A stretch of 64,000 nucleotides of DNA from Candidatus Omnitrophota bacterium. Its GTDB lineage: Bacteria > Omnitrophota > Gorgyraeia > Gorgyraeales > Gorgyraeaceae. Numbering within the stretch: position 1 is the stretch's first letter; every line of letters starts with the position of its first letter. The notes beneath the pieces were generated by a model. It saw only the letters and a program-made list of their open reading frames with translations, was not told the DNA's origin and ran no database searches. Both the position numbers and the translations under genes were made by a program. The stretch spans positions 22,038 to 86,037 of the forward strand of contig JBDRBM010000050.1 in the NCBI GenBank assembly GCA_043822665.1, in the 5' to 3' direction. Shown piece after piece: positions 1-64,000 of this stretch.

Positions 1-1418
1 CAAACGAACTAATAGCGCCTATTGAAAAAATAGTCTCGGAGATCCCGCCTGATGAAATGGAGGCCTTCGTGACATCTGTGGGCAATATAGCGGAAGACCG
101 CCATGACCCGTTTGCCGGACAAGCAAGCCATCTTGTCCAGGTATCAGTGTATCTGGTTCCTGAACAGGACAGAAAAAGGAATGTAGACGAGATCATTGCC
201 GAAGTCAGGGAAAAGGCAAAAGACGTCAAAGGTTTTACAGAACTAAGGTTTGATAAGCCTCAATCAGGTCCACCTGTAGGTAAGGCTGTAGAGGCCAGGA
301 TACGCGGGGAAAAATTCGAGACCCTTGATGTCATCTCGGGCGAATATATGGATTATCTGAAAACAATAGACGGCACAACTGACATAACATGGGACCATAA
401 ACCAGGCAAGGAAGAGATACGCGTAAAAGTGGACAATAATAAGGCGGCCCTTGCCGGGCTTGACGTAGCGCGGATAGCAAAAACTGTCAGGGCAGTCTTT
501 GAGGGCTCTATAGCCACCAAGATAAAACCGGTAAAGGCGGAAGAAGAAACAGACGTCACAGTAATGTTCCCTGAATATGCCTCAAAGGATATTTCGGTTT
601 TTGAAGATATCCTGGTACAAAATAAGTTTGGCAGCCTTATACCCATTAAAAACGTCGCCGCCATAGAAAAGGTGCCAGGCACCACCACTATACATCACCT
701 GGACGGAAAACGCGTAGTTACAGCCTCATGTAACGTAGATACCGATAAGACCACCTCTTTAAAAGTCAATAAGCTCCTTGAGAAAAAATTCAAAGATCTT
801 TCGCGCGGATATATAGGATATTCGGTAAAATACGGCGGGGAACAGGAAGAGACAATGGATTCCCTGAAGAGTTTGTTAAAGGCGTTTATTTACGCATTCC
901 TGATCATATACCTTATATTGGCCTCTACTTTTAAATCTATTATACAGCCGTTTATAATAATGCTGGCGATTCCCTTCGGCCTCATAGGGGTCGTTATAGC
1001 ATTTTTCCTACACGGTCTGCCGTTTTCTTTTATGGCAATCCTTGGCATTGTCGGGCTTAACGGAATCGTCGTTAACGATTCTATCGTGCTCGTAGATTTT
1101 ATAAATAAGCTCCGCTCTGAAGGCATGGAAAGGCGGGCATCGATAATCAAGGCCGGACAGATGAGGCTACGGCCTGTCCTTCTGACCACTATCACGACGG
1201 CAGGCGGGCTAATGACAGTCGCCTACGGAATAGGCGGCAAAGACCCATTCCTGGTGCCAATGGCGCTTGCTATATGCTGGGGGATTTTATTCGCGACACT
1301 GCTTACTCTCATAGTCATACCCTGTATCTATTCAATAGTAGATGACGTAGCCCTAAAATTGACAAAACATTCGAGTATGATCAGGATTGCCAAGGTAAAC
1401 AATAACAACCACGGGTAG
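1..1418 (+). CDS. RND (AcrB/HAE1-family) efflux permease, C-terminal portion. The 5' end is truncated by the window edge.
   Basis: The reading frame is open from nt 3 into the ORF at 57. The translation shows the C-terminal 6-TM bundle of RND pumps (…LIIYLILASTFKSIIQPFIIMLAIPFGLIGV…, …ICWGILFATLLTLIVIPCIYS…). Confidence 0.8.
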   Translation, partial: NELIAPIEKIVSEIPPDEMEAFVTSVGNIAEDRHDPFAGQASHLVQVSVYLVPEQDRKRNVDEIIAEVREKAKDVKGFTELRFDKPQSGPPVGKAVEARIRGEKFETLDVISGEYMDYLKTIDGTTDITWDHKPGKEEIRVKVDNNKAALAGLDVARIAKTVRAVFEGSIATKIKPVKAEEETDVTVMFPEYASKDISVFEDILVQNKFGSLIPIKNVAAIEKVPGTTTIHHLDGKRVVTASCNVDTDKTTSLKVNKLLEKKFKDLSRGYIGYSVKYGGEQEETMDSLKSLLKAFIYAFLIIYLILASTFKSIIQPFIIMLAIPFGLIGVVIAFFLHGLPFSFMAILGIVGLNGIVVNDSIVLVDFINKLRSEGMERRASIIKAGQMRLRPVLLTTITTAGGLMTVAYGIGGKDPFLVPMALAICWGILFATLLTLIVIPCIYSIVDDVALKLTKHSSMIRIAKVNNNNHG

Positions 1419-1424
1419 GTTTTG

Positions 1425-1829
1425 TTATATATTATCTGAAACAGAATCAATGACTTGTTCTTCCGCGAAGATAGGCGCATCAGCGCGTATTGCCAGCGCA
1501 ATGCTATCGCTTGGACGGGCATCTATTTCTTCTAATCTGCCGTTTACCTGCAGAATCAACTTAGCAAAAAACGTATTATTCTCCAGCTTTGTAATAATAA
1601 CCTTGTCCAGCCTGGCCCCCACTTGATTCATAATAGCATACAGAAGGTCATGAGTCATAGGCCTTGGCGGGGTAACGCCGCTTATCTTCATCTTTATGGC
1701 AGTTACTTCCATGATACCTATGACGATAGGCAAGAATCTGTTTCCATCCTTTTCCTTAAGGACGATAACCTGCTCTCCCCTATTTTCGTCTATCCTGATT
1801 TTATTTAATTCCATCTCAACCATAGCCAT
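1425..1829 (-). CDS. Bifunctional nuclease (BFN/DUF151) domain protein.
   Basis: 134 aa. The conserved PMTHDLL motif and overall BFN-domain layout are present. Confidence 0.6.
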   Translation of the reverse strand: MAMVEMELNKIRIDENRGEQVIVLKEKDGNRFLPIVIGIMEVTAIKMKISGVTPPRPMTHDLLYAIMNQVGARLDKVIITKLENNTFFAKLILQVNGRLEEIDARPSDSIALAIRADAPIFAEEQVIDSVSDNI

Positions 1830-1888
1830 AATTAAAACAAGATTATCACACGCCTTTTATATTGTCAATAACTTTACATTTCTTAGCT

Positions 1889-1969
1889 AAGCAGCATAAG
1901 ATGCTGCGACTACATTTTAGGCTGCAGTTGCAGCGCCTTGCGCTGCTTATTCCATACAACAAGTTAAGC
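1889..1969. repeat. Composite dispersed repeat, copy 1 (hairpin element A plus AAGTTAAGC-type tail E).
   Basis: AAGCAGCATAAGATGCTGCGACTACATTTTAGGCTGCAGTTGCAGCGCCTTGCGCTGCTT (7-bp terminal inverted repeat with an internal GCAGCGC-ctt-GCGCTGC hairpin), followed by a degenerate E tail. Confidence 0.7.
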
Positions 1970-1981
1970 AAATTGCATGTC

Positions 1982-2431
1982 TTAAGCGGGGGTTAAATGT
2001 AAAATTATCTCACCAACTGCCTTTTTGACTTCCTCGCTAAGGCCCTCGCCTAATTTATTGGACTTTGGATGTATACCAAGGATATAGATATCAGCCCTTA
2101 TTGATTCCTTCAGGTATTGTATCAGAAGCTTGGGCGAGACATCATGCGTGGATATCTTGCCCGAGCGAAGGTCTTCGCCCGAAAATAATCTTACATCCCC
2201 TGGTTTACCCTCAAACAATACAGCATCTATTATAATAATAGTATCCGGCTCTGATTTTATTATAATACCTGTGTAATTTTCAGGTGTCATGCCGGCATCT
2301 ATGACTTCATAATCACTACTTTCTTTTATAGCGTTGGCAATAGCCGGGCCCGCGCCATCATCTCCCCTGTCAGGATTCCCAAGGCAGAGGATTATGGTTT
2401 TACCTTTTAAAATACTTCGAATATCAATCAT
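1982..2431 (-). CDS. hycI: Hydrogenase maturation endopeptidase (HycI/HyaD family).
   Basis: 149 aa with N-terminal GNPDRGDDGAG metal-binding motif typical of [NiFe]-hydrogenase C-terminal processing proteases. It is the last gene of the hydrogenase operon. Confidence 0.8.
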   Translation of the reverse strand: MIDIRSILKGKTIILCLGNPDRGDDGAGPAIANAIKESSDYEVIDAGMTPENYTGIIIKSEPDTIIIIDAVLFEGKPGDVRLFSGEDLRSGKISTHDVSPKLLIQYLKESIRADIYILGIHPKSNKLGEGLSEEVKKAVGEIILHLTPA

Positions 2432-2482
2432 AGCCTTCAGCCTTCAGCCTTCAGCAACTGACAACTGAAAGCTGATAGCTTA

Positions 2483-3097
2483 TTATGTGTTAAGAGTAAT
2501 TTCTCTTCTACACTTTGGACAGAGGATATTTATACGATCCTGGCGGGTAAGTTCTTTTGGCCTTTCTATCTTAAGATATGCCAATTTAAGGTCTTTTAAC
2601 GCGGATAAATAAGATGTGGGGCTGGAATAGGCTAACGGCCCAAGTTTTTTCGCAACCCATATAAGATGGTCTTTGGCCCCTACAAGGCATCCGCACCCCT
2701 CACACAAAACAAGTTCCTTTTCTACTGATTCTATTGCCTCATTTCTATCAAATACAGCGAGATCAAACTTATTGGACAGCTTTATACCTTCCTGCGTAAT
2801 GCAAGCTGCCTGGCACTGACCGCAGAATATACAACTATCCAAATGAAGCTCCAACTTTCTGGAAGGCTTCTCAGATTCAACAGAATCAGTGACCTTAATG
2901 CATTGCGCCGGACAGACTTCACTGCATGCGGCGCATCCCACGCAACCGTCTTTGTTATATTCCGGCTTTCCCCTGAAGCGTTTCTCAGGTGTATGCGGCT
3001 TAAAAGGATAACCCGAGGTATAAGGCCTGCTGATCAGTGATTTTACTGCTTCTATTAATTCTCGTATTTTAGGGTATCGCATATGGTTTTGGCACAC
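2483..3097 (-). CDS. Hydrogenase 4Fe-4S subunit (NuoI/MbhN/HycF-like).
   Basis: Two CxxCxxCxxxCP ferredoxin motifs (CVGCAACSEVCP, CIFCGQCQAAC). Size and position match the NuoI-type subunit of group-4 hydrogenases. Confidence 0.75.
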   Translation of the reverse strand: MCQNHMRYPKIRELIEAVKSLISRPYTSGYPFKPHTPEKRFRGKPEYNKDGCVGCAACSEVCPAQCIKVTDSVESEKPSRKLELHLDSCIFCGQCQAACITQEGIKLSNKFDLAVFDRNEAIESVEKELVLCEGCGCLVGAKDHLIWVAKKLGPLAYSSPTSYLSALKDLKLAYLKIERPKELTRQDRINILCPKCRREITLNT

Positions 3098-3195
3098 TAA
3101 AGTGTGCCCTACGCATTTGTCGCAAAGGCCTTCATAAGCGCCTTCTGTAGGGGAGGCTTAAGCCTCCCCTACAGAATACATTATAGCCTTTGCCT

Positions 3196-3522
3196 TTATT
3201 TACCATCTTCCCCATACTTGTCTACTACGCTCTTTTCCCACAGCTTTACGCCTGATTTATAGGCGCCCCGCGCAAGGGCATGCGCAGATACAGGAGACGT
3301 CAATATAAGAAACAACATGCACAAAAGCGCCTTTATGCCTATAGCTGTAATCCCATGAATAAGAAAGGCTCCAAAAAGTATACTGCATGTGCCAAGCGTT
3401 ATGCATTTTGTAGATGCCTGCAGCCTATTATAGACATCAGGAAGCCTTACCAGGCCCAGGCATCCTATAAAATCAAAGAAAAGCCCTATAGATATAAAAA
3501 TAATGCCGATTGTATTAATCAT
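3196..3522 (-). CDS. Mrp antiporter subunit G-like (MnhG/MbhC-like).
   Basis: 108 aa, 3 TM segments, and the LVRLPDVYNRLQAS motif typical of MnhG. Confidence 0.7.
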   Translation of the reverse strand: MINTIGIIFISIGLFFDFIGCLGLVRLPDVYNRLQASTKCITLGTCSILFGAFLIHGITAIGIKALLCMLFLILTSPVSAHALARGAYKSGVKLWEKSVVDKYGEDGK

Positions 3523-3889
3523 CCAATGATTTTCCCTCTAAAAATTTTGCCAAAGCAAGTGTGGCTATGAAACTTTGCAGTGCCCAGGCAATAGCTATAT
3601 CTATATACCAGCTTCTGTTAGTGGAAATCCCTGTTATAACACAGAAGCCGACTATCAGCACACCCAGCATGTCAAGCGTAACCGCCCTGTCAGCCGCGGT
3701 CGGACCCCTGGCAATTCTGTAAAGACACAATCCGCATGAGAATAAAAGTATAAAAAAAGCCCTTTTTAAAAACCCCGTGTAAGGCAGGCCCTTATAAAAA
3801 AGTATCGGCAGCGGATAAAATAATATCACTCCCAGAATACCCAATATAAAAACAGCCCCTATAATGTAACGCCGCCTATTCTTTTTCAT
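3515..3889 (-). CDS. Mrp antiporter subunit F-like.
   Basis: GPTAADRAVTLD motif characteristic of MrpF/MnhF. Small 3-TM protein. Confidence 0.7.
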   Translation of the reverse strand: MKKNRRRYIIGAVFILGILGVILFYPLPILFYKGLPYTGFLKRAFFILLFSCGLCLYRIARGPTAADRAVTLDMLGVLIVGFCVITGISTNRSWYIDIAIAWALQSFIATLALAKFLEGKSLDD

Positions 3890-4383
3890 TCCTCAAATAT
3901 CCTTTTAAGTATCTTCTCGAATTTCTCGACTATAGCCTTTGTCGCCTTCTCTATGTCCTTGTGCTTCACCTCAATCCAATGAATATAAAGGTATCCATTT
4001 TCTTTATCCACATCAACGGTTAATGTGCCGGGTGTAAGCGTTATTGAATTCGATAGAAATGTAAGCGCTGTCTCGGATTTAAGGATTGTCTTTACCTTTA
4101 CTATACCAGGGTGTATAGGTAAATCAGGGTGTATTACCCTGTATGCCACATCAATATTTGCCTTAAAGCACTCCCATAAAAAAACAGGGACATAATATAA
4201 AAACCACAGGTAGCGCATGGGGTGCGTAAATAGATGCGTCCTTTTTACAAAGAAATCCCCTGTCATATACGCGACAAATGCCGACACAATTATGCCTATG
4301 AATATGTGCTGCCAGTCAAACGCCCAACTCAACAATAACCATGTTATAAATCCCAGTATAAATAAAGTAATTCTACTAATCAT
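3886..4383 (-). CDS. Mrp antiporter subunit E-like.
   Basis: MnhE signature region (…ANIDVAYRVIHPDLPIHPGIV…SNSITLTPGT…). Confidence 0.7.
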   Translation of the reverse strand: MISRITLFILGFITWLLLSWAFDWQHIFIGIIVSAFVAYMTGDFFVKRTHLFTHPMRYLWFLYYVPVFLWECFKANIDVAYRVIHPDLPIHPGIVKVKTILKSETALTFLSNSITLTPGTLTVDVDKENGYLYIHWIEVKHKDIEKATKAIVEKFEKILKRIFEE

Positions 4384-4391
4384 TATTTAAT

Positions 4392-5888
4392 TTACCTTAT
4401 AGCCACGAATGCGGCCTTTGCGTAATCCTTACCCGCTAAAATCGCGTCCATGGCTGGACCAAGAAAACTTTCACGAATCCCCGGCAGTAAAAGTAACCCT
4501 CCTGCCAAACAGGCAGCAGCCAGTAATACCATTGACAATTTCATGAAAAATGGGCATTCTTTTATATTACTTAACTCTTTTTTTAATTCGCCGAAAAAGG
4601 CATATCTCTGGACTTTCATAAAATAAGCTAAGGTTAGCACGCTTGTCAAAACTGCCAATACAGCATACACAAAGTGTTGCGCCTGGATGCACGCTACTAT
4701 TATTATCAGCTTGCTCCAGAAACCATTAAAAGGCGGTATGCCGGCTATGGACATGGAACCTATTAAAGAGGTGGCAGATGTAACAGGCATCCTTTCTTTT
4801 AACCCGCCCATCTTCTGCAAATCTCTTGTGCCTGTAGCATACTCAACTGCTCCTGAATTTAAGAATAAGAGCGACTTAAACACAGAATGGTTTAATAAAT
4901 GAAAAAAACCTCCGAGGATCCCTAGTGGAGTGCCAAGGCCAATCCCAAGTATTACATACCCAATTTGACTAATAGAGCTATATGCTAAAAGTCTTTTGAA
5001 ATCCCATTGTCCAAGCGCAAGACACCCCCCAACAATCATTGATAAAGCGCCCAACAGCATTAGGGCATTTAATATCTGAGGTGTCGTGCCAAAAACACTG
5101 AAGAATATCCTTATCATTGCATAAACACCAAGGGACTTTATAAGAACTCCTGAAAGCATGGCTGAGATAGGGGCTGGAGCGGACGGATGGGCGTCGGGGA
5201 GCCATGCGTGAAACGGGACAAGCGCTGACTTTAGGCCAAATCCCATCAAGAAAAAGACGCTCACGAGCATTATTATACGCGGGCTCCCGCCTTTTGCGAT
5301 CTCCAACGACATGTCAGCCATATTTAAGGTAGAAGTAACGCTATATAAAAATACTATTCCTAAAAGTATAAACGAAGACGCCAGTGTTCCCATTACAGCG
5401 TATTTAAACGCTGCCTCAAGTTCTTCGTGCTCTGTGCCAAATGCGACCAGCGCATAGCTTGAAATAGCGGCTATTTCAAGAAATACATAAAGATTGAATA
5501 AATCTCCACTTATTATGACACCGTTCAGGCCGGCCACCATCAATAAGAACAGGCAATAGAAGACCCATTTTTCAGTGTATCTTTCCATGTAATCTATTGA
5601 ATATACGCTTATAAGAAACGCGATAATATTGACTGTAACCGCCATGAAGATAGTTAATCCGTCCATTACCATTGAAATGCCTATTGGCGGCGCCCACCCT
5701 CCCACTTTATACACTATCATGCCTGTCTCTTTAAAAAACAGCACATAGTATATTGAGAGGCAGGCAAGCGAAAAAGTAGCCGCGGCTGAAAGGATATCGG
5801 AAAATCCCTTTACCCTTTTCCCGAAAAGAGAATTTATAAACGCGGCGCCTAACGGAATTGCTACAAATAAAGGTAATAGTTTATGCAT
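4392..5888 (-). CDS. Mrp subunit D / NuoM-N-like antiporter-type membrane subunit.
   Basis: 498 aa, 14 predicted TM segments. The WLPDAHPSAPAPISAMLSGVLIKSLGVYAMIRI signature of the complex I antiporter-like family is present. Confidence 0.8.
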   Translation of the reverse strand: MHKLLPLFVAIPLGAAFINSLFGKRVKGFSDILSAAATFSLACLSIYYVLFFKETGMIVYKVGGWAPPIGISMVMDGLTIFMAVTVNIIAFLISVYSIDYMERYTEKWVFYCLFLLMVAGLNGVIISGDLFNLYVFLEIAAISSYALVAFGTEHEELEAAFKYAVMGTLASSFILLGIVFLYSVTSTLNMADMSLEIAKGGSPRIIMLVSVFFLMGFGLKSALVPFHAWLPDAHPSAPAPISAMLSGVLIKSLGVYAMIRIFFSVFGTTPQILNALMLLGALSMIVGGCLALGQWDFKRLLAYSSISQIGYVILGIGLGTPLGILGGFFHLLNHSVFKSLLFLNSGAVEYATGTRDLQKMGGLKERMPVTSATSLIGSMSIAGIPPFNGFWSKLIIIVACIQAQHFVYAVLAVLTSVLTLAYFMKVQRYAFFGELKKELSNIKECPFFMKLSMVLLAAACLAGGLLLLPGIRESFLGPAMDAILAGKDYAKAAFVAIR

Positions 5889-5945
5889 TATGTTCTCGTG
5901 TACCGTGTATCGTGTACCGTATATCGGGTATCGTTCATATAAAAA

Positions 5946-6284
5946 CTACCCTTTTAAGCTACGTATCTTCGTTATATCAAAGGTGCCGTATTTTTCATAC
6001 ACCCTCATGGCTATGGCCGCAATCAGGGCAGTAACCGCCAGGCCTATGACTATAGCGGTAAGGACAAGCGCCTGAGGTAATGGATCAACCATATCAAGTA
6101 TGGTCTGGTCAGGAGAATGTATCGGCGCTCGGCCGCCTATCTTATAGCCAATCAAAATAAAGAATAGATTTACGGCATACTCCATAACAGTTATGCCTAT
6201 AATAATCTTTATAAGATTCCTTTTTCTAACTATACAATATAGCCCTATGCAAAAAAGCACAAGGCACAAAAAATAGACTGTCAT
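5946..6284 (-). CDS. MrpC / NuoK-like small membrane subunit.
   Basis: 112 aa, 3 TM segments, NuoK/MnhC-like sequence. Confidence 0.7.
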   Translation of the reverse strand: MTVYFLCLVLFCIGLYCIVRKRNLIKIIIGITVMEYAVNLFFILIGYKIGGRAPIHSPDQTILDMVDPLPQALVLTAIVIGLAVTALIAAIAMRVYEKYGTFDITKIRSLKG

Positions 6285-6733
6285 TTTTTCTCGTCCTTTT
6301 TAGCAATCTTAAATAACACCAGCATTACAACGATAATAAAAAGTCCGGATCCTACTTTAAAACTTATGGCAATGTTGTATAAAGGTATAAGGCCCGAGCT
6401 GAATAGCTTAAAAGGCTCACCTTTTGATAGAAAATTCAAAAAGAAATACCCGCCGGCAATACCGAGAAGAGCTAATGTTATAAAAATTATAGCGCCTATA
6501 TTTTCAAAGAAAGAAGCAACGCCTTGGTTTATCTTCTTAAAGGCATCTTCTTTGCCAAAGGCCAGCATTATGTGGATAAACGAAAGCGCGATAATCACAC
6601 CCCCCGCAAAACCTCCTCCAGGGCTTAAGTGGCCATGAGCGACAATATAGATACCGAATAAGAGTATCAGGCCTACTGTAAGCCGAGTGATTGTCTTTAC
6701 TATTATTGTCATGCCTTTCTCCTGCTCTCTCAT
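6281..6733 (-). CDS. MrpB-like (MnhB domain) membrane subunit.
   Basis: GHLSPGGGFAGG motif (MnhB domain). Confidence 0.7.
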   Translation of the reverse strand: MREQEKGMTIIVKTITRLTVGLILLFGIYIVAHGHLSPGGGFAGGVIIALSFIHIMLAFGKEDAFKKINQGVASFFENIGAIIFITLALLGIAGGYFFLNFLSKGEPFKLFSSGLIPLYNIAISFKVGSGLFIIVVMLVLFKIAKKDEKK

Positions 6734-7248
6734 TTTTTCCTGCCTATCTTTCTCATGACTGCCACTACACCCATTACAGCTGTAAATAATATAGTTGCCT
6801 CTCCAAGTGTATCATATGCCCTGTAATCCAAAACTATAGATGTTATCAGATTTGCGGCGCCTGTTTCCTTTAGGCCCTGGCCCACAAAATGCTGGGCAAT
6901 TTTCATTATAGGACTGCCGAACTGGGGCAAGTCCCTCATGCAATAATAACCAAACCCTATAAATACCGCGAGGAAAATAAAAGTAATGAGCGTATTAAAA
7001 AACCACCTTCCGCTTGTCGAGAATGGCAAGTCCTTCCTTATGGTAGCTCTTATAAGGATTATAACACAGAGTATTTCTACTACGAGCTGGGCTATCGCGA
7101 GATCAGGGGCCTTAAGTATCAAAAACGCCAGGGACAAGCCAAGGCCTACTACCCCTACAGCAATAACAGAAGACAAAAGATCTTTTGTCTTTACTGCTAT
7201 AAGAGCACCTATAATCATGAATATTAAAAGAACTTGCAGTTCAATCAT
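6730..7248 (-). CDS. MrpA C-terminal-like (DUF4040, MbhD/E-like) membrane subunit.
   Basis: APDLAIAQLVVE motif and TM layout match the DUF4040 region of MrpA, which Mbh-type hydrogenases encode as a separate gene. Confidence 0.6.
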   Translation of the reverse strand: MIELQVLLIFMIIGALIAVKTKDLLSSVIAVGVVGLGLSLAFLILKAPDLAIAQLVVEILCVIILIRATIRKDLPFSTSGRWFFNTLITFIFLAVFIGFGYYCMRDLPQFGSPIMKIAQHFVGQGLKETGAANLITSIVLDYRAYDTLGEATILFTAVMGVVAVMRKIGRKK

Positions 7249-7252
7249 CTAC

Positions 7253-9055
7253 TTACCTCACGAAACTAAAAAGAAAAACCATCATGCCCAATAAGCACCA
7301 TACAAGATACGTAGGCAATACGCCGTTATGTAAATACTGGAATATGCCTATAAAGAAAAATACGAGTTTCTTGCCCTGCTCGTATATATCGAATGCCTTG
7401 TTCTCTGCCTTTTTATATAACCTTTTTATTAAAGGCATCTCTTCTATTGCCCTATAGAATTCTGTGCCGGAAAGTCTCATGTCACTATCAAGTTCTTCCC
7501 CGCCAATATAAGAACCCGTCTCTCTTATGCCTTTAAGATTACCCGCGAGATATATCAAAAGACCTATGCCAAGGCCTATTATTAAAAACACGGCGGCCTT
7601 TAAAGAAGGCCACATTCCGATAAAGGCAAAGTTTACTCCTCCCTCAGGCAGTGAGGGTATTATAAAATATTTCAAAGGAATAGTATACGCTAATACTCCA
7701 AAGACTATACAAAACCCCGCAAGTATCATCGGTGGAAGCCACATGGGCCAGGAGACATCTTTCTTCGATGCTTGATGCTCGATATTCGATGATTGTTTGC
7801 CTAAAAATATTGCGTGAATCAACTTGATAAACGACGCCAGCGTCAGGCCGCTTCCAAACATTGCCGCAACAAGACAAAAGATCCACAACACCCCTCCCGA
7901 CTTAGCCTTTTCCACCAGCCCCTGATAAACCATCCATTTTGAAAAGAAACCATTGAACGGCGGAATGCCTGATATAGATAAGGAAGCTATTAAAGTAGCT
8001 AAAAATGTCAGAGGCATTACTTTTGCCAACCCTCCGAGTGAATCCAGCTCCGAAGTCTTGGTCCTAAATTCCACATTCCCTCCTGACATAAACAGGCAGC
8101 ATTTATATATCGCATTATTAAGCATATGAAACAGCCCGCCCGCGATACCTATAGGATTACCTGTGCCAATGCCAAGCACCATATAACCTACCTGGCTTAC
8201 CGCATGATAACCTAATAATTTCTTAAAATCATGCTGGACGAGCGCCATCATTACAGCGGCTATTATTGTCACAGCGCCTATTACCATCAGAAGCGCGCAT
8301 GTGAAGCTATTCAATATAAATACATTCAATACCAACCTCGCTAAAAGATAGATGCCGAGTAATTTATCAAGACTGGCAGGCAGAAATGCGGTAACAGGTA
8401 TAGGCGCCTCTTTTGCTGTGTCAGGTATCCAAGTATGAAAGGGCATTGCGCCTGCCTTTGCAAACGCGCCAATGGCTATTAATAAAAACGCCCAGAACGT
8501 TATAGGGCTATCTATGACTATCTTTATATTGCTTAAATTCAAATCTCCCGTGATAAGCCAGACCAGGGCAAAGCCAAAAATCATCAAACTGTCGGAGCCG
8601 CCTATAATAATAAAGGTCTTTTTGCTCACGCCTGCGGCTTTGGATCCCCCTGCGTTAATCAACATGTAAAGCGTAAAACCCAGGAACCCCCAGGCCACTA
8701 TTAAAAGTACAATGTTATTCGAGATAGCGGCTAATATTGAAAATCCTATAGTCCATATAATATACGCGTAATATGAACGAAATTCTCTATAATAGGCCAT
8801 AAAGCGCCATGAATACAAAGTAACCAGGGCGCCAAAAAGCCCGATTGCCAGGACTATAAACCTGGAAAGTCCGTCCGCGTAAAGGTAATTCGCGTTGATC
8901 GGCGAATTAATAAATATCCTAACGCATCCGGCTAATAAATACAGCGCCGTAAGAAGGCTGAATGTCTCTACGATCTTTCTGAACCTCTTTGGAATCAAAA
9001 AGATTAAAATACCCGCTAATATCGAAATTAATATTGGTTGCAGTAATATTTTCAT
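7253..9055 (-). CDS. MrpA / NuoL-like antiporter-type membrane subunit.
   Basis: 600 aa, polytopic. The WIPDTAKEAPIPVTAFL…HAVSQVGYMVLGIG motifs of NuoL/MrpA are present. Confidence 0.8.
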   Translation of the reverse strand: MKILLQPILISILAGILIFLIPKRFRKIVETFSLLTALYLLAGCVRIFINSPINANYLYADGLSRFIVLAIGLFGALVTLYSWRFMAYYREFRSYYAYIIWTIGFSILAAISNNIVLLIVAWGFLGFTLYMLINAGGSKAAGVSKKTFIIIGGSDSLMIFGFALVWLITGDLNLSNIKIVIDSPITFWAFLLIAIGAFAKAGAMPFHTWIPDTAKEAPIPVTAFLPASLDKLLGIYLLARLVLNVFILNSFTCALLMVIGAVTIIAAVMMALVQHDFKKLLGYHAVSQVGYMVLGIGTGNPIGIAGGLFHMLNNAIYKCCLFMSGGNVEFRTKTSELDSLGGLAKVMPLTFLATLIASLSISGIPPFNGFFSKWMVYQGLVEKAKSGGVLWIFCLVAAMFGSGLTLASFIKLIHAIFLGKQSSNIEHQASKKDVSWPMWLPPMILAGFCIVFGVLAYTIPLKYFIIPSLPEGGVNFAFIGMWPSLKAAVFLIIGLGIGLLIYLAGNLKGIRETGSYIGGEELDSDMRLSGTEFYRAIEEMPLIKRLYKKAENKAFDIYEQGKKLVFFFIGIFQYLHNGVLPTYLVWCLLGMMVFLFSFVR

Positions 9056-10248
9056 TATATTTTATTTTTTGCGCTTCCTTGTCTCAATCTTTCTGTTTTC
9101 TCCTGCGAAAGACGTATCAAATCCTGGCCATCCATGACCTTTTTGCCGGTATTACAATCTACGACTGCCATGCGTTCAGTACAGCAATAGCACGGGTCAA
9201 CAGCGGCAAGTATTATTGTCGCGTCAGAAATAGTTCCCCCTATTACCGCTTTTTTATTGGATGCTATATTTACATAGCTCGGTGCCCTGACTTTATGCCT
9301 CGCGGGGCTATTACCGCCATCTGACATTACATAATGAAACACCTCTCCTCTTGGCGCCTCATGCCTGCCTATGCCCTCTCCTGGAGGCATATCCTTTATA
9401 TTAAGGTCTATGGGCCCTTTTGGCATCTTATCAAGGCATTGCAATATTATATTGGCGGATTCATAGAGCTCTAATATCCTGACAACCGCCTTTGCGAATA
9501 CGTCTCCGCCTTCCTGTGTGATAACCTTCCATTCTACTTTGTCGTATGCCGCATATGGGTCGTCTTTTCTTACATCTATCATGACGCCGGATGCCCTTGC
9601 GGTAGGGCCTACGCACGCGTAATCATGGACGTCTTGCCTTGTTAATACTCCTACGCCCTCTGTTCTTGCCCTTATCACAGGATCATCTATAACAGCGCCT
9701 TTAAACATGTCAAACTTAGGTATCAGATCCTTTAATGTCTTTTTTATCCATGGGAAATCCGCCTCATCAAGGTCCCTTCTTACTCCGCCTGGTTTAAACA
9801 TAGCATAGTGATTTCTGTTTCCGGAAATTCTTTCAAATATATCTAGTATAGGTTCCCTATATCTCCATGCCCACATCCATACAGTATTATATCCCAAAAA
9901 ATGCCCGGCAAGCCCGAGCCATAGAAGATGGCTGTGTATCCTTTCAAGTTCTCCGATTATGGTCCGTATATAAAGCGCCCTTTCAGGCACTTCCATGCCT
10001 AAAATATCATCTATCGCATTAGTGTAGGCAAAGGGGTGTGATGTTGAGCATATACCGCAAATCCTTTCAACAAGAAACGTCACCTGGTCATAGCTTTTTG
10101 ACTCGGCTATCTTTTCTATCATCCTGTGGTTATACCCGATCTCTATGTCGATATCAACAACTGTCTCGCCGTCCACATGCAACCTGAAAAACTCAGGTTC
10201 TTCCTGCAGCGGGTGATATGGCCCTATTGGTATAATTTTATCTGACAT
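9055..10248 (-). CDS. Group 4 [NiFe]-hydrogenase large (catalytic) subunit, NuoD/HycE/MbhL-like.
   Basis: N-terminal RICGICSTSH (RxCGxC) and C-terminal DPCYCCTER (DPCxxCxxR) Ni-Fe ligand motifs. A 46-aa C-terminal extension follows the Arg-Met site, which is the kind of site a HycI protease cleaves. Confidence 0.9.
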   Translation of the reverse strand: MSDKIIPIGPYHPLQEEPEFFRLHVDGETVVDIDIEIGYNHRMIEKIAESKSYDQVTFLVERICGICSTSHPFAYTNAIDDILGMEVPERALYIRTIIGELERIHSHLLWLGLAGHFLGYNTVWMWAWRYREPILDIFERISGNRNHYAMFKPGGVRRDLDEADFPWIKKTLKDLIPKFDMFKGAVIDDPVIRARTEGVGVLTRQDVHDYACVGPTARASGVMIDVRKDDPYAAYDKVEWKVITQEGGDVFAKAVVRILELYESANIILQCLDKMPKGPIDLNIKDMPPGEGIGRHEAPRGEVFHYVMSDGGNSPARHKVRAPSYVNIASNKKAVIGGTISDATIILAAVDPCYCCTERMAVVDCNTGKKVMDGQDLIRLSQEKTERLRQGSAKNKI

Positions 10249-10311
10249 AACGTAGCTTTCGGCTGTCAGCTATCAGCTATCAGCTTAGTGCTGATGGCTG
10301 AGGACTGATGG

Positions 10312-10749
10312 CTATTGCTGGTCTCTCCTCAAAGGATAATTCCCCTCTGGCCAGTCATCTTTCAAAAGTAAATGCTTTAAATTTGGGTGCCCCTTGAAAT
10401 CCACACCAAACATCTCATGTATCTCACGCTCTATCCACTCAGCGCATTTCATTATAGAAGCAAGGCTCTCTATTTCAAGGCCTGGTTTTTCTATAATAAC
10501 TCTCAGGGTGATTATAAGCCCAATTTCATCTATTGAGAAATGATAGAGTATTTCAATGGCATTCCTTGTGTCAACTCCTGACGCGGTAACAAACCTGGCT
10601 TTTACCTCGTTAAAAAGATATCTTACTATCTTTGGCAGGGCTTCTCTTTTTATAGTAAAATAAGTTCTGCGCTTTGATCTGTCAACAAAATCCACAAGGT
10701 CTTTACCTGAACGCACCTTTATATTTTCTATTATCTGTGTTTTTTTCAT
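10312..10749 (-). CDS. NuoC-like (30-kDa) hydrogenase subunit.
   Basis: 145 aa. The conserved E…HEMFGV…GHP…LLL block of NuoC/HycE N-domain/MbhK is present. Confidence 0.8.
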   Translation of the reverse strand: MKKTQIIENIKVRSGKDLVDFVDRSKRRTYFTIKREALPKIVRYLFNEVKARFVTASGVDTRNAIEILYHFSIDEIGLIITLRVIIEKPGLEIESLASIMKCAEWIEREIHEMFGVDFKGHPNLKHLLLKDDWPEGNYPLRRDQQ

Positions 10750-10798
10750 TTATTCTCTTTGGCGCTGTAGGGCAGGTTTAAACCTGCCCTGCCTATTC

Positions 10799-11224
10799 TC
10801 AGCCTTTGCCTTGAAGTTTTTTTATCAATTTTACTATTGCCGCTATCATTGCCTCTGGTTTTGGAGGGCATCCTGGGATATACGCGTCGACCGGTAGAAC
10901 TGAATCTACCGGATTAGGCGTATTTGGCCCTTTCGCGAATATGCCCTGCCCGCACGCGCACGCGCCTATAGCTATGACAACGCACGGTTTCGGGGCCTGT
11001 TCATAGATCCTTTTTATCCTTGGCATAGTCTTTAAATTCAGGGCGCCTGTAACAAGAATCGCGTCAGCATGCCTTATGCTTCCGACCAGAGTTATACCAA
11101 ACCTCTCAACATCAAACCTAGGAGTCAAAAGGTCAAGGATTTCTATGTCACAGTTATTACAACTGCCTGTTGACATATGATAAACCCAGATAGATTTGGT
11201 TAATGCCTTTAGCTTGAGACTCAT
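10799..11224 (-). CDS. NuoB-like hydrogenase small subunit (proximal 4Fe-4S).
   Basis: CxxC…GxCxxxG…GCPP cysteine pattern (…GACACGQGIF…YIPGCPPKPE…). Confidence 0.85.
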   Translation of the reverse strand: MSLKLKALTKSIWVYHMSTGSCNNCDIEILDLLTPRFDVERFGITLVGSIRHADAILVTGALNLKTMPRIKRIYEQAPKPCVVIAIGACACGQGIFAKGPNTPNPVDSVLPVDAYIPGCPPKPEAMIAAIVKLIKKLQGKG

Positions 11225-11239
11225 TAGATATTACCTCAC

Positions 11240-12146
11240 TTACATGCCTAACATTGCGAGCAATGCCGCTATTATAGCCAAAGAGGTCATTTTTCCCCAG
11301 AAAAATCTAAGCGCCTGGTCAATTCTGACCCTTGGATTTGTATTCCTGATAAGGATTATTATAACCAGTAAAATTATGTATTTCCAGACATTAAATCCGC
11401 CCCAGAATATTGAAGTCAAAAATACAGGCAACGCAACCATCATAATGGCCTTTGTAAGCTTTAAAACAGCTAAGAGGATGCCTGAGTATTCTATATATAT
11501 GCCGCCCATTATCTCTGTCTCTGCCTCTGCCATATCAAAAGGCACTAGGCCAAGTTTTGCCTGCATACAAAATATAGCCACCAATGTAGCGAGTATGCCT
11601 GAAATATTCCAGGCAAACGCCCCATTTATTATCTGATATGCTATAATATCCGTTATTCTTAAAAGGCCTCCGCTTTTAATAATAGGCACTGTAATACAAA
11701 CTATAAAAGGTAATTCATAGGCCAATATCAACTTTATTTCTCTTGATACACCAAGAGACGCCAGAGGATTTCCGCTCGCGGAAGAACCTAATATAAGAGC
11801 AATGGCCGGCACTGTCATTAAATATAAAACTACTATAATATCCCCTGTGAAACCACCCGCGCCTAATTTTATATTGGCCTGCCATATAAAGGTAGAGGCC
11901 AGGACAACAGCGCTAAGGCCAAAAAGAGGGGCTAAAAGAAAAACTGCCTTTTGGGCATTCTTTGGTATAGTAATTTCTTTTATGCTCAATTTAACAAGAT
12001 CCATAAGAGGCTGGTACCAAGGCGGCCCTACCCTCCACTGCACGCGAGCTGTAACCTTGCGATCTATCCAGCTTGCCACAAGGCCTATCGCGGCTGTAAA
12101 TAAGAAACCCGGAAATATTATAAAATCAAATAGATATTTAAGCATA
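11240..12146 (-). CDS. NuoH/HycD/MbhM-like membrane anchor subunit.
   Basis: Polytopic NuoH-family sequence. The ORF track starts at 12169 (TTG), but an in-frame ATG at 12146 (MLKYLFDF…) is the more plausible start. Confidence 0.8.
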
Positions 12147-12245
12147 AACTTTAAAACCCTAAATCCCAAACTCTAAATCCTAAACAAACCCTAAACCCCA
12201 AATCCCAAACCCAAAACTTTTCTTTAGAGTTTAGGGTTTCTCATT

Positions 12246-12728
12246 CTAAGGATGATACTTCTTCCACGGCTTAGCATGCACCGCTATATTCTTGCTTATT
12301 AAAAATATGTCGTCTTTTTCTGATTCTTCTATTTCTATAAATTTTATCGCGCCGCTTATAGAACATGTCTTTGAACATAGAGGATCATCATTGTCGCATC
12401 TGTCTATGCACGCATCGCATCCAGACACGATATACGGCACTGTATCTACAGGTATAGCTCCAAAGGGGCACGCCAGGCTGCAAGACTTACAGGATATACA
12501 GCGCATGGTATAACGCTTTACAACTCCGTCAGGCTGTTTTTCCAGAGCCTCTTTTGGACAGGCGCTTACGCATGGGGCTTCCTCGCATTTCCTGCATATA
12601 TAAAGATACTGGCCCATTTCTCTCAGACGTGTAATTCCTGAATTCTCAGGGTGATAATAATAACTGCATTCCGCCGTAGGAGTTTCGCGGCTATATAATT
12701 TTTCTAAATCTATAAATAGTCTCTTCAT
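12246..12728 (-). CDS. HycB/HydN-like poly-ferredoxin electron-transfer subunit.
   Basis: Three Cys clusters (CRKCEEAPCVSACP, CISCKSCSLACP, CDACIDRCDN…C). It sits between the NAD(P)H module and the hydrogenase core. Confidence 0.6.
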   Translation of the reverse strand: MKRLFIDLEKLYSRETPTAECSYYYHPENSGITRLREMGQYLYICRKCEEAPCVSACPKEALEKQPDGVVKRYTMRCISCKSCSLACPFGAIPVDTVPYIVSGCDACIDRCDNDDPLCSKTCSISGAIKFIEIEESEKDDIFLISKNIAVHAKPWKKYHP

Positions 12729-12803
12729 ATTTTTAGCTTTAAGCTATAAGAAAAAGATTTCGGTATATTTTGTTTTAAAAAAACTTAAAGCTTATAGCTG
12801 TTT

Positions 12804-13628
12804 TCAATCCCAGATTTCGTGTATATTATTTATCTTGTCATATCTAAATACCGGGCCGTCTTTACACGCGTAAAAATTTCCTATCCTGCAATGGCCGCAT
12901 TTACCTATGCCACAGCTCATGTTTTTTTCCATTGACAGATAAATCTGCTCGTTCTTATAACCTACCTCAAGCAGTTTAAACGTAGTAAATTTCATCATTA
13001 TAGGAGGGCCGCATACAATAACAACGCTATTTTTTAGATCTATCTTCAAATTATCCAGAGTCGTAGTGACAAGTCCAACATTGCCTTTCCAATCGTCGTC
13101 TTTTTTATCCACTGTAATTCTGAAATTTACTTTTTTGCTAATCTTCTGCCATTCATCCAGTACGCGGTCTTTATATATGATGTCGGAAGGTGTCCTTGAG
13201 CCACAGCAGAATAATATAGCTTTATATCTATCAAGATCATGAACCAGCGCTAAAAATAACGCCCTTAATGGCGCAAGCCCTACACCCCCTCCTACCAGGA
13301 GGATTTCTTTTCCCTCAAACTCAGAAAGAGGGTACTCGTTGCCATATGGCCCTCTCAAGCCTACTATATCCCCTTTTTTCAATTCATGGATCCTTGCTGT
13401 CACCCTGCCTGCTTTCATGACGCTGATCTCAAGTTTGCTTTTTTCATACGGAGAAGAAGACGGCGTAAAAGGCGCCTCTCCTACGCCTGGTATGGTCATC
13501 TCAATAAACTGGCCTGCCTTAAAATGCAGCGGCTTCTCAGGCTTTAAGGAAATGGTCTTAATAGTAGGGCTTTCTTCAGTAACCCTGACTACTTCTGTCT
13601 TTATTGGAGCGTATGGGTTATCTATCAT
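12804..13628 (-). CDS. FAD/NAD(P)-binding oxidoreductase subunit with C-terminal [2Fe-2S] (sulfhydrogenase gamma HydG / AsrB-like).
   Basis: Ferredoxin-NADP reductase fold motifs (LLVGGGVGLAPL, GSRTP) and C-terminal CGIGKCGHCRIG…C cluster. A 4-nt overlap (ATGA) couples it to the upstream gene. Confidence 0.75.
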   Translation of the reverse strand: MIDNPYAPIKTEVVRVTEESPTIKTISLKPEKPLHFKAGQFIEMTIPGVGEAPFTPSSSPYEKSKLEISVMKAGRVTARIHELKKGDIVGLRGPYGNEYPLSEFEGKEILLVGGGVGLAPLRALFLALVHDLDRYKAILFCCGSRTPSDIIYKDRVLDEWQKISKKVNFRITVDKKDDDWKGNVGLVTTTLDNLKIDLKNSVVIVCGPPIMMKFTTFKLLEVGYKNEQIYLSMEKNMSCGIGKCGHCRIGNFYACKDGPVFRYDKINNIHEIWD

Positions 13629-14650
13629 GATTGAAATTTACTCAGCACCTCATCGATGCGTATCTTTCCGGGACATGCCTCGCTGCACCTTCCACAGCCA
13701 GTACAGCCGAATTTCCCTATAACATTAGGAAAGAAATTAAATTTTTTATCAAAGCGATTGCGCAGCCGCGAGGCTAAGAGCTTCCTGGGATTTGCCCCTC
13801 CCGCCACCATTGCGAAAGAAAATAAAAGACACGAATCCCATAATCTCAATCTTTCAAAATTACCGTCTTTTCCCTGATCTTTTAACACAAAACAGTGGCA
13901 TGCCGGGCATATCACATTACAGGCGCCGCACTCAACACAGGTCTTGACGGTCTCCTCCCATAAGCCTGAGTCGAATTTTTTCTTGAAAAGAGGCTGTATT
14001 GAATCTTTCTCGGGAATATTTTTATTTTTTACATGCTCAAAAAGTTCTTCTTTTAGCCTTTTTCTATTCTCTTCTCTTTTATCTTTATAAAGTCCAGCTC
14101 CCTGAAAAAGCTTAAAGTGCTCTTTTGTTAGTTTTTCTCCCTTTTCAGAACCCACATCTACCACATATCCGCTCTCTATTTCAGAAAGATTGATGTCGAA
14201 GTCTTCTGTCGGGTACGGCATTATACCCAGGGCAACACAAAAACAGCTTTGCCCATAACAAGCGCAATCACTCGAAATTATAAGGCCTTCTTCTCTCCTC
14301 TGGATATAAAAAGGATCTTTAAGGGAATCCTGCCTGAATACGTAATCCATTATTTTTAACGAAGCTAAATCACATGACTTGGCGCCTAAGATTGCTGCTG
14401 GCCTGATTTTTTTACCCGGGAGGTCTTCTGAAAAATAATCGCTTACCTTTGTGCGGACAGGGAGGAAAAAACTCTTTATGCTTTGGACAGGCCTTATCTC
14501 TCCGAGAATAGCCTCACCCAACCCCTCATCTCCCACCTTTTTATAATACCTGTGGTCGCCCGACTTTACAGGCGCATAGGCCTTGTATGTCCTGGAAAGA
14601 GCTTTTACGAATCTATCCAGGTTGGGCCTATTGATAAAGTAAGTATCCAA
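13625..14650 (-). CDS. Fe-S subunit (sulfhydrogenase beta HydB / AsrA-like).
   Basis: CVECGACNVICPACHC and FGCTGCGRCSEACP motifs, paired with the HydG-like gene. It is the first gene of the operon. Confidence 0.7.
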   Translation of the reverse strand: MDTYFINRPNLDRFVKALSRTYKAYAPVKSGDHRYYKKVGDEGLGEAILGEIRPVQSIKSFFLPVRTKVSDYFSEDLPGKKIRPAAILGAKSCDLASLKIMDYVFRQDSLKDPFYIQRREEGLIISSDCACYGQSCFCVALGIMPYPTEDFDINLSEIESGYVVDVGSEKGEKLTKEHFKLFQGAGLYKDKREENRKRLKEELFEHVKNKNIPEKDSIQPLFKKKFDSGLWEETVKTCVECGACNVICPACHCFVLKDQGKDGNFERLRLWDSCLLFSFAMVAGGANPRKLLASRLRNRFDKKFNFFPNVIGKFGCTGCGRCSEACPGKIRIDEVLSKFQS

Positions 14651-14669
14651 GAAAATTAACCTCTGGAAT

Positions 14670-14699
14670 CAAAGTTTGTGAAAATTATCACAAACTTTG
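14670..14699. promoter_or_regulatory. CRP/FNR-family type operator: perfect 12-bp inverted repeat caaagtTTGTGAaaattaTCACAAactttg.
   Basis: TGTGA-N6-TCACA core with 12-bp arms. It lies between the predicted -10 box and the start codon of the hydrogenase operon, i.e. in the 5' UTR. Confidence 0.55.
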
Positions 14700-14726
14700 A
14701 AAAAAATAAAAAATAACTTCTTTTTG

Positions 14727-14755
14727 ACTATAATACAAAGATCTTTTTATGTCAA
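14727..14755 (-). promoter_or_regulatory. Sigma70-like promoter (TTGACA-17 bp-TATAGT) for the hydrogenase operon.
   Basis: Read on the minus strand, TTGACA lies at ~14755-14750 and TATAGT at ~14732-14727, 17 bp apart. This is ~75 nt upstream of the hydB-like start codon. Confidence 0.5.
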
Positions 14756-14784
14756 GGGGTTTTTACTGGAAACTAAGTCAAGTT

Positions 14785-14880
14785 AAGCAGCATAAGATGC
14801 CGCGGCTACAGTTTAGGCTGTAGTTGCAGCGCCTTGCGCTGCTTGTAAAAAGAAAATTCCTATACTATACTATCAAGTTA
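14785..14880. repeat. Composite dispersed repeat, copy 2 (A+E).
   Basis: Near-identical to copy 1 (~90% over 60 nt), followed by AAAGAAAATTCCTATACTATACTATCAAGTTAAGC. Confidence 0.7.
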
Positions 14881-14881
14881 A

Positions 14882-14921
14882 GCACATTAGTAGGGGACCC
14901 TTAAGGGTCCCCTACTAATGT
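14882..14921. repeat. Perfect 40-bp palindrome CACATTAGTAGGGGACCCTT|AAGGGTCCCCTACTAATGTG.
   Basis: Perfect 20-bp arms with no spacer. Member of a 3-copy family sharing the GACCCTTAAGGGTC core. Confidence 0.75.
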
Positions 14922-14927
14922 GTGCCT

Positions 14928-14960
14928 ACAAAAAGGAATTTCCTACTATATCAAGTTACG
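14928..14960. repeat. E-type repeat (AAAAAGGAATTTCCTACTATATCAAGTTA) immediately 3' of the NIL-ferredoxin gene stop codon.
   Basis: Shares ~25/28 nt with the copies at 14849, 54047 and 62571. Confidence 0.6.
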
Positions 14961-14966
14961 CGCTTA

Positions 14967-15374
14967 TTAAAAGTGTAACTCCATGGCCCGAGGCGGACAG
15001 GCCTTTATGCACAATTCACACGCAATACACTTATCATTGTAAAAAAGCACCTTGCGCGTAGCGGGTTCTATTACAAGGGCCTCGGTCGGGCATATTGGCA
15101 CACACGCGCCGCAATGGGTACACTTTGACTCGTTTCTCTTTATATCCTTTGAAAGAGGTTGAACTGTCACGCCTATTGATTTCGCGTATTTAATTGCCTT
15201 GTCAAAATTCTTTTGTTCTCCAGTCAGCTCAAGAACCAATAATCCCTCTTCCCTTGGCGTAACATATGCCTTAAGTATATTGAACTGAAGGTCAAAGTCC
15301 TTTACCATTTTGTATACTATGGGCTGGTCAACGAGTCTGTGCGGAAATTTTAGAACAATTCGCCTGGATACCAC
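14967..15374 (-). CDS. NIL-domain / 2x[4Fe-4S] ferredoxin.
   Basis: N-terminal NIL domain (…DFDLQFNILKAYV…) fused to CTHCGACVPICP and CIACELCIKACP motifs. The start is GTG per the ORF track; it overlaps the upstream gene by 47 nt. Confidence 0.7.
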   Translation of the reverse strand: MVSRRIVLKFPHRLVDQPIVYKMVKDFDLQFNILKAYVTPREEGLLVLELTGEQKNFDKAIKYAKSIGVTVQPLSKDIKRNESKCTHCGACVPICPTEALVIEPATRKVLFYNDKCIACELCIKACPPRAMELHF

Positions 15375-16119
15375 AGCTGCCTCCGTCTAATATTATATCT
15401 CCCCTCACCCCAAAATCCCTGCCGTAAATGATCAGCGCGCCCTTGATACCTTTTATAGAAACAGCGAAATTAAGAGCGGCCTTAATATCCTCGGCTTTTT
15501 TTACCCTATTACAAGCAGCTGTCGCGACAGCATCAGCCAAAGATGTGGATTTAGATATTATAACACAGGCATCGGCATTTCCAAAGCTTAAAGAATGGCC
15601 TACTGTACCAGACGAAGTACAGATACCGAGCGGTGTTTCTTCCGGTTTTATCTTTATAAAAATTTTATTAGTTAGAGGGGATTCTCCCGCATAAATGGCT
15701 ATGGTTCGTTCGATTTCAGTTCTTATAAAAATATCCCCTCCGTTTTCTACTATTACTTCTTTTGTGCTTTCCAGGAGAGTTTTTCCGACAAATTCAGCTA
15801 TCGCGCCAGCAACACTGGCCATGGGGCCAACTCCTGCCAGCGCAGACGAACGCGTCATTTCCTTTATGATATCTGAGGAATCAGGATCTAGCTTTAGAGG
15901 CTTAAGGCTCGTTTCAAAATCAGCACGTGTCTTTATGTAATCCTCTATCTGGCCCCTGTATTTTTTAACCAAATCCTCGGCAATCCCGCTTACATCTTTT
16001 CCGGCAGAGACAAAAAGATCAGTTTCCCCTACTATAACCTCACGCGTAATAAGGCCTTTCGCCTTAACCCATTTCCTGTAAAATCTTTTTTGGTAAGCCA
16101 TGTCAGGCCTTGACCTCAC
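15328..16119 (-). CDS. UPF0280-family (ApbE-like superfamily) protein.
   Basis: 263 aa. Resemblance to UPF0280 proteins (…GVGPMASVAGAIAEFVG…); low-confidence family assignment. It sits between hypA and the NIL ferredoxin. Confidence 0.45.
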   Translation of the reverse strand: MRSRPDMAYQKRFYRKWVKAKGLITREVIVGETDLFVSAGKDVSGIAEDLVKKYRGQIEDYIKTRADFETSLKPLKLDPDSSDIIKEMTRSSALAGVGPMASVAGAIAEFVGKTLLESTKEVIVENGGDIFIRTEIERTIAIYAGESPLTNKIFIKIKPEETPLGICTSSGTVGHSLSFGNADACVIISKSTSLADAVATAACNRVKKAEDIKAALNFAVSIKGIKGALIIYGRDFGVRGDIILDGGSCGIQANCSKISAQTR

Positions 16120-16456
16120 TAACTTCTATGGACTCTACATAAACCCCGGAACCTGAGATAATATCATTTACCTTGCTTGCGCAGCGTGGACAGCCCGCGA
16201 TTCCCTCTTCAGCTGAAAATTCATTCTCGCAGTTTCCGCACTTGAATCTTGCCTCTATCTTTTTAAAATTTAACGTGGCTTCTTCAAGTAAAGTCCCTTT
16301 TATCCGCTCCATGAAATGAAACTTAAAATGTTCCACTGTTACATGTTCCAGTTCGCCTATGCATATATTAACAACCTTGACCTTTGAATCCTTTAAGGCC
16401 TTGAGTCTGTCTTTTATTGTGCGAACAATATCATCAACCAGTCCAATTTCATGCAT
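16103..16456 (-). CDS. hypA: Hydrogenase nickel-incorporation protein HypA.
   Basis: Begins MHEIGL. The zinc site has two CxxC pairs (CGNC…CPRC). 117 aa. Confidence 0.85.
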   Translation of the reverse strand: MHEIGLVDDIVRTIKDRLKALKDSKVKVVNICIGELEHVTVEHFKFHFMERIKGTLLEEATLNFKKIEARFKCGNCENEFSAEEGIAGCPRCASKVNDIISGSGVYVESIEVSEVKA

Positions 16457-16500
16457 CTATGTATCTCCTGTTTAGGCAATTGGTCTTTTGAAATAAGGCA

Positions 16501-17496
16501 TTAGCAAATGCGCGGAAGATGTTCTCCGCTCAACATGTCAATTATCTTTTTCCCGCCTATCCTTGTCTCAAGATAAACCTTTTTGCCTTTCTCTTTTTTG
16601 ACCTCACCGATTATAGCGCTTTTCCCGCCAAGAGGGTGTTTTTTCATTTTAGATAATATCCTCGACGCGGCCTGAGAAGCAACAATGGCTACAACCTTGC
16701 CTTCATTGGCCATATATAAAGGATCCATGCCCAGCGCTTCACACAAGGCCCTTACGCTCTCTTTGACAGGCACGCTCGATTCGGCCAGGCAAATATTATA
16801 CCCTGCCTCAGCGGATATTTCATTTAAGGTAGTAGCAATACCTCCGCGCGTGGGGTCTCTCATGAACTTAATATCACTGCTTATAATGGACGCTATCAGG
16901 CTATCAAGAGAAGCGCAGTCGCTGGAAATTCTTGCCTTAAATTTTAACTCTTCTCTGGCCAGAAGCACTGCTGCGCCATGATCACCTATTGTCCCGTTTG
17001 TAATAACTTTATCGCCCGGCCTTATACGCTCTACAGAAAGTTTTGTATGTTTGTAAACCTCTCCTATCCCGCATGTAGTTATAAAAATTTTATCTACGGC
17101 GCCTTTTTCAACGACCTTAAAATCCCCTGTGACCACATCGATCCCTGCCTTCCTGCAGGCCATCCTTACCGATAACACTATCCTTTCCAGATCAGTGTAA
17201 CCAAACCCCTCCTCTACAATAACAGCGCATGACAAATATCTCGGCCTTGCGCCACTCACGCATAAATCATTTACCGTCCCGCAGATCGACAACTTTCCGA
17301 TATCCCCTCCCGGAAAAAATATTGGGCTGACAACAAATGAATCTGTTGTAAACGCGAGTTTATAGCCTGCCTTAAAAACAGCCGCGTCTCCTAATTTATT
17401 CAAAAGAGGGTTGCCCAGTTCTTTAACGAATACCTCTTTTATTAAATCATGCATTAATCTTCCGCCGCTGCCATGAGCGAGAGTTATTCTCTTCAT
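16501..17496 (-). CDS. hypE: Hydrogenase maturation carbamoyl dehydratase HypE.
   Basis: AIR-synthase-like fold, N-terminal …AHGSGG… and the diagnostic C-terminal PRIC. Confidence 0.9.
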   Translation of the reverse strand: MKRITLAHGSGGRLMHDLIKEVFVKELGNPLLNKLGDAAVFKAGYKLAFTTDSFVVSPIFFPGGDIGKLSICGTVNDLCVSGARPRYLSCAVIVEEGFGYTDLERIVLSVRMACRKAGIDVVTGDFKVVEKGAVDKIFITTCGIGEVYKHTKLSVERIRPGDKVITNGTIGDHGAAVLLAREELKFKARISSDCASLDSLIASIISSDIKFMRDPTRGGIATTLNEISAEAGYNICLAESSVPVKESVRALCEALGMDPLYMANEGKVVAIVASQAASRILSKMKKHPLGGKSAIIGEVKKEKGKKVYLETRIGGKKIIDMLSGEHLPRIC

Positions 17497-18581
17497 CTTC
17501 TATACCTATAATATGCCGCGCAGCTGCCTTCGCTTGAGACCATGCATGCGCCTTTTGGTTTTTCAGGAGCGCATGTCTTCGCGAATGAGGGGCAGTCAAA
17601 AGGCACTTTTATACCTTTAAGGATACTGCCACAGATACAGCCTGTATCAGGCCTTGTCTTTAAAGGTCTCGTCGGAAAAACCTTTTCAGCGTCAAAGCCT
17701 GAATATTTGCTATTAAGAAAAAGGCCGCTTCGCCTGATTGTCCCAATACCCCGCCATTCAGAATCTTTAATCGAAAAAACCTCGTTTATTAAAGCGAGGG
17801 CTTTTTTGTTGCCAGAATTTTTTGCCACTCTTGTGTACTGATTTTCAACTTTCACTCTTTTTAATCTTATTTGTTCTAAGATCATCCATATGCCCTGCAG
17901 TATATCCACTGGCTCAAACCCTGTTATAACGCACGGGATTTTATATCTACCTGCTATAAGCGCGTAAGGCCGGGCTCCTATAATAGTGCTCACGTGGGCT
18001 GGGCAAAGAAACCCGTCTATCTTTACGTCTCCGCCTTTTACCAGAGCCTCCATTGCGGGCAATATAACCTTATGCCCTGAAAACACAAAAAAGTTTTTCA
18101 GATCTTTCTTTCTCGTGTATACAAGACTGGCCGCAACTGTTGGAGAGGTAGTCTCAAATCCTATGCCCAGAAAAATCACTTTTTTATCTGGATTTTTTTG
18201 AGCAAGTTCTACCGCGTCCAGCACAGAATATACGATTCTGACATGTCTCCCCTTTGCCTTTTCTTCCGCTAGACTGGAATTTGAACCAGGCACTCTTGTC
18301 ATGTCTCCGAAAGTCGTTAAAATAACTTTGGGGTTCCTTGATAAGGCTATTGTCTTATCAATATAAGACTTGGGCGTGACACAGACAGGACAGCCAGGCC
18401 CTGAAATAAGATTTACGCTATCGGGCAGTATGTCTTTTATACCAAAATTACATATGGCCATTGTGTGAGTACCACACACCTCCATTATATTAAGGGGCTT
18501 TAGGCCTTCGGCCGTTCTTGATATAGCTCCCGACAGACTCTTTACGATTTTAGTATCCCTGAATTCGTCTATGTATTTCAT
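17493..18581 (-). CDS. hypD: Hydrogenase maturation factor HypD.
   Basis: CGTHT, GPGCPVC and FxxPAHVS motifs. Translationally coupled to hypE. Confidence 0.9.
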   Translation of the reverse strand: MKYIDEFRDTKIVKSLSGAISRTAEGLKPLNIMEVCGTHTMAICNFGIKDILPDSVNLISGPGCPVCVTPKSYIDKTIALSRNPKVILTTFGDMTRVPGSNSSLAEEKAKGRHVRIVYSVLDAVELAQKNPDKKVIFLGIGFETTSPTVAASLVYTRKKDLKNFFVFSGHKVILPAMEALVKGGDVKIDGFLCPAHVSTIIGARPYALIAGRYKIPCVITGFEPVDILQGIWMILEQIRLKRVKVENQYTRVAKNSGNKKALALINEVFSIKDSEWRGIGTIRRSGLFLNSKYSGFDAEKVFPTRPLKTRPDTGCICGSILKGIKVPFDCPSFAKTCAPEKPKGACMVSSEGSCAAYYRYRR

Positions 18582-18661
18582 CTTCGATTAGGCGCCATAT
18601 ACGTGTAGTGTAGTTGCAGCGTCTTGCGCTGCAAATCTTGTAGTCTTTCAATATAACCAAG

Positions 18662-18868
18662 CTATATACTTTTAAGCATGCGAAGGGTTTCTTCAGCTTT
18701 TTTAGGATCAAGTTTTTCTATGGCAAAACCCGCGTGCACCATGACATAATCCCCTATCCTGGGGCTGCTGAGAAAATTTATGCCTATCTTGCGCTCCACC
18801 TTTCCGGCAGACACAATCGCCCTGTCGCCCTCTATTTTTAAAATCTTCATTGGAATCGCCAGACACAT
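18662..18868 (-). CDS. hypC: Hydrogenase assembly chaperone HypC.
   Basis: Starts MCLAIP (conserved Cys2). 68 aa. Confidence 0.9.
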   Translation of the reverse strand: MCLAIPMKILKIEGDRAIVSAGKVERKIGINFLSSPRIGDYVMVHAGFAIEKLDPKKAEETLRMLKSI

Positions 18869-18870
18869 AT

Positions 18871-19998
18871 CTATTTCCCCGCGGCCATAACTGCCTGACC
18901 CAAAGCAATATTCCCATCGTGGGCAGGTAAGCTTTTATGACAATACACATTGAATCTCTCCTTTACCAGAAGAAGCCTAATGCGCGCTATCAAATAGCTA
19001 TTCTGAAATACCCCGCCGCTCAGACATACTTTGTTTACCCTGTATTTCTTTCTCAATAAGAGGCAAACATCTTTTACCATATGACAAACAGCATTATGAA
19101 ATTTCAATGAAATCTCACTTTTACTCTTTTTACTTTTCAAATCCTCAACAACCCCTTTAATCACAGGCGCCCAATCAATTATAATTAATCCTTTGCTGTC
19201 TAAATACTTAAAATCGTATCCTCTCTTATAGCTGATATCCGATAGCTGACAGCTGACAGCCTTCTCTAGTTCAATCGCCGCTTCGCCTTCATAATCCGCC
19301 TTATCGCAAACCCCTGCCAGCGACGAAACAGCGTCAAATAGCCTTCCCATGCTGGATGTAAGCGGGGAATTTATCTTCTTGTCTATAATCTGAGAGATAA
19401 GCTCTATTGACTGCTTATCTAATCTGCTGACAAATTCCCCGGCCGAAATGTAAAGCCTCCTGCCGTATGTACTATAAAGGTAACTTACTGCCATGCGCCA
19501 TGGCTCTCTGACAGCTGCTTCAGCGCCTGGCATAGGGATATATTTTAAATGCGCGGCCCTTTTAAATTTTTTTACAGTACCAATAAAAAATTCTCCGCCC
19601 CAGATATTCCCGTCCAAGCCAAAACCTGTACCGTCAAACGCGACACCTATTACTCTGCCGCTAACTTCATTATCAGTTATACAGCTTGCTATGTGCGCTT
19701 CGTGGTGCTGAACATTCTTTACTTTCCCGAGCATCATCTTGTTTGCATATTTTGATGTAATATATTCGGGATGAAGATCGCAGGCTACTATATCCGGTTT
19801 AATTCTGATTCTATTTTGAACTCTCTTTATATGCCGCTGGAAATTCGCAAAATTTTCCATGTCTCCCATGTCCCCGAAAGACTCATAAAAATAGGCGTTA
19901 TCCTTGTTCAAAAAACAAAAACTACCCTTTGACTGCGCGCCCAGCGCAAGAATTGTATTGCTTTTTCGCATCGGGAGTTTTACTTTAATATGCTTCAT
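18871..19998 (-). CDS. hypF: HypF C-terminal Kae1/YgjD-like carbamoyltransferase domain only (split or truncated HypF).
   Basis: 375 aa starting at …ILALGAQSKGSFCFL… (start of the HypF Kae1-like domain), with the HEAH and FDGTGFG motifs. No acylphosphatase, Zn-finger or YrdC domains. The gene upstream is unrelated. Confidence 0.75.
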   Translation of the reverse strand: MKHIKVKLPMRKSNTILALGAQSKGSFCFLNKDNAYFYESFGDMGDMENFANFQRHIKRVQNRIRIKPDIVACDLHPEYITSKYANKMMLGKVKNVQHHEAHIASCITDNEVSGRVIGVAFDGTGFGLDGNIWGGEFFIGTVKKFKRAAHLKYIPMPGAEAAVREPWRMAVSYLYSTYGRRLYISAGEFVSRLDKQSIELISQIIDKKINSPLTSSMGRLFDAVSSLAGVCDKADYEGEAAIELEKAVSCQLSDISYKRGYDFKYLDSKGLIIIDWAPVIKGVVEDLKSKKSKSEISLKFHNAVCHMVKDVCLLLRKKYRVNKVCLSGGVFQNSYLIARIRLLLVKERFNVYCHKSLPAHDGNIALGQAVMAAGK

Positions 19999-20081
19999 AT
20001 AGAATTTATTATAAAAGCCTATTTTGTCATTTCATTTTAACGAGGTTTTGAAAATTGCCTAATTTTAAGGGTAGGTAGCGG

Positions 20082-21116
20082 TTATTGTAAGTTATCCTTG
20101 GCCTGCCTGGAGACAAGAGCAAGTTTATTAATAATAATGCCTGCCAGATCCTGAGAAAGCGTACCCATCCCGCAGCTTGGCGTGATAAGGGAACGGGATA
20201 ATAATAAATCCCGGGAAATCTTTTTCTTCTCCAGCTTATCTATCTCAGCGGAAAGCCTGAAAAAAAGCGTCTCTTCTGTCTCTTTTACGACTGCTTCAGA
20301 CGTCGGGATTATGCCCCACGCAAGATAGCCGCCTCTTTTTAAAAACCTTGTTATCTCATCGGGGTAAAGTGAAAGGCCCTCGGCATAGGCATAGGCATCA
20401 AAATTTATAACATCAACTTCTGTCTCCGCAAGGAGCGACCAGTCTGTATTGCCACAACAATGAATCGCGCTCAATGCGCCTTTGGAATGTATCTTCTCTA
20501 TGATGGAATTCAGCATCAAAATAACCTCCTGGCGCTCTATGCTCACAAAGCTCGAACCAAAACTTGTCAGGTAAGGCTCATCGATGAAAATGATAACATT
20601 GTTGGAAATTTCTTTCAATCTCGCTATCTGAAAACCAGCCTTTATCTCCAGTAGTTTGATAAAACCTTCCTTAAGCATGTCATTATATATAATCGATTTA
20701 CCTTTCTCATCAACCACGCTGAGGCCAAAACTGACAGGACCTGTGATCTGGCCTTTTACATAACCAGGATTAAATCCTCCTGCCAGCTCAAGAAATTTAT
20801 AAAATCCTTCCGCTGATTCTCTTGAAAGACCAAGCAGCTCATAGTCACCCGAGAGGTATGTCTCATATATCTTTCCCAGCCCTTCGCTCAGATCTTTTGT
20901 AGTATCTACGAATATTTTCCGATTTTTCTCATCTATTATTAAGGCTGGCAGGCCCTCGGCAAACTGGACATACATGCTTTCTTTAAATCCCTTTTTGGGA
21001 AGCTGGGGCCAGAAAGGTATATCAAATCCAGCGCATATCTCCCTGACACCTTTTATGGCGTCCAGATACGGCAGACTGCCTATGCCGGTAGTTAAAAATC
21101 TTTCCTTTATTTTCAT
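20082..21116 (-). CDS. Cobalamin-independent methionine synthase C-terminal-like / URO-D-like methyltransferase family protein.
   Basis: 344 aa TIM-barrel-like sequence with the Zn-ligand pattern (H…C…E…C) of the MetE C-domain family. Family-level call only. Confidence 0.45.
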   Translation of the reverse strand: MKIKERFLTTGIGSLPYLDAIKGVREICAGFDIPFWPQLPKKGFKESMYVQFAEGLPALIIDEKNRKIFVDTTKDLSEGLGKIYETYLSGDYELLGLSRESAEGFYKFLELAGGFNPGYVKGQITGPVSFGLSVVDEKGKSIIYNDMLKEGFIKLLEIKAGFQIARLKEISNNVIIFIDEPYLTSFGSSFVSIERQEVILMLNSIIEKIHSKGALSAIHCCGNTDWSLLAETEVDVINFDAYAYAEGLSLYPDEITRFLKRGGYLAWGIIPTSEAVVKETEETLFFRLSAEIDKLEKKKISRDLLLSRSLITPSCGMGTLSQDLAGIIINKLALVSRQAKDNLQ

Positions 21117-21186
21117 AATTACCTATTCTAACACCCTGAGCTATCTCGGTCAATTTTAATATAACGTATATTAAATTTGACTTATC

Positions 21187-21224
21187 CACAATGTAGGTGA
21201 CCCTTAAGGGTCACCTACATTGTG
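21187..21224. repeat. Perfect 38-bp palindrome CACAATGTAGGTGACCCTT|AAGGGTCACCTACATTGTG.
   Basis: Lies in the intergenic region upstream of the metE-like gene. The sequence CTTATCCACAATGTAGGTGACCCTTAAGGGTCACCTAC is shared with the 61562 copy in opposite orientation. Confidence 0.75.
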
Positions 21225-21558
21225 CCCTTGCCAGAGCAAAAAGACGAACAAGCGCAGACGAGTTATAAATCGCATCGGACAACGGAAGTTCTCAGTGCCG
21301 AATGATCTCAGGCTGACTTAGATATAGCATTGGCTTATTTCATCTTCAGGTGCTTTCCTAACTCGCTTATAACGTATTTTCGCGTCATGCGGCCCTGCGT
21401 ATCATATCTGTAAACTATCGCGTTATCCTTGTCCAAAAAATACATCACATTGCTTTCTCCTGAAAACAATAAATTAGCGGGAAGTAACGGCTGGCAGGTT
21501 ACCCTTTTTGAAAAAACTGAGAAAAGGAGCCATGCGCAGATAAAACCTATCGCGAATA

Positions 21559-22230
21559 TCAGGGCCTTATTTTCTTTAACCATCTTATCCTCCTTCTTCT
21601 TCTATCCCTATTATAACAAACAACCCCCAGGACATTAATGCCTGAAAGTTCTTCTATTATTGAAGGGTTTGTTTTTACAGCAAGATCTTTTTTTATGCGG
21701 CTGGCATAATTAAATATCACGCCGGCTATCGTTATGCCTTCAGCCTTTAGCATGCCTATGGTCATAATCGTGTGGTTTATTGTGCCGAGGTTCGGCCTTG
21801 CGACTAGGATAACAGGCAATTTCATTTTTGATATCATATCGCGCACATAAAATATTCTTTTCCCTGTCTTTTTTAAAGGTACCATCAATCCGCCAATGCC
21901 TTCTACTATCATAATATCTCTGTTCGAGCAAAGCTCCTCAAAACTCTGCCATATAATACTCAAATCTATTTTCTTTTTTTCCAGTCTCCCTGCCGCAAGA
22001 GGCGCCAGCGGATATCTTAATGCCACCGGGTTTATAAGATTTAAATCTGCCTTGAAATAGGCGGCTTTTTTTAAAATCCTGGCGTCAGAACAAGCCCTCC
22101 TGACACCTGTTGCCACTGGTTTCATCACAGCTACCTTTAGCCCTTTACGCGAGAAATACCTTGCCAGGCACGCCGCGACTTCTGTCTTTCCAACGCCTGT
22201 ATCAGTCCCTGTTATAAAAAATCCCCTCAT
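21559..22230 (-). CDS. bioD: Dethiobiotin synthetase.
   Basis: N-terminal P-loop GTDTGVGKT and overall BioD length/sequence. Confidence 0.85.
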   Translation of the reverse strand: MRGFFITGTDTGVGKTEVAACLARYFSRKGLKVAVMKPVATGVRRACSDARILKKAAYFKADLNLINPVALRYPLAPLAAGRLEKKKIDLSIIWQSFEELCSNRDIMIVEGIGGLMVPLKKTGKRIFYVRDMISKMKLPVILVARPNLGTINHTIMTIGMLKAEGITIAGVIFNYASRIKKDLAVKTNPSIIEELSGINVLGVVCYNRDRRRRRIRWLKKIRP

Positions 22231-23389
22231 TCTTTAGCCTCCGGAAAGCATCTATGGCTTTATCAATATGGGTATCTTTATGCGTGGCCATTATAGAAAC
22301 CCTTATCCTGCATTTATTTTTAGGCACTGTAGGCGGCCTTACGCCGGGCGCAAATATACCCATATCAAATAATCTTTCAGCTGTCCTCATTGTACTGGAA
22401 ACATCTCCTGTCAATACAGGCACTATTTGAGTCTCCGATCCCATTGTGTCAAAACCCAAACCTTTTAAGCCTGTTTTAAATCTTTCCGCGTTTTGCCATA
22501 ATCTTTTTCTTAAATCTTTATCTTTTATTGCTATTTCTATGGCCTTTATGCAACCTGAGACTATTGCGGGAGGCAGCCCAGTGGTATATATAAAAGATCT
22601 TGCCCTGTTACGTATATACTCTACAAGAGATCTGGATCCTGCTATATACCCGCCTAACGAACCAAATGCCTTACTGAGCGTCCCCATCTGTATATCCACA
22701 CCTTCTTTTATGCCGAAATGCTCGCATGTGCCCCTGCCTGTTTCACCAAGAACGCCGGCAGCATGAGCATCGTCTATCATTAACATCGCGCTAAATTTTT
22801 TTGCGATCCTCGCCAGATCAGGAATAGGCGCTATATCGCCATCCATACTGAAAACACCGTCTGTAATAATCAGTTTTTTCTTATACGCTGTTTCTTTTTT
22901 TAGGATCTCTTCTAATTTTCTTAGATTTTTATGCGGATAAACCCTGAGCCTTGCGCGGCTCAGCCTGACGCCGTCAAAGATACTGGCATGATTCAGTTTG
23001 TCGCATATCACAAGGTCATCTTCCCGGACAAGAGAGCTTATGGCGCCTACATTAGTCATATACCCGGTCGGAAAAACAATCGAGCGTTCTGTGTTTTTGA
23101 AATCAGCTATTTCCCGCTCAAGTTCCTCATGCAGGCTCATATTGCCTGAAATAAGGCGGGATGCGCAGGAGCCTGCGCCAAATTCTTTTACAGCATCAAT
23201 CTGAGCCTTTATTACTTCTGGATGGTTTGCTAAACCGAGATAATTATTAGAGGAAAAAAGGATTACTTCTCGTCCGTCGATTTTTACAACAGGGCCCTGG
23301 GCTGAATCAATTCTCTTCATCTCCTTGAAGAGCCCGAGTTTCCTTAATTCATCCAGCTCCTGCTGTAGCAATAAATCCAAGCCAACCAT
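22202..23389 (-). CDS. bioF: 8-amino-7-oxononanoate synthase (class II aminotransferase).
   Basis: PLP-enzyme motifs (…DDAHAAGVLG…, Lys in TLSKAFG) and the bio operon context. Confidence 0.8.
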   Translation of the reverse strand: MVGLDLLLQQELDELRKLGLFKEMKRIDSAQGPVVKIDGREVILFSSNNYLGLANHPEVIKAQIDAVKEFGAGSCASRLISGNMSLHEELEREIADFKNTERSIVFPTGYMTNVGAISSLVREDDLVICDKLNHASIFDGVRLSRARLRVYPHKNLRKLEEILKKETAYKKKLIITDGVFSMDGDIAPIPDLARIAKKFSAMLMIDDAHAAGVLGETGRGTCEHFGIKEGVDIQMGTLSKAFGSLGGYIAGSRSLVEYIRNRARSFIYTTGLPPAIVSGCIKAIEIAIKDKDLRKRLWQNAERFKTGLKGLGFDTMGSETQIVPVLTGDVSSTMRTAERLFDMGIFAPGVRPPTVPKNKCRIRVSIMATHKDTHIDKAIDAFRRLKNEGIFYNRD

Positions 23390-23406
23390 AATTAAAAAAT
23401 TCTACC

Positions 23407-24381
23407 CTATCTTACTACCATGGGCATGAATTCTGTTGAGCCAAACATGCCGTATATTCTGTGCTTCTTAAGCCAAAGCGCTCGTTTCATATAGCCAAGA
23501 GCAGGCCCTATCACATTGGCTGCCATGGAAGTCTCATCTCCGAGTATAAATCTGTGGCAGGATCGTTTACCTTCAAAGGTAACGCCTGTAAGTGTCATTG
23601 TGGTAGAAACCGGTTTTTTAGCATGCCGTGTATCCATCACACCGCCTACTGAAACTTTATCAAGAGAATCAATAACACCTGCTTTTTTAAGCAGTATATC
23701 GTCAGCGTGTTCCATATCGCGAAGAACAAGCCTTCCATCTGTCTTATTCAAGAGTTGTTCCACCTCTTCATCAGTCATTCTTTTTGCCCTGTTAACTGTA
23801 TACCCCGGCAGATGCGCGATATCTTCTCTGATTGTTGCCTTGTACGCGTCCCAGTTGGAAATACCTACTCCCCACCAAATATTCACATCTTCGATCTTTG
23901 TAAACGACTGCGCCGCCAAAACTGCCGCGGCTGACAAAATGCCAGGTGTCGCGCCACATCCGGCTATATACACGCTCTTATTCCTCTTTAATCCCGGGCT
24001 CAATCTCATCATCAACCTCATTGCGCTCGTACGTTTTAACGCACAGGTAAAGACTCCGCTATAACCTGCTTTTATAAAGCGTTTTAACACGCCGGGGATG
24101 AATTCATTTGGCAGATTTGGAAGAGCGGCAAAAATTCCGTCATATCTATCTTTGAGCTTTATAATCTCGCGTATCGAATCCTTTGAAGGTTTCATCTTAC
24201 TAAGGTCATTTACAGTTATTCCGTCCTTACAATATAAATATCCGCGCGAATCGCAAATAGCTACAACTTTTGCCTCTCTTTTTTTTGCCGCGACTTCAAG
24301 ACACGCCCTGCCAATGCCTCCTGCTCCCAGCACCGCAATCTTAATCTTCTTCATAATCCCTCCTATTAAGTTCAAAACCAA
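23407..24381 (-). CDS. Saccharopine-dehydrogenase-like NAD(P)-Rossmann protein. Candidate BioU-type (BioA-replacing) DAPA-forming enzyme.
   Basis: N-terminal IAVLGAGGIGRA dinucleotide-binding motif. 324 aa. It is embedded between bioB and bioF in an operon that lacks bioA. The functional assignment is inference from context. Confidence 0.5.
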   Translation of the reverse strand: MVLNLIGGIMKKIKIAVLGAGGIGRACLEVAAKKREAKVVAICDSRGYLYCKDGITVNDLSKMKPSKDSIREIIKLKDRYDGIFAALPNLPNEFIPGVLKRFIKAGYSGVFTCALKRTSAMRLMMRLSPGLKRNKSVYIAGCGATPGILSAAAVLAAQSFTKIEDVNIWWGVGISNWDAYKATIREDIAHLPGYTVNRAKRMTDEEVEQLLNKTDGRLVLRDMEHADDILLKKAGVIDSLDKVSVGGVMDTRHAKKPVSTTMTLTGVTFEGKRSCHRFILGDETSMAANVIGPALGYMKRALWLKKHRIYGMFGSTEFMPMVVR

Positions 24382-25327
24382 GATCCTTTACCATCTGTAA
24401 ATCCTCTTCCACAGACCTTCCTTTTGTCGTGAGATACCCTCCTATGATCATGCCGTTTGCTCCTGCCATAAATGCCATGGCCTGTAAGTCCCGCAGGCCC
24501 TGCTCTCTGCCGCCTGCTACCTTTATTATTGCTTTAGGCAAGATCAGCCTGAAGACCGCTATTGTCTTAATCGCCTCTAATGGCTCAACGGGTTTAACAT
24601 GCTCGAGCGGGGTGCCTTTTCCCGGATTAAAAATATTTACCGGAACACAGCCTATGTTCATCTCCTTCAACGTAAATGCCAGATTTAATCTTTCTTCAGG
24701 GCCTTCTCCCAGCCCTATTATACCGCCGCAACACGGCCTTACTCCTGTTTTTTTCAGCATACCAACCATGCTTAGCCTGCTGTCATAGGAATGCGTAGTG
24801 CATATATTTTTGTAAAATCCCCGCGACGTTTCCAGATTATGGTTAAACCTGTCAATCCCCAGCGCCTTTAACTCTCTAATCATCCCTATGTTAAGCTTGC
24901 CGAGAGAACAATCTACCTTGATACGAACTATTTTATTTATCTTCCTTATAGCCTCTTTTATTTTTTCAAATTCTTCTTCGGTAGGGCCTTTTCCGCTTAT
25001 TACAATGCAAAAATTTGATGCGCCTTGTTTTTTCGCGGCCTTGGCTGAGCCTATCATCTTACTGACACTTACCAGCGGATAAGTCTTGCGCCCTGTCTTA
25101 TATCTCGACGACTGGCTGCAGAATCCGCAATCTTCCGAACATAATCCGCTCTTGGCGTTAATCAAAGAACACAGATCCATCTTATTGCCGCAAAATTTCC
25201 TCCGTATTAAATCAGCAGTATGCATCAGGAGTAATAAATCTTCGCTTTTGGCGGCCAGGAGTTTCTCTGCTTCTCTAAATCCTAACTCTTTCCCGGAAAG
25301 TATTTCTTCAAGAATAGATTTAATCAT
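24341..25327 (-). CDS. bioB: Biotin synthase (radical SAM).
   Basis: CSEDCGFC radical-SAM motif and BioB-like length and sequence. Confidence 0.85.
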   Translation of the reverse strand: MIKSILEEILSGKELGFREAEKLLAAKSEDLLLLMHTADLIRRKFCGNKMDLCSLINAKSGLCSEDCGFCSQSSRYKTGRKTYPLVSVSKMIGSAKAAKKQGASNFCIVISGKGPTEEEFEKIKEAIRKINKIVRIKVDCSLGKLNIGMIRELKALGIDRFNHNLETSRGFYKNICTTHSYDSRLSMVGMLKKTGVRPCCGGIIGLGEGPEERLNLAFTLKEMNIGCVPVNIFNPGKGTPLEHVKPVEPLEAIKTIAVFRLILPKAIIKVAGGREQGLRDLQAMAFMAGANGMIIGGYLTTKGRSVEEDLQMVKDLGFELNRRDYEED

Positions 25328-25333
25328 AACGCT

Positions 25334-25376
25334 CTTAACTTGACGAAACTTACATTGTAAGAATCGTTAAGTTAAG
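25334..25376. promoter_or_regulatory. Nested inverted repeats immediately upstream of bioB (candidate operator).
   Basis: The outer arms cttaacttgacg / cgttaagttaag have 1 mismatch. They enclose a perfect 13-bp palindrome cttacaTtgtaag, 7-50 bp upstream of the bioB start codon. Confidence 0.35.
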
Positions 25377-25442
25377 GAAGGTAAGCTTTGGATATAGCTA
25401 TATTTTACATTGAATATCTAAATTGTCAACCTAAGCATAAAA

Positions 25443-26444
25443 TCAGGTTAACGATCGGCAGGAATTGCGCTCTATGAGTTCAACCGGCAGGACTATCTTC
25501 TTACAGCCCTTGCTCTTGCCGGTTAATATGTTATGCAATGTTTCTGTAGCTACCATGGCCATTTTATGGAGCGGTTGTCTCATAGTAGTAATAGGAATGG
25601 GAGAAAAACTCAAAGCCAAGGGATTATCATCAAAACCCATTACAGACATATCTCCGGGTACACTGACTCCGGCTTCCAGGCAGACCTGTATAACACCAAC
25701 AGCCATTTCATCGCTTGCCGCGAATATGGCCGTGGGAGGTTTTTTTAATTTTATAAGCTCTTTTGTCGCTTTTATAGCTGAAGCTCTACCAAAATCTCCA
25801 TAACTGATATAGCTGCCTTTTTTTTCTATACTGTTTTTCTCCAAGGCCTTAATATAACCGTCCAACCTGTCTATGGCTACCTGAGATTTCAGTTCCCCTG
25901 TGATAGTAGCGATCATGGAATGACCCTGTTTTATAAGATACTCTGTGGCCTTAAAGCCTGCGTTAAAATTGTCTACGGCCACGCAGGATACAGGCAGATC
26001 TTTTGTCAGATAATTCATAATAACGCACGGCACTTTTCTCTCCAGTATATTATCCACCTGCTCCTCGTTACCTATAATATCAGAAAAAATGACCCCTCCT
26101 ACCGCTGACAGATTCAGGAAACTTTCGCCATTAGTAATATGCAGTAAGAGGTCCAGATTTAGTCTTTCGACAGCCAAACCCACGCCCTGCAGGACCTGCA
26201 GCGCGTAGAAAGAATGGAATATGTCAGTATATCTCGGTATAATCAGGCCTATGGCGTTATTGTATTTTGACGCCAGGCGCTGCGCGCTGACATTAGGATT
26301 GAACTTCAGATTTTTTACAGCGGCTTCGACCTTTATCTTATTCGATCTTTTTACGGTAGACAGTTTATTCATGACTCTTGAAACAGTTGCTATTGAAACT
26401 CCGGCTTCCCTGGCAACGTCTTTTATATTTACTATTTTATTCAT
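25443..26444 (-). CDS. LacI-family transcriptional regulator.
   Basis: N-terminal HTH (IKDVAREAGVSIATVSRVMN) followed by a periplasmic-binding-protein-like domain. Confidence 0.85.
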   Translation of the reverse strand: MNKIVNIKDVAREAGVSIATVSRVMNKLSTVKRSNKIKVEAAVKNLKFNPNVSAQRLASKYNNAIGLIIPRYTDIFHSFYALQVLQGVGLAVERLNLDLLLHITNGESFLNLSAVGGVIFSDIIGNEEQVDNILERKVPCVIMNYLTKDLPVSCVAVDNFNAGFKATEYLIKQGHSMIATITGELKSQVAIDRLDGYIKALEKNSIEKKGSYISYGDFGRASAIKATKELIKLKKPPTAIFAASDEMAVGVIQVCLEAGVSVPGDMSVMGFDDNPLALSFSPIPITTMRQPLHKMAMVATETLHNILTGKSKGCKKIVLPVELIERNSCRSLT

Positions 26445-26590
26445 TTTTGCATTCTCCTTATATTCCTACAATTAAGCGTCATCCCTCGACTTTGCCCCTC
26501 GACAAGCTCGGGACTTTGCCCGGGACAGGTAAGATGGCGCAGTCACCGCCTTGTGTTACCAATCCTGCGGTTCTTTGAACTTCCACGCAA

Positions 26591-28099
26591 TCATTGTAAT
26601 CTCTCGCCTTTCTGGCTTAGGATACTCGCTGTCACAAAAATTAAAAGATTCTTTCTCTGGACATTGTCTGAATCTTTTCTAAACAACCCTCCCAATAAAG
26701 GTATATCTCCCAGAAACGGCACCTTGGTCCGCGTATTTGTCCTTGTCTCCTTAACCAGGCCGCCAAGGACAATAGTATCGCCGTTTTTCACAACTATATT
26801 AGTATTCAAATTCCTTGTGGTAAACTTCGGTAATTTTACTTCTCCGCTAAAAGTAAAGGCATCAGGGGTTGCCTCGCTCACCTCTGGATTTAATGTCAAT
26901 GTTATGGTCTCTTTATCAGCGCCCACGCTGGGCGTCACTTTAAGTATAATGCCTATATCCCTTGTTTCAAACCCCTGCGGCACATTTACGAACCTTGTCT
27001 CCCTCACGCCGTCAACCACGTCAAGAAAAGTCCCGTTGTTATTCAGGTCCTGTTTTATCAGGGTCGGCTCATATCTGGATGGATATACAAATTCGTCAGC
27101 TATCTCTATTGTAGCAGTCTGATTATTCAAGGTTGTAATCTTCGGGGCTGAAAGCGTCTTGAGTTTTGTCTTTCTCTGAAGGGCATGCAGCACTGCTGAA
27201 AACTGGGGTTTTGTAAGCATACCCTGATATGTAAGGTTAAGCCCTTCATTGGGCGCGCCAGTAAAGGCCGAAAAACTTGAGCCTGTACCGCCTGATAATT
27301 GCGTCACTGCCGCACCATCATCCTTAAAAAACACCAACGGAGTATCCAGTGTTAGATTAACGCCCAATTCGCTCAGGTCTGTCACATCTACCTCTATGAA
27401 TCTCGTCTCTATGAGGATCTGGGCCGCGTCTACATCAAGGTTATAAAGAATCTTTTCTACAACCTTTAAATTAGACGGCGTGTTCGTCACTATCAGGGCG
27501 CCTGTGCGTTCATCTAAATTTATCTTGGAGTCACTCGGCCATGCCACAGCATTCTCAAGCACGTCCTTAATTGTATTTACCTTTGATATGCTGGCTACAC
27601 CGCCGAGTCCACTGCTTATGTCACCGGAAACACTCTGATCGAATTCAGTAAACATGGCCAGGCCCTGATTCAAATAATAGATCCTGGTCTCTGGCGTCTC
27701 TTCTTCCATTGCGTCAAATGTATCCACCCACACAGCATTCTTCTCAACCCTATAGGCCAGCCCTTCATTCCTGAAAATATACTTCAAAAGGCCCTCGAGC
27801 TGCATATCTTTCACGCGTATGGTCACTTTTTTTTCATCCGGTTTAACGCTATTGCCTAAAATGATGTTCACGCCTGTCGCGTCCGAGAGAAAATCAATAA
27901 CATAGCCAAGGCTTACGTCCCTGAAATCCACGGTTATGAGAGTCTCGAGCTTCTTTCTTATCTCGGGCACCAGGACCACAGAAAACTTATCTACATCAGA
28001 ACCGTCTCTAAGTGACCTTACTTCATAAGCGTATACAGACACTATACCGGCAAAAAAGACAGCTAATAAAAATACTGTAAAGACGCGCCTTTTTATCAT
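26591..28099 (-). CDS. Secretin (PilQ/GspD family), short form.
   Basis: Signal peptide. C-terminal secretin domain with …NGDTIVLGGLVKETRTNTRTKVPFLGDIPLLGGLFR…. Confidence 0.8.
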   Translation of the reverse strand: MIKRRVFTVFLLAVFFAGIVSVYAYEVRSLRDGSDVDKFSVVLVPEIRKKLETLITVDFRDVSLGYVIDFLSDATGVNIILGNSVKPDEKKVTIRVKDMQLEGLLKYIFRNEGLAYRVEKNAVWVDTFDAMEEETPETRIYYLNQGLAMFTEFDQSVSGDISSGLGGVASISKVNTIKDVLENAVAWPSDSKINLDERTGALIVTNTPSNLKVVEKILYNLDVDAAQILIETRFIEVDVTDLSELGVNLTLDTPLVFFKDDGAAVTQLSGGTGSSFSAFTGAPNEGLNLTYQGMLTKPQFSAVLHALQRKTKLKTLSAPKITTLNNQTATIEIADEFVYPSRYEPTLIKQDLNNNGTFLDVVDGVRETRFVNVPQGFETRDIGIILKVTPSVGADKETITLTLNPEVSEATPDAFTFSGEVKLPKFTTRNLNTNIVVKNGDTIVLGGLVKETRTNTRTKVPFLGDIPLLGGLFRKDSDNVQRKNLLIFVTASILSQKGERLQ

Positions 28100-30723
28100 T
28101 GTTCCCGCCCTACCTGGTCAGCTTGCGGCGAAACCGGTACGCTTGCCATTATATTGTCCTCTTTATTTAGAACAGTGGCTGTAACAAATATTAAAAGATT
28201 CCTGCGCTCTTTGCTGTCTATGCTTTTCCTGAATAACCCGCCTACAAACGGCAGATCCCCCAGCAATGGAACCTTTGTCTTTATATTGGTATCTGTCTCT
28301 TTTATAAGCCCTCCCAGCATCACTGTCTCTCCGCTCTCAACTATAACACTCGTCGAGAGATTTCTTGTCTTGAATTGCGGTATTGAAACATCTCCTGAAT
28401 AGGAAAAAGAACCTGAATCCTCGCTTACTTCCGGAGTCAATGCCAGGGTGATAGTCTTATTGTCCGCGCCAACGCTCGGTTTAACATGTAATAAGATGCC
28501 TACGTCTCTGGTTACGAAATCCTGTGGTATATTAGCCCATTCTGTCTCACCCGCGTCATCAAAATCTCCATCTCCGTTTATATCGAATTGCACAAGACTA
28601 ACCTCATACCTTGTAGGATAGATATATTCGTCTATAACTTCTATTGTCGCTCTCTGATTATTTAACGTTGTTATCCTCGGCGCGGACAAAGTCTTCACAT
28701 TCTGCTTTTCATTTAGGGCATGCATCACGGCCTGAAACTGCGGGTGGCTCAGGATCCCCTGGTATGTAAGATTAAAGCCTTCGTCTGATCTTGTAAAATC
28801 TGAAAAATCCACTCCGCCTCCGGAAGAAAATCCATGTATATTCTGTTTTGAGTTAGTCTGTTTAACCCCCCAATCACTATTGAGCTTCCATTCTATGCCA
28901 AGTTCATCCGTATCAGTAACCTTTACCTCTAAAAACCTGGCCTCGACCAATACCTGCACAGGCGTAACATCCAATGTATAAAGAAGATTCTCTATTGTTT
29001 CGAGGTTTGAAGGTATATTGCTTATTATCAGGGCTCCTGTGCGTTCATCCAGCGTCAATTTAGAGTCCTTTGGCCAATCCACGGCATTCTCGAGGATATC
29101 TTTAACCGTCTTCACCTCCGTAGAGGATGCGCTGGAGTCTTTACCGCCAGAAGAAACATTAAAGTCAGTAAACCTGCCTATGCCCTGGTTCAAAAAATAT
29201 ACCCTGGTATCTATGCTTTCATTTTTCAGCTCTTCTTTGGTCGCGACCCATACCGCGTCCTCTTCTATCCTGTAAACAAGATCTTGGGCTTTCAATATAT
29301 ACCTCAGGGCATCCTCAAGCGGCATATCTTTTATCTTCATGGTCACCTTTTTTTCAGACATCTCTATCTCACTTGAAGGCACTATATTTACGCCTGTGGC
29401 ATCTGATAAAAAAGAAAGCACATAATCAAGCTCCACATCTTTAAAATCCACGCTTATGGGTATCCCGAGCCTCTGCCTCACCTCAGGCACTTTCACGATG
29501 GGGGTTATCTTCTTCTTGTTTTCCAGAGTCCCTGTCTTTATCTCAGGAAGTAAATGTTTCTTCGCTACTTCCAGAAGCATCTTTTCTTCTGTGATTTCCC
29601 TGGCTCTACCCAATGCCTTTTCTTCAAGATGTATTTTCTGCAATTCTATATAATGCCCTATATCTTTAAATCTCTCGTTTTCAGGGAATTCTTCCATGGC
29701 CTGCGTCAGTGTTTTCTCCGCATCCTCAAAGTTATTGTCTCTTACCTGCTGGCGTATGGTATTCATCAACCCGTCTAATTTAGCTATCTTCTCCCTTATT
29801 ATCCGATCTTTAAGCCTTGCCTCGAAAATCTTCCTAAGTCTCGTTTTCTGCCTGTCCATCTTCTCTTTCTGCTTTAGCCTTAACTCTTCTTTAAGCGCCA
29901 GGCGTTTCTTTTCCTGTTCTAATTCCATATTAGCCTCCCTGGCCGCCTCCATCCTGACCAATAATTCCTTTTCTTCGTTTTCTTTTATCTGGGCCTGGGC
30001 CCTTTCTATAAAAGAATCTGACTGGCTGGCTAGTCTATTTTCCCGATCCAATTCCTTGACTCTTTTAAATTCCACTATGGCAGCCGGGTAATTTTGTTCG
30101 TTATAATATCCAAGGGCCCTCTCGTATGTGGACCGTACCTTTTTTTCCAGCTCAAGCGCCTTTTTTTTCTCAGTTTCTTCGGCAGAGCTTCTTTTTAACT
30201 CCTCTTCGCGTTTAATGCGCTTTTCTTCCTCTTCGCTGGCCTTTCTTACATTCTTCTCTGCCTCCTGCTGAACAACCTTTTCCGCTTCGCTTATAACATC
30301 GTTTTTCATCCTGGCCCATTTTCTATCCTCCAGAACAAGTCTCTCGCTGAGCCTGTCCTTTGATTTCTCAATATAGATCTCGGCAAAAGGCGTGAAATAT
30401 GATTCGTTCTGGGATTTTTCTATAGCCATCAGGTTTTCAAACACAGCAATAGCTTCTTCATATTTACCGCTTTCAAAAAGAGACATGGCTTTTTCAAAAT
30501 ATTTGCGAAGATCGACCCTTGAATACATCGCGGCCCTATTATTGTAAGCCGACGGCGAAGCCAAGGCAAAGGCCTGACTAAAAAATATGGACGAAAATAC
30601 GCCCACTAGCATAAAAACGCTTATTTTACATAATAATTTATGGTATGGAATTTCAAAAAGCAAAATTCCAACCACTGAAAATCTCAGAAAGTTATCGCCG
30701 AAAGCGATTTTCTTGTTTTTCAT
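28096..30723 (-). CDS. Secretin (PilQ/GspD family) with ~400-aa N-terminal TPR/Glu-Lys-rich coiled-coil extension.
   Basis: C-terminal secretin domain (…SGETVMLGGLIKETDTNIKTKVPLLGDLPFVGGLFR…). The N-terminal half is TPR-like followed by an E/K/R-rich low-complexity helix. Confidence 0.8.
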   Translation of the reverse strand: MKNKKIAFGDNFLRFSVVGILLFEIPYHKLLCKISVFMLVGVFSSIFFSQAFALASPSAYNNRAAMYSRVDLRKYFEKAMSLFESGKYEEAIAVFENLMAIEKSQNESYFTPFAEIYIEKSKDRLSERLVLEDRKWARMKNDVISEAEKVVQQEAEKNVRKASEEEEKRIKREEELKRSSAEETEKKKALELEKKVRSTYERALGYYNEQNYPAAIVEFKRVKELDRENRLASQSDSFIERAQAQIKENEEKELLVRMEAAREANMELEQEKKRLALKEELRLKQKEKMDRQKTRLRKIFEARLKDRIIREKIAKLDGLMNTIRQQVRDNNFEDAEKTLTQAMEEFPENERFKDIGHYIELQKIHLEEKALGRAREITEEKMLLEVAKKHLLPEIKTGTLENKKKITPIVKVPEVRQRLGIPISVDFKDVELDYVLSFLSDATGVNIVPSSEIEMSEKKVTMKIKDMPLEDALRYILKAQDLVYRIEEDAVWVATKEELKNESIDTRVYFLNQGIGRFTDFNVSSGGKDSSASSTEVKTVKDILENAVDWPKDSKLTLDERTGALIISNIPSNLETIENLLYTLDVTPVQVLVEARFLEVKVTDTDELGIEWKLNSDWGVKQTNSKQNIHGFSSGGGVDFSDFTRSDEGFNLTYQGILSHPQFQAVMHALNEKQNVKTLSAPRITTLNNQRATIEVIDEYIYPTRYEVSLVQFDINGDGDFDDAGETEWANIPQDFVTRDVGILLHVKPSVGADNKTITLALTPEVSEDSGSFSYSGDVSIPQFKTRNLSTSVIVESGETVMLGGLIKETDTNIKTKVPLLGDLPFVGGLFRKSIDSKERRNLLIFVTATVLNKEDNIMASVPVSPQADQVGREQ

Positions 30724-31286
30724 TTACCTTTAGACTCCGGCCCTTCATCTTTAGCGCTGCTTTTCTCTTTATCCTCTCTTTTGACAGCGCTCAATATTAC
30801 TTCTTCGCCGCCTTTCTTCTTCAGGACAACACTGCTCTCGTCTATGCTGGATACAAGAAAATCTCCAACCATGTCACCTTCCTGGACAAAGGAGCTTTTG
30901 CCTGTATTCTGATCCTCTATAATCACCATGACCTTTGCGCCCATCATCACCCTGCCTTTATATTTAAGTACGGCCTTTTTAGGGAGCTCTTTAACAGGTA
31001 TAGGTTCGGCCTTTTTAATCTTTTCTTCAGGCTTTATCCTGAAAAACAGGCTTCTGTCCAGGAGACTTTTATAGTTTTCGATATCTTCAGCAACTTTCAT
31101 CTTTACAAAATCCCATTTATCTCTTTCTTCTTTTATCTTGACCTTTGACCTCTTAGAAACCAGCTCTATATCTTGTTTCAACTCTTCTACCGCTGCCTTT
31201 TTATTGCCCTGCGAGGTAAGGCCAAGTATCAAAATAGCGGCAAAGATTGCTGCAAGAAGCCAAAATATTATCTTTTCTTTAATCAT
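30720..31286 (-). CDS. PilP-like pilot/periplasmic protein (putative).
   Basis: Signal-anchor followed by a charged linker and a C-terminal beta-sandwich-like segment (…KGRVMMGAKVMVIIEDQNTGKSSFVQEGDMVGDFLVSSIDESSVVL…). Lies between the PilO-like and secretin genes. Confidence 0.4.
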   Translation of the reverse strand: MIKEKIIFWLLAAIFAAILILGLTSQGNKKAAVEELKQDIELVSKRSKVKIKEERDKWDFVKMKVAEDIENYKSLLDRSLFFRIKPEEKIKKAEPIPVKELPKKAVLKYKGRVMMGAKVMVIIEDQNTGKSSFVQEGDMVGDFLVSSIDESSVVLKKKGGEEVILSAVKREDKEKSSAKDEGPESKGK

Positions 31287-32046
31287 TATCCTTGGCCCTC
31301 GTTATCTTAAACGTGCTCAATACAAGACTGGCTTCTATCTGATCAACACCTGTTTCGCTGCTTCTGATGTGTACTTCTTTCACTGAAACAGGCGGGCTGG
31401 CATTTTTTAGCCCCACCAGAAGCCCTATAAAGGCCTCGGTACCGGTCTTTATAGATATCTGCACAGGTAATTCTGTATAAAACACCTTTTTGCTTAAGGG
31501 TTCTATATAATCTATTGCCTTGAGCGGTTTTATAGCCGAAAATTCTACGCTATTGTTTTTTAATAGAGTGTCAACTGCCAGCTCAACTATCTCAAGCTGT
31601 CTCAATAAAGAGTCTACCATATTTTCTTTTGGAAGCCCGTCTCCGAATCCAAGATTTTGAGGAATCTTGATGTCTCTGGAGGATGCCTCTTCTGAGAACT
31701 TCTTTATACAACCGTGGAGCCTTTCTATGAAATACAGGCCTGCCTCGCTATTTGTCTCAGAAATGCGTGTCTTCTGCGGGTCAATAAAATCCTCGAGCTC
31801 TTCTAATTTCGACTTCATGCCAGTTTCTTCTTTCTTGAGTTTCTCAAAACCTTCTCTTGAAGGAAGGGTGCCTGTGCGGGCAATATACTTTTTCATCTCT
31901 AAGGTCTTGCGTTCAAGTTCTTCATCCAATATTGAACTGCCTTCTTTTAAAAATGGGCTCAGGACAAAAAAGTAGAGCCCCGCTGCAACCGCAAGCGTCA
32001 GTATGCCCTGTTTAAAAATAGTCTTTTCTCTGGCTGTTTTGAACAT
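31279..32046 (-). CDS. PilO/GspM-like inner-membrane assembly protein (putative).
   Basis: Single N-terminal TM, coiled-coil, then a periplasmic domain. Lies between the PilMN and PilP-like genes. Confidence 0.4.
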   Translation of the reverse strand: MFKTAREKTIFKQGILTLAVAAGLYFFVLSPFLKEGSSILDEELERKTLEMKKYIARTGTLPSREGFEKLKKEETGMKSKLEELEDFIDPQKTRISETNSEAGLYFIERLHGCIKKFSEEASSRDIKIPQNLGFGDGLPKENMVDSLLRQLEIVELAVDTLLKNNSVEFSAIKPLKAIDYIEPLSKKVFYTELPVQISIKTGTEAFIGLLVGLKNASPPVSVKEVHIRSSETGVDQIEASLVLSTFKITRAKDND

Positions 32047-32048
32047 GA

Positions 32049-33572
32049 TTAACTCTCTCCAGTCACAACATCCATAGTAATGCTGAATTTCACTATCTCT
32101 TCACCGGTCTTCTCGTCCGTATCTATGGAAGAAGATATGGGTTTGACTTCTCTAAGCCGGGACGAGGACTTCAGGCTCGAGACAAAATTATTAACAGCCT
32201 GGTACGACAATGCCTTCCCTCCTAAATCTAATCTGCCAAGTCCACTCTGTTCCAGCGACATAATCCCAGAGACATCTGTAATCCAGACATCTTTAGGTAA
32301 TATATCCGAAATGGCCTTAAACACAGAGAGCCAAATAGCCCTTGAGCCTTGGGTCTGGTATAAGATATCTGTTTTTGCCTTTAAAATATCTTCCCTATCC
32401 TGCAGTTGTTTTATCTTTGGCTCGTATGTATTATACAGATCCAGCATCTTGTCGATCTCGTCAAGCTTCACCCTTTTTACAGCATAATCCTGTCTCATAA
32501 AAACAGAAAAACTTATCACTACCAGCGCGGCCATTATAATGGAAAGTCTGGTATACAGGTTCTTCTGCCTTGATATACGGGATACAGAAAGTATCTCTTT
32601 AAGAAAATTTATCTCTATCTTAAGAGATGTAAGGCCGCGCAGCGCCAAGCCAACTGCTATCGAAAACTGGCTCTTGATTCCTTTTTCCTGCAGGCTCGCA
32701 AAGACCTCTTTGGAGACCCGAAGTTTTCTGAACGGGTCAAATGTCTTTGGTTTTACATTGAGTCTTTCGGCTATGCGGGATTCAAGCCCGTCTATAGCGC
32801 TGCCCCCGCCTGTCAGGATTAATTCGTCGAGCTTTTTCTCTCCCTTAAGCTCTTCTCCTTCCTGCATGAAATAATATTCTATGGAACGCTCTATCTCTCC
32901 GGCAAGTTCATCTATGCCCTGGTCTTTTGCCTCTTCAATGCGCTCGGCCGCTATAGGAAAACTCCTTACCCAGATATTGCCTTTTTTAAATATAACAAGG
33001 TTTGTGGCCTTTGTGCCTATATCCAGGATAATACCCAGGCCTTCTTCCTTGTAATCCTCATTAAATACCATACAGTTATACAGGCTAAGGGGGGATACAT
33101 CGATAACTCTAGTGGATAACTTTATGCTGTTTAATTTAGAGGTCATTTCATCTACCAGATTCTTTTTTATGGCGGCGATAACCGCCTTCTTTGTGGCCTT
33201 TGAGCCTGTATCAAGTAAACACCAGTCCCATGCGACCTCGTTCATGGAAAAAGGTATCTGGTTCTGCGCCTCGAACCTCATGGTCTGCCTTAACTTATCT
33301 TCTTTGGCCTGAAGGAGCTTTACAAACCTGATAAAGACAGATTGGCCAGCGGCGCAAATATTAACACTGCGGCCTTTTATATTATTCTCTGATAATAACT
33401 GCGATATCAATTGAAATGTTATTTTGTCCCTGTCCAGCTTCACGTCTTTAGGGATCTCCTTTATGCCAAATTTATTTAATATAATATTATCCCCTGACCT
33501 CTTCAGTTCTACGAGCTTTATAAAATGACTGCCTATATCCAGCCCTATAGAGCTTTTACTGAACTTTCGCAT
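32049..33572 (-). CDS. PilM (actin-like ATPase fold) - PilN fusion protein.
   Basis: N-terminal IGLDIGSHFIKLVEL (PilM/FtsA-like) through ~aa 330. A TM helix follows (LSIIMAALVVISFSVF) and then a PilN-like periplasmic domain. Confidence 0.65.
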   Translation of the reverse strand: MRKFSKSSIGLDIGSHFIKLVELKRSGDNIILNKFGIKEIPKDVKLDRDKITFQLISQLLSENNIKGRSVNICAAGQSVFIRFVKLLQAKEDKLRQTMRFEAQNQIPFSMNEVAWDWCLLDTGSKATKKAVIAAIKKNLVDEMTSKLNSIKLSTRVIDVSPLSLYNCMVFNEDYKEEGLGIILDIGTKATNLVIFKKGNIWVRSFPIAAERIEEAKDQGIDELAGEIERSIEYYFMQEGEELKGEKKLDELILTGGGSAIDGLESRIAERLNVKPKTFDPFRKLRVSKEVFASLQEKGIKSQFSIAVGLALRGLTSLKIEINFLKEILSVSRISRQKNLYTRLSIIMAALVVISFSVFMRQDYAVKRVKLDEIDKMLDLYNTYEPKIKQLQDREDILKAKTDILYQTQGSRAIWLSVFKAISDILPKDVWITDVSGIMSLEQSGLGRLDLGGKALSYQAVNNFVSSLKSSSRLREVKPISSSIDTDEKTGEEIVKFSITMDVVTGES

Positions 33573-33791
33573 CTACCGTGTCCTTCCCATTATCGCCTTA
33601 AGTCTTTTTATCTCGTCTTCTGTGTACTCGCGCCATCCATTCAGGGCATTACGTCCTGGTTTCGGGAATACCTTTTTATTTTCATATCTTATCAAAGTCT
33701 GTTTGGATATACCCAGAAACTGAGCAGTCTGTTCAGCTGAATAATATTTTACCTTTTTCATAAAAAGCACCTCGTTCATTAATGACTCCAT
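33573..33791 (-). CDS. Small MerR/excisionase-type HTH DNA-binding protein.
   Basis: 72 aa. Contains …YSAEQTAQFLGISKQTLIRYENKKVFP…, a MerR-like HTH. Confidence 0.55.
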   Translation of the reverse strand: MESLMNEVLFMKKVKYYSAEQTAQFLGISKQTLIRYENKKVFPKPGRNALNGWREYTEDEIKRLKAIMGRTR

Positions 33792-34103
33792 TTCAAGTTA
33801 ACTCGCTTCGCTCGTAACTTGTCCAAAGGGGCTTCGCCCCTATGGCGCTCCGCAATGCTCCTATTCGTCGCATTTCTCCGCTGTTACCCCTTGAGGGGGT
33901 GCCTACACCCCCTCAAACTCCTCCAGCAGTATTTAGGAAAGTATTTTATACTTTCCTAAATACTGTAAAAATAATTTACCTAGAACAAAAAACCCCTGAT
34001 AGGGGGTGATATAACTATATACTACCTGATAGTATTTGTCAAGGAAAGGCATTGGCTCATAGCTCATAGATCATAGCTCATCATATTGAAAACAAAAGAG
34101 TTA

Positions 34104-34146
34104 CAAAAAAATAGGGGGTTAGAATTTTCTTATCTAACCCCCCTAT
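34104..34146 (-). terminator. Rho-independent terminator downstream of the 607-aa gene.
   Basis: The ~11-bp GC-rich stem TAGGGGGTTAG / CTAACCCCCTA has a ~11-nt loop. On the minus strand it is followed by a T-run. Confidence 0.6.
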
Positions 34147-34168
34147 GACCTATGAGCTATGAGCTATT

Positions 34169-35992
34169 TTACTCTTCTTTCCAGAACCTAAATGGTTTCT
34201 TCTTTTGTGATTCTGGCTTTATAGCGCCTTTTGTGTTTATAGTCCATGTCCTTTCTTCAGGCACTGGATCTATCTCATCGGAGTCTATTTCGCCGTTATT
34301 ATTTACGTCTTTTGCGGCCTGGACTTTAAAATAGTGATTACCTTCTGATAGGCCCTCTTTCTTTGCGGAGTTCTCGATTAACCAGTCAGACCACTCCTCA
34401 TTGTCAAACTTCCATCTGAACACACATCCGCTTGTAGTAGCCTTAAATGTAAACAGGGCCTCTGTGGAAGCGGTAATAAGATTTGGCCCGCTGGTTATTA
34501 TGGTGTCCGGCGCTATTATTACAAGCTCTATGGTATCATTAAATATCTCGGATGTATTACCCGCGTTATCCTTAAACTTCACATAGACCTTTCTCGTGCC
34601 GCTTATAGCAGGCAATATCCAGTTATCCTTTTTAACGCTAAACGACTCCCATGGTTCAGTATCAAATACTCCGTCATTAGAGACAGACATGCTCTTAATG
34701 CCTGTATTGGAATCAACCGCGTTTATGGTTAGACTTACATAAACAGAATTGGTAAGCGAATCCTGATTGTTAATAATTATCGAGCCAGTGGGAGCAGCTG
34801 TATCCACAACGAAACTCCAGACCAGCGGCGAGGTCTTATTGCCCACGATATCGCTCACTTCAAACGATACGACATTGTCGCCATCGCTCAAAGGTATTGA
34901 AGGGACATAAATTACGCTTTGAATATTCTGGTCATAACTTGCCTGGACACTCGCGTGATTTATCTTCATTGTTATGCCATCAGGATTAACGCCGCTTTTA
35001 TCATCTGAAACACTTATGGAAATAGTAGGGGCATCAGTAGCCATAATAGTCCCGTTAGAAGGAGAATAATTCCCTACCACAGGAGAGCCCCTGTCTATCC
35101 ATATCTCAAAATTAGCGGTTTCTGTCCAGTTTCCAGCTGTATTCTGCGCCTTAAGATTAAACACCCTTACGCCATCATTAAGTAAGTTTCCCTGTGCCTG
35201 ATAGGACGTGCTCTTTGTATCAATCTGATCATCAGGTAAGCTGCCCCATGCATAGCTGTATCCGGCAACGTCTATTCCTGTAACAGGATATTCCCAATAG
35301 AGATAAGGCGTTGCGCATCCCTGCCATAATTTAGCAGGTATATTTGCGCCTGCGGGAGATACTCTTGCCCATATCACAGGGGCATCCAGGGCAGTTGTAC
35401 TAAGCCTGAAACCTCTCTGCGCCACCTGCCACCCTGAATAATCATAGCCATCGTTGACCCTTACACGCCACCTGTAACTAATACCCTGCTCATCTGTAGG
35501 AAGTATTGGGGTCGTAAAACTGTTATCGGAAGAAGAGATAAGAGTAGAGTCCACTATAAAGGTCTTAAAATTATCCTTTGAAACCTGGACCTGGTAATAA
35601 CGCTGTGGGTCTGTATCCTTGTCTTCATATGACCAGCTAAGTGCCGGAGTATCATCTAAAACAATTTCACCATCGTTAAAAGATGTAATGTTGACAGTGG
35701 GTATACTGTTCATGGTAGAAAGTATACCTGCGTAAATCTTGTAATTAGTGCCTATGGCGGGCTTGGTGCCCAAAGGAAAACCCATACTATTTTCAGCATT
35801 ATAACTGTCGGAGGCCCCTTTCATGCCTCCTCCGTCAACTGCCGCGGTATACAGCTTATAACTCTTACTGCTGGAAATAGCGGCCAAGGAAGTGCCTATA
35901 AAAATAAAAAAGACTATTATAAAAAATATAATAGCTTTTTTCTGTAAATTTATATTTCTGAAATTGAAATATAGATTAAGCATATTCAACAC
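34169..35992 (-). CDS. Large secreted/anchored beta-rich (Ig/FN3-like repeat) protein.
   Basis: N-terminal hydrophobic anchor. 607 aa rich in T/S/N/D/G beta-strand repeats. Lies within the pilus/secretion block. Confidence 0.5.
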   Translation of the reverse strand: MLNMLNLYFNFRNINLQKKAIIFFIIVFFIFIGTSLAAISSSKSYKLYTAAVDGGGMKGASDSYNAENSMGFPLGTKPAIGTNYKIYAGILSTMNSIPTVNITSFNDGEIVLDDTPALSWSYEDKDTDPQRYYQVQVSKDNFKTFIVDSTLISSSDNSFTTPILPTDEQGISYRWRVRVNDGYDYSGWQVAQRGFRLSTTALDAPVIWARVSPAGANIPAKLWQGCATPYLYWEYPVTGIDVAGYSYAWGSLPDDQIDTKSTSYQAQGNLLNDGVRVFNLKAQNTAGNWTETANFEIWIDRGSPVVGNYSPSNGTIMATDAPTISISVSDDKSGVNPDGITMKINHASVQASYDQNIQSVIYVPSIPLSDGDNVVSFEVSDIVGNKTSPLVWSFVVDTAAPTGSIIINNQDSLTNSVYVSLTINAVDSNTGIKSMSVSNDGVFDTEPWESFSVKKDNWILPAISGTRKVYVKFKDNAGNTSEIFNDTIELVIIAPDTIITSGPNLITASTEALFTFKATTSGCVFRWKFDNEEWSDWLIENSAKKEGLSEGNHYFKVQAAKDVNNNGEIDSDEIDPVPEERTWTINTKGAIKPESQKKKPFRFWKEE

Positions 35993-36005
35993 AAGTTAGG
36001 CAGAA

Positions 36006-36045
36006 CAAGCTTTGCGGTTACAACTCTATGTAGCTGCAAAGCTTG
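36006..36045 (-). terminator. Hairpin (caagctttgc…gcaaagcttg) downstream of the giant pseudopilin gene.
   Basis: 10-bp perfect stem, ~20-nt loop, no clear T-run. This may be an attenuator or RNA-processing site rather than a strong terminator. Confidence 0.3.
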
Positions 36046-36131
36046 CTTTGCCATTCCGCACTTTCAAATTCCATACAATTAATTATATTCTCCCAGTCTT
36101 AAAAAATCAAGGGTTTTTTATCTTTTATGCC

Positions 36132-39100
36132 TTACCGCTCAAAGACCGCCCAGATCTTTTTTTCTGAAAGGACTTTGTCTTTTTCCATGACTTGACCGGT
36201 TACGATAATACGATAGACGTCGGAATGTACAGTAATAAGATTTGAGATCTGTTTAAACCTGAGTTTTTTATCTGACTCTTCTGAACCCAAGGCATCCGCT
36301 GAAACTAGATCGCCTATGCCAAACCCCAGATTGTTTTTATTGCCAAATACCCTGTTACTTATAATGCTATCCGCGACCTGTTCATTGATCCCGGGTAAAA
36401 CATTCAATACCTTCTTTGAAGCAGTATTTATGTTTATTCTGCCATCCATTGAGTTTACAGGGTCAAGTCTTATAAAATCAAAATGCGCGGCGCCTGTCTT
36501 AGAGGTATTTTTTATCTTTAATTCAAGGGTGCCTTTTGGCGTGGATATAGGACTGCCTGTTCCGACTTCTATATTACCAAAAAGTATGCTTCCATCAGGA
36601 CCAGGAGTAAGAAAAGGGGTAAAAGCGCTCCACGTGCCATCGGCTAAATGAAGTGACGCTGATATCTCTTCTTCCTCTTCTCCAAATATCCTCAAGACAT
36701 AATATCCGTCTTTCAACCCATCTTTTGATTCCCAGCGCCACATGCCTATAGAATCCACTTTACCGCTTTCAAAATGGTCTGTATAAGGAAACGCCCTTTG
36801 AACAAGCTTCCATCCGCCTTCTTCTCCTTCTGCTATATGCCCTTCCGCCTCAAGCCTTAAGCCAAATACTGTCAGTCTGTCAGCTATCTTTGCAACATCG
36901 CTCATTGAGATTTGCTCCCATTCTTTCAGGCTCAATGCCACATAGGCAATCTCTCCGGGTGATGAGAAATTTTTATTCTTCACATTGACCTCTGTTACAT
37001 CGTGTTCTATTATCTCCTCCTCTATCTCCTCTTCCATGCCATCATTGTCATTCGGCAGCCCTGGCGTTGCGCCCTTTTCAGCTTTTGAAGAATACCAATT
37101 ATCCGGCACGCCGTTAGAATTAGAGTCGAGGATATAGCTGGGGTCTGATTTTTCCATGCTTATATTAAAGCTGACATTCCCGCTAAAGTATTCTTCTGTA
37201 TCTACTATATGTCCCATAGGGTCTTTTAGTGTAATTATATTCCCTCCAGGGAAAACATCGTTGGAAAGAAGATCGGAGTCAGGGGTAATTGAGCGTAAAA
37301 AATGCAACTCTACTGAGCTTTCCTTGCCCCAGATGGATAAAAATGATATTCCATTGTTTCCAATGCCTTCCCGAGAATCATCTTTATCCACACAAAGAGC
37401 TAGATGACCGTGCGGCTGAATAATTGTTCCTAACGGGATAGAGGCAGGCCACCCCTCTCTACTTGGCCCTTCTATGCTCCAGCCTCCGAGGTCGACTTCT
37501 CTGGGTGTAAGATTTACCAGTTCTATGCATTCTCCGTCAGGCTCCTGGCTCAATTCTATAGACCTAAAGGATGTCGAACCTGTTGTAAGATTATTTTGGA
37601 CGCTGATAGTCAGTTTTCCTCTGCTAACCTTGACTGTCTTGCCAGCTCCAAATAAATCCCCATCCAGCATGTTCCTTGAATGAGAACCATCTATCTCCAC
37701 ATCTCCTATTGCCTGTCCTGAACCGCTCCCGAACAACTTTACATAATAAGTTCCTTCGGGTATGTCCTTCCATATCCATATCCCCTCGCCTGTGCGGCCG
37801 CCGTTTGGCTCATTATTCTGGTAGTAACCTCCCTGCCAATGCCAGTCACCGCCTGGCTCCTGGCCGCTAAAAGTGCCTCTGGCAATAACAGGTTTAACCA
37901 TTATTTCATTTATCCTTATGCCTTCTATGCCCCGCACCTCTAAAGAACTAAAACCTTCCTGTCCCAACCTCGGATACAATTCCAGGCGAGAAAAATAACA
38001 GGCTCTATCCTCTTCTGAGTTAGTAATAGTCAGGTTCAATATCCTGTTTTCAAACAAAACAGGGCCTATCCTCAATATCTCTCCGTGTTTAACAGATGAT
38101 TGTGTCATGCCATTTATATCAATATCCCCGATCAATTCGTCCCCGACACCGAATACCCCGATATAATATTCCCCTTCCGGCAAATTCATCCAGCTGATGA
38201 CAAGTGGATCCCCTTTTGACACATCGCTTTCATAATGACCGTTTTTCCAGATCCAGTCACCTATAGGCCCTCTATTTATAGCATATATACCGCTATATAA
38301 TTTTGTAACAATGCTCTGGCTAAAATCCTCATCACAGGCATCTATTATATTAACCGCTTTCTGAAATGGGTCTGTGCATCCGGATTCTTCCATGAGTATT
38401 GCCAAAGATGAGGCCTTCATGAAATTTATATTCTCGCGCAGGCGGCCCTCTACATCGGTATTCTTATCTACGGAATAAGATGTTATATATGCGTATATGT
38501 TGTTGAATTTATCCTTGGCCATGGAGCCTATCTTCGCAAGTTCAAAAGGTGTCTGGAAGGGATTATCATCACCGTAAGGCGAATCCGGAACAAATTCCAT
38601 TGGCTCATCTATCCCCTCGCCAGCCTCGTCGATTAACCCGTCCGCATTATTATCTATCCCGTCAGAACCAAGCGCCCTCTGGTTTTGATTATCATCAACA
38701 CCAGCCTCGCCAGGGCCTCCATCCAAGCCATACCTATGATTAATTATACCCTCATAAACTTTTTCGGAATCGGCTAGGTTGAAAAAAGTAAGAAATTGTT
38801 TGAGATCCAATTCGTAGGGTGTCCAGCCTTCTGTCAGTTTTAAAGGAGATTGGTTATGCGTATTTGCGATATTTATATTCAAAAGACTTGTCTCGTCTCT
38901 CACTAAAACCGCGTAACGGCCTACCGCGTCACCCGCGTCATCATATATATATATCCATTTTGAATCATTTTCTCCGTCACCATCATTATCAATATCAGAA
39001 CCAGTAAAAACCGTATACCATTTGTCTTCGAAACTATCTATTTTTCTATCATCTTCCTTAAGCACTGCCTGGGCGTAGTCAATGCCGGCCTCGGCAAGAT

Positions 39101-39242
39101 AAGTTGCCCTTGTTGCCTCAAGATAATTAGTCGCGGCCTTTAATTCAAGCCGCATTGTAAAGGCAAAGGAAACCGCCATTATGCCTGTAACAGCCAGTAC
39201 ACTTACAACCAGTATTAAAGCGATACCCTCATTATTTTTCAT
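36132..39242 (-). CDS. Giant GspK/PilX-like minor pseudopilin (1036 aa) with a large central insertion.
   Basis: N-terminus GIALILVVSVLAVTGIMAVSFAFTMRLELKAA matches the T2SS-K family. The C-terminus has the GspK helix-hairpin-helix (GRININTASKKVLNVLPGI…). The central ~700 aa contain three repeats of a W-x-W…G-Y-Y module. Confidence 0.6.
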   Translation of the reverse strand: MKNNEGIALILVVSVLAVTGIMAVSFAFTMRLELKAATNYLEATRATYLAEAGIDYAQAVLKEDDRKIDSFEDKWYTVFTGSDIDNDGDGENDSKWIYIYDDAGDAVGRYAVLVRDETSLLNINIANTHNQSPLKLTEGWTPYELDLKQFLTFFNLADSEKVYEGIINHRYGLDGGPGEAGVDDNQNQRALGSDGIDNNADGLIDEAGEGIDEPMEFVPDSPYGDDNPFQTPFELAKIGSMAKDKFNNIYAYITSYSVDKNTDVEGRLRENINFMKASSLAILMEESGCTDPFQKAVNIIDACDEDFSQSIVTKLYSGIYAINRGPIGDWIWKNGHYESDVSKGDPLVISWMNLPEGEYYIGVFGVGDELIGDIDINGMTQSSVKHGEILRIGPVLFENRILNLTITNSEEDRACYFSRLELYPRLGQEGFSSLEVRGIEGIRINEIMVKPVIARGTFSGQEPGGDWHWQGGYYQNNEPNGGRTGEGIWIWKDIPEGTYYVKLFGSGSGQAIGDVEIDGSHSRNMLDGDLFGAGKTVKVSRGKLTISVQNNLTTGSTSFRSIELSQEPDGECIELVNLTPREVDLGGWSIEGPSREGWPASIPLGTIIQPHGHLALCVDKDDSREGIGNNGISFLSIWGKESSVELHFLRSITPDSDLLSNDVFPGGNIITLKDPMGHIVDTEEYFSGNVSFNISMEKSDPSYILDSNSNGVPDNWYSSKAEKGATPGLPNDNDGMEEEIEEEIIEHDVTEVNVKNKNFSSPGEIAYVALSLKEWEQISMSDVAKIADRLTVFGLRLEAEGHIAEGEEGGWKLVQRAFPYTDHFESGKVDSIGMWRWESKDGLKDGYYVLRIFGEEEEEISASLHLADGTWSAFTPFLTPGPDGSILFGNIEVGTGSPISTPKGTLELKIKNTSKTGAAHFDFIRLDPVNSMDGRININTASKKVLNVLPGINEQVADSIISNRVFGNKNNLGFGIGDLVSADALGSEESDKKLRFKQISNLITVHSDVYRIIVTGQVMEKDKVLSEKKIWAVFER

Positions 39243-39271
39243 TATTAACCATTATATATAATAGACAACTA

Positions 39272-39309
39272 AATTGCAAACTTGCAATTAAATTGCAAAC
39301 TTGCAATTA
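39272..39309. promoter_or_regulatory. Tandem duplicated 19-bp palindromic motif (aattgcaaacttgcaatta x2) upstream of the giant pseudopilin gene.
   Basis: Two perfect copies lie 30-67 bp upstream of the start codon. An AT-rich TATATATAAT box sits between the repeats and the ATG. Confidence 0.45.
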
Positions 39310-39339
39310 AAAAACCCCGTCCGCTGTCTGCGGACGGGG
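39309..39339 (-). terminator. Rho-independent terminator of the 39369-40043 gene.
   Basis: The hairpin CCCCGTCCGC-tgtc-GCGGACGGGG is followed on the minus strand by a T-run. Confidence 0.7.
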
Positions 39340-39368
39340 TATGTATCTGAGAGAAGTCCGGTAAGCTA

Positions 39369-40043
39369 TTATTTATTTTTTATCTTTGCAATAAGATCCT
39401 GTATCAGCTTGCCTGCAATGTCCTTTGAGCCCAGTCCTACCGCTATAGCAAAAGCAAGACCCATGGAAGCCAATATGATGTTTATGGCAAGGTTTAATAC
39501 AGACGACGCGATATTGAGCTGTTCCAGAGTTATTATCACGGCAAATATCATGATAACTGTCTGTGTGACCTGTCCGAGGAATTTTGCCTGTGGTACTCCG
39601 GAATTACTGGAAGCTGTGCGCACTACTGTGCCTATCATACTGGAGAAAAATATACCCAAGGCCAGGATAAACACAGCCGCGATTACGTTGGGTATATACA
39701 GAATAACTTTATCCAGCAATGAAGCTGCAACTGTCATGCCAAAGGCATTTAAGGCAGTCATGAATACCAATAACATTACAAGCCAATAGATGAGCACGCC
39801 TATTAATTCAGATAACGTGTGCCTTATGCCGCCCCGTCTCAATACATCGGTAAGCCCTGACTTTTCACTGGCTGTATCCAGCTGGATAAGCTTCAATAGT
39901 TTTATCACTACATTCTTAAGGATCCCGGCTATGATCCATCCTACAATAAGTATAACAAATACACCTATAAGTGTAGGTAAAAACCCGGCCACCCTTGCCA
40001 GCATCTCTTTTACTGGCTCCATAACTACAAAATTCCAGTCCAT
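39369..40043 (-). CDS. Small polytopic membrane protein with conserved TM-helix repeats (MscS-associated family-like).
   Basis: 224 aa with repeated hydrophobic helix motif. Family call is tentative. Confidence 0.45.
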   Translation of the reverse strand: MDWNFVVMEPVKEMLARVAGFLPTLIGVFVILIVGWIIAGILKNVVIKLLKLIQLDTASEKSGLTDVLRRGGIRHTLSELIGVLIYWLVMLLVFMTALNAFGMTVAASLLDKVILYIPNVIAAVFILALGIFFSSMIGTVVRTASSNSGVPQAKFLGQVTQTVIMIFAVIITLEQLNIASSVLNLAINIILASMGLAFAIAVGLGSKDIAGKLIQDLIAKIKNK

Positions 40044-40169
40044 ATAACCCTCCCTTCTTTCTAAAACAAGAAGTATACATTACCAATATGCAATCGTCAA
40101 GGGCACCCCCTTCAAATCCCTTCAAAACAAAGCGCGGCTAAAGCTCACCGTTGTGGTTGCAGGTCAGGA

Positions 40170-40925
40170 TTATTTTTTTGCCTTGCCTTGTTTGGCCACA
40201 GACTCCATGGCCTTTCTCACTTTTTCAGGGTCACCCAAGTAGTAGCGCTTGATGGGGGTTAAATCAGGGTTGAGTTCGTATAATAGAGGTATGCCTGTAG
40301 GGATATTTAATTTCACTATTGCCTCATCTGAAACATTATCCAGATATTTTACAAGGGCCCTTAGACTGTTACCATGCGCGGCTATAATGACCTTTTTGCC
40401 TGACTTTATAGCAGGCGCGATAGTCTCGTGCCAGTATGGCAGAAACCTATTTACTGTATCCTTTAAACATTCTGTCAACGGAATATCTTTTTCATCCAAA
40501 TCTTTATATATAGGATCATTTCCGGGATAACGCGGGTCATCTTTCTTTAAAGTCTCGGGCGGTATATCATAACTCCTTCTCCATATGAGTACTTGCTCAT
40601 CTCCAAACTTCCGCGCTGTTTCTGATTTATTCAAGCCCTGCAATGCGCCGTAATGCCTTTCGTTTAATCTCCATGAACGGTAAACAGGTATCCATATTAA
40701 ATCCATCTCGTCCAGCACAATCCACAATGTCCTTATAGCCCTTTTTAAGACAGATGTAAACGCGATATCAAATACATAACCTTCTTTCTTCAGGACCCTG
40801 CCCGCTTCCTTTGCCTCCTCTATGCCTTTACTGGACAAATCCACATCTGTCCACCCAGTGAATTTATTCTCTTTATTCCAGATACTTTCTCCATGCCTTA
40901 AAAGCACCAGTTTTATGTCTTTCAT
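40170..40925 (-). CDS. gpmA: 2,3-bisphosphoglycerate-dependent phosphoglycerate mutase.
   Basis: [26 protein letters not shown] catalytic-His motif. The likely start is MKDIKL at 40925; the ORF track extends to 40976. Confidence 0.85.
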
Positions 40926-41113
40926 AGATGATCTCCTTATTTTTTTTAATATACACCAATGTTGTACAAAAATCAAAGAAAATCTTTATCGGAGTTAATC
41001 TCATAACGATCTTTGTAACTACTCTTTTCGTCAGAGATTCCTATGCTGGAAACAGCTTGTTCTTGTATTTTCTTTATGCTAATATAATAAACATACTTGA
41101 TCAGGTATTCTGA

Positions 41114-41836
41114 TTGATGAAGATAATAAAGATAATGATTAAATTAATATTAAATAAGATCTTCTCTAAATGCAAAGTTTTTGAGAAAGAAAGAATCTCT
41201 AATAAAAATATTAATAAATATTCTTATAATAAAGATAAGGCGAGATATATATTTGCCAAGAAATTCATTATTGGCAACAGAATTCTTAATATAGCGTGCG
41301 GGGAAGGATACGGGTCAGCCCTCCTTTCCCAGAATAATGATCATTTTATTTACGGATTAGACCTGTCGGAAAAGGCAATATCTTTTGCTAAAGCGAATTT
41401 TATAAATAAAAAATTAACGTTTTATGTAGGCGATGCTTATAACACAAAGTTTGAAAATAATTTATTTACATCCATAGTTTCAATAGAAACCCTGGAGCAT
41501 CTTAAAGACCATGCCGGGTTTTTGTCAGAACTCAGGAGAATTTTAAAGAAAGATGGGTTGCTGATCATATCTTCTTCTGAAAAAGTTATTAAGGATAAAT
41601 TTTTTGACAATCCTCATCATATAAACTTATTATACAAAGATGGCATAGAAAATTTATTAAAAAAATACTTTACTGTAACCGCTATTTATTGTCAGGCGCC
41701 TCTAATAAAAAATCCTTCTTTCATGCTTTACCCGAGTCTGGCCTTTTCTAGTATATTCTTAAGTAGAAAAATTGTTAAAGATAGATCATGTTTGACTGGT
41801 ACAAATTGCATATTTATTTGCAGAAATAATCTGTAA
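41114..41836 (+). CDS. Class I SAM-dependent methyltransferase.
   Basis: Motif I NILNIACGEGYGSALL. Typical ~240-aa size. Confidence 0.7.
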   Translation: MMKIIKIMIKLILNKIFSKCKVFEKERISNKNINKYSYNKDKARYIFAKKFIIGNRILNIACGEGYGSALLSQNNDHFIYGLDLSEKAISFAKANFINKKLTFYVGDAYNTKFENNLFTSIVSIETLEHLKDHAGFLSELRRILKKDGLLIISSSEKVIKDKFFDNPHHINLLYKDGIENLLKKYFTVTAIYCQAPLIKNPSFMLYPSLAFSSIFLSRKIVKDRSCLTGTNCIFICRNNL

Positions 41837-41843
41837 CTTTGAA

Positions 41844-43445
41844 TTGTCAGTTTTTATTATGCCTAAGAGAAGAATGAATTTTGAAAAATTAGCCCTGTTA
41901 ATCCTTGTAGGAACGGTTTTTTTTCACGCGCTGGTGAATTTTTATATTTTAGATCAAAGTAGGCTCCTCAGGGAAAACGATGAAGAAGGATATATCTATG
42001 AAAGTATTGAGTTTTACCAAAAGTTAATATCCGGACAACCTGAATATGGAGCAATAGCCACTGGTTTGTGGCATGAATATTCAAGCCGAGGATTTATTCA
42101 CTATGCTGAAGGTTTAATTTTGATCTTTTTAAATAAAATAGATTTAAAAGATGTTAACCTGATGATTGTGCTCACAAATGCTTTCTTCCTTCTTATTCTT
42201 CTGATAGCTACATACAAAATTGGTTCACTGCTTTACAACAAAAAGGTAGGCCTGCTTGCGGCTGTTTTACTTTCCTTTAGTCCTCAACTTTTTAGCCACT
42301 TAAGACTAAACATGTTAGATTTCCCTGTAGCTGCCATGGTTTCTTTATTTTTTTTATGTTTGTTAAAAACTAATAGGCTGACTTCAACATTTTTTAGCCT
42401 GCTTTCGGGCATCATTTTTATGTTAGCTGAGGCTACCAAGGAAACAGCTGTCATATTTATTTTTCCGGTAGTGTTATTTTATTTCTTTACATCCTTGTCG
42501 TTTAGAGAAAAAAGAAAAAGAAGAGTCATAAATTTTATTATTATTTTTATACTGTTATTTTCCCGCGTTGCGATGGTTTATTTTTGTAATAATAGATTTC
42601 TTATGCGATACGGATTGTGGAAAATATTCTGGAAAAATAACGCTGGTGATATTTTTTATTACATAAAAAGTATCCCTTTGTACTATTTTGGCCTGATTCT
42701 TTCGATCGCTTTAATCTTGCCTCTTTTTTCTTATGCGTTAAATATCCGGAAAAGAAATAAATTTTTATTTTCTTGGCTATTTATTCCATTCTTATTATTT
42801 TCTTTTTCTATTAATAAGACGTCGCGATTTTTACTCCCCGCTTTACCTCCTTTTTTTTTACTTTTAATTGCGGAATTATTTACACGGGTATCTAAATTTC
42901 GAAGAGTATATATTCCTATTTTATTCGCTCTGGCTATTTTTCAATACGCGATATTAAGTTTTTTTCCTAACCTCAGCGCATTGTATCCTAAATTTGAAAT
43001 GGGCTTATTGTCTATCAAAAAGGATCCTGAGTTCTATAAATTTGAAAGACTGATGAGCATCTTTGCGCAGGAACAATCTCTTTCTTCTAAAAAAAATAGA
43101 GTTGTATTTACCGCCTATACCTCATATAGTAATGTCTTGGATTATGAATTTAAAATAAAAAATATGCCTTTTTTTGTAGATCGGTCTCAAAGAGAAATTT
43201 TAACAAATCTTAACCCGCCACGTATAAAAGATTTGAGGAAATATTTATTGACCGCTGATTACGTGGTAGATAATACAGATGCCCCTTGGGAATGCGCGGG
43301 TCCGTTGGAAGAGATGACCAGGGCTCTTAAAGAAAATTTAAGGCTTAACTATAAGATGTATATCAAAATAGGCGGATTTAATATCGAAAACAAAAAATCT
43401 ATAAATGTATATAAGAGAATAAAAAAATATGGTGCCGCTTCTTAG
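41844..43445 (+). CDS. GT39/ArnT-PMT-like polytopic glycosyltransferase.
   Basis: 533 aa with ~12 TM segments and extended loop regions resembling the dolichyl-phosphate-mannose / undecaprenyl-phosphate-sugar transferase family. Confidence 0.55.
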   Translation: MSVFIMPKRRMNFEKLALLILVGTVFFHALVNFYILDQSRLLRENDEEGYIYESIEFYQKLISGQPEYGAIATGLWHEYSSRGFIHYAEGLILIFLNKIDLKDVNLMIVLTNAFFLLILLIATYKIGSLLYNKKVGLLAAVLLSFSPQLFSHLRLNMLDFPVAAMVSLFFLCLLKTNRLTSTFFSLLSGIIFMLAEATKETAVIFIFPVVLFYFFTSLSFREKRKRRVINFIIIFILLFSRVAMVYFCNNRFLMRYGLWKIFWKNNAGDIFYYIKSIPLYYFGLILSIALILPLFSYALNIRKRNKFLFSWLFIPFLLFSFSINKTSRFLLPALPPFFLLLIAELFTRVSKFRRVYIPILFALAIFQYAILSFFPNLSALYPKFEMGLLSIKKDPEFYKFERLMSIFAQEQSLSSKKNRVVFTAYTSYSNVLDYEFKIKNMPFFVDRSQREILTNLNPPRIKDLRKYLLTADYVVDNTDAPWECAGPLEEMTRALKENLRLNYKMYIKIGGFNIENKKSINVYKRIKKYGAAS

Positions 43446-44571
43446 GTATATTGATATTTTATTAGGTAGAATATTGTATAGTATCTTTAATCAGGCCCCT
43501 TTTTTGAACAAATCAGCTGATAATATTAATGGCGCGGTTAAAAAGATACTTCTGATAAAACTTTGGGGAATAGGTAACCTTACGATCATTTGGCCGCTTA
43601 TTCATAAAATAAGAGAGGCGTATCCTGATTCTCATATTTTTTTTCTTACCTTTGATTTAAACAGGGCTTTTATGGAGAAGAATAGATGCATTGATAAAAT
43701 CATTTATTTTAGATTTACAAAAAATATTTTTATAATAATAATTAACTACTTTAGGGCTTTGGTAAAACTTAGGGTGGAGAGGCTGGACCTGGTTATTAAC
43801 TTTGAAACCTTTAATAACGCGTCATCTTTATTTTCTTTTCTCACTAATGCCCATATACGCCTAGGCATAAACAATAAATATGAGAAAATATTTTATAATC
43901 ACTGGGTTAACAATAGCCCTGACTTACATATTTCACAAATATATACAAACCTTCTAAAATTATTGCCTATTAATTTTGATTATAATTATTTCTATTTCTC
44001 CAAATCAAAAGAAAATGATAGAAAAATAGCTGGTTTACTGCAAGATTTAAAAATAGATCGATTTATTTGTATTCACCCGGGAACAAGTGAAAATTTTAAA
44101 GGTAAAAGGTGGCCGTGGTTTAATTTTTCTGAATTATCGAATCTAATGCTGCAGCGATATAACATTCCTTTAATTTTTACAGGTACCGAGTTAGAAAAAA
44201 GGACCGTGGCAAATATAATCAAAAAGATAAAACCAAAAGATAAAATTTTTAACTTTGTAGGGCATCTAAATATCTGGGAATATGTAGAATTAATAAGGAG
44301 GAGTTTTTTATTTATTTCAAATGATACAGGGCCAGCTCACCTTGCGGCATCACTGGGGATAAATACCGTTATTTTTTATGGGCCGACTTCTCCTCTTAGA
44401 TATAGGCCTCTTACGAAAAATTCCGTTATTTACTATAAGAATTTAAAATGCGGGCCATGCGTTGGGTCTAATTATCTAAATAAAAAATGTCGAAATAAAT
44501 TTAAGTGTCTGGATTTTACGCCTAAGGAAATAGTGTTGAAAATTTCGGAAAAATTTTTTAATGAAAAGTAA
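43429..44571 (+). CDS. ADP-heptose:LPS heptosyltransferase-like (glycosyltransferase family 9).
   Basis: GT9 motifs (ILLIKLWGIGNLT…, …SNDTGPAHLAASLGINTVIFYGPTSP…). Confidence 0.8.
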   Translation: MVPLLRYIDILLGRILYSIFNQAPFLNKSADNINGAVKKILLIKLWGIGNLTIIWPLIHKIREAYPDSHIFFLTFDLNRAFMEKNRCIDKIIYFRFTKNIFIIIINYFRALVKLRVERLDLVINFETFNNASSLFSFLTNAHIRLGINNKYEKIFYNHWVNNSPDLHISQIYTNLLKLLPINFDYNYFYFSKSKENDRKIAGLLQDLKIDRFICIHPGTSENFKGKRWPWFNFSELSNLMLQRYNIPLIFTGTELEKRTVANIIKKIKPKDKIFNFVGHLNIWEYVELIRRSFLFISNDTGPAHLAASLGINTVIFYGPTSPLRYRPLTKNSVIYYKNLKCGPCVGSNYLNKKCRNKFKCLDFTPKEIVLKISEKFFNEK

Positions 44572-44596
44572 CCGGCCTCTAATTAATAGAGGCCGG

Positions 44597-45151
44597 TTAC
44601 TTAGGAAGTGTTATATCTTTTTGGGCCTGGTATCTGCCCTTACGGTCAGAATAAGAAACCTCGCACTCCTTATCTGACTCAAAGAATATCACCTGCGCAA
44701 TGCCTTCATTCGCGCAAATCCGCACCGGGGCCGGCGAGGTATTGCTTATCTCCATTGTAATGTAACCTTCCCAGCATGGCTCCAGAGGAGTGACATTTAC
44801 TATAACCCCTATCCTGGCATATGTGCTCTTGCCTGTACAGAGACACATAACATTTCTCGGGATTTTTAAGTATTCGAAAGAACGCGCGAGGATAAATGAA
44901 TTAGGCGGAATTACGCATACGCTGCCTTTAAAGTCACTGAATAAATCTGGATTTACTTTCTTGGGATCTATGGCAGTTGAAACCGCGGTACCTTTAAACA
45001 GCTTAAATTCGTCTGCTGCCCTAATATCATAACCGTAACTTGAAAGGCCGTATGAGATATTATTATTTCGTATCTGTCCTGATTCAAATGGCCTTATCAT
45101 TCCGTGTTCAAGCGCCATTCTCTTAATCCACGCGTCCGGCCTTATAGACAT
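44597..45151 (-). CDS. dcd: dCTP deaminase.
   Basis: 184 aa with the MSIRPD…WI…G…I…P N-terminus and a dUTPase-like fold sequence. Confidence 0.85.
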
Positions 45152-45155
45152 GACT

Positions 45156-48100
45156 TCAACATTTGGAATATCCGCAGGAACGACAGACTACGCAGCCTTC
45201 TTCGTGCCTTAACGCGGCTCCGCAATCAGGGCACACGCCTACCACATTCCCCAGCTTATCCTCTATCATTGTATGAGGAGATCTCTTTTCAGATTCCTCT
45301 TTTTTATCGTGCATCTTGCCGTTTCCAAGTCTCAGCTCAAGGACCCTTGAAATCGCATCCGCGCATGAAAAGATCCTGCCGCTCTTTTCCCATGAAGGTG
45401 ACGGACAGCGTATTCCGCGCAACTGGTCCACTATCTTCTTGTTCTCCACGCCTGAGCGTAATGCCAGCGAAACAAGCCTTCCTATCGCCTCAAGCTGACT
45501 TGCCGCGCAGCCTCCAGCTTTGCCCATCTGTATAAACACCTCGAAAGGCATACTATTATCGTCGACATTTATAGTAATATAAAGGTTGCCGCATCCTGTC
45601 ATGACCTTCGTAGTGGTGCCTGTAGTTACAACAGGCCTGGGTCTTGGCGCCACGAATTTCTTATCCCTGACCTCTAAGGGTTTTTCTGTTGTTTCTTTCT
45701 TGTTTGAACTTATATTCAACACCTGCTCCTCCCTGCTTTTATCCCTGTAGATTGTTACGCCCTTGCAGCCTAATTTATAGGCCAGCATATATACTTCCCT
45801 CACATCCTCCATAGCCGCCTCATGATGAAAATTTACTGTCTTCGAAACCGCGTTGTCAGTGTGCCTCTGAAAAGCAGCCTGCATCCTTATGTGCCACAGC
45901 GGGGCTATGTCATGTGAAGTAACAAATACCTTTTTATATTTTTCAGGCACCTCTTCTATGCCCTCTAACGAGCCTTTCTCAGCGATTTCTTCCATAAGCT
46001 TCCTTGAATAAAAACCTTCTCTTTTCGCAATTTCTTCAAACAGGGGATTTACCTCAACCAGCTTGTCATTATCCATAACATTCCTGTAGAAAGAAATGGC
46101 AAACAACGGTTCTATTCCGCTCGAAACATTCGAGATAATAGATATGGTCCCTGTTGGAGCAATGGTAGTCAATGTAGCATTCCTTCTCGGGCTTGAGTTA
46201 TCTTCCGCAAGCTTACTGTCATTATAGGAGGGGAACGCGCCTCTGGACGCCGCAAGCTCTTCGGACTTCTTCCTGGCCTCTTCGTTAATAAAACTCATCA
46301 CTCTCTCAGCCAGATCAACTGCCTGGTCGCTATTATAAGGTATCTCAAGATGTATCAATAGATCGGCCCACCCCATGATACCAAGGCCTATTTTTCTATT
46401 TGTCCTTGTCATTTTCCTTATCTCATCCAGAGGGAACTTATTCATATCTATTACGTTATCCAGAAAATGAACACCGAGATGCACAAGCCTTTTCAAATTG
46501 TCCCAGTCAATATCTTTTTTGCCATTGCCGGAGACTATCTTTGAAAGATTTATAGAGCCTAAATTACAGCTTTCAAAAGGCAAAAGAGGCTGCTCGCCGC
46601 AATCGAGTGAAACAAAACCGTTTGTAACAAAAGTGTAAGTCTTGGGTTCTGTAAGATCGTAAACGTCTTCTTTTCCTATCTTTTCTATGTTTTCTATCTT
46701 CTCTTCAAAACTGTCACTATAATATTTCTTAGCATAAAACTTGCTGACCTTTCCTTTATGCTTATCGCACAAAAAACCTATACTTGCAAAAAATTTAATA
46801 ACCGACTCTCGCGAAATCTCCAATTCATAACATATCCCATCTAATAGATATTTCTTTATCTCGCCATTTTTCGTAACATAGTCAAATCCGTATCTTTCCT
46901 TTCTGCTTCTATCGTATATTCGAGATTTAATTCCTAGATTTAAAAGCAACAATTGAACTCCTTTTAGTAATTTCAAAGATTTGGCTGTTAGTCTAACGTA
47001 AGAAGAATAATTTACTTTGAAATTAACCGTCCCATCAGCGCTAAATAACCCCTGCAGAAATCCTATCACCGCTTCTTTTGATGCCGTATAGATTGATTCA
47101 GGGACAGTCTTTTCGTCCGATCGCCCTGTCTTAACTCCTAACATTCTGAAGAATTCGACGAAATATCTGCTATGGTACGAAAGATGAGTAACGCCATTTT
47201 CTCTTTCTACTTCTTTTATGTCATATCCATACCAATTATTAAGAATGGGCTTTAGGTAATTCAATATTTCTTTATCGCTCCTGCTAAACGTTAAGCCCAG
47301 TCTGCAATTTTTATCTCCTTCTCTTAACCAGCCATCACCTACGATCCAGCCTAACACCTGTCCTAACTCCTTGCTCCACGAAGAAGGCATGTCAAACTTA
47401 TATCTCCTTCCGTTTTCTCCCATAAAATTATTTATCACGGGAAACGACAGGCTTTTATCTTCGTTGAACTTTCCCTCGCCTGATTGCATTAATATCCTAT
47501 GGTAATTTTTTTTCAGGGCCGTCAGCTTAACCCACCCTTCCTGAGTCATTATCTTGTGGTCAGCCGTCGCTTGTAATTCATAACCGGATTTAGTAACTAA
47601 CCTGAAAACGTCCTTATGCCCGGTAAAAAAAGCCTTACTTATAGAATTAAAGGTAATACCTGTTTTCGGATCTGCCTTTACCAACAAACCACCGCATTCT
47701 TTTTCAGAATATAAAATTTCCTGAACCCTGTCATCGGTACCAATACGAACCCCCCCCTGCGCAAAAGATTTGACAATATCCCTCATTCTCATAAGGCCGT
47801 GTTCGGTACAAACCAGAGTATCTCCGGTAACGCATGGATTAGTCGATTCGATATCGCCTAATTTCGGAGTAGGATTGTCCTTATTGATCCTGTCTATAAA
47901 GACAATGCCTGGTTCGCCGTTCTTCCATGCCTTTTCAACAATCAACTCGAATACATCTTTTGCCTTTAACTTCATGGTCTCCTTTTTCGTATGCGGGTCG
48001 ATCAGGGGATATTCTTTATCCTCTATGACCTTATCCATAAAATCTTCTGTAATGGCAACTGATATATTAAAATTTGTTATCTCCTTGTCGTTTTCTTTGC

Positions 48101-51100
48101 ATTGAATAAACTCGAGGATGTCAGGATGATCTACCCGTAAAATACCCATGTTGGCCCCACGACGTGTGCCCCCCTGCTTCACGGCCTGCGTGGCCGCGTT
48201 AAATACCTTCATAAAGGAAACCGGGCCGCTCGAAACTCCGCCTGTAGAACGGACAACACTGTTTTTCTGCCTCAATCTTGAAAAATTAAATCCTGTACCA
48301 CCGCCTGAATTGTGAGAAACAAAGCCGTTTGCCAGATAACAATGTTTAAACGGAATGGTTAAATCATAGGTCTCCATTATTCCGACGGGACTCACATTAG
48401 AAATCCTTGCAAAATAGCAATCTTCTTTCAAGAGAGTTTTAAAAAATTGCGGAACAACTGAATTGCTTTCGATTGTTGAAACAAGTCTTTGTCTTGTCAG
48501 TTCTCTGGGCTTAGCGATTCTGTTTATAATATCATCGAATAAGCGGCGAGCTTCATACCTCTCCGGAATGCTGTCAAGGTCGTCATACCATAACCTAATC
48601 CGGCCTTTCTGGTGCGGGATGACTTCGGCTCGCTTAAAGATTTCCGAAGAAATAATACCATCCAATCTTTCATTCTTTCTTTTAAGTAAAAATCCGACTT
48701 TTTCTCTGAAATTTAAAAATCCTTTTTTACTGCATATAGAAACTTGAAAACTATTAGTGGATCCAAAATATTTTCTACGCGTAGGTATTCCTATATAGAG
48801 CATAAGGGTTTGCAGTTCTTTGGAGAGCATCTCGGAACTTGTAGTTAAAGTTATATGGCCTGACTTACGGATACAACCATCAGTCGAAAACAAACCTCTC
48901 AGAAAAGCGCCTATAATATCTTCTGATGCTCCAAAAATAACTTCAGGAATTTTAACTTCCCGCGCCAAAGGTTTACTTATACCCAGAAATTCAAACCACT
49001 GCTTTATTATCGTGCTTAAAATCGCGACTTCATAATTTCCATTGGAAGTAAGGCTAAATGTTGCTTTTCGCTTGAATACTATTTTTGACAATCTATCGAT
49101 TATATCGACCATCTCTCTATCGTCTTTGCCAACCGAAAACCTGATACCGTCTCTGTGTTTAGAGCCGTCACCTATATAAATACCGATAAGCCCTGCCAGC
49201 TCTCTTGTCATCTTAGCGGGAAGTCTCACCTTTTGAGCCCTAAACTGACCTGAATTTAAAACGGGTCTGGGTTTGTATTTAAAAGACGGCAAGCTATTAT
49301 CTCCGCCTTCTAATTTACTATAAGGTTTCATCACCACCCAATCGCCCTTTTTAAGGCCTCCTATCTCCCGCCAAATATAATCGCCATTTTCAGCTACAAC
49401 TAAAAGCTTATGCTCAGCAGTTCCTCTGATCGTATATCCCCTGTCTGTAACGACTTCAAAAACAATCTGTTTTCCATTATTATAAACTTCCTTTGCCGGG
49501 AAATATCCTTCGTCTGTTTGTATCTGCATACCCCTTTTTATATCTTTTATTCTCTTTATGCCGCTTTTGGTTTTAACCATTGTGTCCGGAGTTAAACATT
49601 TATGTATCATAGCGGTGTTCTTTATCGCGTCAAATATAGACTCCATGGAATCATCTACAGGCAGGACAAAGCAATTATGAACACTGACCATATTTGCGCA
49701 GTATGAATGGTCTTCCTCAACCTCAAGATTATAGACTTCATCTTGATAAGGCTGTTTTATTATTTCGGTGATAGGCGTCAAAAGCGTATCTCCGCGAACT
49801 ACAGTCCGAATATAACTTTTGCCATTATGGGTGATATCGGTATCTAAAAGTTCGCTCATAAATTTGGTGCCGCTTTCTCCGCTAACTGTGCATCTGACTG
49901 GCAAAGTTCTACCAAGTTTAGGCATTGATTCAAAATTAAGTGCAGCAAAATGTCCGGCTCTCATAACCAACTGCCATGCTGCATAAACTAAATTCATATT
50001 ACACATAACAAGCCTTGTGGAGAAATTATTGCCATTTTTAAACGTACAGCTATCTCCACGAAACATTCCTGCCAGGAGACCTTTTTGTTTTTCTATAGGA
50101 AGGAACATAATCCACGAGGGTATCTTTTTTGATGCATAGCCTGTTCCAAATAAATTTTCAAAAAATCCAGCCACTATTTTTGAATGAAATCTTATCGATA
50201 ACCATCGCTGGTCAGGGGAGTTAGTTTCCTCAATACTGGAACTAAGTCTGAATTTTTCCTTCATTATCTTAAGAATATCTTCGCAATAATCTCTTTCTTT
50301 TTCAGAGAAAACAAAGCGTAAGGTAGTATTATCACTAACACATCCTTCGGATAGGTAGTATCCAAACAATCTCATTAGATCCGCATCGATCTCTATTCTG
50401 CTTCTAATAGGCGTAACCTGCTGGGAAATCTTTCCTGACCTATTCCTATTTTGAATATACACACTACCGTCTCTTCTAACTGTGCGTCTTATATCAGTAT
50501 TTTTTCCGTATAAAACACCGTTCCTACCAATAAATTTGTTATCATTAATAAAATCCAGTATTTTAATATCCCTAACGTCAACAACCTCTTTAGGAAAGCT
50601 TACTGCTATATAATCTCCCACAGACAAATCCTTTATTTGAATCCACATAGGATTATCGCTGCTTCCCTTTTTAACCGCGAGTATAGGATGTTCTCCTGTT
50701 ACCTTAAGGGTCTCGGTAGGAAGTTTATAGGCGTTAAGGATATAAATTTCATTTGATTTCCTGACAAATATTTTAGTTATCTCCCTGAACCTGTTTTTAT
50801 GGGTTAATACCAATTCTCCATTCTTTATTTCGGATATTCGCTTCGGTCCAGATTCAGTTATAACAATCTGGTCCGGCGTAAAGCAAGCTGACAACTGGCC
50901 CAGGTCCTTACCCGCGTTCATAAGAGTGGGGCTATTGGGCATGAATTCAAAATTTGACATAATACTGTAAAAATTTTCTTTTGTTATTTTGACTTCCCTG
51001 TCATTGGCTTCATAGATCCTGTCTGCCTCAGCTATGTGTAACGCGACCCTTCTGAACATTTCCTCAGGGGTCTCAATAATCTTCCCGTCTTTGTCTTTTT

Positions 51101-51212
51101 TGAGGTATCTTTTTTCAAGGACCTTAAGGCAGTTTTCGGAGATCTTCAATTTCTTTTCGTTGTTTTCTTTGACCTGCATCAAAATCCCCTTTCTGGTTGG
51201 TAGGAAATCCAT
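45156..51212 (-). CDS. nrdJ: Class II (adenosylcobalamin-dependent) ribonucleotide reductase NrdJ interrupted by three inteins.
   Basis: The extein (~773 aa) carries NrdJ N-terminal consensus, LSAC|[17 protein letters not shown], the ESTNP|CGEQPLLP active site and a C-terminal Cys4 Zn ribbon. Three in-frame Hint + LAGLIDADG insertions interrupt it. Confidence 0.85.
46602..47834 (-). mobile_element. Intein 3 (411 aa) inserted at the NPCGE active site, LAGLIDADG type.
   Basis: Starts CVTGDTLV… after STNP and ends …TNGFVSLD before the +1 Cys of CGEQ. The C-terminal residue is apparently Asp, not Asn. The motifs are LGWIVGDGW and [13 protein letters not shown]. Confidence 0.6.
48309..49598 (-). 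mobile_element. Intein 2 (430 aa) with LAGLIDADG homing-endonuclease domain.
   Basis: Starts CLTPDTMV… and ends …ANGFVSHN before +1 Ser of the [10 protein letters not shown] extein motif. The motifs are [13 protein letters not shown] and [13 protein letters not shown]. Confidence 0.7.
49674..50885 (-). mobile_element. Intein 1 (404 aa) with LAGLIDADG homing-endonuclease domain.
   Basis: Starts CFTPDQIV… after LSA and ends …MVSVHN before +1 Cys. The LAGLIDADG-type motifs are LFGYYLSEG and LLAGMFRGD. Boundaries were verified codon-by-codon against the nucleotide text. Confidence 0.7.
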
Positions 51213-51332
51213 TTAAGAATAAAAATAAGTATATCACTTAAATTTTTCATGTCAAGCCAAAAAATACTATATATTGGTATTTTTTTTCGGTTTATAGCTA
51301 TATGTTGTGGTTCTACTAACTTGCGCCTGCAA

Positions 51333-52088
51333 CTAGATTATCTCGACGGTGTCACTGGGAAGCCATCCCCTGAGGTCTTTTGAAAGGTCTATTTCATACC
51401 ACCCCTGGCCCTCTTTTACCACCCTGATTTCCGCGCCTTCATGCAATGTAAACTGCAGAAGATAATCCTCTTTTGGTCCGCTGCGCACATCTATCTTCTC
51501 AGATGTGACAACAGCGTATCTTGTATAATTTTCAGTGTGAATCTTTAACACCAGGAAAATCAAAAAAGTAATCAACGCCGCGGCGGATGCCCCAGCAGCA
51601 TAAAACAATACCCTTCTCTTTGTAATAAAAAATATAGAAAATATTAAAAAAGCTATAATACTAAGATAGACTGAAGAAACAATGACCGTCAGCTGGTTTA
51701 TATTCATCCTGTCATAAGGCAGTAGAATTACTTTTATAAGAAATCCTTTTTCAGGTTGTTCTATCTTATCAACTGCTGAGGCGCGGGCTAGTTTTAAATT
51801 ATGTTGTATGTCCCTGCCACCCGGATCCAATCTCAACGCCCTTTTGTAATTCACTATGGCCTTCCCTGTCTTTTTTATCTTAAAATAAGAATTACCGAGA
51901 TTATAGTATACCTCAGGGCTAACCCTGTCCATTTTCAAAAGCATTTCGTAAAGCGATATAGCGTTTTTGTAATCTTCATTTTCATAATTTAGGCCCGCCT
52001 TCCTGTATAGCTCTTCGGCGGACTGGGCAAAAAGCGGTACAGTTGACGCGAAAAAAGTAAAAATAAAGAATATTAATATCTTTTTCAT
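51333..52088 (-). CDS. BatE-like TPR + C-terminal SH3b protein.
   Basis: Signal peptide and TPR repeats, then a TM segment and a C-terminal bacterial SH3-like domain (…GWYEIDLS…GWLPSDTVEII). Terminal gene of the Bat operon. Confidence 0.6.
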   Translation of the reverse strand: MKKILIFFIFTFFASTVPLFAQSAEELYRKAGLNYENEDYKNAISLYEMLLKMDRVSPEVYYNLGNSYFKIKKTGKAIVNYKRALRLDPGGRDIQHNLKLARASAVDKIEQPEKGFLIKVILLPYDRMNINQLTVIVSSVYLSIIAFLIFSIFFITKRRVLFYAAGASAAALITFLIFLVLKIHTENYTRYAVVTSEKIDVRSGPKEDYLLQFTLHEGAEIRVVKEGQGWYEIDLSKDLRGWLPSDTVEII

Positions 52089-53959
52089 GCCCGTTTCTCC
52101 AGCTCTGTAATTATCTCAGACGCCCCTTGAAGAGACCTCTGCATATCTTCCCTGTTAAATTTACCGGACGCGAACCTCGCCATGTCACAGACATCAAAAA
52201 GGCCGCTAAGTTTTTTTATATTCTCTCCGGAATAACCCTTTTCCGCCAGGCGTTGTTCAAGAATATCCTTTGTGATCGAGGGATGAGGTATATTCAATTT
52301 GTCAGCTACATATTCTATAACTGCCCTGTATATCTCGGCATAAAACGCATTGACGTCATTTTTCAGCATAATATTTTTTGCCGCCTTAAGCCTTTTCCCT
52401 GCTGTGCCTTTTGCGCGGCGTGAACGCGCATAACCCACATCTGTCCTCAATCGTTCTTTGTGAATCTCATATATATAAAAGAATACCAATAGCAATAGCG
52501 GGAAAACATTAAATCCTATAAATATTCTATTCTTATAAAGAAATGAATTTTTCGGACCAAAATGAGGCATGGAAGTCTTTATATACGCAATGTCTTTTTT
52601 AAGCAGCTTGACCTCTTCTTTTGTCAAACCTGGAAATAAAACAATGCTTTCAGGCGCGGGTTGTTCTTTTGATTTTGTCGAGGTTATGCTTATAGGCCCG
52701 GCCTTTTTCTCGACGTACCTTTTATCTACAGGGTCAAAATAGGAATATCTTATCGGACCTATGATAAAGGTACCTGGTTTCTTTGGTATGACAACCTTTT
52801 CAAAGATCTTATCCCCCTCTACGACATAATCTATCTTTGAGATATTCTCAGAGCTTCCTGAATCATATAACTTCATATCGTCTATCTCCGGCAATTGAGG
52901 GGATGATATGGTCTTTATGTTACCCCTGCCGTTTATCTTTATCTTAAGAGTTACCGGCTGATTTTCCTCCACGCTATTTTTATCCACATCTGCCATGATA
53001 TCATAACCACCGACATCGCCCTTGAAATCCTGCGGCTTACCCTGTTCCGGCAGGGGAAGGATCTCTAATTTTATAGGCTCTGTCGTAAGTATAATGGGTT
53101 TCCCCGCGCGAAACATGCTGAAGGGGTCCCTATCAAAGATGTCAAACGGGCTCCTTGAGAACATCTTTTGCAGGTCTTCAATGCTTGCCTCAAGCCTGGC
53201 AGGGCCTATAGTAAACTCTCCCGGGCCTGTTGCGAAAAGAGCTGTTTTAATCTCTGTCACAAGGTATCTTGTCCCGTTTATCTCCTTATAATATTTCTTC
53301 TGCGGAGGCATGTCTTCTAACCAGAAGCCAGTGGTTGAAGGCGGGTTGTATATGGGATTCTGGAATAGATCTACTGACTGGTAAAATGCGAATGTAAGGG
53401 TAATCTGTTCGTTTACATATGCCCTGAGCTTATCTACATAGGCCTCTATAAACAATTCTTTGCCGGTCTGTTGGTCGTGCTCCTGGCCTTGTCCGTAACC
53501 TCCCTGCGGCCGTGGAGGCTGTGGATAATTGTATGATGGGGTTTGCGCTGAATTACTTGTCCCTCTCGGAGTGACTTTTATGCTTATAGGCCCGGCAGAA
53601 TATGTCTGGCCTTTGTAATCAATAGTAAAAGGCCCTAATGTATAACCTCCTGTATCATTAGGCACAAGTATATAATTAAACGCGACTGAACTTGTGACCT
53701 GGCCGTTTATAATAGAGATATTCTGCGATCTGCCTGAAGAATAGGCGATAAATCCATTCATGACCGGAATCTTAGGCTGTGGGATGTTCGAGATATTACC
53801 GTTTACTGTTATGGTAAGCGTGAGTTGTTCGTCAAGCGCAATCTCCTGCCTATCCACATCAGCAGAAATAGATATATCATCCGCGTAAGAATACGCGGCA
53901 ATAGACAAAAACAATAGAAACGCTATAAAAAGATTAACTTTTAACTTTAAACTTTTCAC
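52085..53959 (-). CDS. BatD-like oxygen-tolerance-family protein.
   Basis: 624 aa. Signal peptide, large beta-rich periplasmic region, TM and cytoplasmic tail, with BatD-like N-terminus. Confidence 0.6.
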   Translation of the reverse strand: MKSLKLKVNLFIAFLLFLSIAAYSYADDISISADVDRQEIALDEQLTLTITVNGNISNIPQPKIPVMNGFIAYSSGRSQNISIINGQVTSSVAFNYILVPNDTGGYTLGPFTIDYKGQTYSAGPISIKVTPRGTSNSAQTPSYNYPQPPRPQGGYGQGQEHDQQTGKELFIEAYVDKLRAYVNEQITLTFAFYQSVDLFQNPIYNPPSTTGFWLEDMPPQKKYYKEINGTRYLVTEIKTALFATGPGEFTIGPARLEASIEDLQKMFSRSPFDIFDRDPFSMFRAGKPIILTTEPIKLEILPLPEQGKPQDFKGDVGGYDIMADVDKNSVEENQPVTLKIKINGRGNIKTISSPQLPEIDDMKLYDSGSSENISKIDYVVEGDKIFEKVVIPKKPGTFIIGPIRYSYFDPVDKRYVEKKAGPISITSTKSKEQPAPESIVLFPGLTKEEVKLLKKDIAYIKTSMPHFGPKNSFLYKNRIFIGFNVFPLLLLVFFYIYEIHKERLRTDVGYARSRRAKGTAGKRLKAAKNIMLKNDVNAFYAEIYRAVIEYVADKLNIPHPSITKDILEQRLAEKGYSGENIKKLSGLFDVCDMARFASGKFNREDMQRSLQGASEIITELEKRA

Positions 53960-53990
53960 TTTAAACTACCACCCCTTACGCTCGTGACAG

Positions 53991-54080
53991 GTAAGATGCT
54001 GCGACTACATTTTAGGCTGTAGCTGCAGCGCCTTGCGCTGCTTCTAAAAAGGCAATCCCTATACTCTAAATTTAACTTTT
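53991..54080. repeat. Composite dispersed repeat, copy 3 (5'-truncated A plus E) between batC and batD.
   Basis: GTAAGATGCTGCGACTACATTTTAGGCTGTAGCTGCAGCGCCTTGCGCTGCTT, followed by CTAAAAAGGCAATCCCTATACTCTAAATTTAAC. Confidence 0.7.
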
Positions 54081-54087
54081 AACCAAA

Positions 54088-54888
54088 TCACCAATCCTTC
54101 TCCACTCTGTACCTGCCTTCGGCTGGTTGATTCCTTAATTCTTTTTGCAGGTCCTTTTCGTCGTCCTTCAGGGCATCAAGAAGCCTGACAGCATCTTCCT
54201 TTGACATCTCGCCGTCTTTCGATTCCTGTTGTCTTTGTTCCTCTTCCTTGACAGGCTTTTTCTCTTTTTGCTCACCCTCTTCTGTTTTTTCTTCTTTGGC
54301 CTGCGATTCCTGCTGTTCCTTTCCCCCTTCTTCTTCCGCTCCCTGTGCCTGCTGTTGCTCTTGCGCCTGAGATCTCTCTTCTTTAGCCTCCTCTTTATCT
54401 TTCTGATTCTGCTCTTGCGGCTGGGACTGCTGAGATTCTTCCTTTTGCGGATTCTCTTTTATCTTTTTCCTTACAAATTCTATGTTATATTTTGCGTCTT
54501 CATCGTCAGGGTTTATATCCAGGGTTTTTTTATAATACTCGATTGCTTCAGGCAGTTTACCCATCCTGTAAAAAGAATTCCCTATATTATAATACGTTTT
54601 TGCGTGAATTTCAGCATCTTTTGAGCTTAAAGATTTCTCATATTCTCCAGACGCGTCTTCATATTTTTTCTGCCGATAGAGGGCGCTTCCTATATTATAA
54701 TGCAGCTCTTCTTTATCAGGAGAATCTATCTGCGCGTCGCGCCATTTTAAAAGCGCCTCATCTATCCTGCCCTCTTTATACAGTTTTACACCTTCTTTAT
54801 TTTTCTTTGCAAGAGGGCCCTGCCATATCCACCCGACGCTGGAAAGATAAAACAAGCCTGTTAGCGCTATTACAAAAAATCTCTTCAT
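54088..54888 (-). CDS. BatC-like TPR protein with Glu/Gln/Lys-rich C-terminal tail.
   Basis: TPR repeats (…YYNIGNSFYRMGKLPEAIEYYKKTLDINPDD…) followed by the low-complexity acidic tail. Confidence 0.6.
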   Translation of the reverse strand: MKRFFVIALTGLFYLSSVGWIWQGPLAKKNKEGVKLYKEGRIDEALLKWRDAQIDSPDKEELHYNIGSALYRQKKYEDASGEYEKSLSSKDAEIHAKTYYNIGNSFYRMGKLPEAIEYYKKTLDINPDDEDAKYNIEFVRKKIKENPQKEESQQSQPQEQNQKDKEEAKEERSQAQEQQQAQGAEEEGGKEQQESQAKEEKTEEGEQKEKKPVKEEEQRQQESKDGEMSKEDAVRLLDALKDDEKDLQKELRNQPAEGRYRVEKDW

Positions 54889-55886
54889 CTCTTTCTTCTG
54901 TCTCCTATGGCAGACTCAACACACAACAATATCAGCGCTATTGCCAAAAAATACTGAAACCTGTCCTCATATTGCGTAAAAAGCCTGTTGGAAAGTTCTT
55001 TCTTTTGCATCTTGCTGATCTCGTCGTATATCTTATCGAGTTCAAACTCGCTCGGCGAGGCATTATAGTATTTACCCTCTGTAACAAGCGCTATTTTCTG
55101 AAGCGTGGCATCGTCAAGTTTAGACAAGACCACATTACCATCCTTATCTTTTTTGTGGCCTGTAATTCTGCCGTTCTCATCTACTACGGGTATAGGCTCC
55201 CCGCTCTTTGTGCCAATCCCTATGGTATACACAATCACGCCTTGTTTTCTTGCTTCTTGAGCAGCCTCAACAGGATTTGTCTCATGGTCCTCCCCGTCAG
55301 TCATAACGATCAGGATCTTATATTTCTTTTCCTTTTTAATAAATGACCCTGTCGCGGTCCTTATGGCATCGCCAATGGCTGTGCCGGGCTTCGGCATCAT
55401 GCCCGCCTCTACGATGCTGAGAAACATCTTTGCCGCATTGTAGTCTAATGTGAGCGGGCACTGGACAAAACTATCACCTGAAAATGTAAGCATGCCGACT
55501 CTGTCCCCTTTTAATCTATCGATAAGCGACGATATCTCAAGCTTTGCCTTTTCTAAACGATTCGGCTTTATGTCCTCGGCAAGCATGCTTGCCGAGGTAT
55601 CTATCGCTATAATCACATCCACGCCTTGACGCCTGGTCATCGCAAGCCTTGTGCCTATCTGCGGCCTTGCAAGGCTTATTACTAGAAATCCTGCGGCACT
55701 AATCAATAAAACCCTTTTCCATCTCTCCTTTACAACGCTTTTTGATAGAGAAAGTTTCTCCAGAATGCCCCTCGCCCCGAATCTGTCCATGCTTTGCCTT
55801 TTCTTTGCCGATACAAAGACAAAGAACGCTATAAGGATAGGAAGCAAAATAAGAAGATTTAAATATACGGGCGAACCCCAATGCAT
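54885..55886 (-). CDS. BatB: von Willebrand factor A (VWA) domain membrane protein.
   Basis: N-terminal TM pair and VWA MIDAS motif (DTSASM…). Confidence 0.8.
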   Translation of the reverse strand: MHWGSPVYLNLLILLPILIAFFVFVSAKKRQSMDRFGARGILEKLSLSKSVVKERWKRVLLISAAGFLVISLARPQIGTRLAMTRRQGVDVIIAIDTSASMLAEDIKPNRLEKAKLEISSLIDRLKGDRVGMLTFSGDSFVQCPLTLDYNAAKMFLSIVEAGMMPKPGTAIGDAIRTATGSFIKKEKKYKILIVMTDGEDHETNPVEAAQEARKQGVIVYTIGIGTKSGEPIPVVDENGRITGHKKDKDGNVVLSKLDDATLQKIALVTEGKYYNASPSEFELDKIYDEISKMQKKELSNRLFTQYEDRFQYFLAIALILLCVESAIGDRRKR

Positions 55887-55950
55887 ATGGCTGTTTCCTA
55901 GTCGATTTGTTTGTGTAACGTGTAACGTGTAACGTGTGATTTTTCAAAAA

Positions 55951-56940
55951 TCATGGTATTTTCCTAAAGACTGTATTAGCCAAGGTTGTTTCCAGAAGTA
56001 ATATTATAAGCGCGGGCAAGAGAAGGTATCCCGCGAGTTCGGTATAATTCGCGTATTCCTTTGTCTCTATTTTCGTTTTCTCGAGCTTGCCTATGGTTTC
56101 GTAAATCTCCCTGAGGCCTTTCTCATCCTTTGCCCTGAAATACATGCCGCTTGTTTCATCCGCTATCTGTTTAAGCAATACCTCGTCTATTTCTGTATTC
56201 ATTTGCACATATCTCTTGCCAAAAATAGGGTCTTCTACTGGATAAAGCGCGCCTCCTGGCCTGCCTGCTCCTATTGTATATATCTTTATACCCAGCGCTT
56301 TCGCGGCCTTTGCCGCAGTCAAAGGGTCAATCTTACCCGCGTTATTGATCCCGTCTGTAAGGAGTATTATGACCTTGCTTTTAGCAGTAGAATCCCTGAG
56401 TCTATTCACTGAATTCGCAATCGCGGTGCCTATAGCAGTGCCGTCTTCTATCATGCCTATATGGATTTTATCAAGCAGGTTCAGCAATACCCCGTAATCA
56501 AGTGTCAGAGGACATTGTGTAAAGCTAAACCTTGAAAAGACCACCAATCCTATCCTGTCATTAAGCCTGGATTTTATAAATTCCTCCATGACCTCTTTTG
56601 CGGCGCCCAGCCTATTCTGCGGTTTAAAATCCTCTGCCTTCATGCTCCCGGATGTATCAAGTGTAAGCACAATGTCTATACCTTCTGTTATAATCTCTTC
56701 CTCTTTCTGACCCGCCTGCGGCCTGGCCATGGCAAGGATAAGAATAAAAAGCACTGTCATTCTCAGGATCATCGACGCATGCCTGTATCTGGCGCGGAAC
56801 CCAGGCCTTATGCCTTTGAACACTGATATATCTGAAAATACAATGCCTGAATCCTTGGCCAGACTACGCCTGAAATAATCCCAGACAAATAACGGGATAA
56901 CACTTAATAATACTAGGAATAATGGGTTGGCAAATCGCAT
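55951..56940 (-). CDS. BatA: VWA domain membrane protein.
   Basis: VWA MIDAS motif DTSGSM. N- and C-terminal TM segments. Confidence 0.8.
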   Translation of the reverse strand: MRFANPLFLVLLSVIPLFVWDYFRRSLAKDSGIVFSDISVFKGIRPGFRARYRHASMILRMTVLFILILAMARPQAGQKEEEIITEGIDIVLTLDTSGSMKAEDFKPQNRLGAAKEVMEEFIKSRLNDRIGLVVFSRFSFTQCPLTLDYGVLLNLLDKIHIGMIEDGTAIGTAIANSVNRLRDSTAKSKVIILLTDGINNAGKIDPLTAAKAAKALGIKIYTIGAGRPGGALYPVEDPIFGKRYVQMNTEIDEVLLKQIADETSGMYFRAKDEKGLREIYETIGKLEKTKIETKEYANYTELAGYLLLPALIILLLETTLANTVFRKIP

Positions 56941-57044
56941 ATTATGTTAATGTCAAATGACAAAGCGCAAAATTCAAAATAAATTCAAAGCACAAATAAT
57001 AAAACTAAACATTTTGGAATTTGAATTTGGCCCTTCGACGCTGC

Positions 57045-58019
57045 TCAGGGCCAATCCTGAGCGGAGTCGAAGGATTGGATTTGTTTTGTGCTTTTAATTT
57101 TGTCATTTGTCATTTTCTCCATAGATATTTCTATTATCTCTTTCGCCTTGCTGTAAATCTCCTCTATTTCCTTTTGGTCCGGTATATATTTCGCGAATTT
57201 CACAAGGTCACAATCTTCCAGAAAATCCTTGATCTTATCCGCGGGCTGTCTCTGGATCTTTTTCGCGCGCATCTCCTGACAGATCTCCCATGTAGTCATG
57301 TCCAGGGCAAATATCCTGAATCTTCCTTCAATATATTTACGCATTATATCTGAGATCTCTATGTAATACTCCTTGATCATCCCTTTTTCTATCAGTTTTT
57401 TCTCCAGCAAGGCCTGTAATTCTTCCATTGCAATATCCTCTGGCGGCCTTAACGGTATGGCAGGCATTGATTCGATACGTCTTTTTCTCTTAAAATATAT
57501 AAATCCCGAGACCGCTCCCAGCGCCAGCAGTAATAGTATAATCAGTAACAGCGCGGGAAAACCCTCTCTTATTTCAGCAGGCCCTTTGAGTGGCCTTATG
57601 TCATCTTTGTCGTTAGGGCCTTTTTTTACACTTTCGACTTTTATCTTTATCTCTTCCGAGAATATCTTTTTCTCATTACCTGCCTGGTCTTTGTATTTTA
57701 CTGTCACAGGCGGAATCGTAAAGTCGCCTGTTGTAAACGTGGTCACTATGTAAGTGGACCTGGATATCCATTTATTATCCTTGGCCTTTTTCGGTTCTTC
57801 TACGCGATAATCCTTTACCTCAAACTCTCCGAGGTTTTCGCCCATCACCTGCGGCTCCACCTCAATGCCATCGTCATATTCCACAATAACTTCATATCTA
57901 ATTCTGTCTCCGATAGTTATAGTGTCCTTATCAACCTTTACATCAAGCTTAACAGGCTCGGCAAACACGGCACTATTCGCGATTAATAAAAAGATTGCTA
58001 TCAGAAAATATTTTTTCAT
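57045..58019 (-). CDS. Bat-operon-associated membrane protein (DUF4381-like).
   Basis: Signal peptide, beta-rich N-terminal region, a single TM segment (ALLLIILLLLALGAVSGFIYF) and a cytoplasmic tail. Lies between the DUF58 and batA genes. Confidence 0.45.
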   Translation of the reverse strand: MKKYFLIAIFLLIANSAVFAEPVKLDVKVDKDTITIGDRIRYEVIVEYDDGIEVEPQVMGENLGEFEVKDYRVEEPKKAKDNKWISRSTYIVTTFTTGDFTIPPVTVKYKDQAGNEKKIFSEEIKIKVESVKKGPNDKDDIRPLKGPAEIREGFPALLLIILLLLALGAVSGFIYFKRKRRIESMPAIPLRPPEDIAMEELQALLEKKLIEKGMIKEYYIEISDIMRKYIEGRFRIFALDMTTWEICQEMRAKKIQRQPADKIKDFLEDCDLVKFAKYIPDQKEIEEIYSKAKEIIEISMEKMTNDKIKSTKQIQSFDSAQDWP

Positions 58020-58237
58020 TGTAGTTCCACTATTTTTTTACAACTTTTCTCACCCGATACAATTCTTATTTTGCCTTTCTTTATGCCGAATTTTTCTGAG
58101 AGTAATTCTATCACTCTTTTATTGGCCTTCCCGTTTTCGGGAGGGGCCAGCACTTTTATCCTATAGCGATCATCCGCTATTTTCTCTATGCCTTCCCGCT
58201 TCGCCTTCGTTATAACCTTCAGCTCTATCCTGCGCAT
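58016..58237 (-). CDS. DUF167 / YggU-family small protein.
   Basis: 73 aa with a …PENGKANKRVIELL… motif. Confidence 0.5.
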   Translation of the reverse strand: MRRIELKVITKAKREGIEKIADDRYRIKVLAPPENGKANKRVIELLSEKFGIKKGKIRIVSGEKSCKKIVELQ

Positions 58238-58292
58238 ATCTTAAATAAAATAGTGATCCACCTATCCTTCATGGCAACCTCCATCTAAAATT

Positions 58293-59171
58293 TCACCTGA
58301 ATCTCCGGGCGCGCATCTTAAAAAAAAGCATCAATGGCTTTATGTATGATTTATCCGTAGATATATCTACGGAATCCAGGCCCATTGACCTGAATGCCTT
58401 GTTGCGGGCCGCTATAAAAGCAGTTCTTCTCCTGGCAAGTTCCTGCCTTAAAAGACTGTCGCCCGTATCCAGGAAAATGTTTTTGCCTGTCTCCGCATCC
58501 TCAAATTCCAGCAGGCCTACGTCAGGGATGTCTGATTCTCTGGGATCCTGAATAGAGATACCTACAATATCGTGGCGCTTGTTGATGATACGAAGCACCT
58601 TTTCATAGCCTGAATCCATGAAGTCAGATATTAAAAATACGACTGCCTTTTTCTTCAGAACCTTGCCGAGATATTCCAGGGCTGAATTTATACTGGTCCC
58701 GCGGCCGGAAGGCTTATAGTACAATAGCTCCCTTATCACCCTTAGTACGTGCGGCCGGCCTTTTTTTGGCGCTATGAATTTCTCAACATGGTCTGTAAAA
58801 AGCAAAAGTCCCACCCTGTCATTATTTTTTATCGCGCTGAATGCCAGAAGGGCGCCTATCTCAGCCATTATCTCTGACTTCATCTTGCTAGACGAGCCAA
58901 AATAACCGGAGCCGCTCATGTCAGCCATCAATAATACCGTAAGTTCCCTCTCCTCGATAAATTTCTTAACATGCGGGCGGCCCGTGCGGGCAGTGACATT
59001 CCAGTCAATAGAGCGGATGTCGTCTCCGGGCGCGTATTCCCGTACTTCGTGAAATTCCATGCCACGGCCTTTGAATATAGACTCGTACTGGCCGGCAAAC
59101 ACGTCATTAACCAACCTGCCTGTTCTGATTTCAATTTGCCTGACTTTTTTTAATATCTCTTTGGGAATCAT
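58293..59171 (-). CDS. DUF58 family protein (MoxR partner).
   Basis: …FKGRGMEFHEVREYAPGDDIRSIDWNVTAR… signature. Confidence 0.75.
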   Translation of the reverse strand: MIPKEILKKVRQIEIRTGRLVNDVFAGQYESIFKGRGMEFHEVREYAPGDDIRSIDWNVTARTGRPHVKKFIEERELTVLLMADMSGSGYFGSSSKMKSEIMAEIGALLAFSAIKNNDRVGLLLFTDHVEKFIAPKKGRPHVLRVIRELLYYKPSGRGTSINSALEYLGKVLKKKAVVFLISDFMDSGYEKVLRIINKRHDIVGISIQDPRESDIPDVGLLEFEDAETGKNIFLDTGDSLLRQELARRRTAFIAARNKAFRSMGLDSVDISTDKSYIKPLMLFFKMRARRFR

Positions 59172-59174
59172 ACT

Positions 59175-60182
59175 CTATGGGACTTCTATTTTATCAAAGA
59201 CCTTTTTCACAATATCCTCACTGGTCAATTCTTCCGCTTCTGCCTCGTATGTTATAATAACACGATGCCGCAATACATCCATGCCCACTGCCTTTACGTC
59301 CTCAGGCGTAACATAGCCCCTTCCACAGATAAAGGCATTAGCCTTAGACGCTATATTAAGGTATATAGAGGCCCTTGGCGAAGCGCCGTATGCGATAAAG
59401 TTCTTTATATCAAGCTTATATTCTTCAGGGGTCCTTGTGGCATATATTAAATTAACGATATAGTCCTTGATCTTATCGTCCATGTAGATCTCATTGACTA
59501 CCCCCCTTGCCTTTAGTATGTCTTTGGGATTGATTATGGCGTTTACCTCGGCAGGTTCATGCCCTGCCATACGCTCCATGATCTCTTTTTCCTCTTTTTT
59601 GTCCGGATATTCTATTTTTATCTTCAACATAAAGCGGTCCATTTGCGCTTCAGGAAGAGGATATGTGCCCTCCTGCTCAATAGGGTTCTGCGTGGCGAGG
59701 ACCAAAAACGGTTCCTCGAGAGGAAAGGTATTTTCTCCTATAGTAACCTGCCTCTCCTGCATGGCTTCCAGGAGAGCGCTCTGTACTTTAGCGGGGGCCC
59801 TATTGATTTCGTCGGCAAGTATAAGATTTGAGAATATAGGGCCTTTTTTCGTGGTAAAATTGCCGTCTTTGGGATTATAGATGAGCGTACCTATTAAATC
59901 CGCCGGCAATAAGTCAGGTGTAAACTGTATTCTTTGAAATTTTGTCTGGATGCATTTGGAAAGTGTTTTGACAGCAAGTGTTTTTGCCAGGCCAGGCACG
60001 CCCTCTATCAATATGTGGCCGTTCGCGAGAAGCGCTATCAGGAGCCGTTCTGTAAGATATTTCTGGCCTATTATTACCTTTGACAATTCAGCGCTGATCT
60101 CGTGAATAAAAAGGCTGGCCTCCTTGACTTTTTCGTTTATTTCCCTGATATTCTGTCCGTATTTAGGGCTGAAATCCGGCAT
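59175..60182 (-). CDS. MoxR-family AAA+ ATPase.
   Basis: Walker A GVPGLAKT and MoxR-type sequence throughout. 335 aa. Confidence 0.9.
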   Translation of the reverse strand: MPDFSPKYGQNIREINEKVKEASLFIHEISAELSKVIIGQKYLTERLLIALLANGHILIEGVPGLAKTLAVKTLSKCIQTKFQRIQFTPDLLPADLIGTLIYNPKDGNFTTKKGPIFSNLILADEINRAPAKVQSALLEAMQERQVTIGENTFPLEEPFLVLATQNPIEQEGTYPLPEAQMDRFMLKIKIEYPDKKEEKEIMERMAGHEPAEVNAIINPKDILKARGVVNEIYMDDKIKDYIVNLIYATRTPEEYKLDIKNFIAYGASPRASIYLNIASKANAFICGRGYVTPEDVKAVGMDVLRHRVIITYEAEAEELTSEDIVKKVFDKIEVP

Positions 60183-60253
60183 GATTACCTCCTATTTGTA
60201 CATTAGCAAAGCAAACTTTACAACTACACTTGCTCTGCCCGTGGCCATAAAAA

Positions 60254-61102
60254 CTACATCTTCATGTTGTTCAATATTTCCACTCTTTTCTGTATAGGGG
60301 GATGGGTACTGAAAAGAGCTGCTATGCCTTGACCGCGCAATGGATTCACTATAAAAATATGCGCTGTGGTCGGATTGGCATTCATTGGAAATGATTTTGC
60401 GCCTTTTTCCAATTTTAAAAGCGCGTTCGCGAGGCCATTGGGCGTACCTGCTATATATGCGCCTCTTTTATCAGCCGCATATTCTCTCGACCTGGAAATA
60501 GCAAGCTGTATGAGCATTGCGGCAATCGGGGCAAGTATCAGCATAAATAAATAGCTTAAGGCATTACCATCTCTCCTGCCTCCTCCCCTGCCGCCAAAAC
60601 CTCCGAATATAGCTGCCCATCTTGCCCAGTTCGCCAGCATTGTTACAGCGCCTGCTATAGTAGCCGCAACAGTCATTATAAGAGTATCTCTATTTTTTAT
60701 GTGTGACAACTCATGCGCGATTACACCTTTCAATTCTTCGCGGTTTAAGATATTCAATATGCCTTGTGTCACGCATACTGCTGAATGACGCGGGTTGCGG
60801 CCTGTCGCGAATGCATTGGGAGAATTCTGCGGGGAGATATAGAGCCTGGGCATTGGAAGCCTGACAGAGGCTGTTAATTCTTTCACTATACCATAAAGCT
60901 CCGGCACCTCTGCTCTTGATACCTCTTTGGCGCCATACATTGAGAGGACTATCTTATCGCTGAACCAATACGCCCCTACATTCATAACCAGAGCGAACAT
61001 AAACGCGTAACCAGCGCCTGCCTGACCCCCAAAATAACCACCTATCCATACAAAAATCATGGTAAGGGCCGCCAATAACAGACCTGTTTTAATATAATTC
61101 AT
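60254..61102 (-). CDS. htpX: HtpX-like M48 zinc metalloprotease.
   Basis: HELSHIKNRD (HExxH) motif with 4 TM segments. The likely start is MNYIKTGLLLAALT at 61102; the ORF track extends to 61144. Confidence 0.85.
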   Translation of the reverse strand: MNYIKTGLLLAALTMIFVWIGGYFGGQAGAGYAFMFALVMNVGAYWFSDKIVLSMYGAKEVSRAEVPELYGIVKELTASVRLPMPRLYISPQNSPNAFATGRNPRHSAVCVTQGILNILNREELKGVIAHELSHIKNRDTLIMTVAATIAGAVTMLANWARWAAIFGGFGGRGGGRRDGNALSYLFMLILAPIAAMLIQLAISRSREYAADKRGAYIAGTPNGLANALLKLEKGAKSFPMNANPTTAHIFIVNPLRGQGIAALFSTHPPIQKRVEILNNMKM

Positions 61103-61180
61103 TATACGCACCCCCCTAAATAGAGATAGGCCTCTAAAAGACAAGGCCTATCCTGGTATTTTTCTGACTATTTTAAAGAA

Positions 61181-61402
61181 CTACTTTTTTTCTTCCTTAT
61201 CCTTTACCTCTTCTTTTTTTGCCTGGCTGGCATCCTTGATCTCGCTCACTCCCGCGAAAAATGCCGCAAAACCACCAAGCATAAGTATGACTGGCACAGA
61301 GCCCTTTAAAAGTATAATAAAATGCCACTTCCAGGCCCAGATACCCCATAATCCAAGAACAATGCATATAAGGCCGCCTAGCACCGTTACATATTTACCC
61401 AT
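61181..61402 (-). CDS. Small 2-TM membrane protein with Lys/Glu-rich tail (hypothetical).
   Basis: 73 aa, two hydrophobic helices. No recognisable family. Confidence 0.3.
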   Translation of the reverse strand: MGKYVTVLGGLICIVLGLWGIWAWKWHFIILLKGSVPVILMLGGFAAFFAGVSEIKDASQAKKEEVKDKEEKK

Positions 61403-61478
61403 ATTTTCCTCCTTTTGTAACCAATCTACTCTATTATGTTTACTAACTTTTTATACCACTTAAAATCTCTTTTGTCAA

Positions 61479-61561
61479 TAATCATTTCTTAATCATTTCT
61501 TAATCATTTCTTAATCATTTCTTAAACATAATCAAATTCTGCCCGTAATCAAATTCTGCCC
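61479..61561. repeat. Tandem repeats: (AATCATTTCTT)x4 followed by (AATCAAATTCTGCCCGTA)x2.
   Basis: Direct tandem copies in the divergent promoter region, immediately adjacent to palindrome copy 3. Confidence 0.7.
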
Positions 61562-61599
61562 GTAGGTGACCCTTAAGGGTCACCTACATTGTGGATAAG
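61562..61599. repeat. Palindrome-family copy 3 (GTAGGTGACCCTTAAGGGTCACCTAC plus shared flank ATTGTGGATAAG).
   Basis: 26-bp perfect palindrome plus a 12-nt flank identical to the 21181 copy. It sits in the divergent intergenic region 61403-61672. Confidence 0.7.
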
Positions 61600-61672
61600 T
61601 TGAATTTAAAGCTTCACACAACAATTATCCTTCCAGAAAAATTATAACTAGTGTATACTAATCTGTAACACT

Positions 61673-62467
61673 ATGAAGATGCTGATTAAATACTTACTTA
61701 CTATATGGTTTTTGACCGTTCAGGGTTTGACATATGCCGAAGAGATATCGCCCACATTTATGCCTGAAAGCGAACATAAGGAAATCATTTATGTTGATAA
61801 GGCTACTGGTGAATTACGGTCAAGATGGAATATCTCCTTGAAAAAGACATTTAAGGACAAGCGCGCAGTCTATGAAATATCATCGACTGGCAAAGGCGAC
61901 TATGACAAATATCGAGACGCCATCTGGGATGTCAAGGCGGAAATAGAGGAAAGAGGTAACCTCCTTTACCCCCTATACAGCATTGTTGCCTTAAAAAAAA
62001 CAGACGGCCTGGAAATTAAATATGAAAAACGCTTTGAATATGGTAAACAAAAGATATTTTATACTATATCGGATAGCGAAGGCAATATTATCGAAGAAAC
62101 TACATTCCCCATAAAGGGATTGACCGCTGACAGCGTTACGATGACATATATACTAAAAACATTCATAGCCTGCCGCGATGACAAGGCATACAAAGATTTT
62201 TATCTACTGTCTGATAGAGGAAAACTTTATCGGGTGACTCTTAAACTCATAGATAGAGAAATGTTAGATTTGCCTTTGGGAAGCGTGGAAGCTATTAAAT
62301 TAAGGCTAATCCCTAACCTGGGGCCGCTTACAGGCATAATCGGCTCTTTAATACCTCCGACTTTTGTCTGGTATATCGACCAGCCTCCTTATGAATGGCT
62401 GCAATACCAAGGGCTAGAAACAGGCATAGGCTCAACCCACATAAGGGCATATCTTTTCAAGAGATAA
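61673..62467 (+). CDS. Secreted hypothetical protein.
   Basis: 264 aa with N-terminal signal peptide (…LTVQGLTYAEE). No confident family call. Confidence 0.5.
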   Translation: MKMLIKYLLTIWFLTVQGLTYAEEISPTFMPESEHKEIIYVDKATGELRSRWNISLKKTFKDKRAVYEISSTGKGDYDKYRDAIWDVKAEIEERGNLLYPLYSIVALKKTDGLEIKYEKRFEYGKQKIFYTISDSEGNIIEETTFPIKGLTADSVTMTYILKTFIACRDDKAYKDFYLLSDRGKLYRVTLKLIDREMLDLPLGSVEAIKLRLIPNLGPLTGIIGSLIPPTFVWYIDQPPYEWLQYQGLETGIGSTHIRAYLFKR

Positions 62468-62504
62468 AACAATAAATTAACCCTCGCCTTCGGCTCGGGC
62501 ACTT

Positions 62505-62564
62505 GATTACACAGATTTTAACAACAGATTACACAGATTAAACCTTATTTACATCTGTGTAATC
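62505..62564. terminator. Inverted repeat in the convergent intergenic region (GATTACACAGAT x2 … ATCTGTGTAATC). Possible bidirectional terminator.
   Basis: A 12-bp arm is repeated twice directly and once inverted between the convergently transcribed 61673-62467 (+) and 62611-63096 (-) genes. Confidence 0.4.
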
Positions 62565-62570
62565 ACTTTA

Positions 62571-62605
62571 AAAAAGGAAATTCCTATACTATCAAGTTAT
62601 AACCC
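62571..62605. repeat. E-type repeat (AAAAAGGAAATTCCTATACTATCAAGTTA) immediately 3' of the ACT-domain gene.
   Basis: Best-conserved copy of the E motif. Confidence 0.6.
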
Positions 62606-62610
62606 TCGCT

Positions 62611-63096
62611 TCATACTGAATTAAGGATCCTAAACGCCTCATTGTTATCTGCTGTTGAAAGCACTATTTTGGCCGGACAGCCGCCTGAACAGGTCGTACA
62701 GTAAAGATAATCTATATTTATCCCATTTCCGGCAAGCACTTCAGAAATATTCTTCAATGTCCCGGGCCTATTTTCAAGCTCCATTACAATAACTTCCCTT
62801 TCCTCAATATCCTCATATTCATTATTAATTAACTCGTCGATTGATTTTTGATTATTATCGGTTATAAATACAAGCATGCCTTCAGTACCGGTTTGATTCG
62901 AATATCCTGCTACTGTCTCTATATTTATGCCGTGGTTTACCAAAAATGACATCATCCGAGCCAGCGCCCCAACTTCATTCCTGGTCCTTACGCTGATCTC
63001 TTTTGCTCTTACCAAGTTTCTAATCACGCGGGTCTCCTTTAAACAGTAAGAACTATTCCCAATTATTAATACCTCTTGTATCTGCTGGCAGGACAA
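62611..63096 (-). CDS. Tandem ACT-domain protein.
   Basis: Two ACT-like segments (…ISVRTRNEVGALARMMSFLVNHGINI… and …NRPGTLKNISEVLAGNGINI…). The start is uncertain; it overlaps the upstream gene by 44 nt. Confidence 0.5.
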   Translation of the reverse strand: MSCQQIQEVLIIGNSSYCLKETRVIRNLVRAKEISVRTRNEVGALARMMSFLVNHGINIETVAGYSNQTGTEGMLVFITDNNQKSIDELINNEYEDIEEREVIVMELENRPGTLKNISEVLAGNGINIDYLYCTTCSGGCPAKIVLSTADNNEAFRILNSV

Positions 63097-63979
63097 GAAC
63101 CCTTGTGCCTTTTGCGCCAGAGGTAAACTTGCCGTTCCTGGTTATATATCCTTTATTCCCTGTCATTGATTTAATATGGTCCAGTTTTTTCTGTATCTTG
63201 ACTTTTTTAAGATAAGTTTCTCTCTTTATCTCACGCATGGCTAAACGCAGTTCTTTTGGGTCGTGAAGCCTGGTGTCCAAAGCCCTATTCCAGTTAGAAA
63301 GCTTGTTAACCTCACTTTTGAGTTTAGCTATATCTTTCTTTAACGTCTCTCTTTCGCTATTAAATTTCATTCTCTCAGAGTCCAGCAGGCCTTCAGCCTG
63401 GACTAAAAGAACTTTTGCGTCATCTAACTCAACCTGCAAGGCTTTTTTCTCTTTTAGTGTAGAGTCAAAAGCTGATTTAAGCCTGGATCGTTCTTTTTCT
63501 GTATAAGAAAGCGCGGTATTTAATGAATCCTGAATAGAAGTAAAGGCCCTATTTTGAAAGATAAATAAAGCCGCCCCTCCCAGCGTAGCTATTATCAATA
63601 GAGCATAAAGGAGATACTCTTTGCAGCGCGCACGCAGCCTTTGTCTATCCATGGCTTTATCTACCCGTTTTAAGATAAAAGCCCTGTCTTGGCCGCTTAT
63701 ATCAATAAATTCAGCGCCCACCCTAAAGCCCTGCCTTACCTTCTTAGACCAGATTGGTTTAACGCACGCTGGGATTGTCAATACAGATTTCAAACGCGGA
63801 TTAGAAAACCTGAGTTCGCCTTTTATGTCAGGCAGGTTAATAATATCGACTTTACTTTTAAAGCATAATCCTCCGCGGCTTAGGTCTTCAAGAGGATATA
63901 CCCTATTATCCCCTGCCTTGTCTAAAACAAATATACTGTCTTCCTTTGCCCTGTAAGACTTTCTTCTCTCTATAATCAT
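63053..63979 (-). CDS. PilZ-domain protein with TM segment and C-terminal coiled coil.
   Basis: N-terminal RRKSYR … DLSRGGLCF c-di-GMP-binding PilZ motifs. A TM helix and a long coiled-coil follow. Confidence 0.65.
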   Translation of the reverse strand: MIIERRKSYRAKEDSIFVLDKAGDNRVYPLEDLSRGGLCFKSKVDIINLPDIKGELRFSNPRLKSVLTIPACVKPIWSKKVRQGFRVGAEFIDISGQDRAFILKRVDKAMDRQRLRARCKEYLLYALLIIATLGGAALFIFQNRAFTSIQDSLNTALSYTEKERSRLKSAFDSTLKEKKALQVELDDAKVLLVQAEGLLDSERMKFNSERETLKKDIAKLKSEVNKLSNWNRALDTRLHDPKELRLAMREIKRETYLKKVKIQKKLDHIKSMTGNKGYITRNGKFTSGAKGTRVLVLPADTRGINNWE

Positions 63980-64000
63980 ATTTACACCTTTATATATTAT

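What the first reader, a model, noticed from the sequence alone, without database searches (positions are those of the whole stretch)
1889..1969. Dispersed composite hairpin repeat family (A/E elements) in at least five intergenic sites
A ~60-nt element bounded by a 7-bp inverted repeat (AAGCAGC…GCTGCTT) with an internal GCAGCGC-ctt-GCGCTGC hairpin recurs at 1889-1948, 14785-14844 and 53991-54043 (~90% identity). A fragment lies at 18611-18640. Each copy is followed by a second conserved ~28-nt motif, AAAAAGGAAATTCCTATACTATCAAGTTA. This E motif is also found alone at 14928-14960 and 62571-62605. Strikingly, on the coding (minus) strand E begins right at or within a few nt of the stop codon of three different genes: the NIL ferredoxin, batC and the ACT protein. 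There it reads TAACTTGATAGTATAGGAATTTCC followed by a T-run. It looks like a REP/MITE-like or small-RNA-like element family that has been recruited as a 3'-end, terminator or inter-operon punctuation signal.
Basis: seen in the sequence. Interest (0 to 1): 0.6.

Follow-up and report, generated by a model that had tools for sequence, protein, structure and literature searches.

The report
REP-type hairpin repeats with conserved tail
The repeated hairpin element is real and is a new member of a well-known class of small bacterial repeats (REP/REPIN elements, copied by a dedicated transposase), here in an uncultured Omnitrophota genome and carrying an unusual conserved tail that sits against the stop codons of neighbouring genes.

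Summary
Element A occurs at the stated coordinates, and I found one further diverged copy at 35999-36052.

A is not one 60-nt hairpin. It is two inverted ~24-nt units of the form GTAG-NN-7 bp stem-CTT-7 bp stem. That is a tail-to-tail dimer of GTAG-tagged REP palindromes (a REPIN-like element).
- Covariation supports the two local hairpins, not the long one.
- The identical 24-mer occurs in 14 contigs of Omnitrophota and Elusimicrobiota MAGs and in 39 metagenome contigs.
- One of those contigs (L019) encodes a REP-associated tyrosine transposase (RAYT) flanked by the same units. No RAYT lies in the window.

Motif E is also real and recurs in other MAGs.
- It is joined colinearly to the end of a REP or another hairpin.
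- It points at the stop codon of the upstream gene in 16 of 19 non-redundant cases, and sometimes contains that stop.
- The opposite flank usually ends in AARTTA, as E does.
- I infer that E is the polar tail of a composite non-autonomous element. It could instead be its preferred target.

No intrinsic-terminator signature, promoter or Rfam match was found, so the terminator or small-RNA reading is unsupported.

Verdict: new member of a known kind, of moderate interest.

The parts
1889..1948 (+). A copy 1: tail-to-tail dimer of two REP units. The left unit is inverted (body GCAGCATAAGATGCTGC, CTAC at 1910-1913). The right unit runs 1924-1946 and its tag is mutated to GCAG.
1949..1969 (+). Degenerate, shortened E tail (TTCCATACAACAAGTTAAGC). 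It ends 14 nt from the hycI stop codon (1982-1984).
   Evidence: by inspection
14779..14784 (+). AAGTTA on the left flank of A copy 2. It repeats the last bases of E: the 11-nt direct repeat TCAAGTTAAGC spans this junction and recurs where E joins the B palindrome at about 14883.
14785..14844 (+). A copy 2: tail-to-tail REP dimer (units 14787-14809 inverted and 14820-14842).
14845..14883 (+). E tail of A copy 2, carrying a 5-nt internal duplication (TATAC).
14883..14922 (.). B-type GTAG palindrome (CACATTAGTAGGGGACCC-TTAA-GGGTCCCCTACTAATGTG), followed by its own E.
   Evidence: (family D3)
14928..14960 (+). E copy following the B palindrome. It ends 6-9 nt from the stop codon of the NIL-ferredoxin gene (14967-14969).
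18609..18632 (+). Solo REP unit (TGTAG-TT-GCAGCGT-CTT-GCGCTGC) between hypC and hypD.
18633..18664 (+). Degenerate E-like tail (AAATCTTGTAGTCTTTCAATATAACCAAGCTA). Its last three bases are the complement of the hypC stop codon TAG.
   Evidence: by inspection only
35999..36052 (+). Diverged tail-to-tail dimer (GGCAGAACAAGCTTTGCGGTTACA - actctat - GTAGCTGCAAAGCTTGCTTTGCC), preceded by AAGTTA at 35993-35998.
36062..36086 (+). E-like tail (TTTCAAATTCCATACAATTAATTA) of the diverged dimer.
53991..54043 (+). A copy 3: tail-to-tail dimer with the left unit truncated at its 5' end.
54044..54075 (+). E tail of A copy 3. It ends 12-14 nt from the stop codon of the TPR/batC gene (54088-54090).
62503..62564 (.). 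Non-GTAG hairpin (GATTACACAGAT ... ATCTGTGTAATC, with an extra direct copy) that precedes the E copy at site 5.
   Evidence: by inspection
62571..62599 (+). E copy (the reference sequence AAAAAGGAAATTCCTATACTATCAAGTTA). It ends 11-12 nt from the stop codon of the ACT-domain gene (62611-62613).
30634..30657 (-). E-like copy in the opposite orientation. It is the 3' half of the hairpin TGGTTGGAATTT..AAATTCCATACCA and lies within an 85-nt stretch 93% identical to L004 2892-2976.

Best explanation
**What it is.** Element A is a REPIN-like dimer of GTAG-tagged repetitive extragenic palindromes (REPs). Two ~24-nt units (GTAG, 2 nt, 7-bp stem, CTT loop, 7-bp stem) lie in inverted orientation with the GTAG tags facing an 8-11-nt spacer. 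The unit nearer E has the CGC/GCG stem and the distal unit has the CAT/ATG stem.

**How it most likely spreads (inferred from what is known of RAYT/REP and IS200/IS605 systems).** Such units fold as hairpins in single-stranded DNA. They are recognised, cut and rejoined in trans by a REP-associated tyrosine (HUH/Y1) transposase (RAYT). This has spread them as singles, dimers and clusters through intergenic DNA of Omnitrophota and Elusimicrobiota genomes.

**Motif E (inferred, less certain).** I read E as the conserved ~30-nt polar tail of the composite element, hairpin(s) plus E. The composite sits with E towards the upstream gene. It has AARTTA both at E's outer end and on the opposite flank. 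On the gene's sense strand it therefore begins TAAYTT, at or just after the stop codon.

**Consequence for the host (inferred).** The element is carried in the 3' untranslated region. It may act there as a stable RNA hairpin, but it is not a canonical terminator.
For: **Unit anatomy and GTAG tag.**
- Searches show the unit structure.
- GTAG is the commonest tetranucleotide 6 nt upstream of GC-rich 7-bp hairpins: 25 of 210 in the loci and 4 of 125 in the window.

**Compensatory stems.**
- There are 115 instances in distinct contexts. The inner triplets are CGC:GCG (57) or CAT:ATG (34).
- 35 of 42 distinct units are fully complementary, against a shuffle mean of 12 and maximum of 20.

**Local hairpins, not the long one.**
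- Local hairpins: 98.5% of cells paired, 29 double-change cells, 0 of 500 shuffles reach this.
- The 23-bp long hairpin: 88.5% paired against 89.8% in shuffles.

**Spread and arrangement.**
- Dispersed copies occur in 14 MAG contigs and 39 metagenome contigs.
- They lie mostly between co-directional housekeeping genes.
- They occur as dimers and as alternating clusters with conserved spacers.

**Cognate transposase (L019 13103-13620).**
- Pfam Y1_Tnp scores 40-45 bits.
- NCBIfam REP-associated tyrosine transposase scores 80.0 bits, exactly at its cut-off.
- The best PDB match is E. coli TnpA-REP 4ER8, E = 2.7e-6.
- The gene is flanked on both sides by the same REP units.

**E as part of the unit.**
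- The REP-E junction is colinear in the window (two copies) and in seven loci outside it (L011, L022, L027, L029, L035, L045, L053): GCTGCC-T[GA]AAGA[AT]CTTT[GA]AAATTCC...AAATTA.
- Every E in the window is next to a hairpin.
- E points at a convergent stop codon in 16 of 19 non-redundant cases, and lies within 25 nt of it in 10.
- By eye, the left flank ends in AA[AG]TTA or AATTA in about 8 of 10 dimers.

**Variable presence.** Three relatives at 75-78% BatD identity lack the element in the batC-batD spacer.
Against: - No RAYT is encoded in the 64-kb window. The rest of this genome could not be read, so cognate pairing in this organism is unshown.
- The closest named RAYT homologues are from Elusimicrobia MAGs, not Omnitrophota.
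- Genome-wide copy number is unknown. I count 9 A-family units in 64 kb.
- Identical 24-mers across two phyla are unusual for REPs, which are described as largely lineage-specific.
- Published RAYT biochemistry places cleavage at CT or CA dinucleotides next to the stem (PMC8266576). Many units here end GCTGC-CT. That would put E outside the mobilised unit and make it a target or flank instead.
- The flanking direct repeats vary in length from 6 to 26 nt.
- No clean filled-versus-empty site was found.
- E also accompanies a hairpin without a GTAG tag at 62503-62564.
Confidence: 0.78

Rival explanations
1. E is not part of the mobile unit. It is a separate, pre-existing short repeat or half-palindrome at gene 3' ends that serves as the preferred landing site for REP dimers and other hairpins. 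This would resemble the conserved tracts into which GTAG-15 dimers of Anabaena variabilis, or the REPs of T. roseum and H. neapolitanus, are inserted.
For: - Different hairpin types precede E: A-type REPs, B-type GTAG palindromes and a hairpin without a GTAG tag.
- E occurs on both sides of the dimer in L004 and at window site 2.
- Known RAYT cleavage at a CT next to the stem would exclude E from the unit.
- Di Nocera 2013 describes REP dimers embedded in conserved flanking tracts, one of which contains TATAGGA...TCCTATA.
- At window 30634-30657 and in L004, E is half of a hairpin of its own.
Against: - No E was found away from a hairpin among the ~28 intergenic spacers of the window or in the loci.
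- The REP-E junction, including its spacer, is conserved colinearly across several MAGs.
- E overlaps or replaces the last codons of unrelated genes. That is what an inserted sequence does, not a native signal.
Confidence: 0.3
2. The elements are host-recruited 3'-end RNA signals whose primary role is at the RNA level. They would be transcription terminators, or mRNA-stabilising or inter-operon punctuation hairpins.
For: - The position is immediately downstream of stop codons and, at sites 1 and 2, upstream of the next gene's sigma-70-like promoter.
- The hairpins are stable: -33 to -36 kcal/mol, z about -3.
- From established knowledge of E. coli, REPs in 3' untranslated regions protect mRNA from 3' exonucleases and can attenuate transcription or translation.
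Against: - No hairpin followed by a T-run was found on either strand at the three A sites: 0 found, against 0.2-0.3 expected.
- On the sense strand the T/A-rich run precedes the hairpin.
- Units also occur in frame inside ORFs (L007, RAYT genes).
- Three relatives with the same bat operon lack the element.
- A transposase partner explains the family without invoking any RNA function.
Confidence: 0.15
3. A/E is a classical DDE-type MITE with terminal inverted repeats and a target-site duplication.
For: - AAGCAGC...GCTGCTT looks like terminal inverted repeats.
- An 11-nt direct repeat, TCAAGTTAAGC, flanks A+E at 14779-14883.
Against: - The 'inverted repeats' are the bodies of two GTAG-tagged hairpin units that also occur singly and in clusters.
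- The direct repeats are always AARTTA-like and vary from 6 to 26 nt, rather than being random sequence of fixed length.
- The associated transposase is an HUH/Y1 enzyme.
Confidence: 0.04
4. A is an independently transcribed small RNA or cis-regulatory RNA.
For: It has a strong predicted fold and is conserved across MAGs.
Against: - There is no Rfam match at gathering threshold, and only chance-level matches at E <= 1.
- No consistent promoter is present. The one promoter-like site at 14843-14871 depends on a copy-specific 5-nt duplication.
- Flanking genes are unrelated housekeeping genes.
- The fold is equally good on both strands.
- Covariation supports only the two 17-nt hairpins.
Confidence: 0.03

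Closest known systems
GTAG-tagged REPs and their dimers (Di Nocera et al. 2013, PMC3733652; e.g. Stenotrophomonas SMAGs, Pseudomonas GTAG-1 REPs and REPINs of Bertels & Rainey 2011)
   Same: - A short perfect palindrome with a 6-9 bp stem and a 2-4 nt loop.
- A conserved unpaired GTAG at one end, here separated from the stem by a non-pairing dinucleotide, as described for GTAG-1 and GTAG-2.
- Sub-families with complementary stem changes.
- Singles, tail-to-tail and head-to-head dimers, and clusters.
- Heterodimers.
- Location downstream of ORFs between co-directional genes.
- Occasional copies inside genes.
   Different: - The sequence family (GCAGCGC-CTT-GCGCTGC) and the host phyla (Omnitrophota, Elusimicrobiota) are not among the 24 families or 8 phyla listed there. 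I checked this against the text I read, not against the figure.
- The same 24-mer is shared by MAGs assigned to two phyla.
- The dimer carries a conserved ~30-nt one-sided tail (E).
RAYT / TnpA-REP 'REPtrons' (Nunvar 2010, PMC2817692; Messing 2012, PDB 4ER8; Corneloup 2021, PMC8266576)
   Same: - In L019, a Y1/HUH transposase gene is flanked on both sides by the cognate REPs.
- It has an HUH motif (HVH) and a YxxNP tyrosine motif.
- Its best PDB match is E. coli TnpA-REP.
   Different: - The RAYT was found only in related metagenome contigs, not in the window.
- RAYTs of this clade carry REP-derived segments in frame inside their own coding sequence.
- Neither the cleavage site nor any role for E has been tested.
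E. coli BIMEs (bacterial interspersed mosaic elements)
   Same: It works like one: REP units in alternating orientation are combined with conserved non-REP motifs into composite intergenic mosaics. Clusters with conserved spacers are seen in L001, L013, L014 and L019.
   Different: - There is no sequence relationship.
- By inspection, the IHF consensus WATCAANNNNTTR is not matched by E.
- E lies outside the dimer rather than between the units.
IS200/IS605-derived miniature elements (PATEs) and the IS608 single-strand 'peel and paste' scheme
   Same: - Sub-terminal hairpins with a 5' guide tetranucleotide.
- One end abuts a specific short target (here AARTTA) without a fixed-length duplication.
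- An asymmetric tail lies between the right hairpin and the element's end.
- There is strand polarity.
   Different: - No IS200/IS605 transposase or TnpB partner was seen.
- The proposed left and right boundary sequences are identical.
- The guide-to-cleavage-site pairing rule does not obviously fit GTAG with AARTTA.

Membership tests
GTAG-tagged REP (repetitive extragenic palindrome) | Short (20-40 bp) unit able to fold into a stem-loop | tested here: met
   The unit is 24 nt, with a 7-bp stem and a 3-nt loop. 98.5% of cells are paired across 14 dimers.
GTAG-tagged REP (repetitive extragenic palindrome) | Conserved unpaired GTAG tetranucleotide at one end of the palindrome | tested here: met
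   GTAG is the most frequent tag upstream of GC-rich hairpins: 25 of 210 in the loci and 4 of 125 in the window. One window unit has GCAG instead.
GTAG-tagged REP (repetitive extragenic palindrome) | Sub-families that differ by complementary stem changes | tested here: met
   CGC:GCG (57) versus CAT:ATG (34). 35 of 42 distinct units are complementary, against a shuffle maximum of 20. 29 cells show double changes; 0 of 500 shuffles reach this.
GTAG-tagged REP (repetitive extragenic palindrome) | High copy number per genome (>100 according to Nunvar 2010) | not testable with these tools
   There are 9 A-family units and 4 B-type palindromes in 64 kb. The rest of the genome is not available: the source contig is 86 kb, and neither protein looked up (HypD, BatD/P0001) is on record in the contig collection.
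GTAG-tagged REP (repetitive extragenic palindrome) | Extragenic, mainly downstream of ORFs between co-directional or convergent genes | tested here: met
   All window copies are intergenic. Across the loci I count 29 co-directional, 2 convergent, 4 divergent and 16 'inside ORF', using crude ORF calls of which some are spurious.
REPIN-RAYT system (REPtron) | Two REPs in inverted orientation separated by a short spacer | tested here: met
   24 non-redundant dimers with 7-11-nt spacers and the GTAG tags facing inwards, i.e. tail-to-tail.
REPIN-RAYT system (REPtron) | A RAYT gene (Y1/HUH transposase) flanked by the cognate REPs somewhere in the lineage | tested here: met
   L019 13103-13620: Y1_Tnp 40-45 bits; NF047646 80.0 bits, equal to its cut-off; 4ER8 E = 2.7e-6. 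The same REP units lie at 12965-13095 and 13608-13680.
REPIN-RAYT system (REPtron) | The cognate RAYT is present in the same genome as the REPs | not testable with these tools
   None in the window by motif scan or tblastn. Named homologues are from Elusimicrobia MAGs.
REPIN-RAYT system (REPtron) | Evidence of mobility (filled versus empty sites) | tested here: inconclusive
   The batC-batD spacer is 36-56 nt without the element in relatives, against 128 nt with it in the window. However, the relatives share only 75-78% protein identity. A flank-based search among the loci found only replacement of one hairpin type by another.
Intrinsic (Rho-independent) terminator | GC-rich hairpin immediately followed by a T/U run on the transcribed strand | tested here: not met
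   0 terminator-like sites at 14600-15000, 1800-2000 and 53940-54100 on either strand. On the sense strand the T/A run lies 5' of the hairpin.
Described RNA families (Rfam 15) | Match to a covariance model at its gathering score | tested here: not met
   0 matches in the whole window. At E <= 1, only chance-level matches of 19-21 bits against cut-offs of 64-90.
DDE-type MITE | Terminal inverted repeats plus a fixed-length target-site duplication of arbitrary sequence | tested here: not met
   The flanking direct repeats are always AARTTA-like and vary from 6 to 26 nt. The 'inverted repeats' are separable REP units.

The most novel reading that the evidence does not exclude
The composite (REP dimer plus E) may be a polar, target-specific single-strand transposon.
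- It would land on TAAYTT, that is, on TAA stop codons and their AT-rich wake.
- It would carry its own TAAYTT at the leading end. An insertion exactly at a stop codon would then regenerate the stop and leave the gene intact. This would explain why E begins at or inside stop codons in several MAGs.

Two related points:
- The cognate RAYT clade carries its own REP sequences in frame within its coding sequence.
- The whole REPtron appears to be shared between Omnitrophota and Elusimicrobiota, which implies horizontal transfer of a REP-RAYT system usually regarded as vertically inherited.
Probability: 0.2. Interest if true: 0.6.

Novelty: new member of a known kind. Interest (0 to 1): 0.38.

Why it matters
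REP/REPIN-RAYT systems have been characterised almost entirely in Proteobacteria, with scattered cases elsewhere. In the papers I could search, I found none that mention Omnitrophota together with REPs.

Why the identification is useful:
- **Annotation.** It explains a conspicuous class of intergenic repeats in these small, gene-dense genomes of uncultured bacteria. It also warns annotators that the repeats can create spurious ORFs and can sit in frame inside real genes.
- **A testable case for an open question.** The conserved one-sided tail and its tight relation to stop codons bear on what defines the ends and the target of a REP-type element.
- **Inheritance.** The apparent sharing of one REP sequence across two phyla, and RAYT genes that contain their own REPs, would bear on whether these systems are strictly vertically inherited.

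Tried and rejected
**Rejected readings**
- **Rfam.** Nothing at gathering threshold for the whole window, and only chance-level hits at E <= 1 for 14600-15000. No tRNA or tmRNA genes.
- **Terminator.** No hairpin-plus-T-run at the three A sites.
- **E as a sigma-70 promoter, either strand.** By eye the hexamer spacings do not fit. The only scan hit (14843-14871) depends on a copy-specific duplication.
- **Sigma-54 and IHF consensus in E.** Not matched, by inspection.
- **Integron attC.** GTTAAGC fits GTTRRRY, but it occurs as direct rather than inverted repeats and only AAGC pairs. Rejected by inspection.
- **CRISPR-like mini-array (E as repeat, hairpins as spacers).** Rejected: 2-3 degenerate copies and palindromic 'spacers'.
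- **One 60-nt hairpin as the selected structure.** Rejected by covariation.

**Searches that led nowhere**
- Looking for the window's own genome: HypD and the 100%-identical BatD (P0001) are not on record as encoding contigs.
- RAYT in the window: motif scan and tblastn both negative.
- Naming the organisms of unnamed RAYT homologues: the cluster look-up returned no names.
- Filled-versus-empty sites among the fetched loci: only a swap of an A-type dimer for a B-type hairpin at one orthologous spacer.

**Chance matches to discard.** Two metagenome hits (L016, L023) lie in GC-rich coding sequence and are probably chance matches to the 24-mer.

Full report

Yes. Reading the five sites and the repeat finder show element A at 1889-1948, 14785-14844 and 53991-54043. 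Copy 3 lacks the first ~8 nt. A 24-nt piece lies at 18609-32.

The core 17-mer GCAGCGCCTTGCGCTGC gives 7 matches at up to 3 mismatches, against 0.07 expected from shuffles.

Motif E follows copies 2 and 3 (family D6). After copy 1 it is a shortened, degenerate version. E also lies at 14928-14960 and 62571-62599.

All flanking genes are on the minus strand:
- hycI then a BFN-domain gene;
- NIL-ferredoxin then a Fer4_22 protein;
- hypC then hypD;
- TPR/batC then batD;
- an ACT-domain gene convergent with an unknown gene.

- a diverged dimer plus E at 35999-36086;
- a degenerate E next to the hypC-hypD unit, whose first three sense-strand bases are the hypC stop codon (by inspection);
- an E-like copy in reverse orientation at 30634-30657.

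**2. What element A really is**

Each copy can fold into one long imperfect hairpin on either strand: -33 to -36 kcal/mol, z about -3 for copies 1 and 2. Its anatomy, however, is two inverted copies of a smaller unit.

On the + strand the element reads:
- an inverted unit, with body GCAGCATAAGATGCTGC, then NN, then CTACA;
- an 8-nt spacer;
- a forward unit, TGTAG-TT-GCAGCGC-CTT-GCGCTGC.

A scan of one representative genome per species found the 24-nt unit exactly in 14 contigs. These come from at least six Omnitrophota MAGs and two Elusimicrobiota MAGs. A scan of JGI metagenomes found 39 more contigs. In those contigs the units occur as singles, as inverted dimers and as alternating clusters with conserved spacers.

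Evidence that the small unit is the selected structure:
- GTAG is the commonest tetranucleotide placed 2 nt before GC-rich 7-bp hairpins: 25 of 210 in the loci and 4 of 125 in the window.
- I used a search that fixes only the tag and the outer stem bases. It found 115 instances in distinct contexts. The inner stem triplets were CGC:GCG (57) or CAT:ATG (34).
- 35 of 42 distinct units were fully complementary, against a shuffle mean of 12 and maximum of 20.
- On an alignment of 14 dimers, the two local hairpins are 98.5% paired with 29 double-change cells, and 0 of 500 shuffles reach this.
- The 23-bp long hairpin is 88.5% paired, no better than shuffles at 89.8%.

So the 17-nt hairpin is the selected unit. 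The 'bounding 7-bp inverted repeat' is a by-product of two inverted units.

In the nomenclature of Di Nocera et al. 2013 (PMC3733652), A is a tail-to-tail heterodimer of GTAG-tagged REPs.

**3. The transposase partner**

Metagenome contig L019 encodes, at 13103-13620, a 172-aa protein with an HUH motif (PTHVHIIL) and the tyrosine motif YIINNP.
- It matches Pfam Y1_Tnp at 40-45 bits.
- With an internal insert removed, it matches NCBIfam NF047646 'REP-associated tyrosine transposase' at 80.0 bits. That is exactly the curated cut-off.
- Its best match among solved structures is E. coli TnpA-REP (4ER8, E = 2.7e-6), ahead of the ISDra2 transposase.
- The gene is flanked on both sides by clusters of the same REP units. 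Its stop codon is the TAG of a GTAG tag.

This is the defining arrangement of a RAYT 'REPtron' (Nunvar 2010, PMC2817692). Fragments of the same gene lie in L018, L037 and L048.

No RAYT is encoded in the window. The window comes from an 86-kb contig of an Omnitrophota MAG. I could not read the rest of that genome. The closest named RAYT homologues are from Elusimicrobia MAGs. Whether this genome has its own RAYT is therefore unshown.

**4. Motif E**

A profile built from 15 E copies finds E-like sequences in many of the fetched contigs. Three regularities emerge.

- **E always accompanies a hairpin.**
  - Most often E is joined colinearly to the body end of an A-type REP.
  - The junction reads GCTGCC-T[GA]AAGA[AT]CTTT[GA]AAATTCC(T)ATAC...AA[AG]TTA in L011, L022, L027, L029, L035, L045 and L053. 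The window has a variant with GTAAAAAG or CTAAAAAG.
  - E also follows a B-type GTAG palindrome (14883-14922; also L020). At site 5 it follows a hairpin without a GTAG tag.
- **E is polar.**
  - In 16 of 19 non-redundant cases with a called neighbour, E points at the stop codon of a convergent gene. In 10 of these it lies within 25 nt of the stop. By my own arithmetic the one-sided binomial probability is about 0.002.
  - On the gene's sense strand E reads TAAYTT... It starts exactly at the stop in L004, L011 and L035.
  - It contains the stop further in, at its internal TAG, in L026, L027 and L053.
  - In the window it lies 0 to 14 nt after the stop at five sites (by inspection).
- **The opposite flank resembles E's end.** By eye, the flank on the far side of the dimer ends in AA[AG]TTA or AATTA in about 8 of 10 dimers. 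This gives direct repeats of 6 to 26 nt.

I read this as a composite, polar, non-autonomous element made of hairpin(s) plus the E tail. Its outer end and its target share AARTTA, which is TAAYTT on the sense strand.

The alternative cannot be excluded without empty sites. In it, E is a preferred landing pad and only the dimer moves. Published RAYT cleavage at CT or CA next to the stem favours this reading (PMC8266576).

**5. What it is not**

- No hairpin-plus-T-run was found on either strand at the three A sites. On the sense strand the T/A run precedes the hairpin.
- Canonical TTGACA-17-TATAGT-type promoters lie downstream of the element at sites 1 and 2 (site 1 by inspection). The element therefore sits at the 3' end of the upstream transcription unit.
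- Rfam gives nothing.
- An RNA-level role such as 3'-end protection, known for E. coli REPs, is possible but untested.

**6. Variable presence**

BatD has a 100% match in an Omnitrophota MAG and relatives at 75-78% identity. Those relatives keep the batA/B-batC-batD-TPR-RNR gene order. Their batC-batD spacers differ, however:
- 36 nt in L055;
- 56 nt with an unrelated hairpin in L054;
- 167 nt of other repeats in L057;
- 128 nt, mostly E plus A, in the window.

One orthologous spacer (L033 versus L032) carries an A-type dimer in one contig and a B-type hairpin in the other. This fits turnover of inserted elements, but it is not a clean filled-versus-empty comparison.

**7. Comparison with known systems, and verdict**

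The family meets the tested defining features of GTAG-tagged REPs and of REPIN-like dimers. It has a RAYT partner in the lineage. It fails the tests for an intrinsic terminator, for any Rfam family and for a DDE-type MITE.

It works like E. coli BIMEs, which are mosaics of alternating REPs and extra motifs. It also resembles miniature elements of the IS200/IS605 type, with sub-terminal hairpins, a guide tetranucleotide, a specific short target and polarity.

New here:
- the host phyla;
- the particular sequence family, apparently shared across two phyla;
- the one-sided conserved tail with its relation to stop codons;
- RAYT genes that contain their own REP sequences in frame.

I rate it a new member of a known kind, of moderate interest. 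I put the REP/REPIN identity at about 0.8 and the 'E is the element's tail' reading at about 0.5.

Noticed in passing
L019 13396-13495; proteins P0121-P0127, P0141, P0146; L059 2430-2680: RAYT genes of this clade carry REP-derived segments in frame at the same two loops. Examples are VAAPSYGAN (from GTAGCCGCACCATCTTATGGTGCCAAT), AAQGAAAT and AKQALRLQ. With the insert removed, the full Y1_Tnp profile aligns. So the transposase gene contains its own substrate sequence.
   Followed up: partly
L007 3560-3720: Four REP units lie in frame inside an ORF of more than 2665 aa. They are translated as ...DAKLALPEGDLGSRASSAATHDVLPAQGAATTDVAQQAAQGAATT....
   Followed up: partly
window 3143-3176, 14883-14922, 21187-21224, 61562-61587: A second GTAG palindrome family, GTAGG(G/T)GA(CC/GG)C-TTAA-..., in which GTAG pairs with CTAC. 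Its stems show compensatory variants. Relatives occur in L019, L020 and L031.
   Followed up: partly
window 30635-30720 (minus strand) and L004 2892-2976: An 85-nt stretch is 93% identical between two different MAGs, while the sequence around it is unrelated. It contains a hairpin (ATCGC-TTTCG-GCGAT in the window; CTTCG loop in L004) and the palindrome TGGTTGGAATTT..AAATTCCATACCA, whose 3' half is E-like. In the window it forms the first 29 codons of the 875-aa ORF. The true start may be the ATG at about 30600, which opens a signal-peptide-like sequence.
   Followed up: partly
window 51213-51332: Upstream of the 2018-aa ribonucleotide reductase gene, whose homologues in relatives contain inteins, lie two palindromes resembling NrdR boxes around a TTGACA promoter. 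Both are strongly conserved in L054, L055 and L057. The NrdR assignment is from memory of the consensus and was not tested.
   Followed up: no
window 61479-61564: Four tandem copies of the 11-nt unit TAATCATTTCT, then two copies of AATCAAATTCTGCCCGT, directly before a B-type palindrome.
   Followed up: no
window 33927-33965: A perfect 18-bp AT-rich hairpin (CAGTATTTAGGAAAGTAT-TTT-ATACTTTCCTAAATACTG) inside an unusually long 377-nt spacer.
   Followed up: no
L057 1340-1500: The batC-batD spacer of a marine Omnitrophota MAG is filled with tandem GGTATTTGGAATTT repeats and their inverted copies. These resemble the GGTATGGAATTT core of E(rc).
   Followed up: no
window 26591-28099 and 28096-30723: Two adjacent paralogous genes (502 and 875 aa) share 53% identity over 458 aa. 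This accounts for the 112-nt direct repeat D2.
   Followed up: no
L016, L023: Two metagenome hits to the 24-mer lie in GC-rich coding sequence without a GTAG context. They are probably chance matches and should be excluded from any census.
   Followed up: partly

What the first reader, a model, noticed from the sequence alone, without database searches (positions are those of the whole stretch)
1982..14650. 17-gene group-4 [NiFe]-hydrogenase joining a full Mrp antiporter module to an NAD(P)H-binding HydB/HydG-like module
The sequence shows one co-directional, tightly spaced and partly overlapping gene string. In transcription order it is: HydB-like, HydG-like (FAD/NAD(P) + 2Fe-2S), HycB-like polyferredoxin, NuoH-like, NuoB-like, NuoC-like, [NiFe] large subunit (true RxCGxC / DPCxxCxxR ligands, so a hydrogenase rather than an Mbx/Mbs-type sulfane reductase), MrpA-like, DUF4040 (MbhD/E-like), MrpB, MrpC, MrpD, MrpE, MrpF, MrpG, NuoI-like, HycI. 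The Mrp-Mbh part follows the Pyrococcus-type Mbh blueprint, which is ferredoxin-dependent. Here the operon begins with a sulfhydrogenase-beta/gamma (AsrAB-like) pair plus a bridging ferredoxin. By inference this is an NAD(P)H-linked electron input/output module wired to an ion-translocating hydrogenase. If so, it could be an ion-gradient-driven (reverse electron flow) NAD(P)H:H+ or H2:NAD(P)+ oxidoreductase rather than a simple Fd:H+ one. The presence of two antiporter-like large subunits (600 and 498 aa) is also more Mrp/Mbx-like than Mbh-like.
Basis: partly seen in the sequence, partly recalled or inferred. Interest (0 to 1): 0.75.

Follow-up and report, generated by a model that had tools for sequence, protein, structure and literature searches.

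The report
Rex-controlled NAD(P)H-linked membrane hydrogenase operon
This is a real 17-gene operon from an uncultivated Omnitrophota bacterium. It joins a nickel-iron hydrogenase and a full ion-antiporter module to a flavoprotein pair that probably exchanges electrons with NAD(P)H. It is the standard, already sighted but never biochemically tested, hydrogenase type of that phylum rather than a one-off.

Summary

The window is a public Candidatus Omnitrophota MAG contig. The gene order hydB-hydG-hycB-nuoH-nuoB-nuoC-LSU-mrp is conserved across related Omnitrophota, Elusimicrobia and Spirochaetota genomes: a group-4 large subunit lies downstream of the HydB-like gene in 48 of 51 assessable loci. 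The HydBG-like pair is therefore an integral part of the unit, not a neighbour.

New evidence here is a promoter-like site followed by a perfect Rex (NADH/NAD+ sensor) operator 25 nt upstream of hydB. The same operator precedes the operon in 39 of 76 related loci, and a rex gene sits directly upstream in 31 of 71. The FAD, NAD(P) and 2Fe-2S motifs of the HydG-like subunit are invariant in 80 orthologs. No formate-dehydrogenase-like partner is present.

Best reading: an FHL/Mbh-type chassis with a sulfhydrogenase beta/gamma diaphorase in place of formate dehydrogenase, working as an ion-coupled NAD(P)H:H+ oxidoreductase.

Similar AsrAB/SHI-beta-gamma-like modules on Mrp-linked group 4 hydrogenases were already noted in 2019, 2020 and 2026 papers, and function is unproven. 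It is a new member of a known, uncharacterised kind, of moderate interest.

The parts
14727..14755 (-). Sigma-70-like promoter, TTGACA-17-TATAGT
   Evidence: Best-scoring minus-strand site in 1400-15500 (11 of 12 matches). The same layout (TTGACA, -10 box, T-run, Rex box) is seen upstream of hydB in L001 and L002.
14676..14693 (.). Rex operator-like palindrome, TTGTGATAATTTTCACAA on the coding strand, 25 nt upstream of the hydB-like start codon
   Evidence: It is the only match with at most 1 mismatch to TTGTGA-N6-TCACAA in 64 kb (0.14 expected). Equivalent sites precede the first gene in 39 of 76 related loci, against a background of 0.01 per 250 nt. It matches the published Rex site TTGTGAAW4TTCACAA (PMC2883068).
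13625..14650 (-). HydB/ShyB/AsrA-like Fe-S subunit (341 aa; 16 Cys, 15 of them conserved)
   Evidence: Pfam Fer4_22. NCBIfam ShyB 178.9 bits, HydB 152 and AsrA 132, all below their cut-offs. PDB 9nez_B, sulfhydrogenase I beta, E = 1.8e-40 over residues 8-331. Conserved Cys listed. NCBI accession MFH1854608.1.
12804..13628 (-). HydG/AsrB-like flavoprotein (274 aa): FAD, NAD(P) site, [2Fe-2S]
   Evidence: Pfam FAD_binding_6, NAD_binding_1 and DHODB_Fe-S_bind. PDB 9nez_C, sulfhydrogenase I gamma, E = 6e-60. PFTPSS, GGGxGxAP, CGPP and Cys239/244/247/255 are invariant or nearly so in 80 orthologs. It overlaps hydB by 4 nt.
12246..12728 (-). HycB/CooF-type poly-[4Fe-4S] adaptor ferredoxin (160 aa; 13 invariant Cys)
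   Evidence: Pfam Fer4_11. Best PDB matches are HDCR HycB3/HycB4 and E. coli FHL HycB. Cys conservation is 71 of 71 for 13 positions.
11240..12169 (-). NuoH/HycD/MbhM-like membrane anchor (309 aa)
   Evidence: Pfam NADHdh, E = 4e-59.
10799..11224 (-). NuoB-like hydrogenase small subunit (141 aa), proximal [4Fe-4S]
   Evidence: Pfam Oxidored_q6. Cys22, Cys25, Cys89 and Cys119 are invariant in 62 orthologs.
10312..10749 (-). NuoC-like subunit (145 aa)
   Evidence: Pfam Complex1_30kDa.
9055..10248 (-). Group 4 [NiFe]-hydrogenase large subunit (397 aa) with a C-terminal extension for HycI cleavage
   Evidence: Pfam Complex1_49kDa and NiFeSe_Hases. RICGICSTSH and DPCYCCTER are present and invariant in 57 orthologs. 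PDB MbhL 297 bits, HycE 289 bits, MbsL 195 bits. NCBI accession MFH1854602.1.
7253..9055 (-). MrpA N-domain / MbsH'-like antiporter-like subunit (600 aa)
   Evidence: Pfam Proton_antipo_M. Best PDB match is MrpA 7qru_A (175 bits). It aligns over its full length to MBS subunit 6u8y_X (query 10-592 to chain 10-610).
6730..7248 (-). Fused MbhD+MbhE (MrpA C-terminal domain equivalent, 172 aa)
   Evidence: Pfam MbhD and MbhE. NCBIfam DUF4040 / MrpA C-terminal region.
6281..6733 (-). MrpB/MnhB-like subunit (150 aa)
   Evidence: Pfam MnhB.
5946..6284 (-). MrpC/NuoK-like subunit (112 aa)
   Evidence: Pfam Oxidored_q2.
4392..5888 (-). MrpD/MbhH-like antiporter-like subunit (498 aa)
   Evidence: Pfam Proton_antipo_M and Proton_antipo_N. 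PDB MbhH 285 bits, MrpD 280 bits.
3886..4383 (-). MrpE-like subunit (165 aa)
   Evidence: Pfam MNHE.
3515..3889 (-). MrpF-like subunit (124 aa)
   Evidence: Pfam MrpF_PhaF.
3196..3522 (-). MrpG-like subunit (108 aa)
   Evidence: Pfam PhaG_MnhG_YufB.
2483..3097 (-). HycF/NuoI-like 2x[4Fe-4S] subunit (204 aa) with an extra C-terminal Cys motif
   Evidence: Pfam Fer4_7 and related families. NCBIfam formate hydrogenlyase iron-sulfur subunit. PDB HycF 7z0s_F 79.8 bits against MbhN 54.8 bits. Two clusters from Cys52/55/58/62 and Cys89/92/95/99, plus extra Cys132/135/137/193/196.
1982..2431 (-). HycI-type large-subunit maturation endopeptidase (149 aa)
   Evidence: Pfam HycI, E = 3.3e-20.
1888..1948 (-). 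About 62-nt GC-rich imperfect hairpin directly 3' of hycI: probable 3' boundary or RNA-stabilising stem-loop (a REP-like element)
   Evidence: RNA fold -34.5 kcal/mol, z = -4.66. A second copy at 14784-14844 lies just 5' of the operon promoter. Four copies occur in the window, none in 85 related loci.

Best explanation
The region is a single operon under Rex (NADH/NAD+ sensor) control that encodes one membrane complex.

The proposed composition has four parts:
- A group 4 [NiFe]-hydrogenase core: large subunit, NuoB-like small subunit, NuoC, a NuoH-like anchor and a HycF/NuoI-like 2x[4Fe-4S] subunit.
- A complete, split Mrp-type ion-translocating arm with two antiporter-like subunits.
- A HycB-type poly-ferredoxin adaptor.
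- A flavoprotein/Fe-S pair homologous to the beta and gamma subunits of soluble sulfhydrogenase (group 3b), bound in place of the formate dehydrogenase or CO dehydrogenase that known modular relatives carry.

The proposed electron path is NAD(P)H <-> FAD and [2Fe-2S] (HydG-like) <-> [4Fe-4S] clusters (HydB-like) <-> HycB-like <-> HycF-like <-> NuoB-like cluster <-> [NiFe] site.

The enzyme is therefore an ion-coupled NAD(P)H:H+ oxidoreductase. Rex derepresses its targets when NADH accumulates, so the likely physiological direction is NAD(P)H oxidation with H2 release. This runs close to equilibrium. At ordinary H2 pressures it would be helped by ion influx through the Mrp arm (reverse electron flow). 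Only at very low H2 could it conserve a little energy.

Shown: gene content, cofactor motifs, conserved linkage, the operator, and rex adjacency in relatives.
Inferred: assembly into one complex, the identity of the nucleotide, the direction, and the coupling ion.
For: - Domain content and intact metal and cofactor ligands.
- Homology of the 341-aa and 274-aa proteins to solved sulfhydrogenase I beta and gamma.
- PFTPSS, GGGxGxAP, CGPP and the four [2Fe-2S] cysteines are invariant or nearly so in 80 HydG-like orthologs at 53-91% identity. Thirteen cysteines are invariant in 71 HycB-like orthologs.
- Among the 80 best species-representative loci found with the HydB-like protein, HydG follows directly in 74 of 77, a group 4 large subunit follows on the same strand in 48 of 51, and Mrp antiporter-like genes follow in 44 of 48.
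- The linkage holds in Elusimicrobia (L003, L072) and Spirochaetota (L061, L083) and with unrelated flanks.
- hydB and hydG overlap by 4 nt in the window, with a median of -2 nt in 82 pairs.
- The promoter-like site and a perfect Rex box lie upstream of hydB. Rex boxes occur in 39 of 76 related loci, and 39 of the 46 boxes found in 1.13 Mb of locus sequence lie in those upstream windows. A rex gene (Pfam Put_DNA-bind_N + CoA_binding) lies directly upstream in 31 of 71 loci.
- No molybdopterin or Fdh-like ORF lies inside the operons or in the sampled flanks, so HydBG-HycB is the only peripheral module.
- Literature: Ace Lake Omnitrophota MAGs each carry a single hydrogenase type, and the alternatives (3b, 3d, A3) are all NAD(P)H-linked (PMC8542988). 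An NAD(P)H-linked role for this one fits that pattern.
Against: - There are no biochemical or expression data.
- All NCBIfam equivalog scores for HydB/ShyB/AsrA and HydG/ShyC/AsrB are below their cut-offs, so this is a distinct subfamily whose nucleotide partner is not established.
- The residue after the beta2 glycine is always Arg or Lys. The same pattern occurs both in the NADPH-using SHI gamma (named as involved in NADPH oxidation in PMC13582414) and in an NfnA homolog (4ylf_A) that, from my own knowledge, binds NAD(H). NADH versus NADPH is therefore unresolved.
- From my own knowledge, Rex senses NADH rather than NADPH, and it also controls enzymes that do not themselves use NADH, including hydrogenase-related genes in Caldicellulosiruptor (PMC6391272).
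- Ferredoxin could still dock on the HycF-like or HycB-like subunits as in MBH.
- NADH -> H2 is uphill by about 18 kJ/mol at standard conditions. The proposed direction therefore needs low H2 (below about 70 Pa at NADH:NAD+ = 1) or an energy input.
- One relative (CP070780.1, L004/L039) has the soluble-arm genes without adjacent Mrp or HycF genes.
Confidence: 0.55

Rival explanations
1. Ferredoxin remains the main donor, as assumed for 'group 4g, Mrp-linked' enzymes. The HydBG-like pair is a side branch, so the complex takes electrons from both ferredoxin and NAD(P)H (confurcation-like). Alternatively it doubles as an ion-translocating ferredoxin:NAD(P)+ oxidoreductase.
For: The HycF/NuoI-like subunit is homologous to MbhN, which from my own knowledge is the ferredoxin-docking subunit of MBH. 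Published reconstructions assume ferredoxin coupling (PMC8542988, PMC9324843, PMC10066038). A 2026 study proposes bifurcation or confurcation for group 4b clusters that carry SHI beta/gamma homologs (PMC13582414).
Against: That proposal rests on a third branch, an Fdh-like subunit, which is absent here. The HydG-like flavoprotein belongs to the PyrK/NfnA/SHI-gamma class, whose FAD is not, to my knowledge, the bifurcating one. The invariant presence of HydBG-HycB at the start of the operon argues for a main role rather than an accessory one.
Confidence: 0.25
2. The complex works mainly in the uptake direction, as an H2:NAD(P)+ oxidoreductase that pumps ions and supplies reductant for Wood-Ljungdahl-type carbon fixation.
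For: H2 -> NAD(P)+ is exergonic at high H2 (about -18 kJ/mol at 1 bar, from established redox potentials). Many Omnitrophota of the Gorgyraia and Velamenicoccia encode acetogenesis genes together with a '4g' membrane hydrogenase (PMC10066038).
Against: Rex control predicts induction when NADH is already high, which fits an NADH-consuming enzyme better than an NADH-producing one. At the H2 levels I would expect in sediments (1-10 Pa, from my own knowledge) the uptake reaction is endergonic. All characterised group 4 enzymes are H2-evolving in vivo (HydDB description, PMC5037454).
Confidence: 0.12
3. The HydB/HydG-like pair is a sulfur, polysulfide or sulfite-related reductase module (sulfhydrogenase- or Asr-like), so the complex reduces a sulfur compound rather than exchanging electrons with NAD(P)H.
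For: The nearest named families are sulfhydrogenase beta/gamma and AsrA/AsrB. JGI annotates some orthologs as 'sulfhydrogenase subunit beta (sulfur reductase)'.
Against: No AsrC-type siroheme subunit is in the operon. AsrA and AsrB scores are below their cut-offs. The NAD(P) and FAD motifs are strictly conserved. The large subunit keeps true [NiFe] ligands, unlike MBS/Mbx.
Confidence: 0.05
4. hydB and hydG are a separately transcribed unit that merely lies next to an ordinary Mrp-Mbh operon.
For: A 75-nt gap separates hydG from hycB (12729-12803). A weak promoter-like hit lies inside hydG at 13024-12997.
Against: The gap has no terminator-like or promoter-like hit on the coding strand and no significant RNA structure (z = -0.14). 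In L001-L005 the two genes are 1, 4, 14, -4 and 6 nt apart. The linkage is conserved in 48 of 51 loci, and the promoter and Rex box lie upstream of hydB rather than hycB.
Confidence: 0.03

Closest known systems
'Mbh-Mrp-oxidoreductase type' group 4 hydrogenases seen in MAGs: Saganbacteria RX5A (PMC6349859), Elusimicrobia lineages (10.1101/765248), and group 4b clusters with SHI-beta/gamma homologs (PMC13582414)
   Same: An Mrp-linked group 4 [NiFe]-hydrogenase sits next to AsrA/HydB-like, AsrB/HydG-like and CooF/HycB-like genes. The 2019 paper names Omnitrophica and Zixibacteria sequences as the nearest relatives of its large subunit. Function is uncharacterised.
   Different: Those descriptions include a molybdopterin (Fdh-like) subunit. 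That subunit is absent from this operon and from all 80 related loci examined. None of the passages I read in those papers mentions Rex control of these operons.
Pyrococcus furiosus membrane-bound hydrogenase MBH (group 4d, PDB 6CFW)
   Same: The large subunit is the best PDB match (297 bits). The 498-aa subunit matches MbhH (285 bits). MbhD/E, MnhB, NuoK-like and MrpE/F/G-like small subunits are present.
   Different: MBH has one antiporter-like subunit and takes electrons directly from ferredoxin (PMC8165549). This complex has a second, MrpA/MbsH'-like subunit, a HycB adaptor, HydBG, HycI, a cleavable large-subunit extension, and a different gene order.
Formate hydrogenlyase, E. coli Hyc (group 4a, PDB 7Z0S), and the modular Fdh-Mfh-Mnh and CODH-Mch-Mnh complexes of Thermococcus onnurineus (group 4b)
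   Same: It shares the plug-in architecture: a catalytic partner is wired through a HycB/CooF-type ferredoxin to a HycF-like subunit and the hydrogenase core. The matches are HycE 289 bits, HycF best match, HycB-like, and HycI. Group 4b also has a full Mrp module (PMC5037454).
   Different: The partner is a flavoprotein/Fe-S pair rather than formate dehydrogenase or CO dehydrogenase.
Soluble sulfhydrogenase I of P. furiosus (group 3b, PDB 9NEZ), beta and gamma subunits
   Same: The subunits are homologous over nearly their full length (E = 1.8e-40 and 6e-60). The cofactor motifs are the same: FAD, NAD(P) site, [2Fe-2S] and three Cys clusters.
   Different: In this operon they are paired with a membrane-bound group 4 core instead of the group 3b delta/alpha subunits. 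Scores are far below the NCBIfam equivalog cut-offs (178.9 vs 690; 211.2 vs 650).
Respiratory complex I (NuoEFG N-module on a NuoBCDHI + antiporter chassis)
   Same: It is a functional analogy only. A pyridine-nucleotide dehydrogenase module feeds an Fe-S chain on the same ancestral membrane chassis, coupled to ion translocation.
   Different: The NAD(P)H module is not homologous to NuoEFG. The acceptor is H+ at a [NiFe] site, not quinone.

Membership tests
Group 4 (respiratory, membrane-bound) [NiFe]-hydrogenase | Large subunit with both Ni-Fe ligand motifs (RxCGxCxxxH and DPCxxCxxR) | tested here: met
   RICGICSTSH at aa 62-71 and DPCYCCTER at aa 351-359. Both are invariant in 57 orthologs.
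Group 4 (respiratory, membrane-bound) [NiFe]-hydrogenase | NuoB-like small subunit with four Cys for one [4Fe-4S], plus NuoC, NuoH and NuoI homologs | tested here: met
   Pfam hits. Cys22/25/89/119 are invariant.
Group 4 (respiratory, membrane-bound) [NiFe]-hydrogenase | Maturation machinery nearby | tested here: met
   HycI is in the operon. HypA, HypE, HypD and a HypF C-terminal part lie directly upstream, and the HypC-sized ORF has a HypC counterpart in L001.
Group 4d, ferredoxin-coupled Mrp-linked MBH (Pyrococcus type) | Single antiporter-like subunit (MbhH) and no additional oxidoreductase module; ferredoxin as direct donor | tested here: not met
   There are two antiporter-like subunits and three extra redox subunits, HydB, HydG and HycB. 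The donor cannot be tested with these tools.
Group 4a/4b, formate- or CO-respiring hydrogenlyase complexes | Formate dehydrogenase or CO dehydrogenase catalytic partner in the cluster | tested here: not met
   No unassigned ORF of 150 aa or more lies inside the window operon. The only recurrent inserted ORF in related loci is a PhoU-domain protein of about 200 aa. The large upstream ORFs sampled are kinases, permeases and regulators.
Group 4a/4b, formate- or CO-respiring hydrogenlyase complexes | HycB/CooF-type adaptor, HycF-like subunit, HycI-processed large subunit; for 4b also a full Mrp module | tested here: met
HydDB group 4g ('ferredoxin-coupled, putative') | Assignment of the large subunit by the HydDB classifier or by phylogeny with reference sequences | not tested
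   No labelled reference set could be fetched. The literature assigns the Mrp-linked membrane hydrogenases of Omnitrophota to 4g (PMC8542988, PMC10066038). 4g is described as loosely clustered and polyphyletic (PMC5037454, PMC13582414). The large subunit is about equidistant from MbhL (4d) and HycE (4a).
Sulfhydrogenase beta/gamma (HydB/HydG, ShyB/ShyC) diaphorase pair | NCBIfam equivalog score above cut-off | tested here: not met
   ShyB 178.9 vs 690; HydB 152 vs 750; HydG 211.2 vs 650; ShyC 184.6 vs 600.
Sulfhydrogenase beta/gamma (HydB/HydG, ShyB/ShyC) diaphorase pair | Full-length homology and conserved FAD, NAD(P), [2Fe-2S] and Cys-cluster motifs | tested here: met
Sulfhydrogenase beta/gamma (HydB/HydG, ShyB/ShyC) diaphorase pair | NAD(P)H oxidation or reduction activity | not testable with these tools
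   This needs enzyme assays. The specificity-determining position is Arg or Lys in 80 of 80 orthologs, which is not diagnostic.
Anaerobic sulfite reductase AsrABC | AsrA and AsrB above cut-off, and a siroheme subunit AsrC in the cluster | tested here: not met
   AsrA 132.2 vs 323; AsrB 232.7 vs 288.6. No AsrC-like gene is in the operon.
NfnAB / SudAB transhydrogenase | GltD-like large subunit (NfnB/SudA) partnered with the PyrK-like small subunit | tested here: not met
   The partner is a Fer4_22 HydB-like protein, and no Pyr_redox/GltD-type gene is in the operon. The NfnA homolog 4ylf_A is a much weaker match (E = 1.9e-21) than SHI gamma.
Rex regulon | Rex operator (TTGTGAAW4TTCACAA-like palindrome) in the promoter region | tested here: met
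   Window 14676-14693 matches TTGTGA-N6-TCACAA exactly. The site is conserved in 39 of 76 related loci, with consensus AGTTTGTGAWAATTTTCACAAAGT. Published site: PMC2883068.
Rex regulon | A rex gene in the genome and binding relieved by NADH | tested here: inconclusive
   No rex homolog is in the 64-kb window. A rex gene lies directly upstream of the operon in 31 of 71 related loci. Binding is not testable here.

The most novel reading that the evidence does not exclude
The 'group 4g, Mrp-linked, ferredoxin-coupled' hydrogenases assumed in metabolic models of Omnitrophota and neighbouring phyla are instead Rex-gated, ion-gradient-coupled NADH:H+ oxidoreductases. That would make them a complex-I-like chassis that independently acquired a non-NuoEFG pyridine-nucleotide module. 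Such an enzyme would let these small-genome fermenters vent glycolytic NADH as H2 by reverse electron flow, without an electron-confurcating [FeFe] hydrogenase.
Probability: 0.4. Interest if true: 0.7.

Novelty: new member of a known kind. Interest (0 to 1): 0.5.

Why it matters
Published reconstructions of Omnitrophota, Elusimicrobia and related candidate phyla treat this enzyme as a ferredoxin-oxidising, Na+-exporting Mbh.

If the conserved HydBG-HycB module makes NAD(P)H the partner, three things change. The donor changes, the sign of the ion flux probably changes, and so does the energy budget of these widespread anaerobes. The enzyme would be the first ion-coupled NAD(P)H-dependent group 4 hydrogenase. 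It would also be a second, independent solution to attaching an NAD(P)H dehydrogenase to the complex I ancestor.

The Rex operator gives a cheap, direct test (EMSA with and without NADH). The operon is compact enough for heterologous expression.

Tried and rejected
- The Rfam scan of the whole window found nothing.
- A first Rex search used the wrong half-site spacing and gave only a chance-level hit. The corrected pattern gave the single exact site.
It has no coding-strand promoter or terminator hit. Its apparent inverted repeats fold no better than shuffled sequence (z = -0.14).
- My tblastn-based estimate of that gap in other loci (median 64 nt) is inflated by variable HycB N-termini. I therefore rely on the source gene calls for L001-L005.
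- I looked for a formate-dehydrogenase-like partner inside and upstream of 85 loci and found none.
- I tried to infer NADH versus NADPH from the beta2-end motif. It is always Arg or Lys, which is not diagnostic.
- The 2025 SHI structure paper (PubMed id 40570843) is not held. The supplements of the 2026 group 4 selenocysteine paper (PMC13582414) are not held either.
- A labelled phylogeny of the large subunit against HydDB subgroups could not be built, because no reference sequences for 4b, 4c, 4e, 4f or 4g could be fetched. Only bit scores against solved MbhL, HycE and MbsL are given.
- The Asr, Nfn and 'separate unit' readings were considered and rejected for the reasons given under rival explanations and the membership tests.

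Full report
**Observation.** Pfam and NCBIfam reproduce every domain call:
- a Fer4_22 HydB/ShyB/AsrA-like protein (341 aa)
- a FAD_binding_6 / NAD_binding_1 / DHODB_Fe-S_bind HydG/AsrB-like protein (274 aa)
- a Fer4_11 HycB/CooF-like ferredoxin (160 aa)
- NuoH, NuoB and NuoC homologs
- a 397-aa [NiFe] large subunit
- a 600-aa antiporter-like subunit
- a fused MbhD+MbhE protein
- MnhB, a NuoK/MrpC-like protein, a 498-aa MrpD, MrpE, MrpF and MrpG
- a HycF/NuoI-like ferredoxin (204 aa)
- HycI

The large subunit has RICGICSTSH and DPCYCCTER followed by a 38-residue extension. Gaps between genes run from -8 to +98 nt.

**Source and relatives.** The HydB-like protein is 100% identical to NCBI MFH1854608.1, and the large subunit is MFH1854602.1. 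Both come from an 86-kb contig of a Candidatus Omnitrophota MAG. The 120 best large-subunit homologs are 72-90% identical, and those that carry a phylum name are labelled Omnitrophota/Omnitrophica.

**Is the HydBG-like pair part of the unit?** Yes.
- Two relatives found through the large subunit have the same order from hydB to the HycF-like gene. L001 has 81% large-subunit identity. L002 (Omnitrophica WOR_2 RBG_13_41_10) has 72%, and its flanking genes are unrelated to those in the window.
- Three relatives found through HydB at only 48-51% identity begin with the same seven genes (hydB to the large subunit). They are L003 (Elusimicrobia), L004 (an Omnitrophota chromosome) and L005. L003 and L005 continue into the Mrp genes. 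L004 is the Mrp-less variant described under Variants below.
- A scan of one genome per GTDB species with a HydB alignment found 381 relatives. The best 80 are mostly Omnitrophota, plus Elusimicrobia, Spirochaetota, Latescibacterota and a Nitrospiraceae MAG.
- In those 80 loci, HydG follows HydB directly in 74 of 77. A group 4 large subunit follows on the same strand in 48 of 51. Mrp antiporter-like genes follow in 44 of 48.
- hydB and hydG overlap in the window (-4 nt) and typically elsewhere (median -2 nt).
In L001-L005 the two genes are 1, 4, 14, -4 and 6 nt apart.

**Boundaries and regulation (new here).**
- The best minus-strand promoter-like site in the region is TTGACA-17-TATAGT at 14755-14727.
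- Between it and the start codon lies TTGTGATAATTTTCACAA (14676-14693). This is the only match with at most 1 mismatch to TTGTGA-N6-TCACAA in 64 kb (0.14 expected). It is one mismatch from the published Rex operator TTGTGAAW4TTCACAA (PMC2883068).
- The same palindrome lies within 250 nt upstream of the first gene in 39 of 76 related loci, and 39 of the 46 such boxes found in 1.13 Mb of locus sequence lie in those upstream windows. The consensus is AGTTTGTGAWAATTTTCACAAAGT, with a median of 23-28 nt before the first gene.
- In 31 of 71 loci a rex gene (Put_DNA-bind_N + CoA_binding) is the gene directly upstream, and the box then precedes rex.
- The window itself has no rex gene.
- At the 3' end, a 62-nt hairpin (-34.5 kcal/mol, z = -4.7) follows hycI at 1948-1888. 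A second copy sits just 5' of the promoter at 14844-14784. The unit therefore runs from about 14755 to about 1888.

**Anatomy.**
- The HydB-like and HydG-like proteins align over nearly their full length to the beta and gamma subunits of P. furiosus sulfhydrogenase I (9nez; E = 1.8e-40 and 6e-60). They score below every NCBIfam equivalog cut-off, including AsrA and AsrB, so they form a distinct subfamily.
- In 80 HydG-like orthologs, the FAD motif PFTPSS, the GGGxGxAP and CGPP nucleotide-site motifs and the four [2Fe-2S] cysteines are invariant or nearly so. In 71 HycB-like orthologs, 13 cysteines are invariant, enough for three [4Fe-4S] clusters. Fifteen cysteines are conserved in HydB.
- The HycB-like protein is closest to HDCR HycB3/4 and FHL HycB. 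The NuoI-like protein is closer to HycF (79.8 bits) than to MbhN (54.8 bits). The large subunit is equidistant from MbhL (297 bits) and HycE (289 bits), and far from MbsL (195 bits).
- The 600-aa subunit is MrpA-like and matches MBS subunit 6u8y_X over its whole length. The 498-aa subunit matches MbhH and MrpD. MBH has one antiporter-like subunit, and MBS and Mrp have two (PMC8165549).
- No molybdopterin or Fdh-like gene is in the operon or in the sampled flanks of any related locus.

**Most likely mechanism.** By analogy with solved FHL, MBH and SHI, electrons pass in this order: NAD(P)H, FAD and [2Fe-2S] (HydG-like), HydB-like clusters, HycB-like, HycF-like, the NuoB-like cluster, then the [NiFe] site. 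Turnover is coupled through the NuoH-like anchor to the Mrp arm.

Rex represses its targets at a low NADH/NAD+ ratio, which points to a role in disposing of NADH as H2. From standard potentials (-320 and -414 mV), NADH -> H2 costs about +18 kJ/mol at 1 bar H2. It breaks even near 70 Pa and yields only about 5-10 kJ/mol at 10-1 Pa. That is less than the roughly 15 kJ/mol I estimate for moving one ion against a 150 mV gradient.

I therefore favour a near-equilibrium enzyme that uses ion influx to push NADH-dependent H2 formation, rather than a pump. This step is inference.

Ace Lake Omnitrophota MAGs each encode one hydrogenase, of type 3b, 3d, A3 or '4g' (PMC8542988). The first three are NAD(P)H-linked, so an NAD(P)H-linked '4g' enzyme fits the pattern.

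**Caveats.**
- There are no activity or expression data.
- The nucleotide-specificity position is always Arg or Lys, as in SHI gamma and in the NfnA homolog 4ylf_A. This leaves NADH versus NADPH open.
- Rex also controls enzymes that do not use NADH, including hydrogenase-related genes (PMC6391272).
- Ferredoxin may still dock on HycF or HycB.

**Variants.**
- CP070780.1 lacks adjacent Mrp and HycF genes (L004/L039).
- Spirochaetota loci place the Mrp genes divergently (L061, L068).
- Two Latescibacterota loci join rex-hydB to Mrp genes and a pyridine-nucleotide disulfide oxidoreductase, with no large subunit within 7 kb (L045, L047).

**Comparison with what is known.**
- HydDB defines 4b (formate/CO-respiring, Mrp-linked), 4d (ferredoxin-coupled, Mrp-linked) and 4g (loosely clustered, unknown function) (PMC5037454).
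- The Mrp-linked membrane hydrogenases of Omnitrophota have been labelled 4g and modelled as ferredoxin-coupled (PMC8542988, PMC10066038, PMC9324843). I could not run that classifier on this sequence.
- An 'enigmatic' Saganbacteria hydrogenase with Mrp subunits, a molybdopterin protein, and CooF-, AsrA- and AsrB-like genes was described in 2019. Its nearest large-subunit relatives were from Omnitrophica and Zixibacteria, and the extra genes were proposed to form an oxidoreductase module (PMC6349859 and its Supplementary Note 5).
- Elusimicrobia 'Mbh-Mrp-oxidoreductase type' enzymes of unknown function followed in 2020 (10.1101/765248).
- In 2026, group 4b clusters with SHI-beta/gamma homologs and Fdh-like proteins were proposed to bifurcate (PMC13582414).

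The present cluster is the Fdh-less form and appears to be the standard one in Omnitrophota.

**Verdict.** I file it as a new member of a known but biochemically uncharacterised kind, with interest 0.5.

Noticed in passing
window 1888-1948, 14784-14844, 18613-18634, 54022-54043 (all minus strand, intergenic): A genome-specific REP-like element of about 62 nt (AAGCAGCGCAAGGCGCTGCAAC...GCATCTTATGCTGCTTA) folds into a long imperfect hairpin (-32 to -34.5 kcal/mol, z about -4.8). Two copies bracket the hydrogenase operon. It is absent from all 85 related loci and has no Rfam match.
   Followed up: partly
window 14883-14922: A perfect 20+20-nt palindrome (CACATTAGTAGGGGACCCTT / AAGGGTCCCCTACTAATGTG) lies just after the NIL-ferredoxin gene. 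Repeated TCAAGTTAAGCA words occur at 14778, 14873 and 14951. It is probably the terminator of the upstream gene.
   Followed up: no
window 14967-15374 (minus strand): A NIL-domain + 2x[4Fe-4S] ferredoxin gene lies between the hyp genes and the hydrogenase operon. It is also present at the same place in L001 but not in L002.
   Followed up: no
window 15328-21116 (minus strand): The hyp cluster contains HypA, HypE, HypD and a HypC-sized ORF. HypF is reduced to its Kae1-like C-terminal part (375 aa) and is preceded by a 344-aa ORF with no Pfam hit. No hypB was seen. The 263-aa ORF at 15328-16119 has no Pfam hit here, while its L001 counterpart is labelled AbpE_bact.
   Followed up: partly
window 2483-3097 (HycF-like protein, aa 132-196): There is an extra C-terminal cysteine motif (CxxCxC ... 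CxxC; Cys132/135/137/193/196) beyond the two canonical [4Fe-4S] motifs. It could be an additional metal site.
   Followed up: no
window 45156-51212 (minus strand): A 2018-aa ribonucleotide reductase is interrupted by inteins. It has three Intein_splicing stretches, a Hint domain, two LAGLIDADG endonuclease domains and a TSCPD tail.
   Followed up: no
window about 40000-44600: A low-GC island (0.31-0.35 against about 0.42) holds the only plus-strand gene block in this part of the window: a methyltransferase, a PMT_2 glycosyltransferase and a GT9 heptosyltransferase.
   Followed up: no
window 26591-33572 (minus strand): Two tandem secretin genes (502 and 875 aa) are followed by two unassigned ORFs and a PilM-PilN fusion.
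   Followed up: no
L002 11194-11814; also L038, L050, L052, L070, L076, L085: An ORF of about 200 aa is inserted between the large subunit and the MrpA-like gene in 7 related operons. It is absent from the window. Only the L002 copy was scanned, and it carries a PhoU domain.
   Followed up: partly
L045 9245-18123 and L047 (Latescibacterota): rex and a hydB-like gene are joined directly to MrpE, a 448-aa pyridine-nucleotide disulfide oxidoreductase, MrpF/G, MbhE+MnhB, MrpC and two MrpD-like genes. There is no HydG and no [NiFe] large subunit within 7 kb. This may be a different HydB-linked Mrp complex.
   Followed up: partly
L004/L039 (CP070780.1, 1-12198); L063 (CP070655.1); L065: Variants exist. 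One operon stops after the large subunit, with no Mrp or HycF genes adjacent. One has rex plus an orphan hydB-like gene followed by nadA/nadC. One locus has two hydB-hydG pairs.
   Followed up: partly

Follow-up and report, generated by a model that had tools for sequence, protein, structure and literature searches.

A predicted Rex operator at the promoter of a membrane-bound [NiFe]-hydrogenase operon in Candidatus Omnitrophota

The window, that is, the whole 64,000-nucleotide stretch of Candidatus Omnitrophota DNA that was analysed, carries on its minus strand an operon of 15 genes encoding an Mbh/Mrp-type [NiFe]-hydrogenase. The first gene (13625..14650, TTG start) is hydB-like, with a Fer4_22 domain and similarity to the sulfhydrogenase beta subunit; its product shares 100% identity with MFH1854608.1, a protein of a Candidatus Omnitrophota MAG. 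This agrees with the preliminary description of this DNA, where a hydB-like gene had been placed at the head of a hydrogenase operon. The second, hydG-like gene (12804..13628) encodes FAD/NAD(P)-binding and Fe-S domains. The remaining part of the operon (3196..12728) encodes a ferredoxin, a NuoH/MbhM-like protein, the small subunit, the 30K subunit, and the [NiFe] large subunit (9055-10248), and then an Mbh/Mrp antiporter-like set extending to position 3196 (MbhH-like, MbhD/E, MnhB, NuoK-like, MrpD-like, MnhE, MrpF, MnhG). The gene order is the same in relatives. Upstream of hydB on the same strand are hypF, hypC, hypD, hypE, hypA, an AbpE-like gene and a NIL-ferredoxin gene.

The operon (3196-14650, minus strand) combines two types of components: at the head of the genes of a membrane-bound group 4 [NiFe]-hydrogenase of the Mbh/Mrp type stands a HydB/HydG-like NAD(P)H/FAD module of the kind typically found in soluble group 3b sulfhydrogenases. 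The same arrangement is kept across many Omnitrophota loci and is also found in Atribacterota. It suggests that the product may be an ion-coupled NAD(P)H:H+ oxidoreductase.

The upstream region of the operon reads, on the minus strand, cccTTGACA-(17 nt)-TATAGT-caaaaagaagttaTTTTTTATTTTTT-TCAAAGTTTGTGA-TAATTT-TCACAAACTTTGA-ttccAGAGGttaattttcTTG. The TTGACA-17-TATAGT promoter reported earlier upstream of the hydB-like gene is indeed present at 14755-14727. Its -35 hexamer TTGACA, as read from the sequence, occupies positions 14750..14755, and the -10 hexamer TATAGT, separated from it by a 17-nt spacer, occupies positions 14727..14732. With 11 of 12 consensus positions matched, this site scores highest among the promoter-like sites within 14000-15500. 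The hexamer spacing places the predicted transcription start near 14720. The putative 5' UTR contains a T-rich tract TTTTTTATTTTTTT (14700..14713, minus strand) directly upstream of the candidate operator. A ribosome-binding site AGAGG, also read from the sequence, is at 14660..14664 on the same strand, 9 nt before the start codon. The start codon of the hydB-like gene is TTG at 14650; the aligned position is ATG in two relatives (L012 and L018).

The segment TCAAAGTTTGTGA-TAATTT-TCACAAACTTTGA (14669..14700, read from 14700 to 14669 on the minus strand) is a perfect palindrome with 13-bp arms and a 6-bp spacer, and it ends 18 nt before the TTG start codon. A perfect inverted repeat with 12-bp arms had been described here; the repeat stands, with arms one pair longer, and the spacer given as AAATTA is the plus-strand reading of TAATTT of the coding strand. 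Within the palindrome lies the predicted Rex-type operator TTGTGATAATTTTCACAA (14676..14693, minus strand), about +28 to +45 from the predicted transcription start. It agrees with TTGTGAA-N4-TTCACAA at 13 of the 14 specified positions, and its centre is AATT; the centre is W4 in 16 of the 17 unique orthologous sites. The perfect TGTGA-N6-TCACA core is located at 14677-14692. When up to one mismatch is allowed, this core occurs once over 64 kb, the expected number being 1.03, and so it is not rarer than chance. Scored with a matrix built from orthologous sites, the full site has 33.4 bits; the maximum in 30 shuffles was 22 bits, and the next real match has 11 bits. No second site was found in the 64-kb window by the matrix scan, and the box is single-copy there. 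Only the window and its closest relatives have the outermost 6-7 bp of each arm; in most relatives these pairs are broken. The palindrome is real, conserved and functional-looking.

The comparison set consisted of 85 related hydB loci (designated below by L numbers), plus five more with 10-kb flanks around closer relatives. When nine promoters of the window clade are aligned, the -35 hexamer, the -10 region and the box are invariant and the flanks diverge. At HydB identities down to approximately 43%, where the flanks can no longer be aligned, the word TTGTGA(T/A)-N4-TTCACAA(A) is still found before hydB. Related loci totalling 498 kb contain 23 perfect TGTGA-N6-TCACA cores, each of them situated upstream of hydB or of rex/the gene preceding hydB. 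In the matrix scan, an upstream site exceeded the maximum of the within-gene control (10.1 bits) in 29 of 74 loci. The left half-site is TTGTGAT and not TTGTGAA, and this asymmetry is conserved among relatives. Several sister lineages with 66-70% HydB identity have no box, as is typical of regulon turnover.

The palindrome is very probably the operator of the redox-sensing repressor Rex, positioned on the sigma-70-type promoter of the hydrogenase operon. This assignment is supported by the conserved word TTGTGA(T/A)-W4-TTCACAA(A), which equals the published consensus of Rex operators. The consensus is given as TTGTGAANNNNTTCACAA, after Ravcheev et al. 2012, in a study in which binding was shown by EMSA (PMC6391272). 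The consensus TTGTGAAW4TTCACAA, with binding shown by EMSA/gel shift, was also reported elsewhere (PMC2883068).

The open reading frames directly upstream of hydB in L021 and L022 encode Rex. They match the NCBIfam equivalog NF003993 with 253-271 bits, the cutoff being 217 bits, as well as Pfam domains PF06971 and PF02629, and the protein can be aligned over its entire length with Rex proteins of known crystal structure (5ZZ5, 7WB3 and 3IKT; E about 1e-48). Lys49, Arg60 and Gly61, DNA-contact residues of Rex (PMC8836258), are conserved in this alignment. In 17 related loci hydB is immediately preceded, on its own strand, by a gene for a Rex homologue. Two gene orders were observed: either the box precedes rex and hydB, forming an autoregulated operon, or rex is followed by the promoter with the box and then by hydB. 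The box is also found before rex itself in L021, L022, L031, L066, L083, L096, L125 and L132; this is the known pattern of autoregulation.

A scan of GTDB genomes with the pattern TTGTGATWWWWTTCACAAA produced at least 119 stretches, which are a sample and not a census of the regulon. Among the matches listed, rex, the box, hydB, hydG and the gene for the [NiFe] large subunit occur together in an Atribacterota MAG (L155), and partial versions of this arrangement are seen in L149 (Omnitrophota), L108 (Atribacterota) and L118 (unclassified). The rex gene is linked to the box or the operon in at least four sampled genomes (L149, L155, L108, L118), and at least three further MAGs have the box upstream of rex. 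One Omnitrophota match (L105) falls within a coding region and is probably a chance occurrence. From these observations we infer that the palindrome in the window would be bound by Rex, that expression would respond to NADH, and that the source genome probably contains rex. Four points weigh against the Rex reading: no rex gene was found in the 64-kb window or near the operon in close relatives, the left half-site deviates from the consensus, some sister lineages have no box, and the location near +36 is further downstream than that of the promoter-overlapping Rex sites mapped in S. aureus (PMC2883068).

Some variation of the box was observed. An identical 18-mer is common to the window clade, the L041-type loci (43-46% HydB identity), the Atribacterota MAG L155 and the unclassified MAG L118. 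With respect to the gene, the asymmetric box TTGTGAT...TTCACAA points the same way in 14 of the 17 unique sites. In L001-L003, L208 and L209, which are the closest relatives, it is inverted and one half-site is mutated to TCACT. In L021 (2220-2360) the Rex box lies inside a palindrome of approximately 56 nt upstream of rex, and two variant boxes with the right half GTACAA, TTGTGAcaagtgGTACAA and TGTGAaaaataGTACAA, are found after the rex promoter. The GTACAA variant is also present in L037 and L058, and a GCACAA variant in L034, L066 and L083.

One alternative is that in the lineage of the window the Rex-like box is the target of some other repressor, or that it is a non-regulatory dispersed palindromic repeat. 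Indeed, rex is not adjacent to the operon in the window clade: no rex gene was found in the 64-kb window, nor in the 10-kb flanks of the operon in close relatives. The window is also rich in further palindromic elements. However, unlike the GTAGG...CCTAC repeat family described below, the box is single-copy in the window, and it is kept while its flanks diverge. The same 18-mer is also found where rex adjoins (L041-type loci, L155, L118). We consider this alternative distinctly unlikely.

The preliminary description ascribed the palindrome to the CRP/FNR superfamily (CRP, CooA or HcpR-like proteins) and suggested redox-, CO- or cNMP-responsive control. The TGTGA-N6-TCACA core is identical to the CRP half-site arrangement, and it is shared with the E. 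coli CRP site AAATGTGATCTAGATCACATTT. However, the bases next to the core differ: the E. coli consensus has A/T flanks, A-TGTGA...TCACA-T, whereas T-TGTGA and TCACA-A, the T/A flanks of Rex boxes, are found in all 17 unique sites. CRP sites are usually located upstream of the promoter at activator positions. All boxes that could be positioned are at or downstream of the -10 hexamer, and never at an activator position (-41.5, -61.5 etc.). A search of 1,425 ORFs from the window and the 85 related loci, with iteration and with E. coli CRP and FNR queries, yielded no CRP/FNR-like ORF at E <= 1, and no cNMP-binding or HTH_Crp domain was detected by Pfam in the regulator-sized ORFs of the window. 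The regulator genetically linked to the box is Rex and not CRP. The TGTGA-N6-TCACA pattern alone does not identify a CRP site, and the proposed family is not supported: the conserved word is the Rex consensus, and rex is linked in 17 related loci. A CRP/FNR-type site is very improbable. The suggestion of redox control is probably correct, with the NADH/NAD+ ratio as the best reading, but sensing of cNMP or CO is unlikely, given the Rex consensus, the linkage of rex, the lack of CRP/FNR-like ORFs in the set searched and the non-CRP flanks.

The palindrome could also act mainly at the RNA level, as a hairpin in the 5' UTR that stabilises the mRNA, affects translation or serves as an attenuator. 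The leader in the window does fold, with the 13-bp stem forming part of a structure of -23.2 kcal/mol (z = -5.3 against shuffles). However, such a fold follows automatically from any perfect palindrome. Covariation in the stem (0.049) equals the mean of shuffled alignments (0.049), and most relatives have mismatches in the outer pairs. In L022, L025, L031, L066, L083 and L118 the box directly adjoins the -10 hexamer, and its left arm therefore falls upstream of the predicted transcription start. No Rfam match was found in the window. A primary role as an RNA hairpin has about as little probability as the CRP/FNR site.

Two further candidates were rejected. The stem is not an intrinsic terminator or attenuator, as it is not followed by a U-run on either strand. 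Operators of the LacI type have a central CG and a different spacing of half-sites; a LacI-family regulator encoded in the window (25443-26444, minus strand) was discarded as the binding protein because its operator type differs and its gene is located beside biotin genes. The latter form a biotin-synthesis cluster, bioB, bioF and a bioD-like gene (21559-25327), that adjoins the regulator gene.

The position of the predicted Rex operator is compatible with repression. In 27 of 31 box-bearing loci the promoter, with the -35 hexamer TTGACA, is of the near-consensus type TTGACA-N16-18-TAnnnT and matches at least 10 of 12 consensus positions, and the box starts from -1 to +41 nt after the -10 hexamer. 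This is a repressor geometry, since a promoter that strong needs no activator. It is also in line with the earlier proposal that a site downstream of the transcription start would act as a roadblock for a repressor.

Rex binds DNA in its NAD+ form; once NADH is bound, the winged-helix domains swing out of register and the operator is freed (PMC8836258). In the proposed mechanism, at a low NADH/NAD+ ratio a Rex dimer with NAD+ would occupy the box and form a roadblock to RNA polymerase that has just initiated. As NADH builds up, the conformational change of Rex would release the DNA, the hydrogenase would be expressed, and the excess of reducing power could be vented as H2. Derepression by the NADH/NAD+ ratio would be physiologically sensible, as the operon begins with the NAD(P)H-binding HydB/HydG-like module.

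The leaders differ in one more respect. In all 12 loci where the box is 29-41 nt past the -10 hexamer, a run of T6-T9 ends 6-16 nt before the box; leaders with a promoter-proximal box have no such tract. The combination of the tract with a far-downstream box, at about +30 to +45, is also present in lineages whose HydB is only 44-45% identical to that of the window. Leaders equivalent to 14700-14713 of the window were observed in L001-L018, L068, L071, L149, L205 and L207. One possibility is that the T6-T9 tract and the far-downstream Rex box together form a "U-tract-assisted roadblock terminator". The hybrid in a polymerase stalled at Rex would then be weak and rU:dA-rich, and the enzyme would dissociate, in a protein-dependent analogue of the intrinsic terminator where the repressor takes the place of the hairpin. 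This prediction is speculative and on balance rather doubtful. The TTGTGAT/TTCACAA asymmetry and the fixed orientation of the box could be part of the same directional roadblock design.

The closest parallel is found in Caldicellulosiruptor bescii, where Rex represses the operon of the membrane-bound Ech [NiFe]-hydrogenase and its own gene (PMC6391272). The C. bescii ech and rex systems and the present one share an 18-bp TTGTGAA-N4-TTCACAA-type box before a multi-gene group 4 hydrogenase operon, autoregulation of rex, and the logic of NADH-dependent derepression of H2 production, which is here a prediction (PMC6391272). The differences are that C. bescii belongs to Firmicutes, whereas the present loci are from Omnitrophota and Atribacterota, and that the hydrogenase is not Ech but of the Mbh/Mrp type with a HydB/HydG-like NAD(P)H module. 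Moreover, the box in the window is centred at about +36 from the predicted start and has the conserved half-site TTGTGAT.

The Rex boxes of Staphylococcus aureus have the same consensus and AT-rich W4 centre (PMC2883068). They coincide in position with SigA promoters and presumably act by hindering the polymerase (PMC2883068). However, they are situated in the promoter or a few base pairs away, whereas the site in the window is approximately 33 nt past the -10 hexamer; rex of S. aureus is not autoregulated (PMC2883068). The regulon of Thermotoga maritima Rex includes genes of hydrogen production (PMC8836258). The Omnitrophota Rex matches the full length of the T. maritima protein from the complex with the TM0201 operator described in PMC8836258 (7WB3; E about 1e-48), and K49, R60 and G61 are kept. 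The natural operators of T. maritima are likewise imperfect and asymmetric, ATTTGAGAAATTTATCACAAAA (PMC8836258). Their sequences differ in details from the present box, and experimental characterisation is available for the T. maritima complex.

The Rex box, together with rex adjoining the operon in many relatives, provides regulatory evidence that would tie the HydB/HydG-Mbh/Mrp hydrogenase to the NADH/NAD+ balance. It points to a valve for excess reductant, with H2 evolved during fermentation. Omnitrophota and Atribacterota are almost wholly uncultivated, and their physiology is inferred from genes. The predicted Rex regulon is extended to further phyla, although the redox switch itself is of an ordinary, well-known kind. 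The motif TTGTGAT-W4-TTCACAAA can be used for reconstruction of regulons in MAGs of Omnitrophota and Atribacterota. The change of the label from CRP/FNR to Rex corrects a plausible mis-annotation.

Several other repeats were observed in the window and in related loci. A family of GC-rich perfect palindromes GTAGG(G/T)GAsssTTAAsssTC(C/A)CCTAC has four copies in the window (3143-3176, 14883-14922, 21187-21224, 61562-61587), the expected number being 0.36, and every copy lies between genes. Those at 21187 and 61562 have in common a longer unit ...CCTACATTGTGGATAAGTnnAATTTAA and are located upstream of gene starts. Similar elements are present in relatives, for instance GTAGGCCAGGTTTAAACCTGGCCTAC in L001. 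These palindromes could be REP-like elements or sites of another regulator.

The region between the stop codon of the NIL-ferredoxin gene and the -35 hexamer of the hydrogenase promoter (14772-14962, minus strand) contains three direct copies of (G/T)TAACTTGA(T/C). The first two copies are each followed by an AT-rich module of approximately 30 nt (TAGTAtAGGAAtTTyCTTTTT) and a different hairpin. This region looks like a tandemly duplicated intergenic module. Two assemblies of one population, L001 (2870-2895) and L002 (2860-2890), differ by extra copies of the repeat gaaatgaaggcg directly upstream of the -35 hexamer. Elsewhere in the window, an ORF of 2,018 aa is located at 45156-51212 on the minus strand. 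Finally, a divergent intergenic region (61470-61560) beside one of the GC-rich palindromes contains tandem repeats, four copies of aatcatttctt and two copies of gtaatcaaattctgccc.
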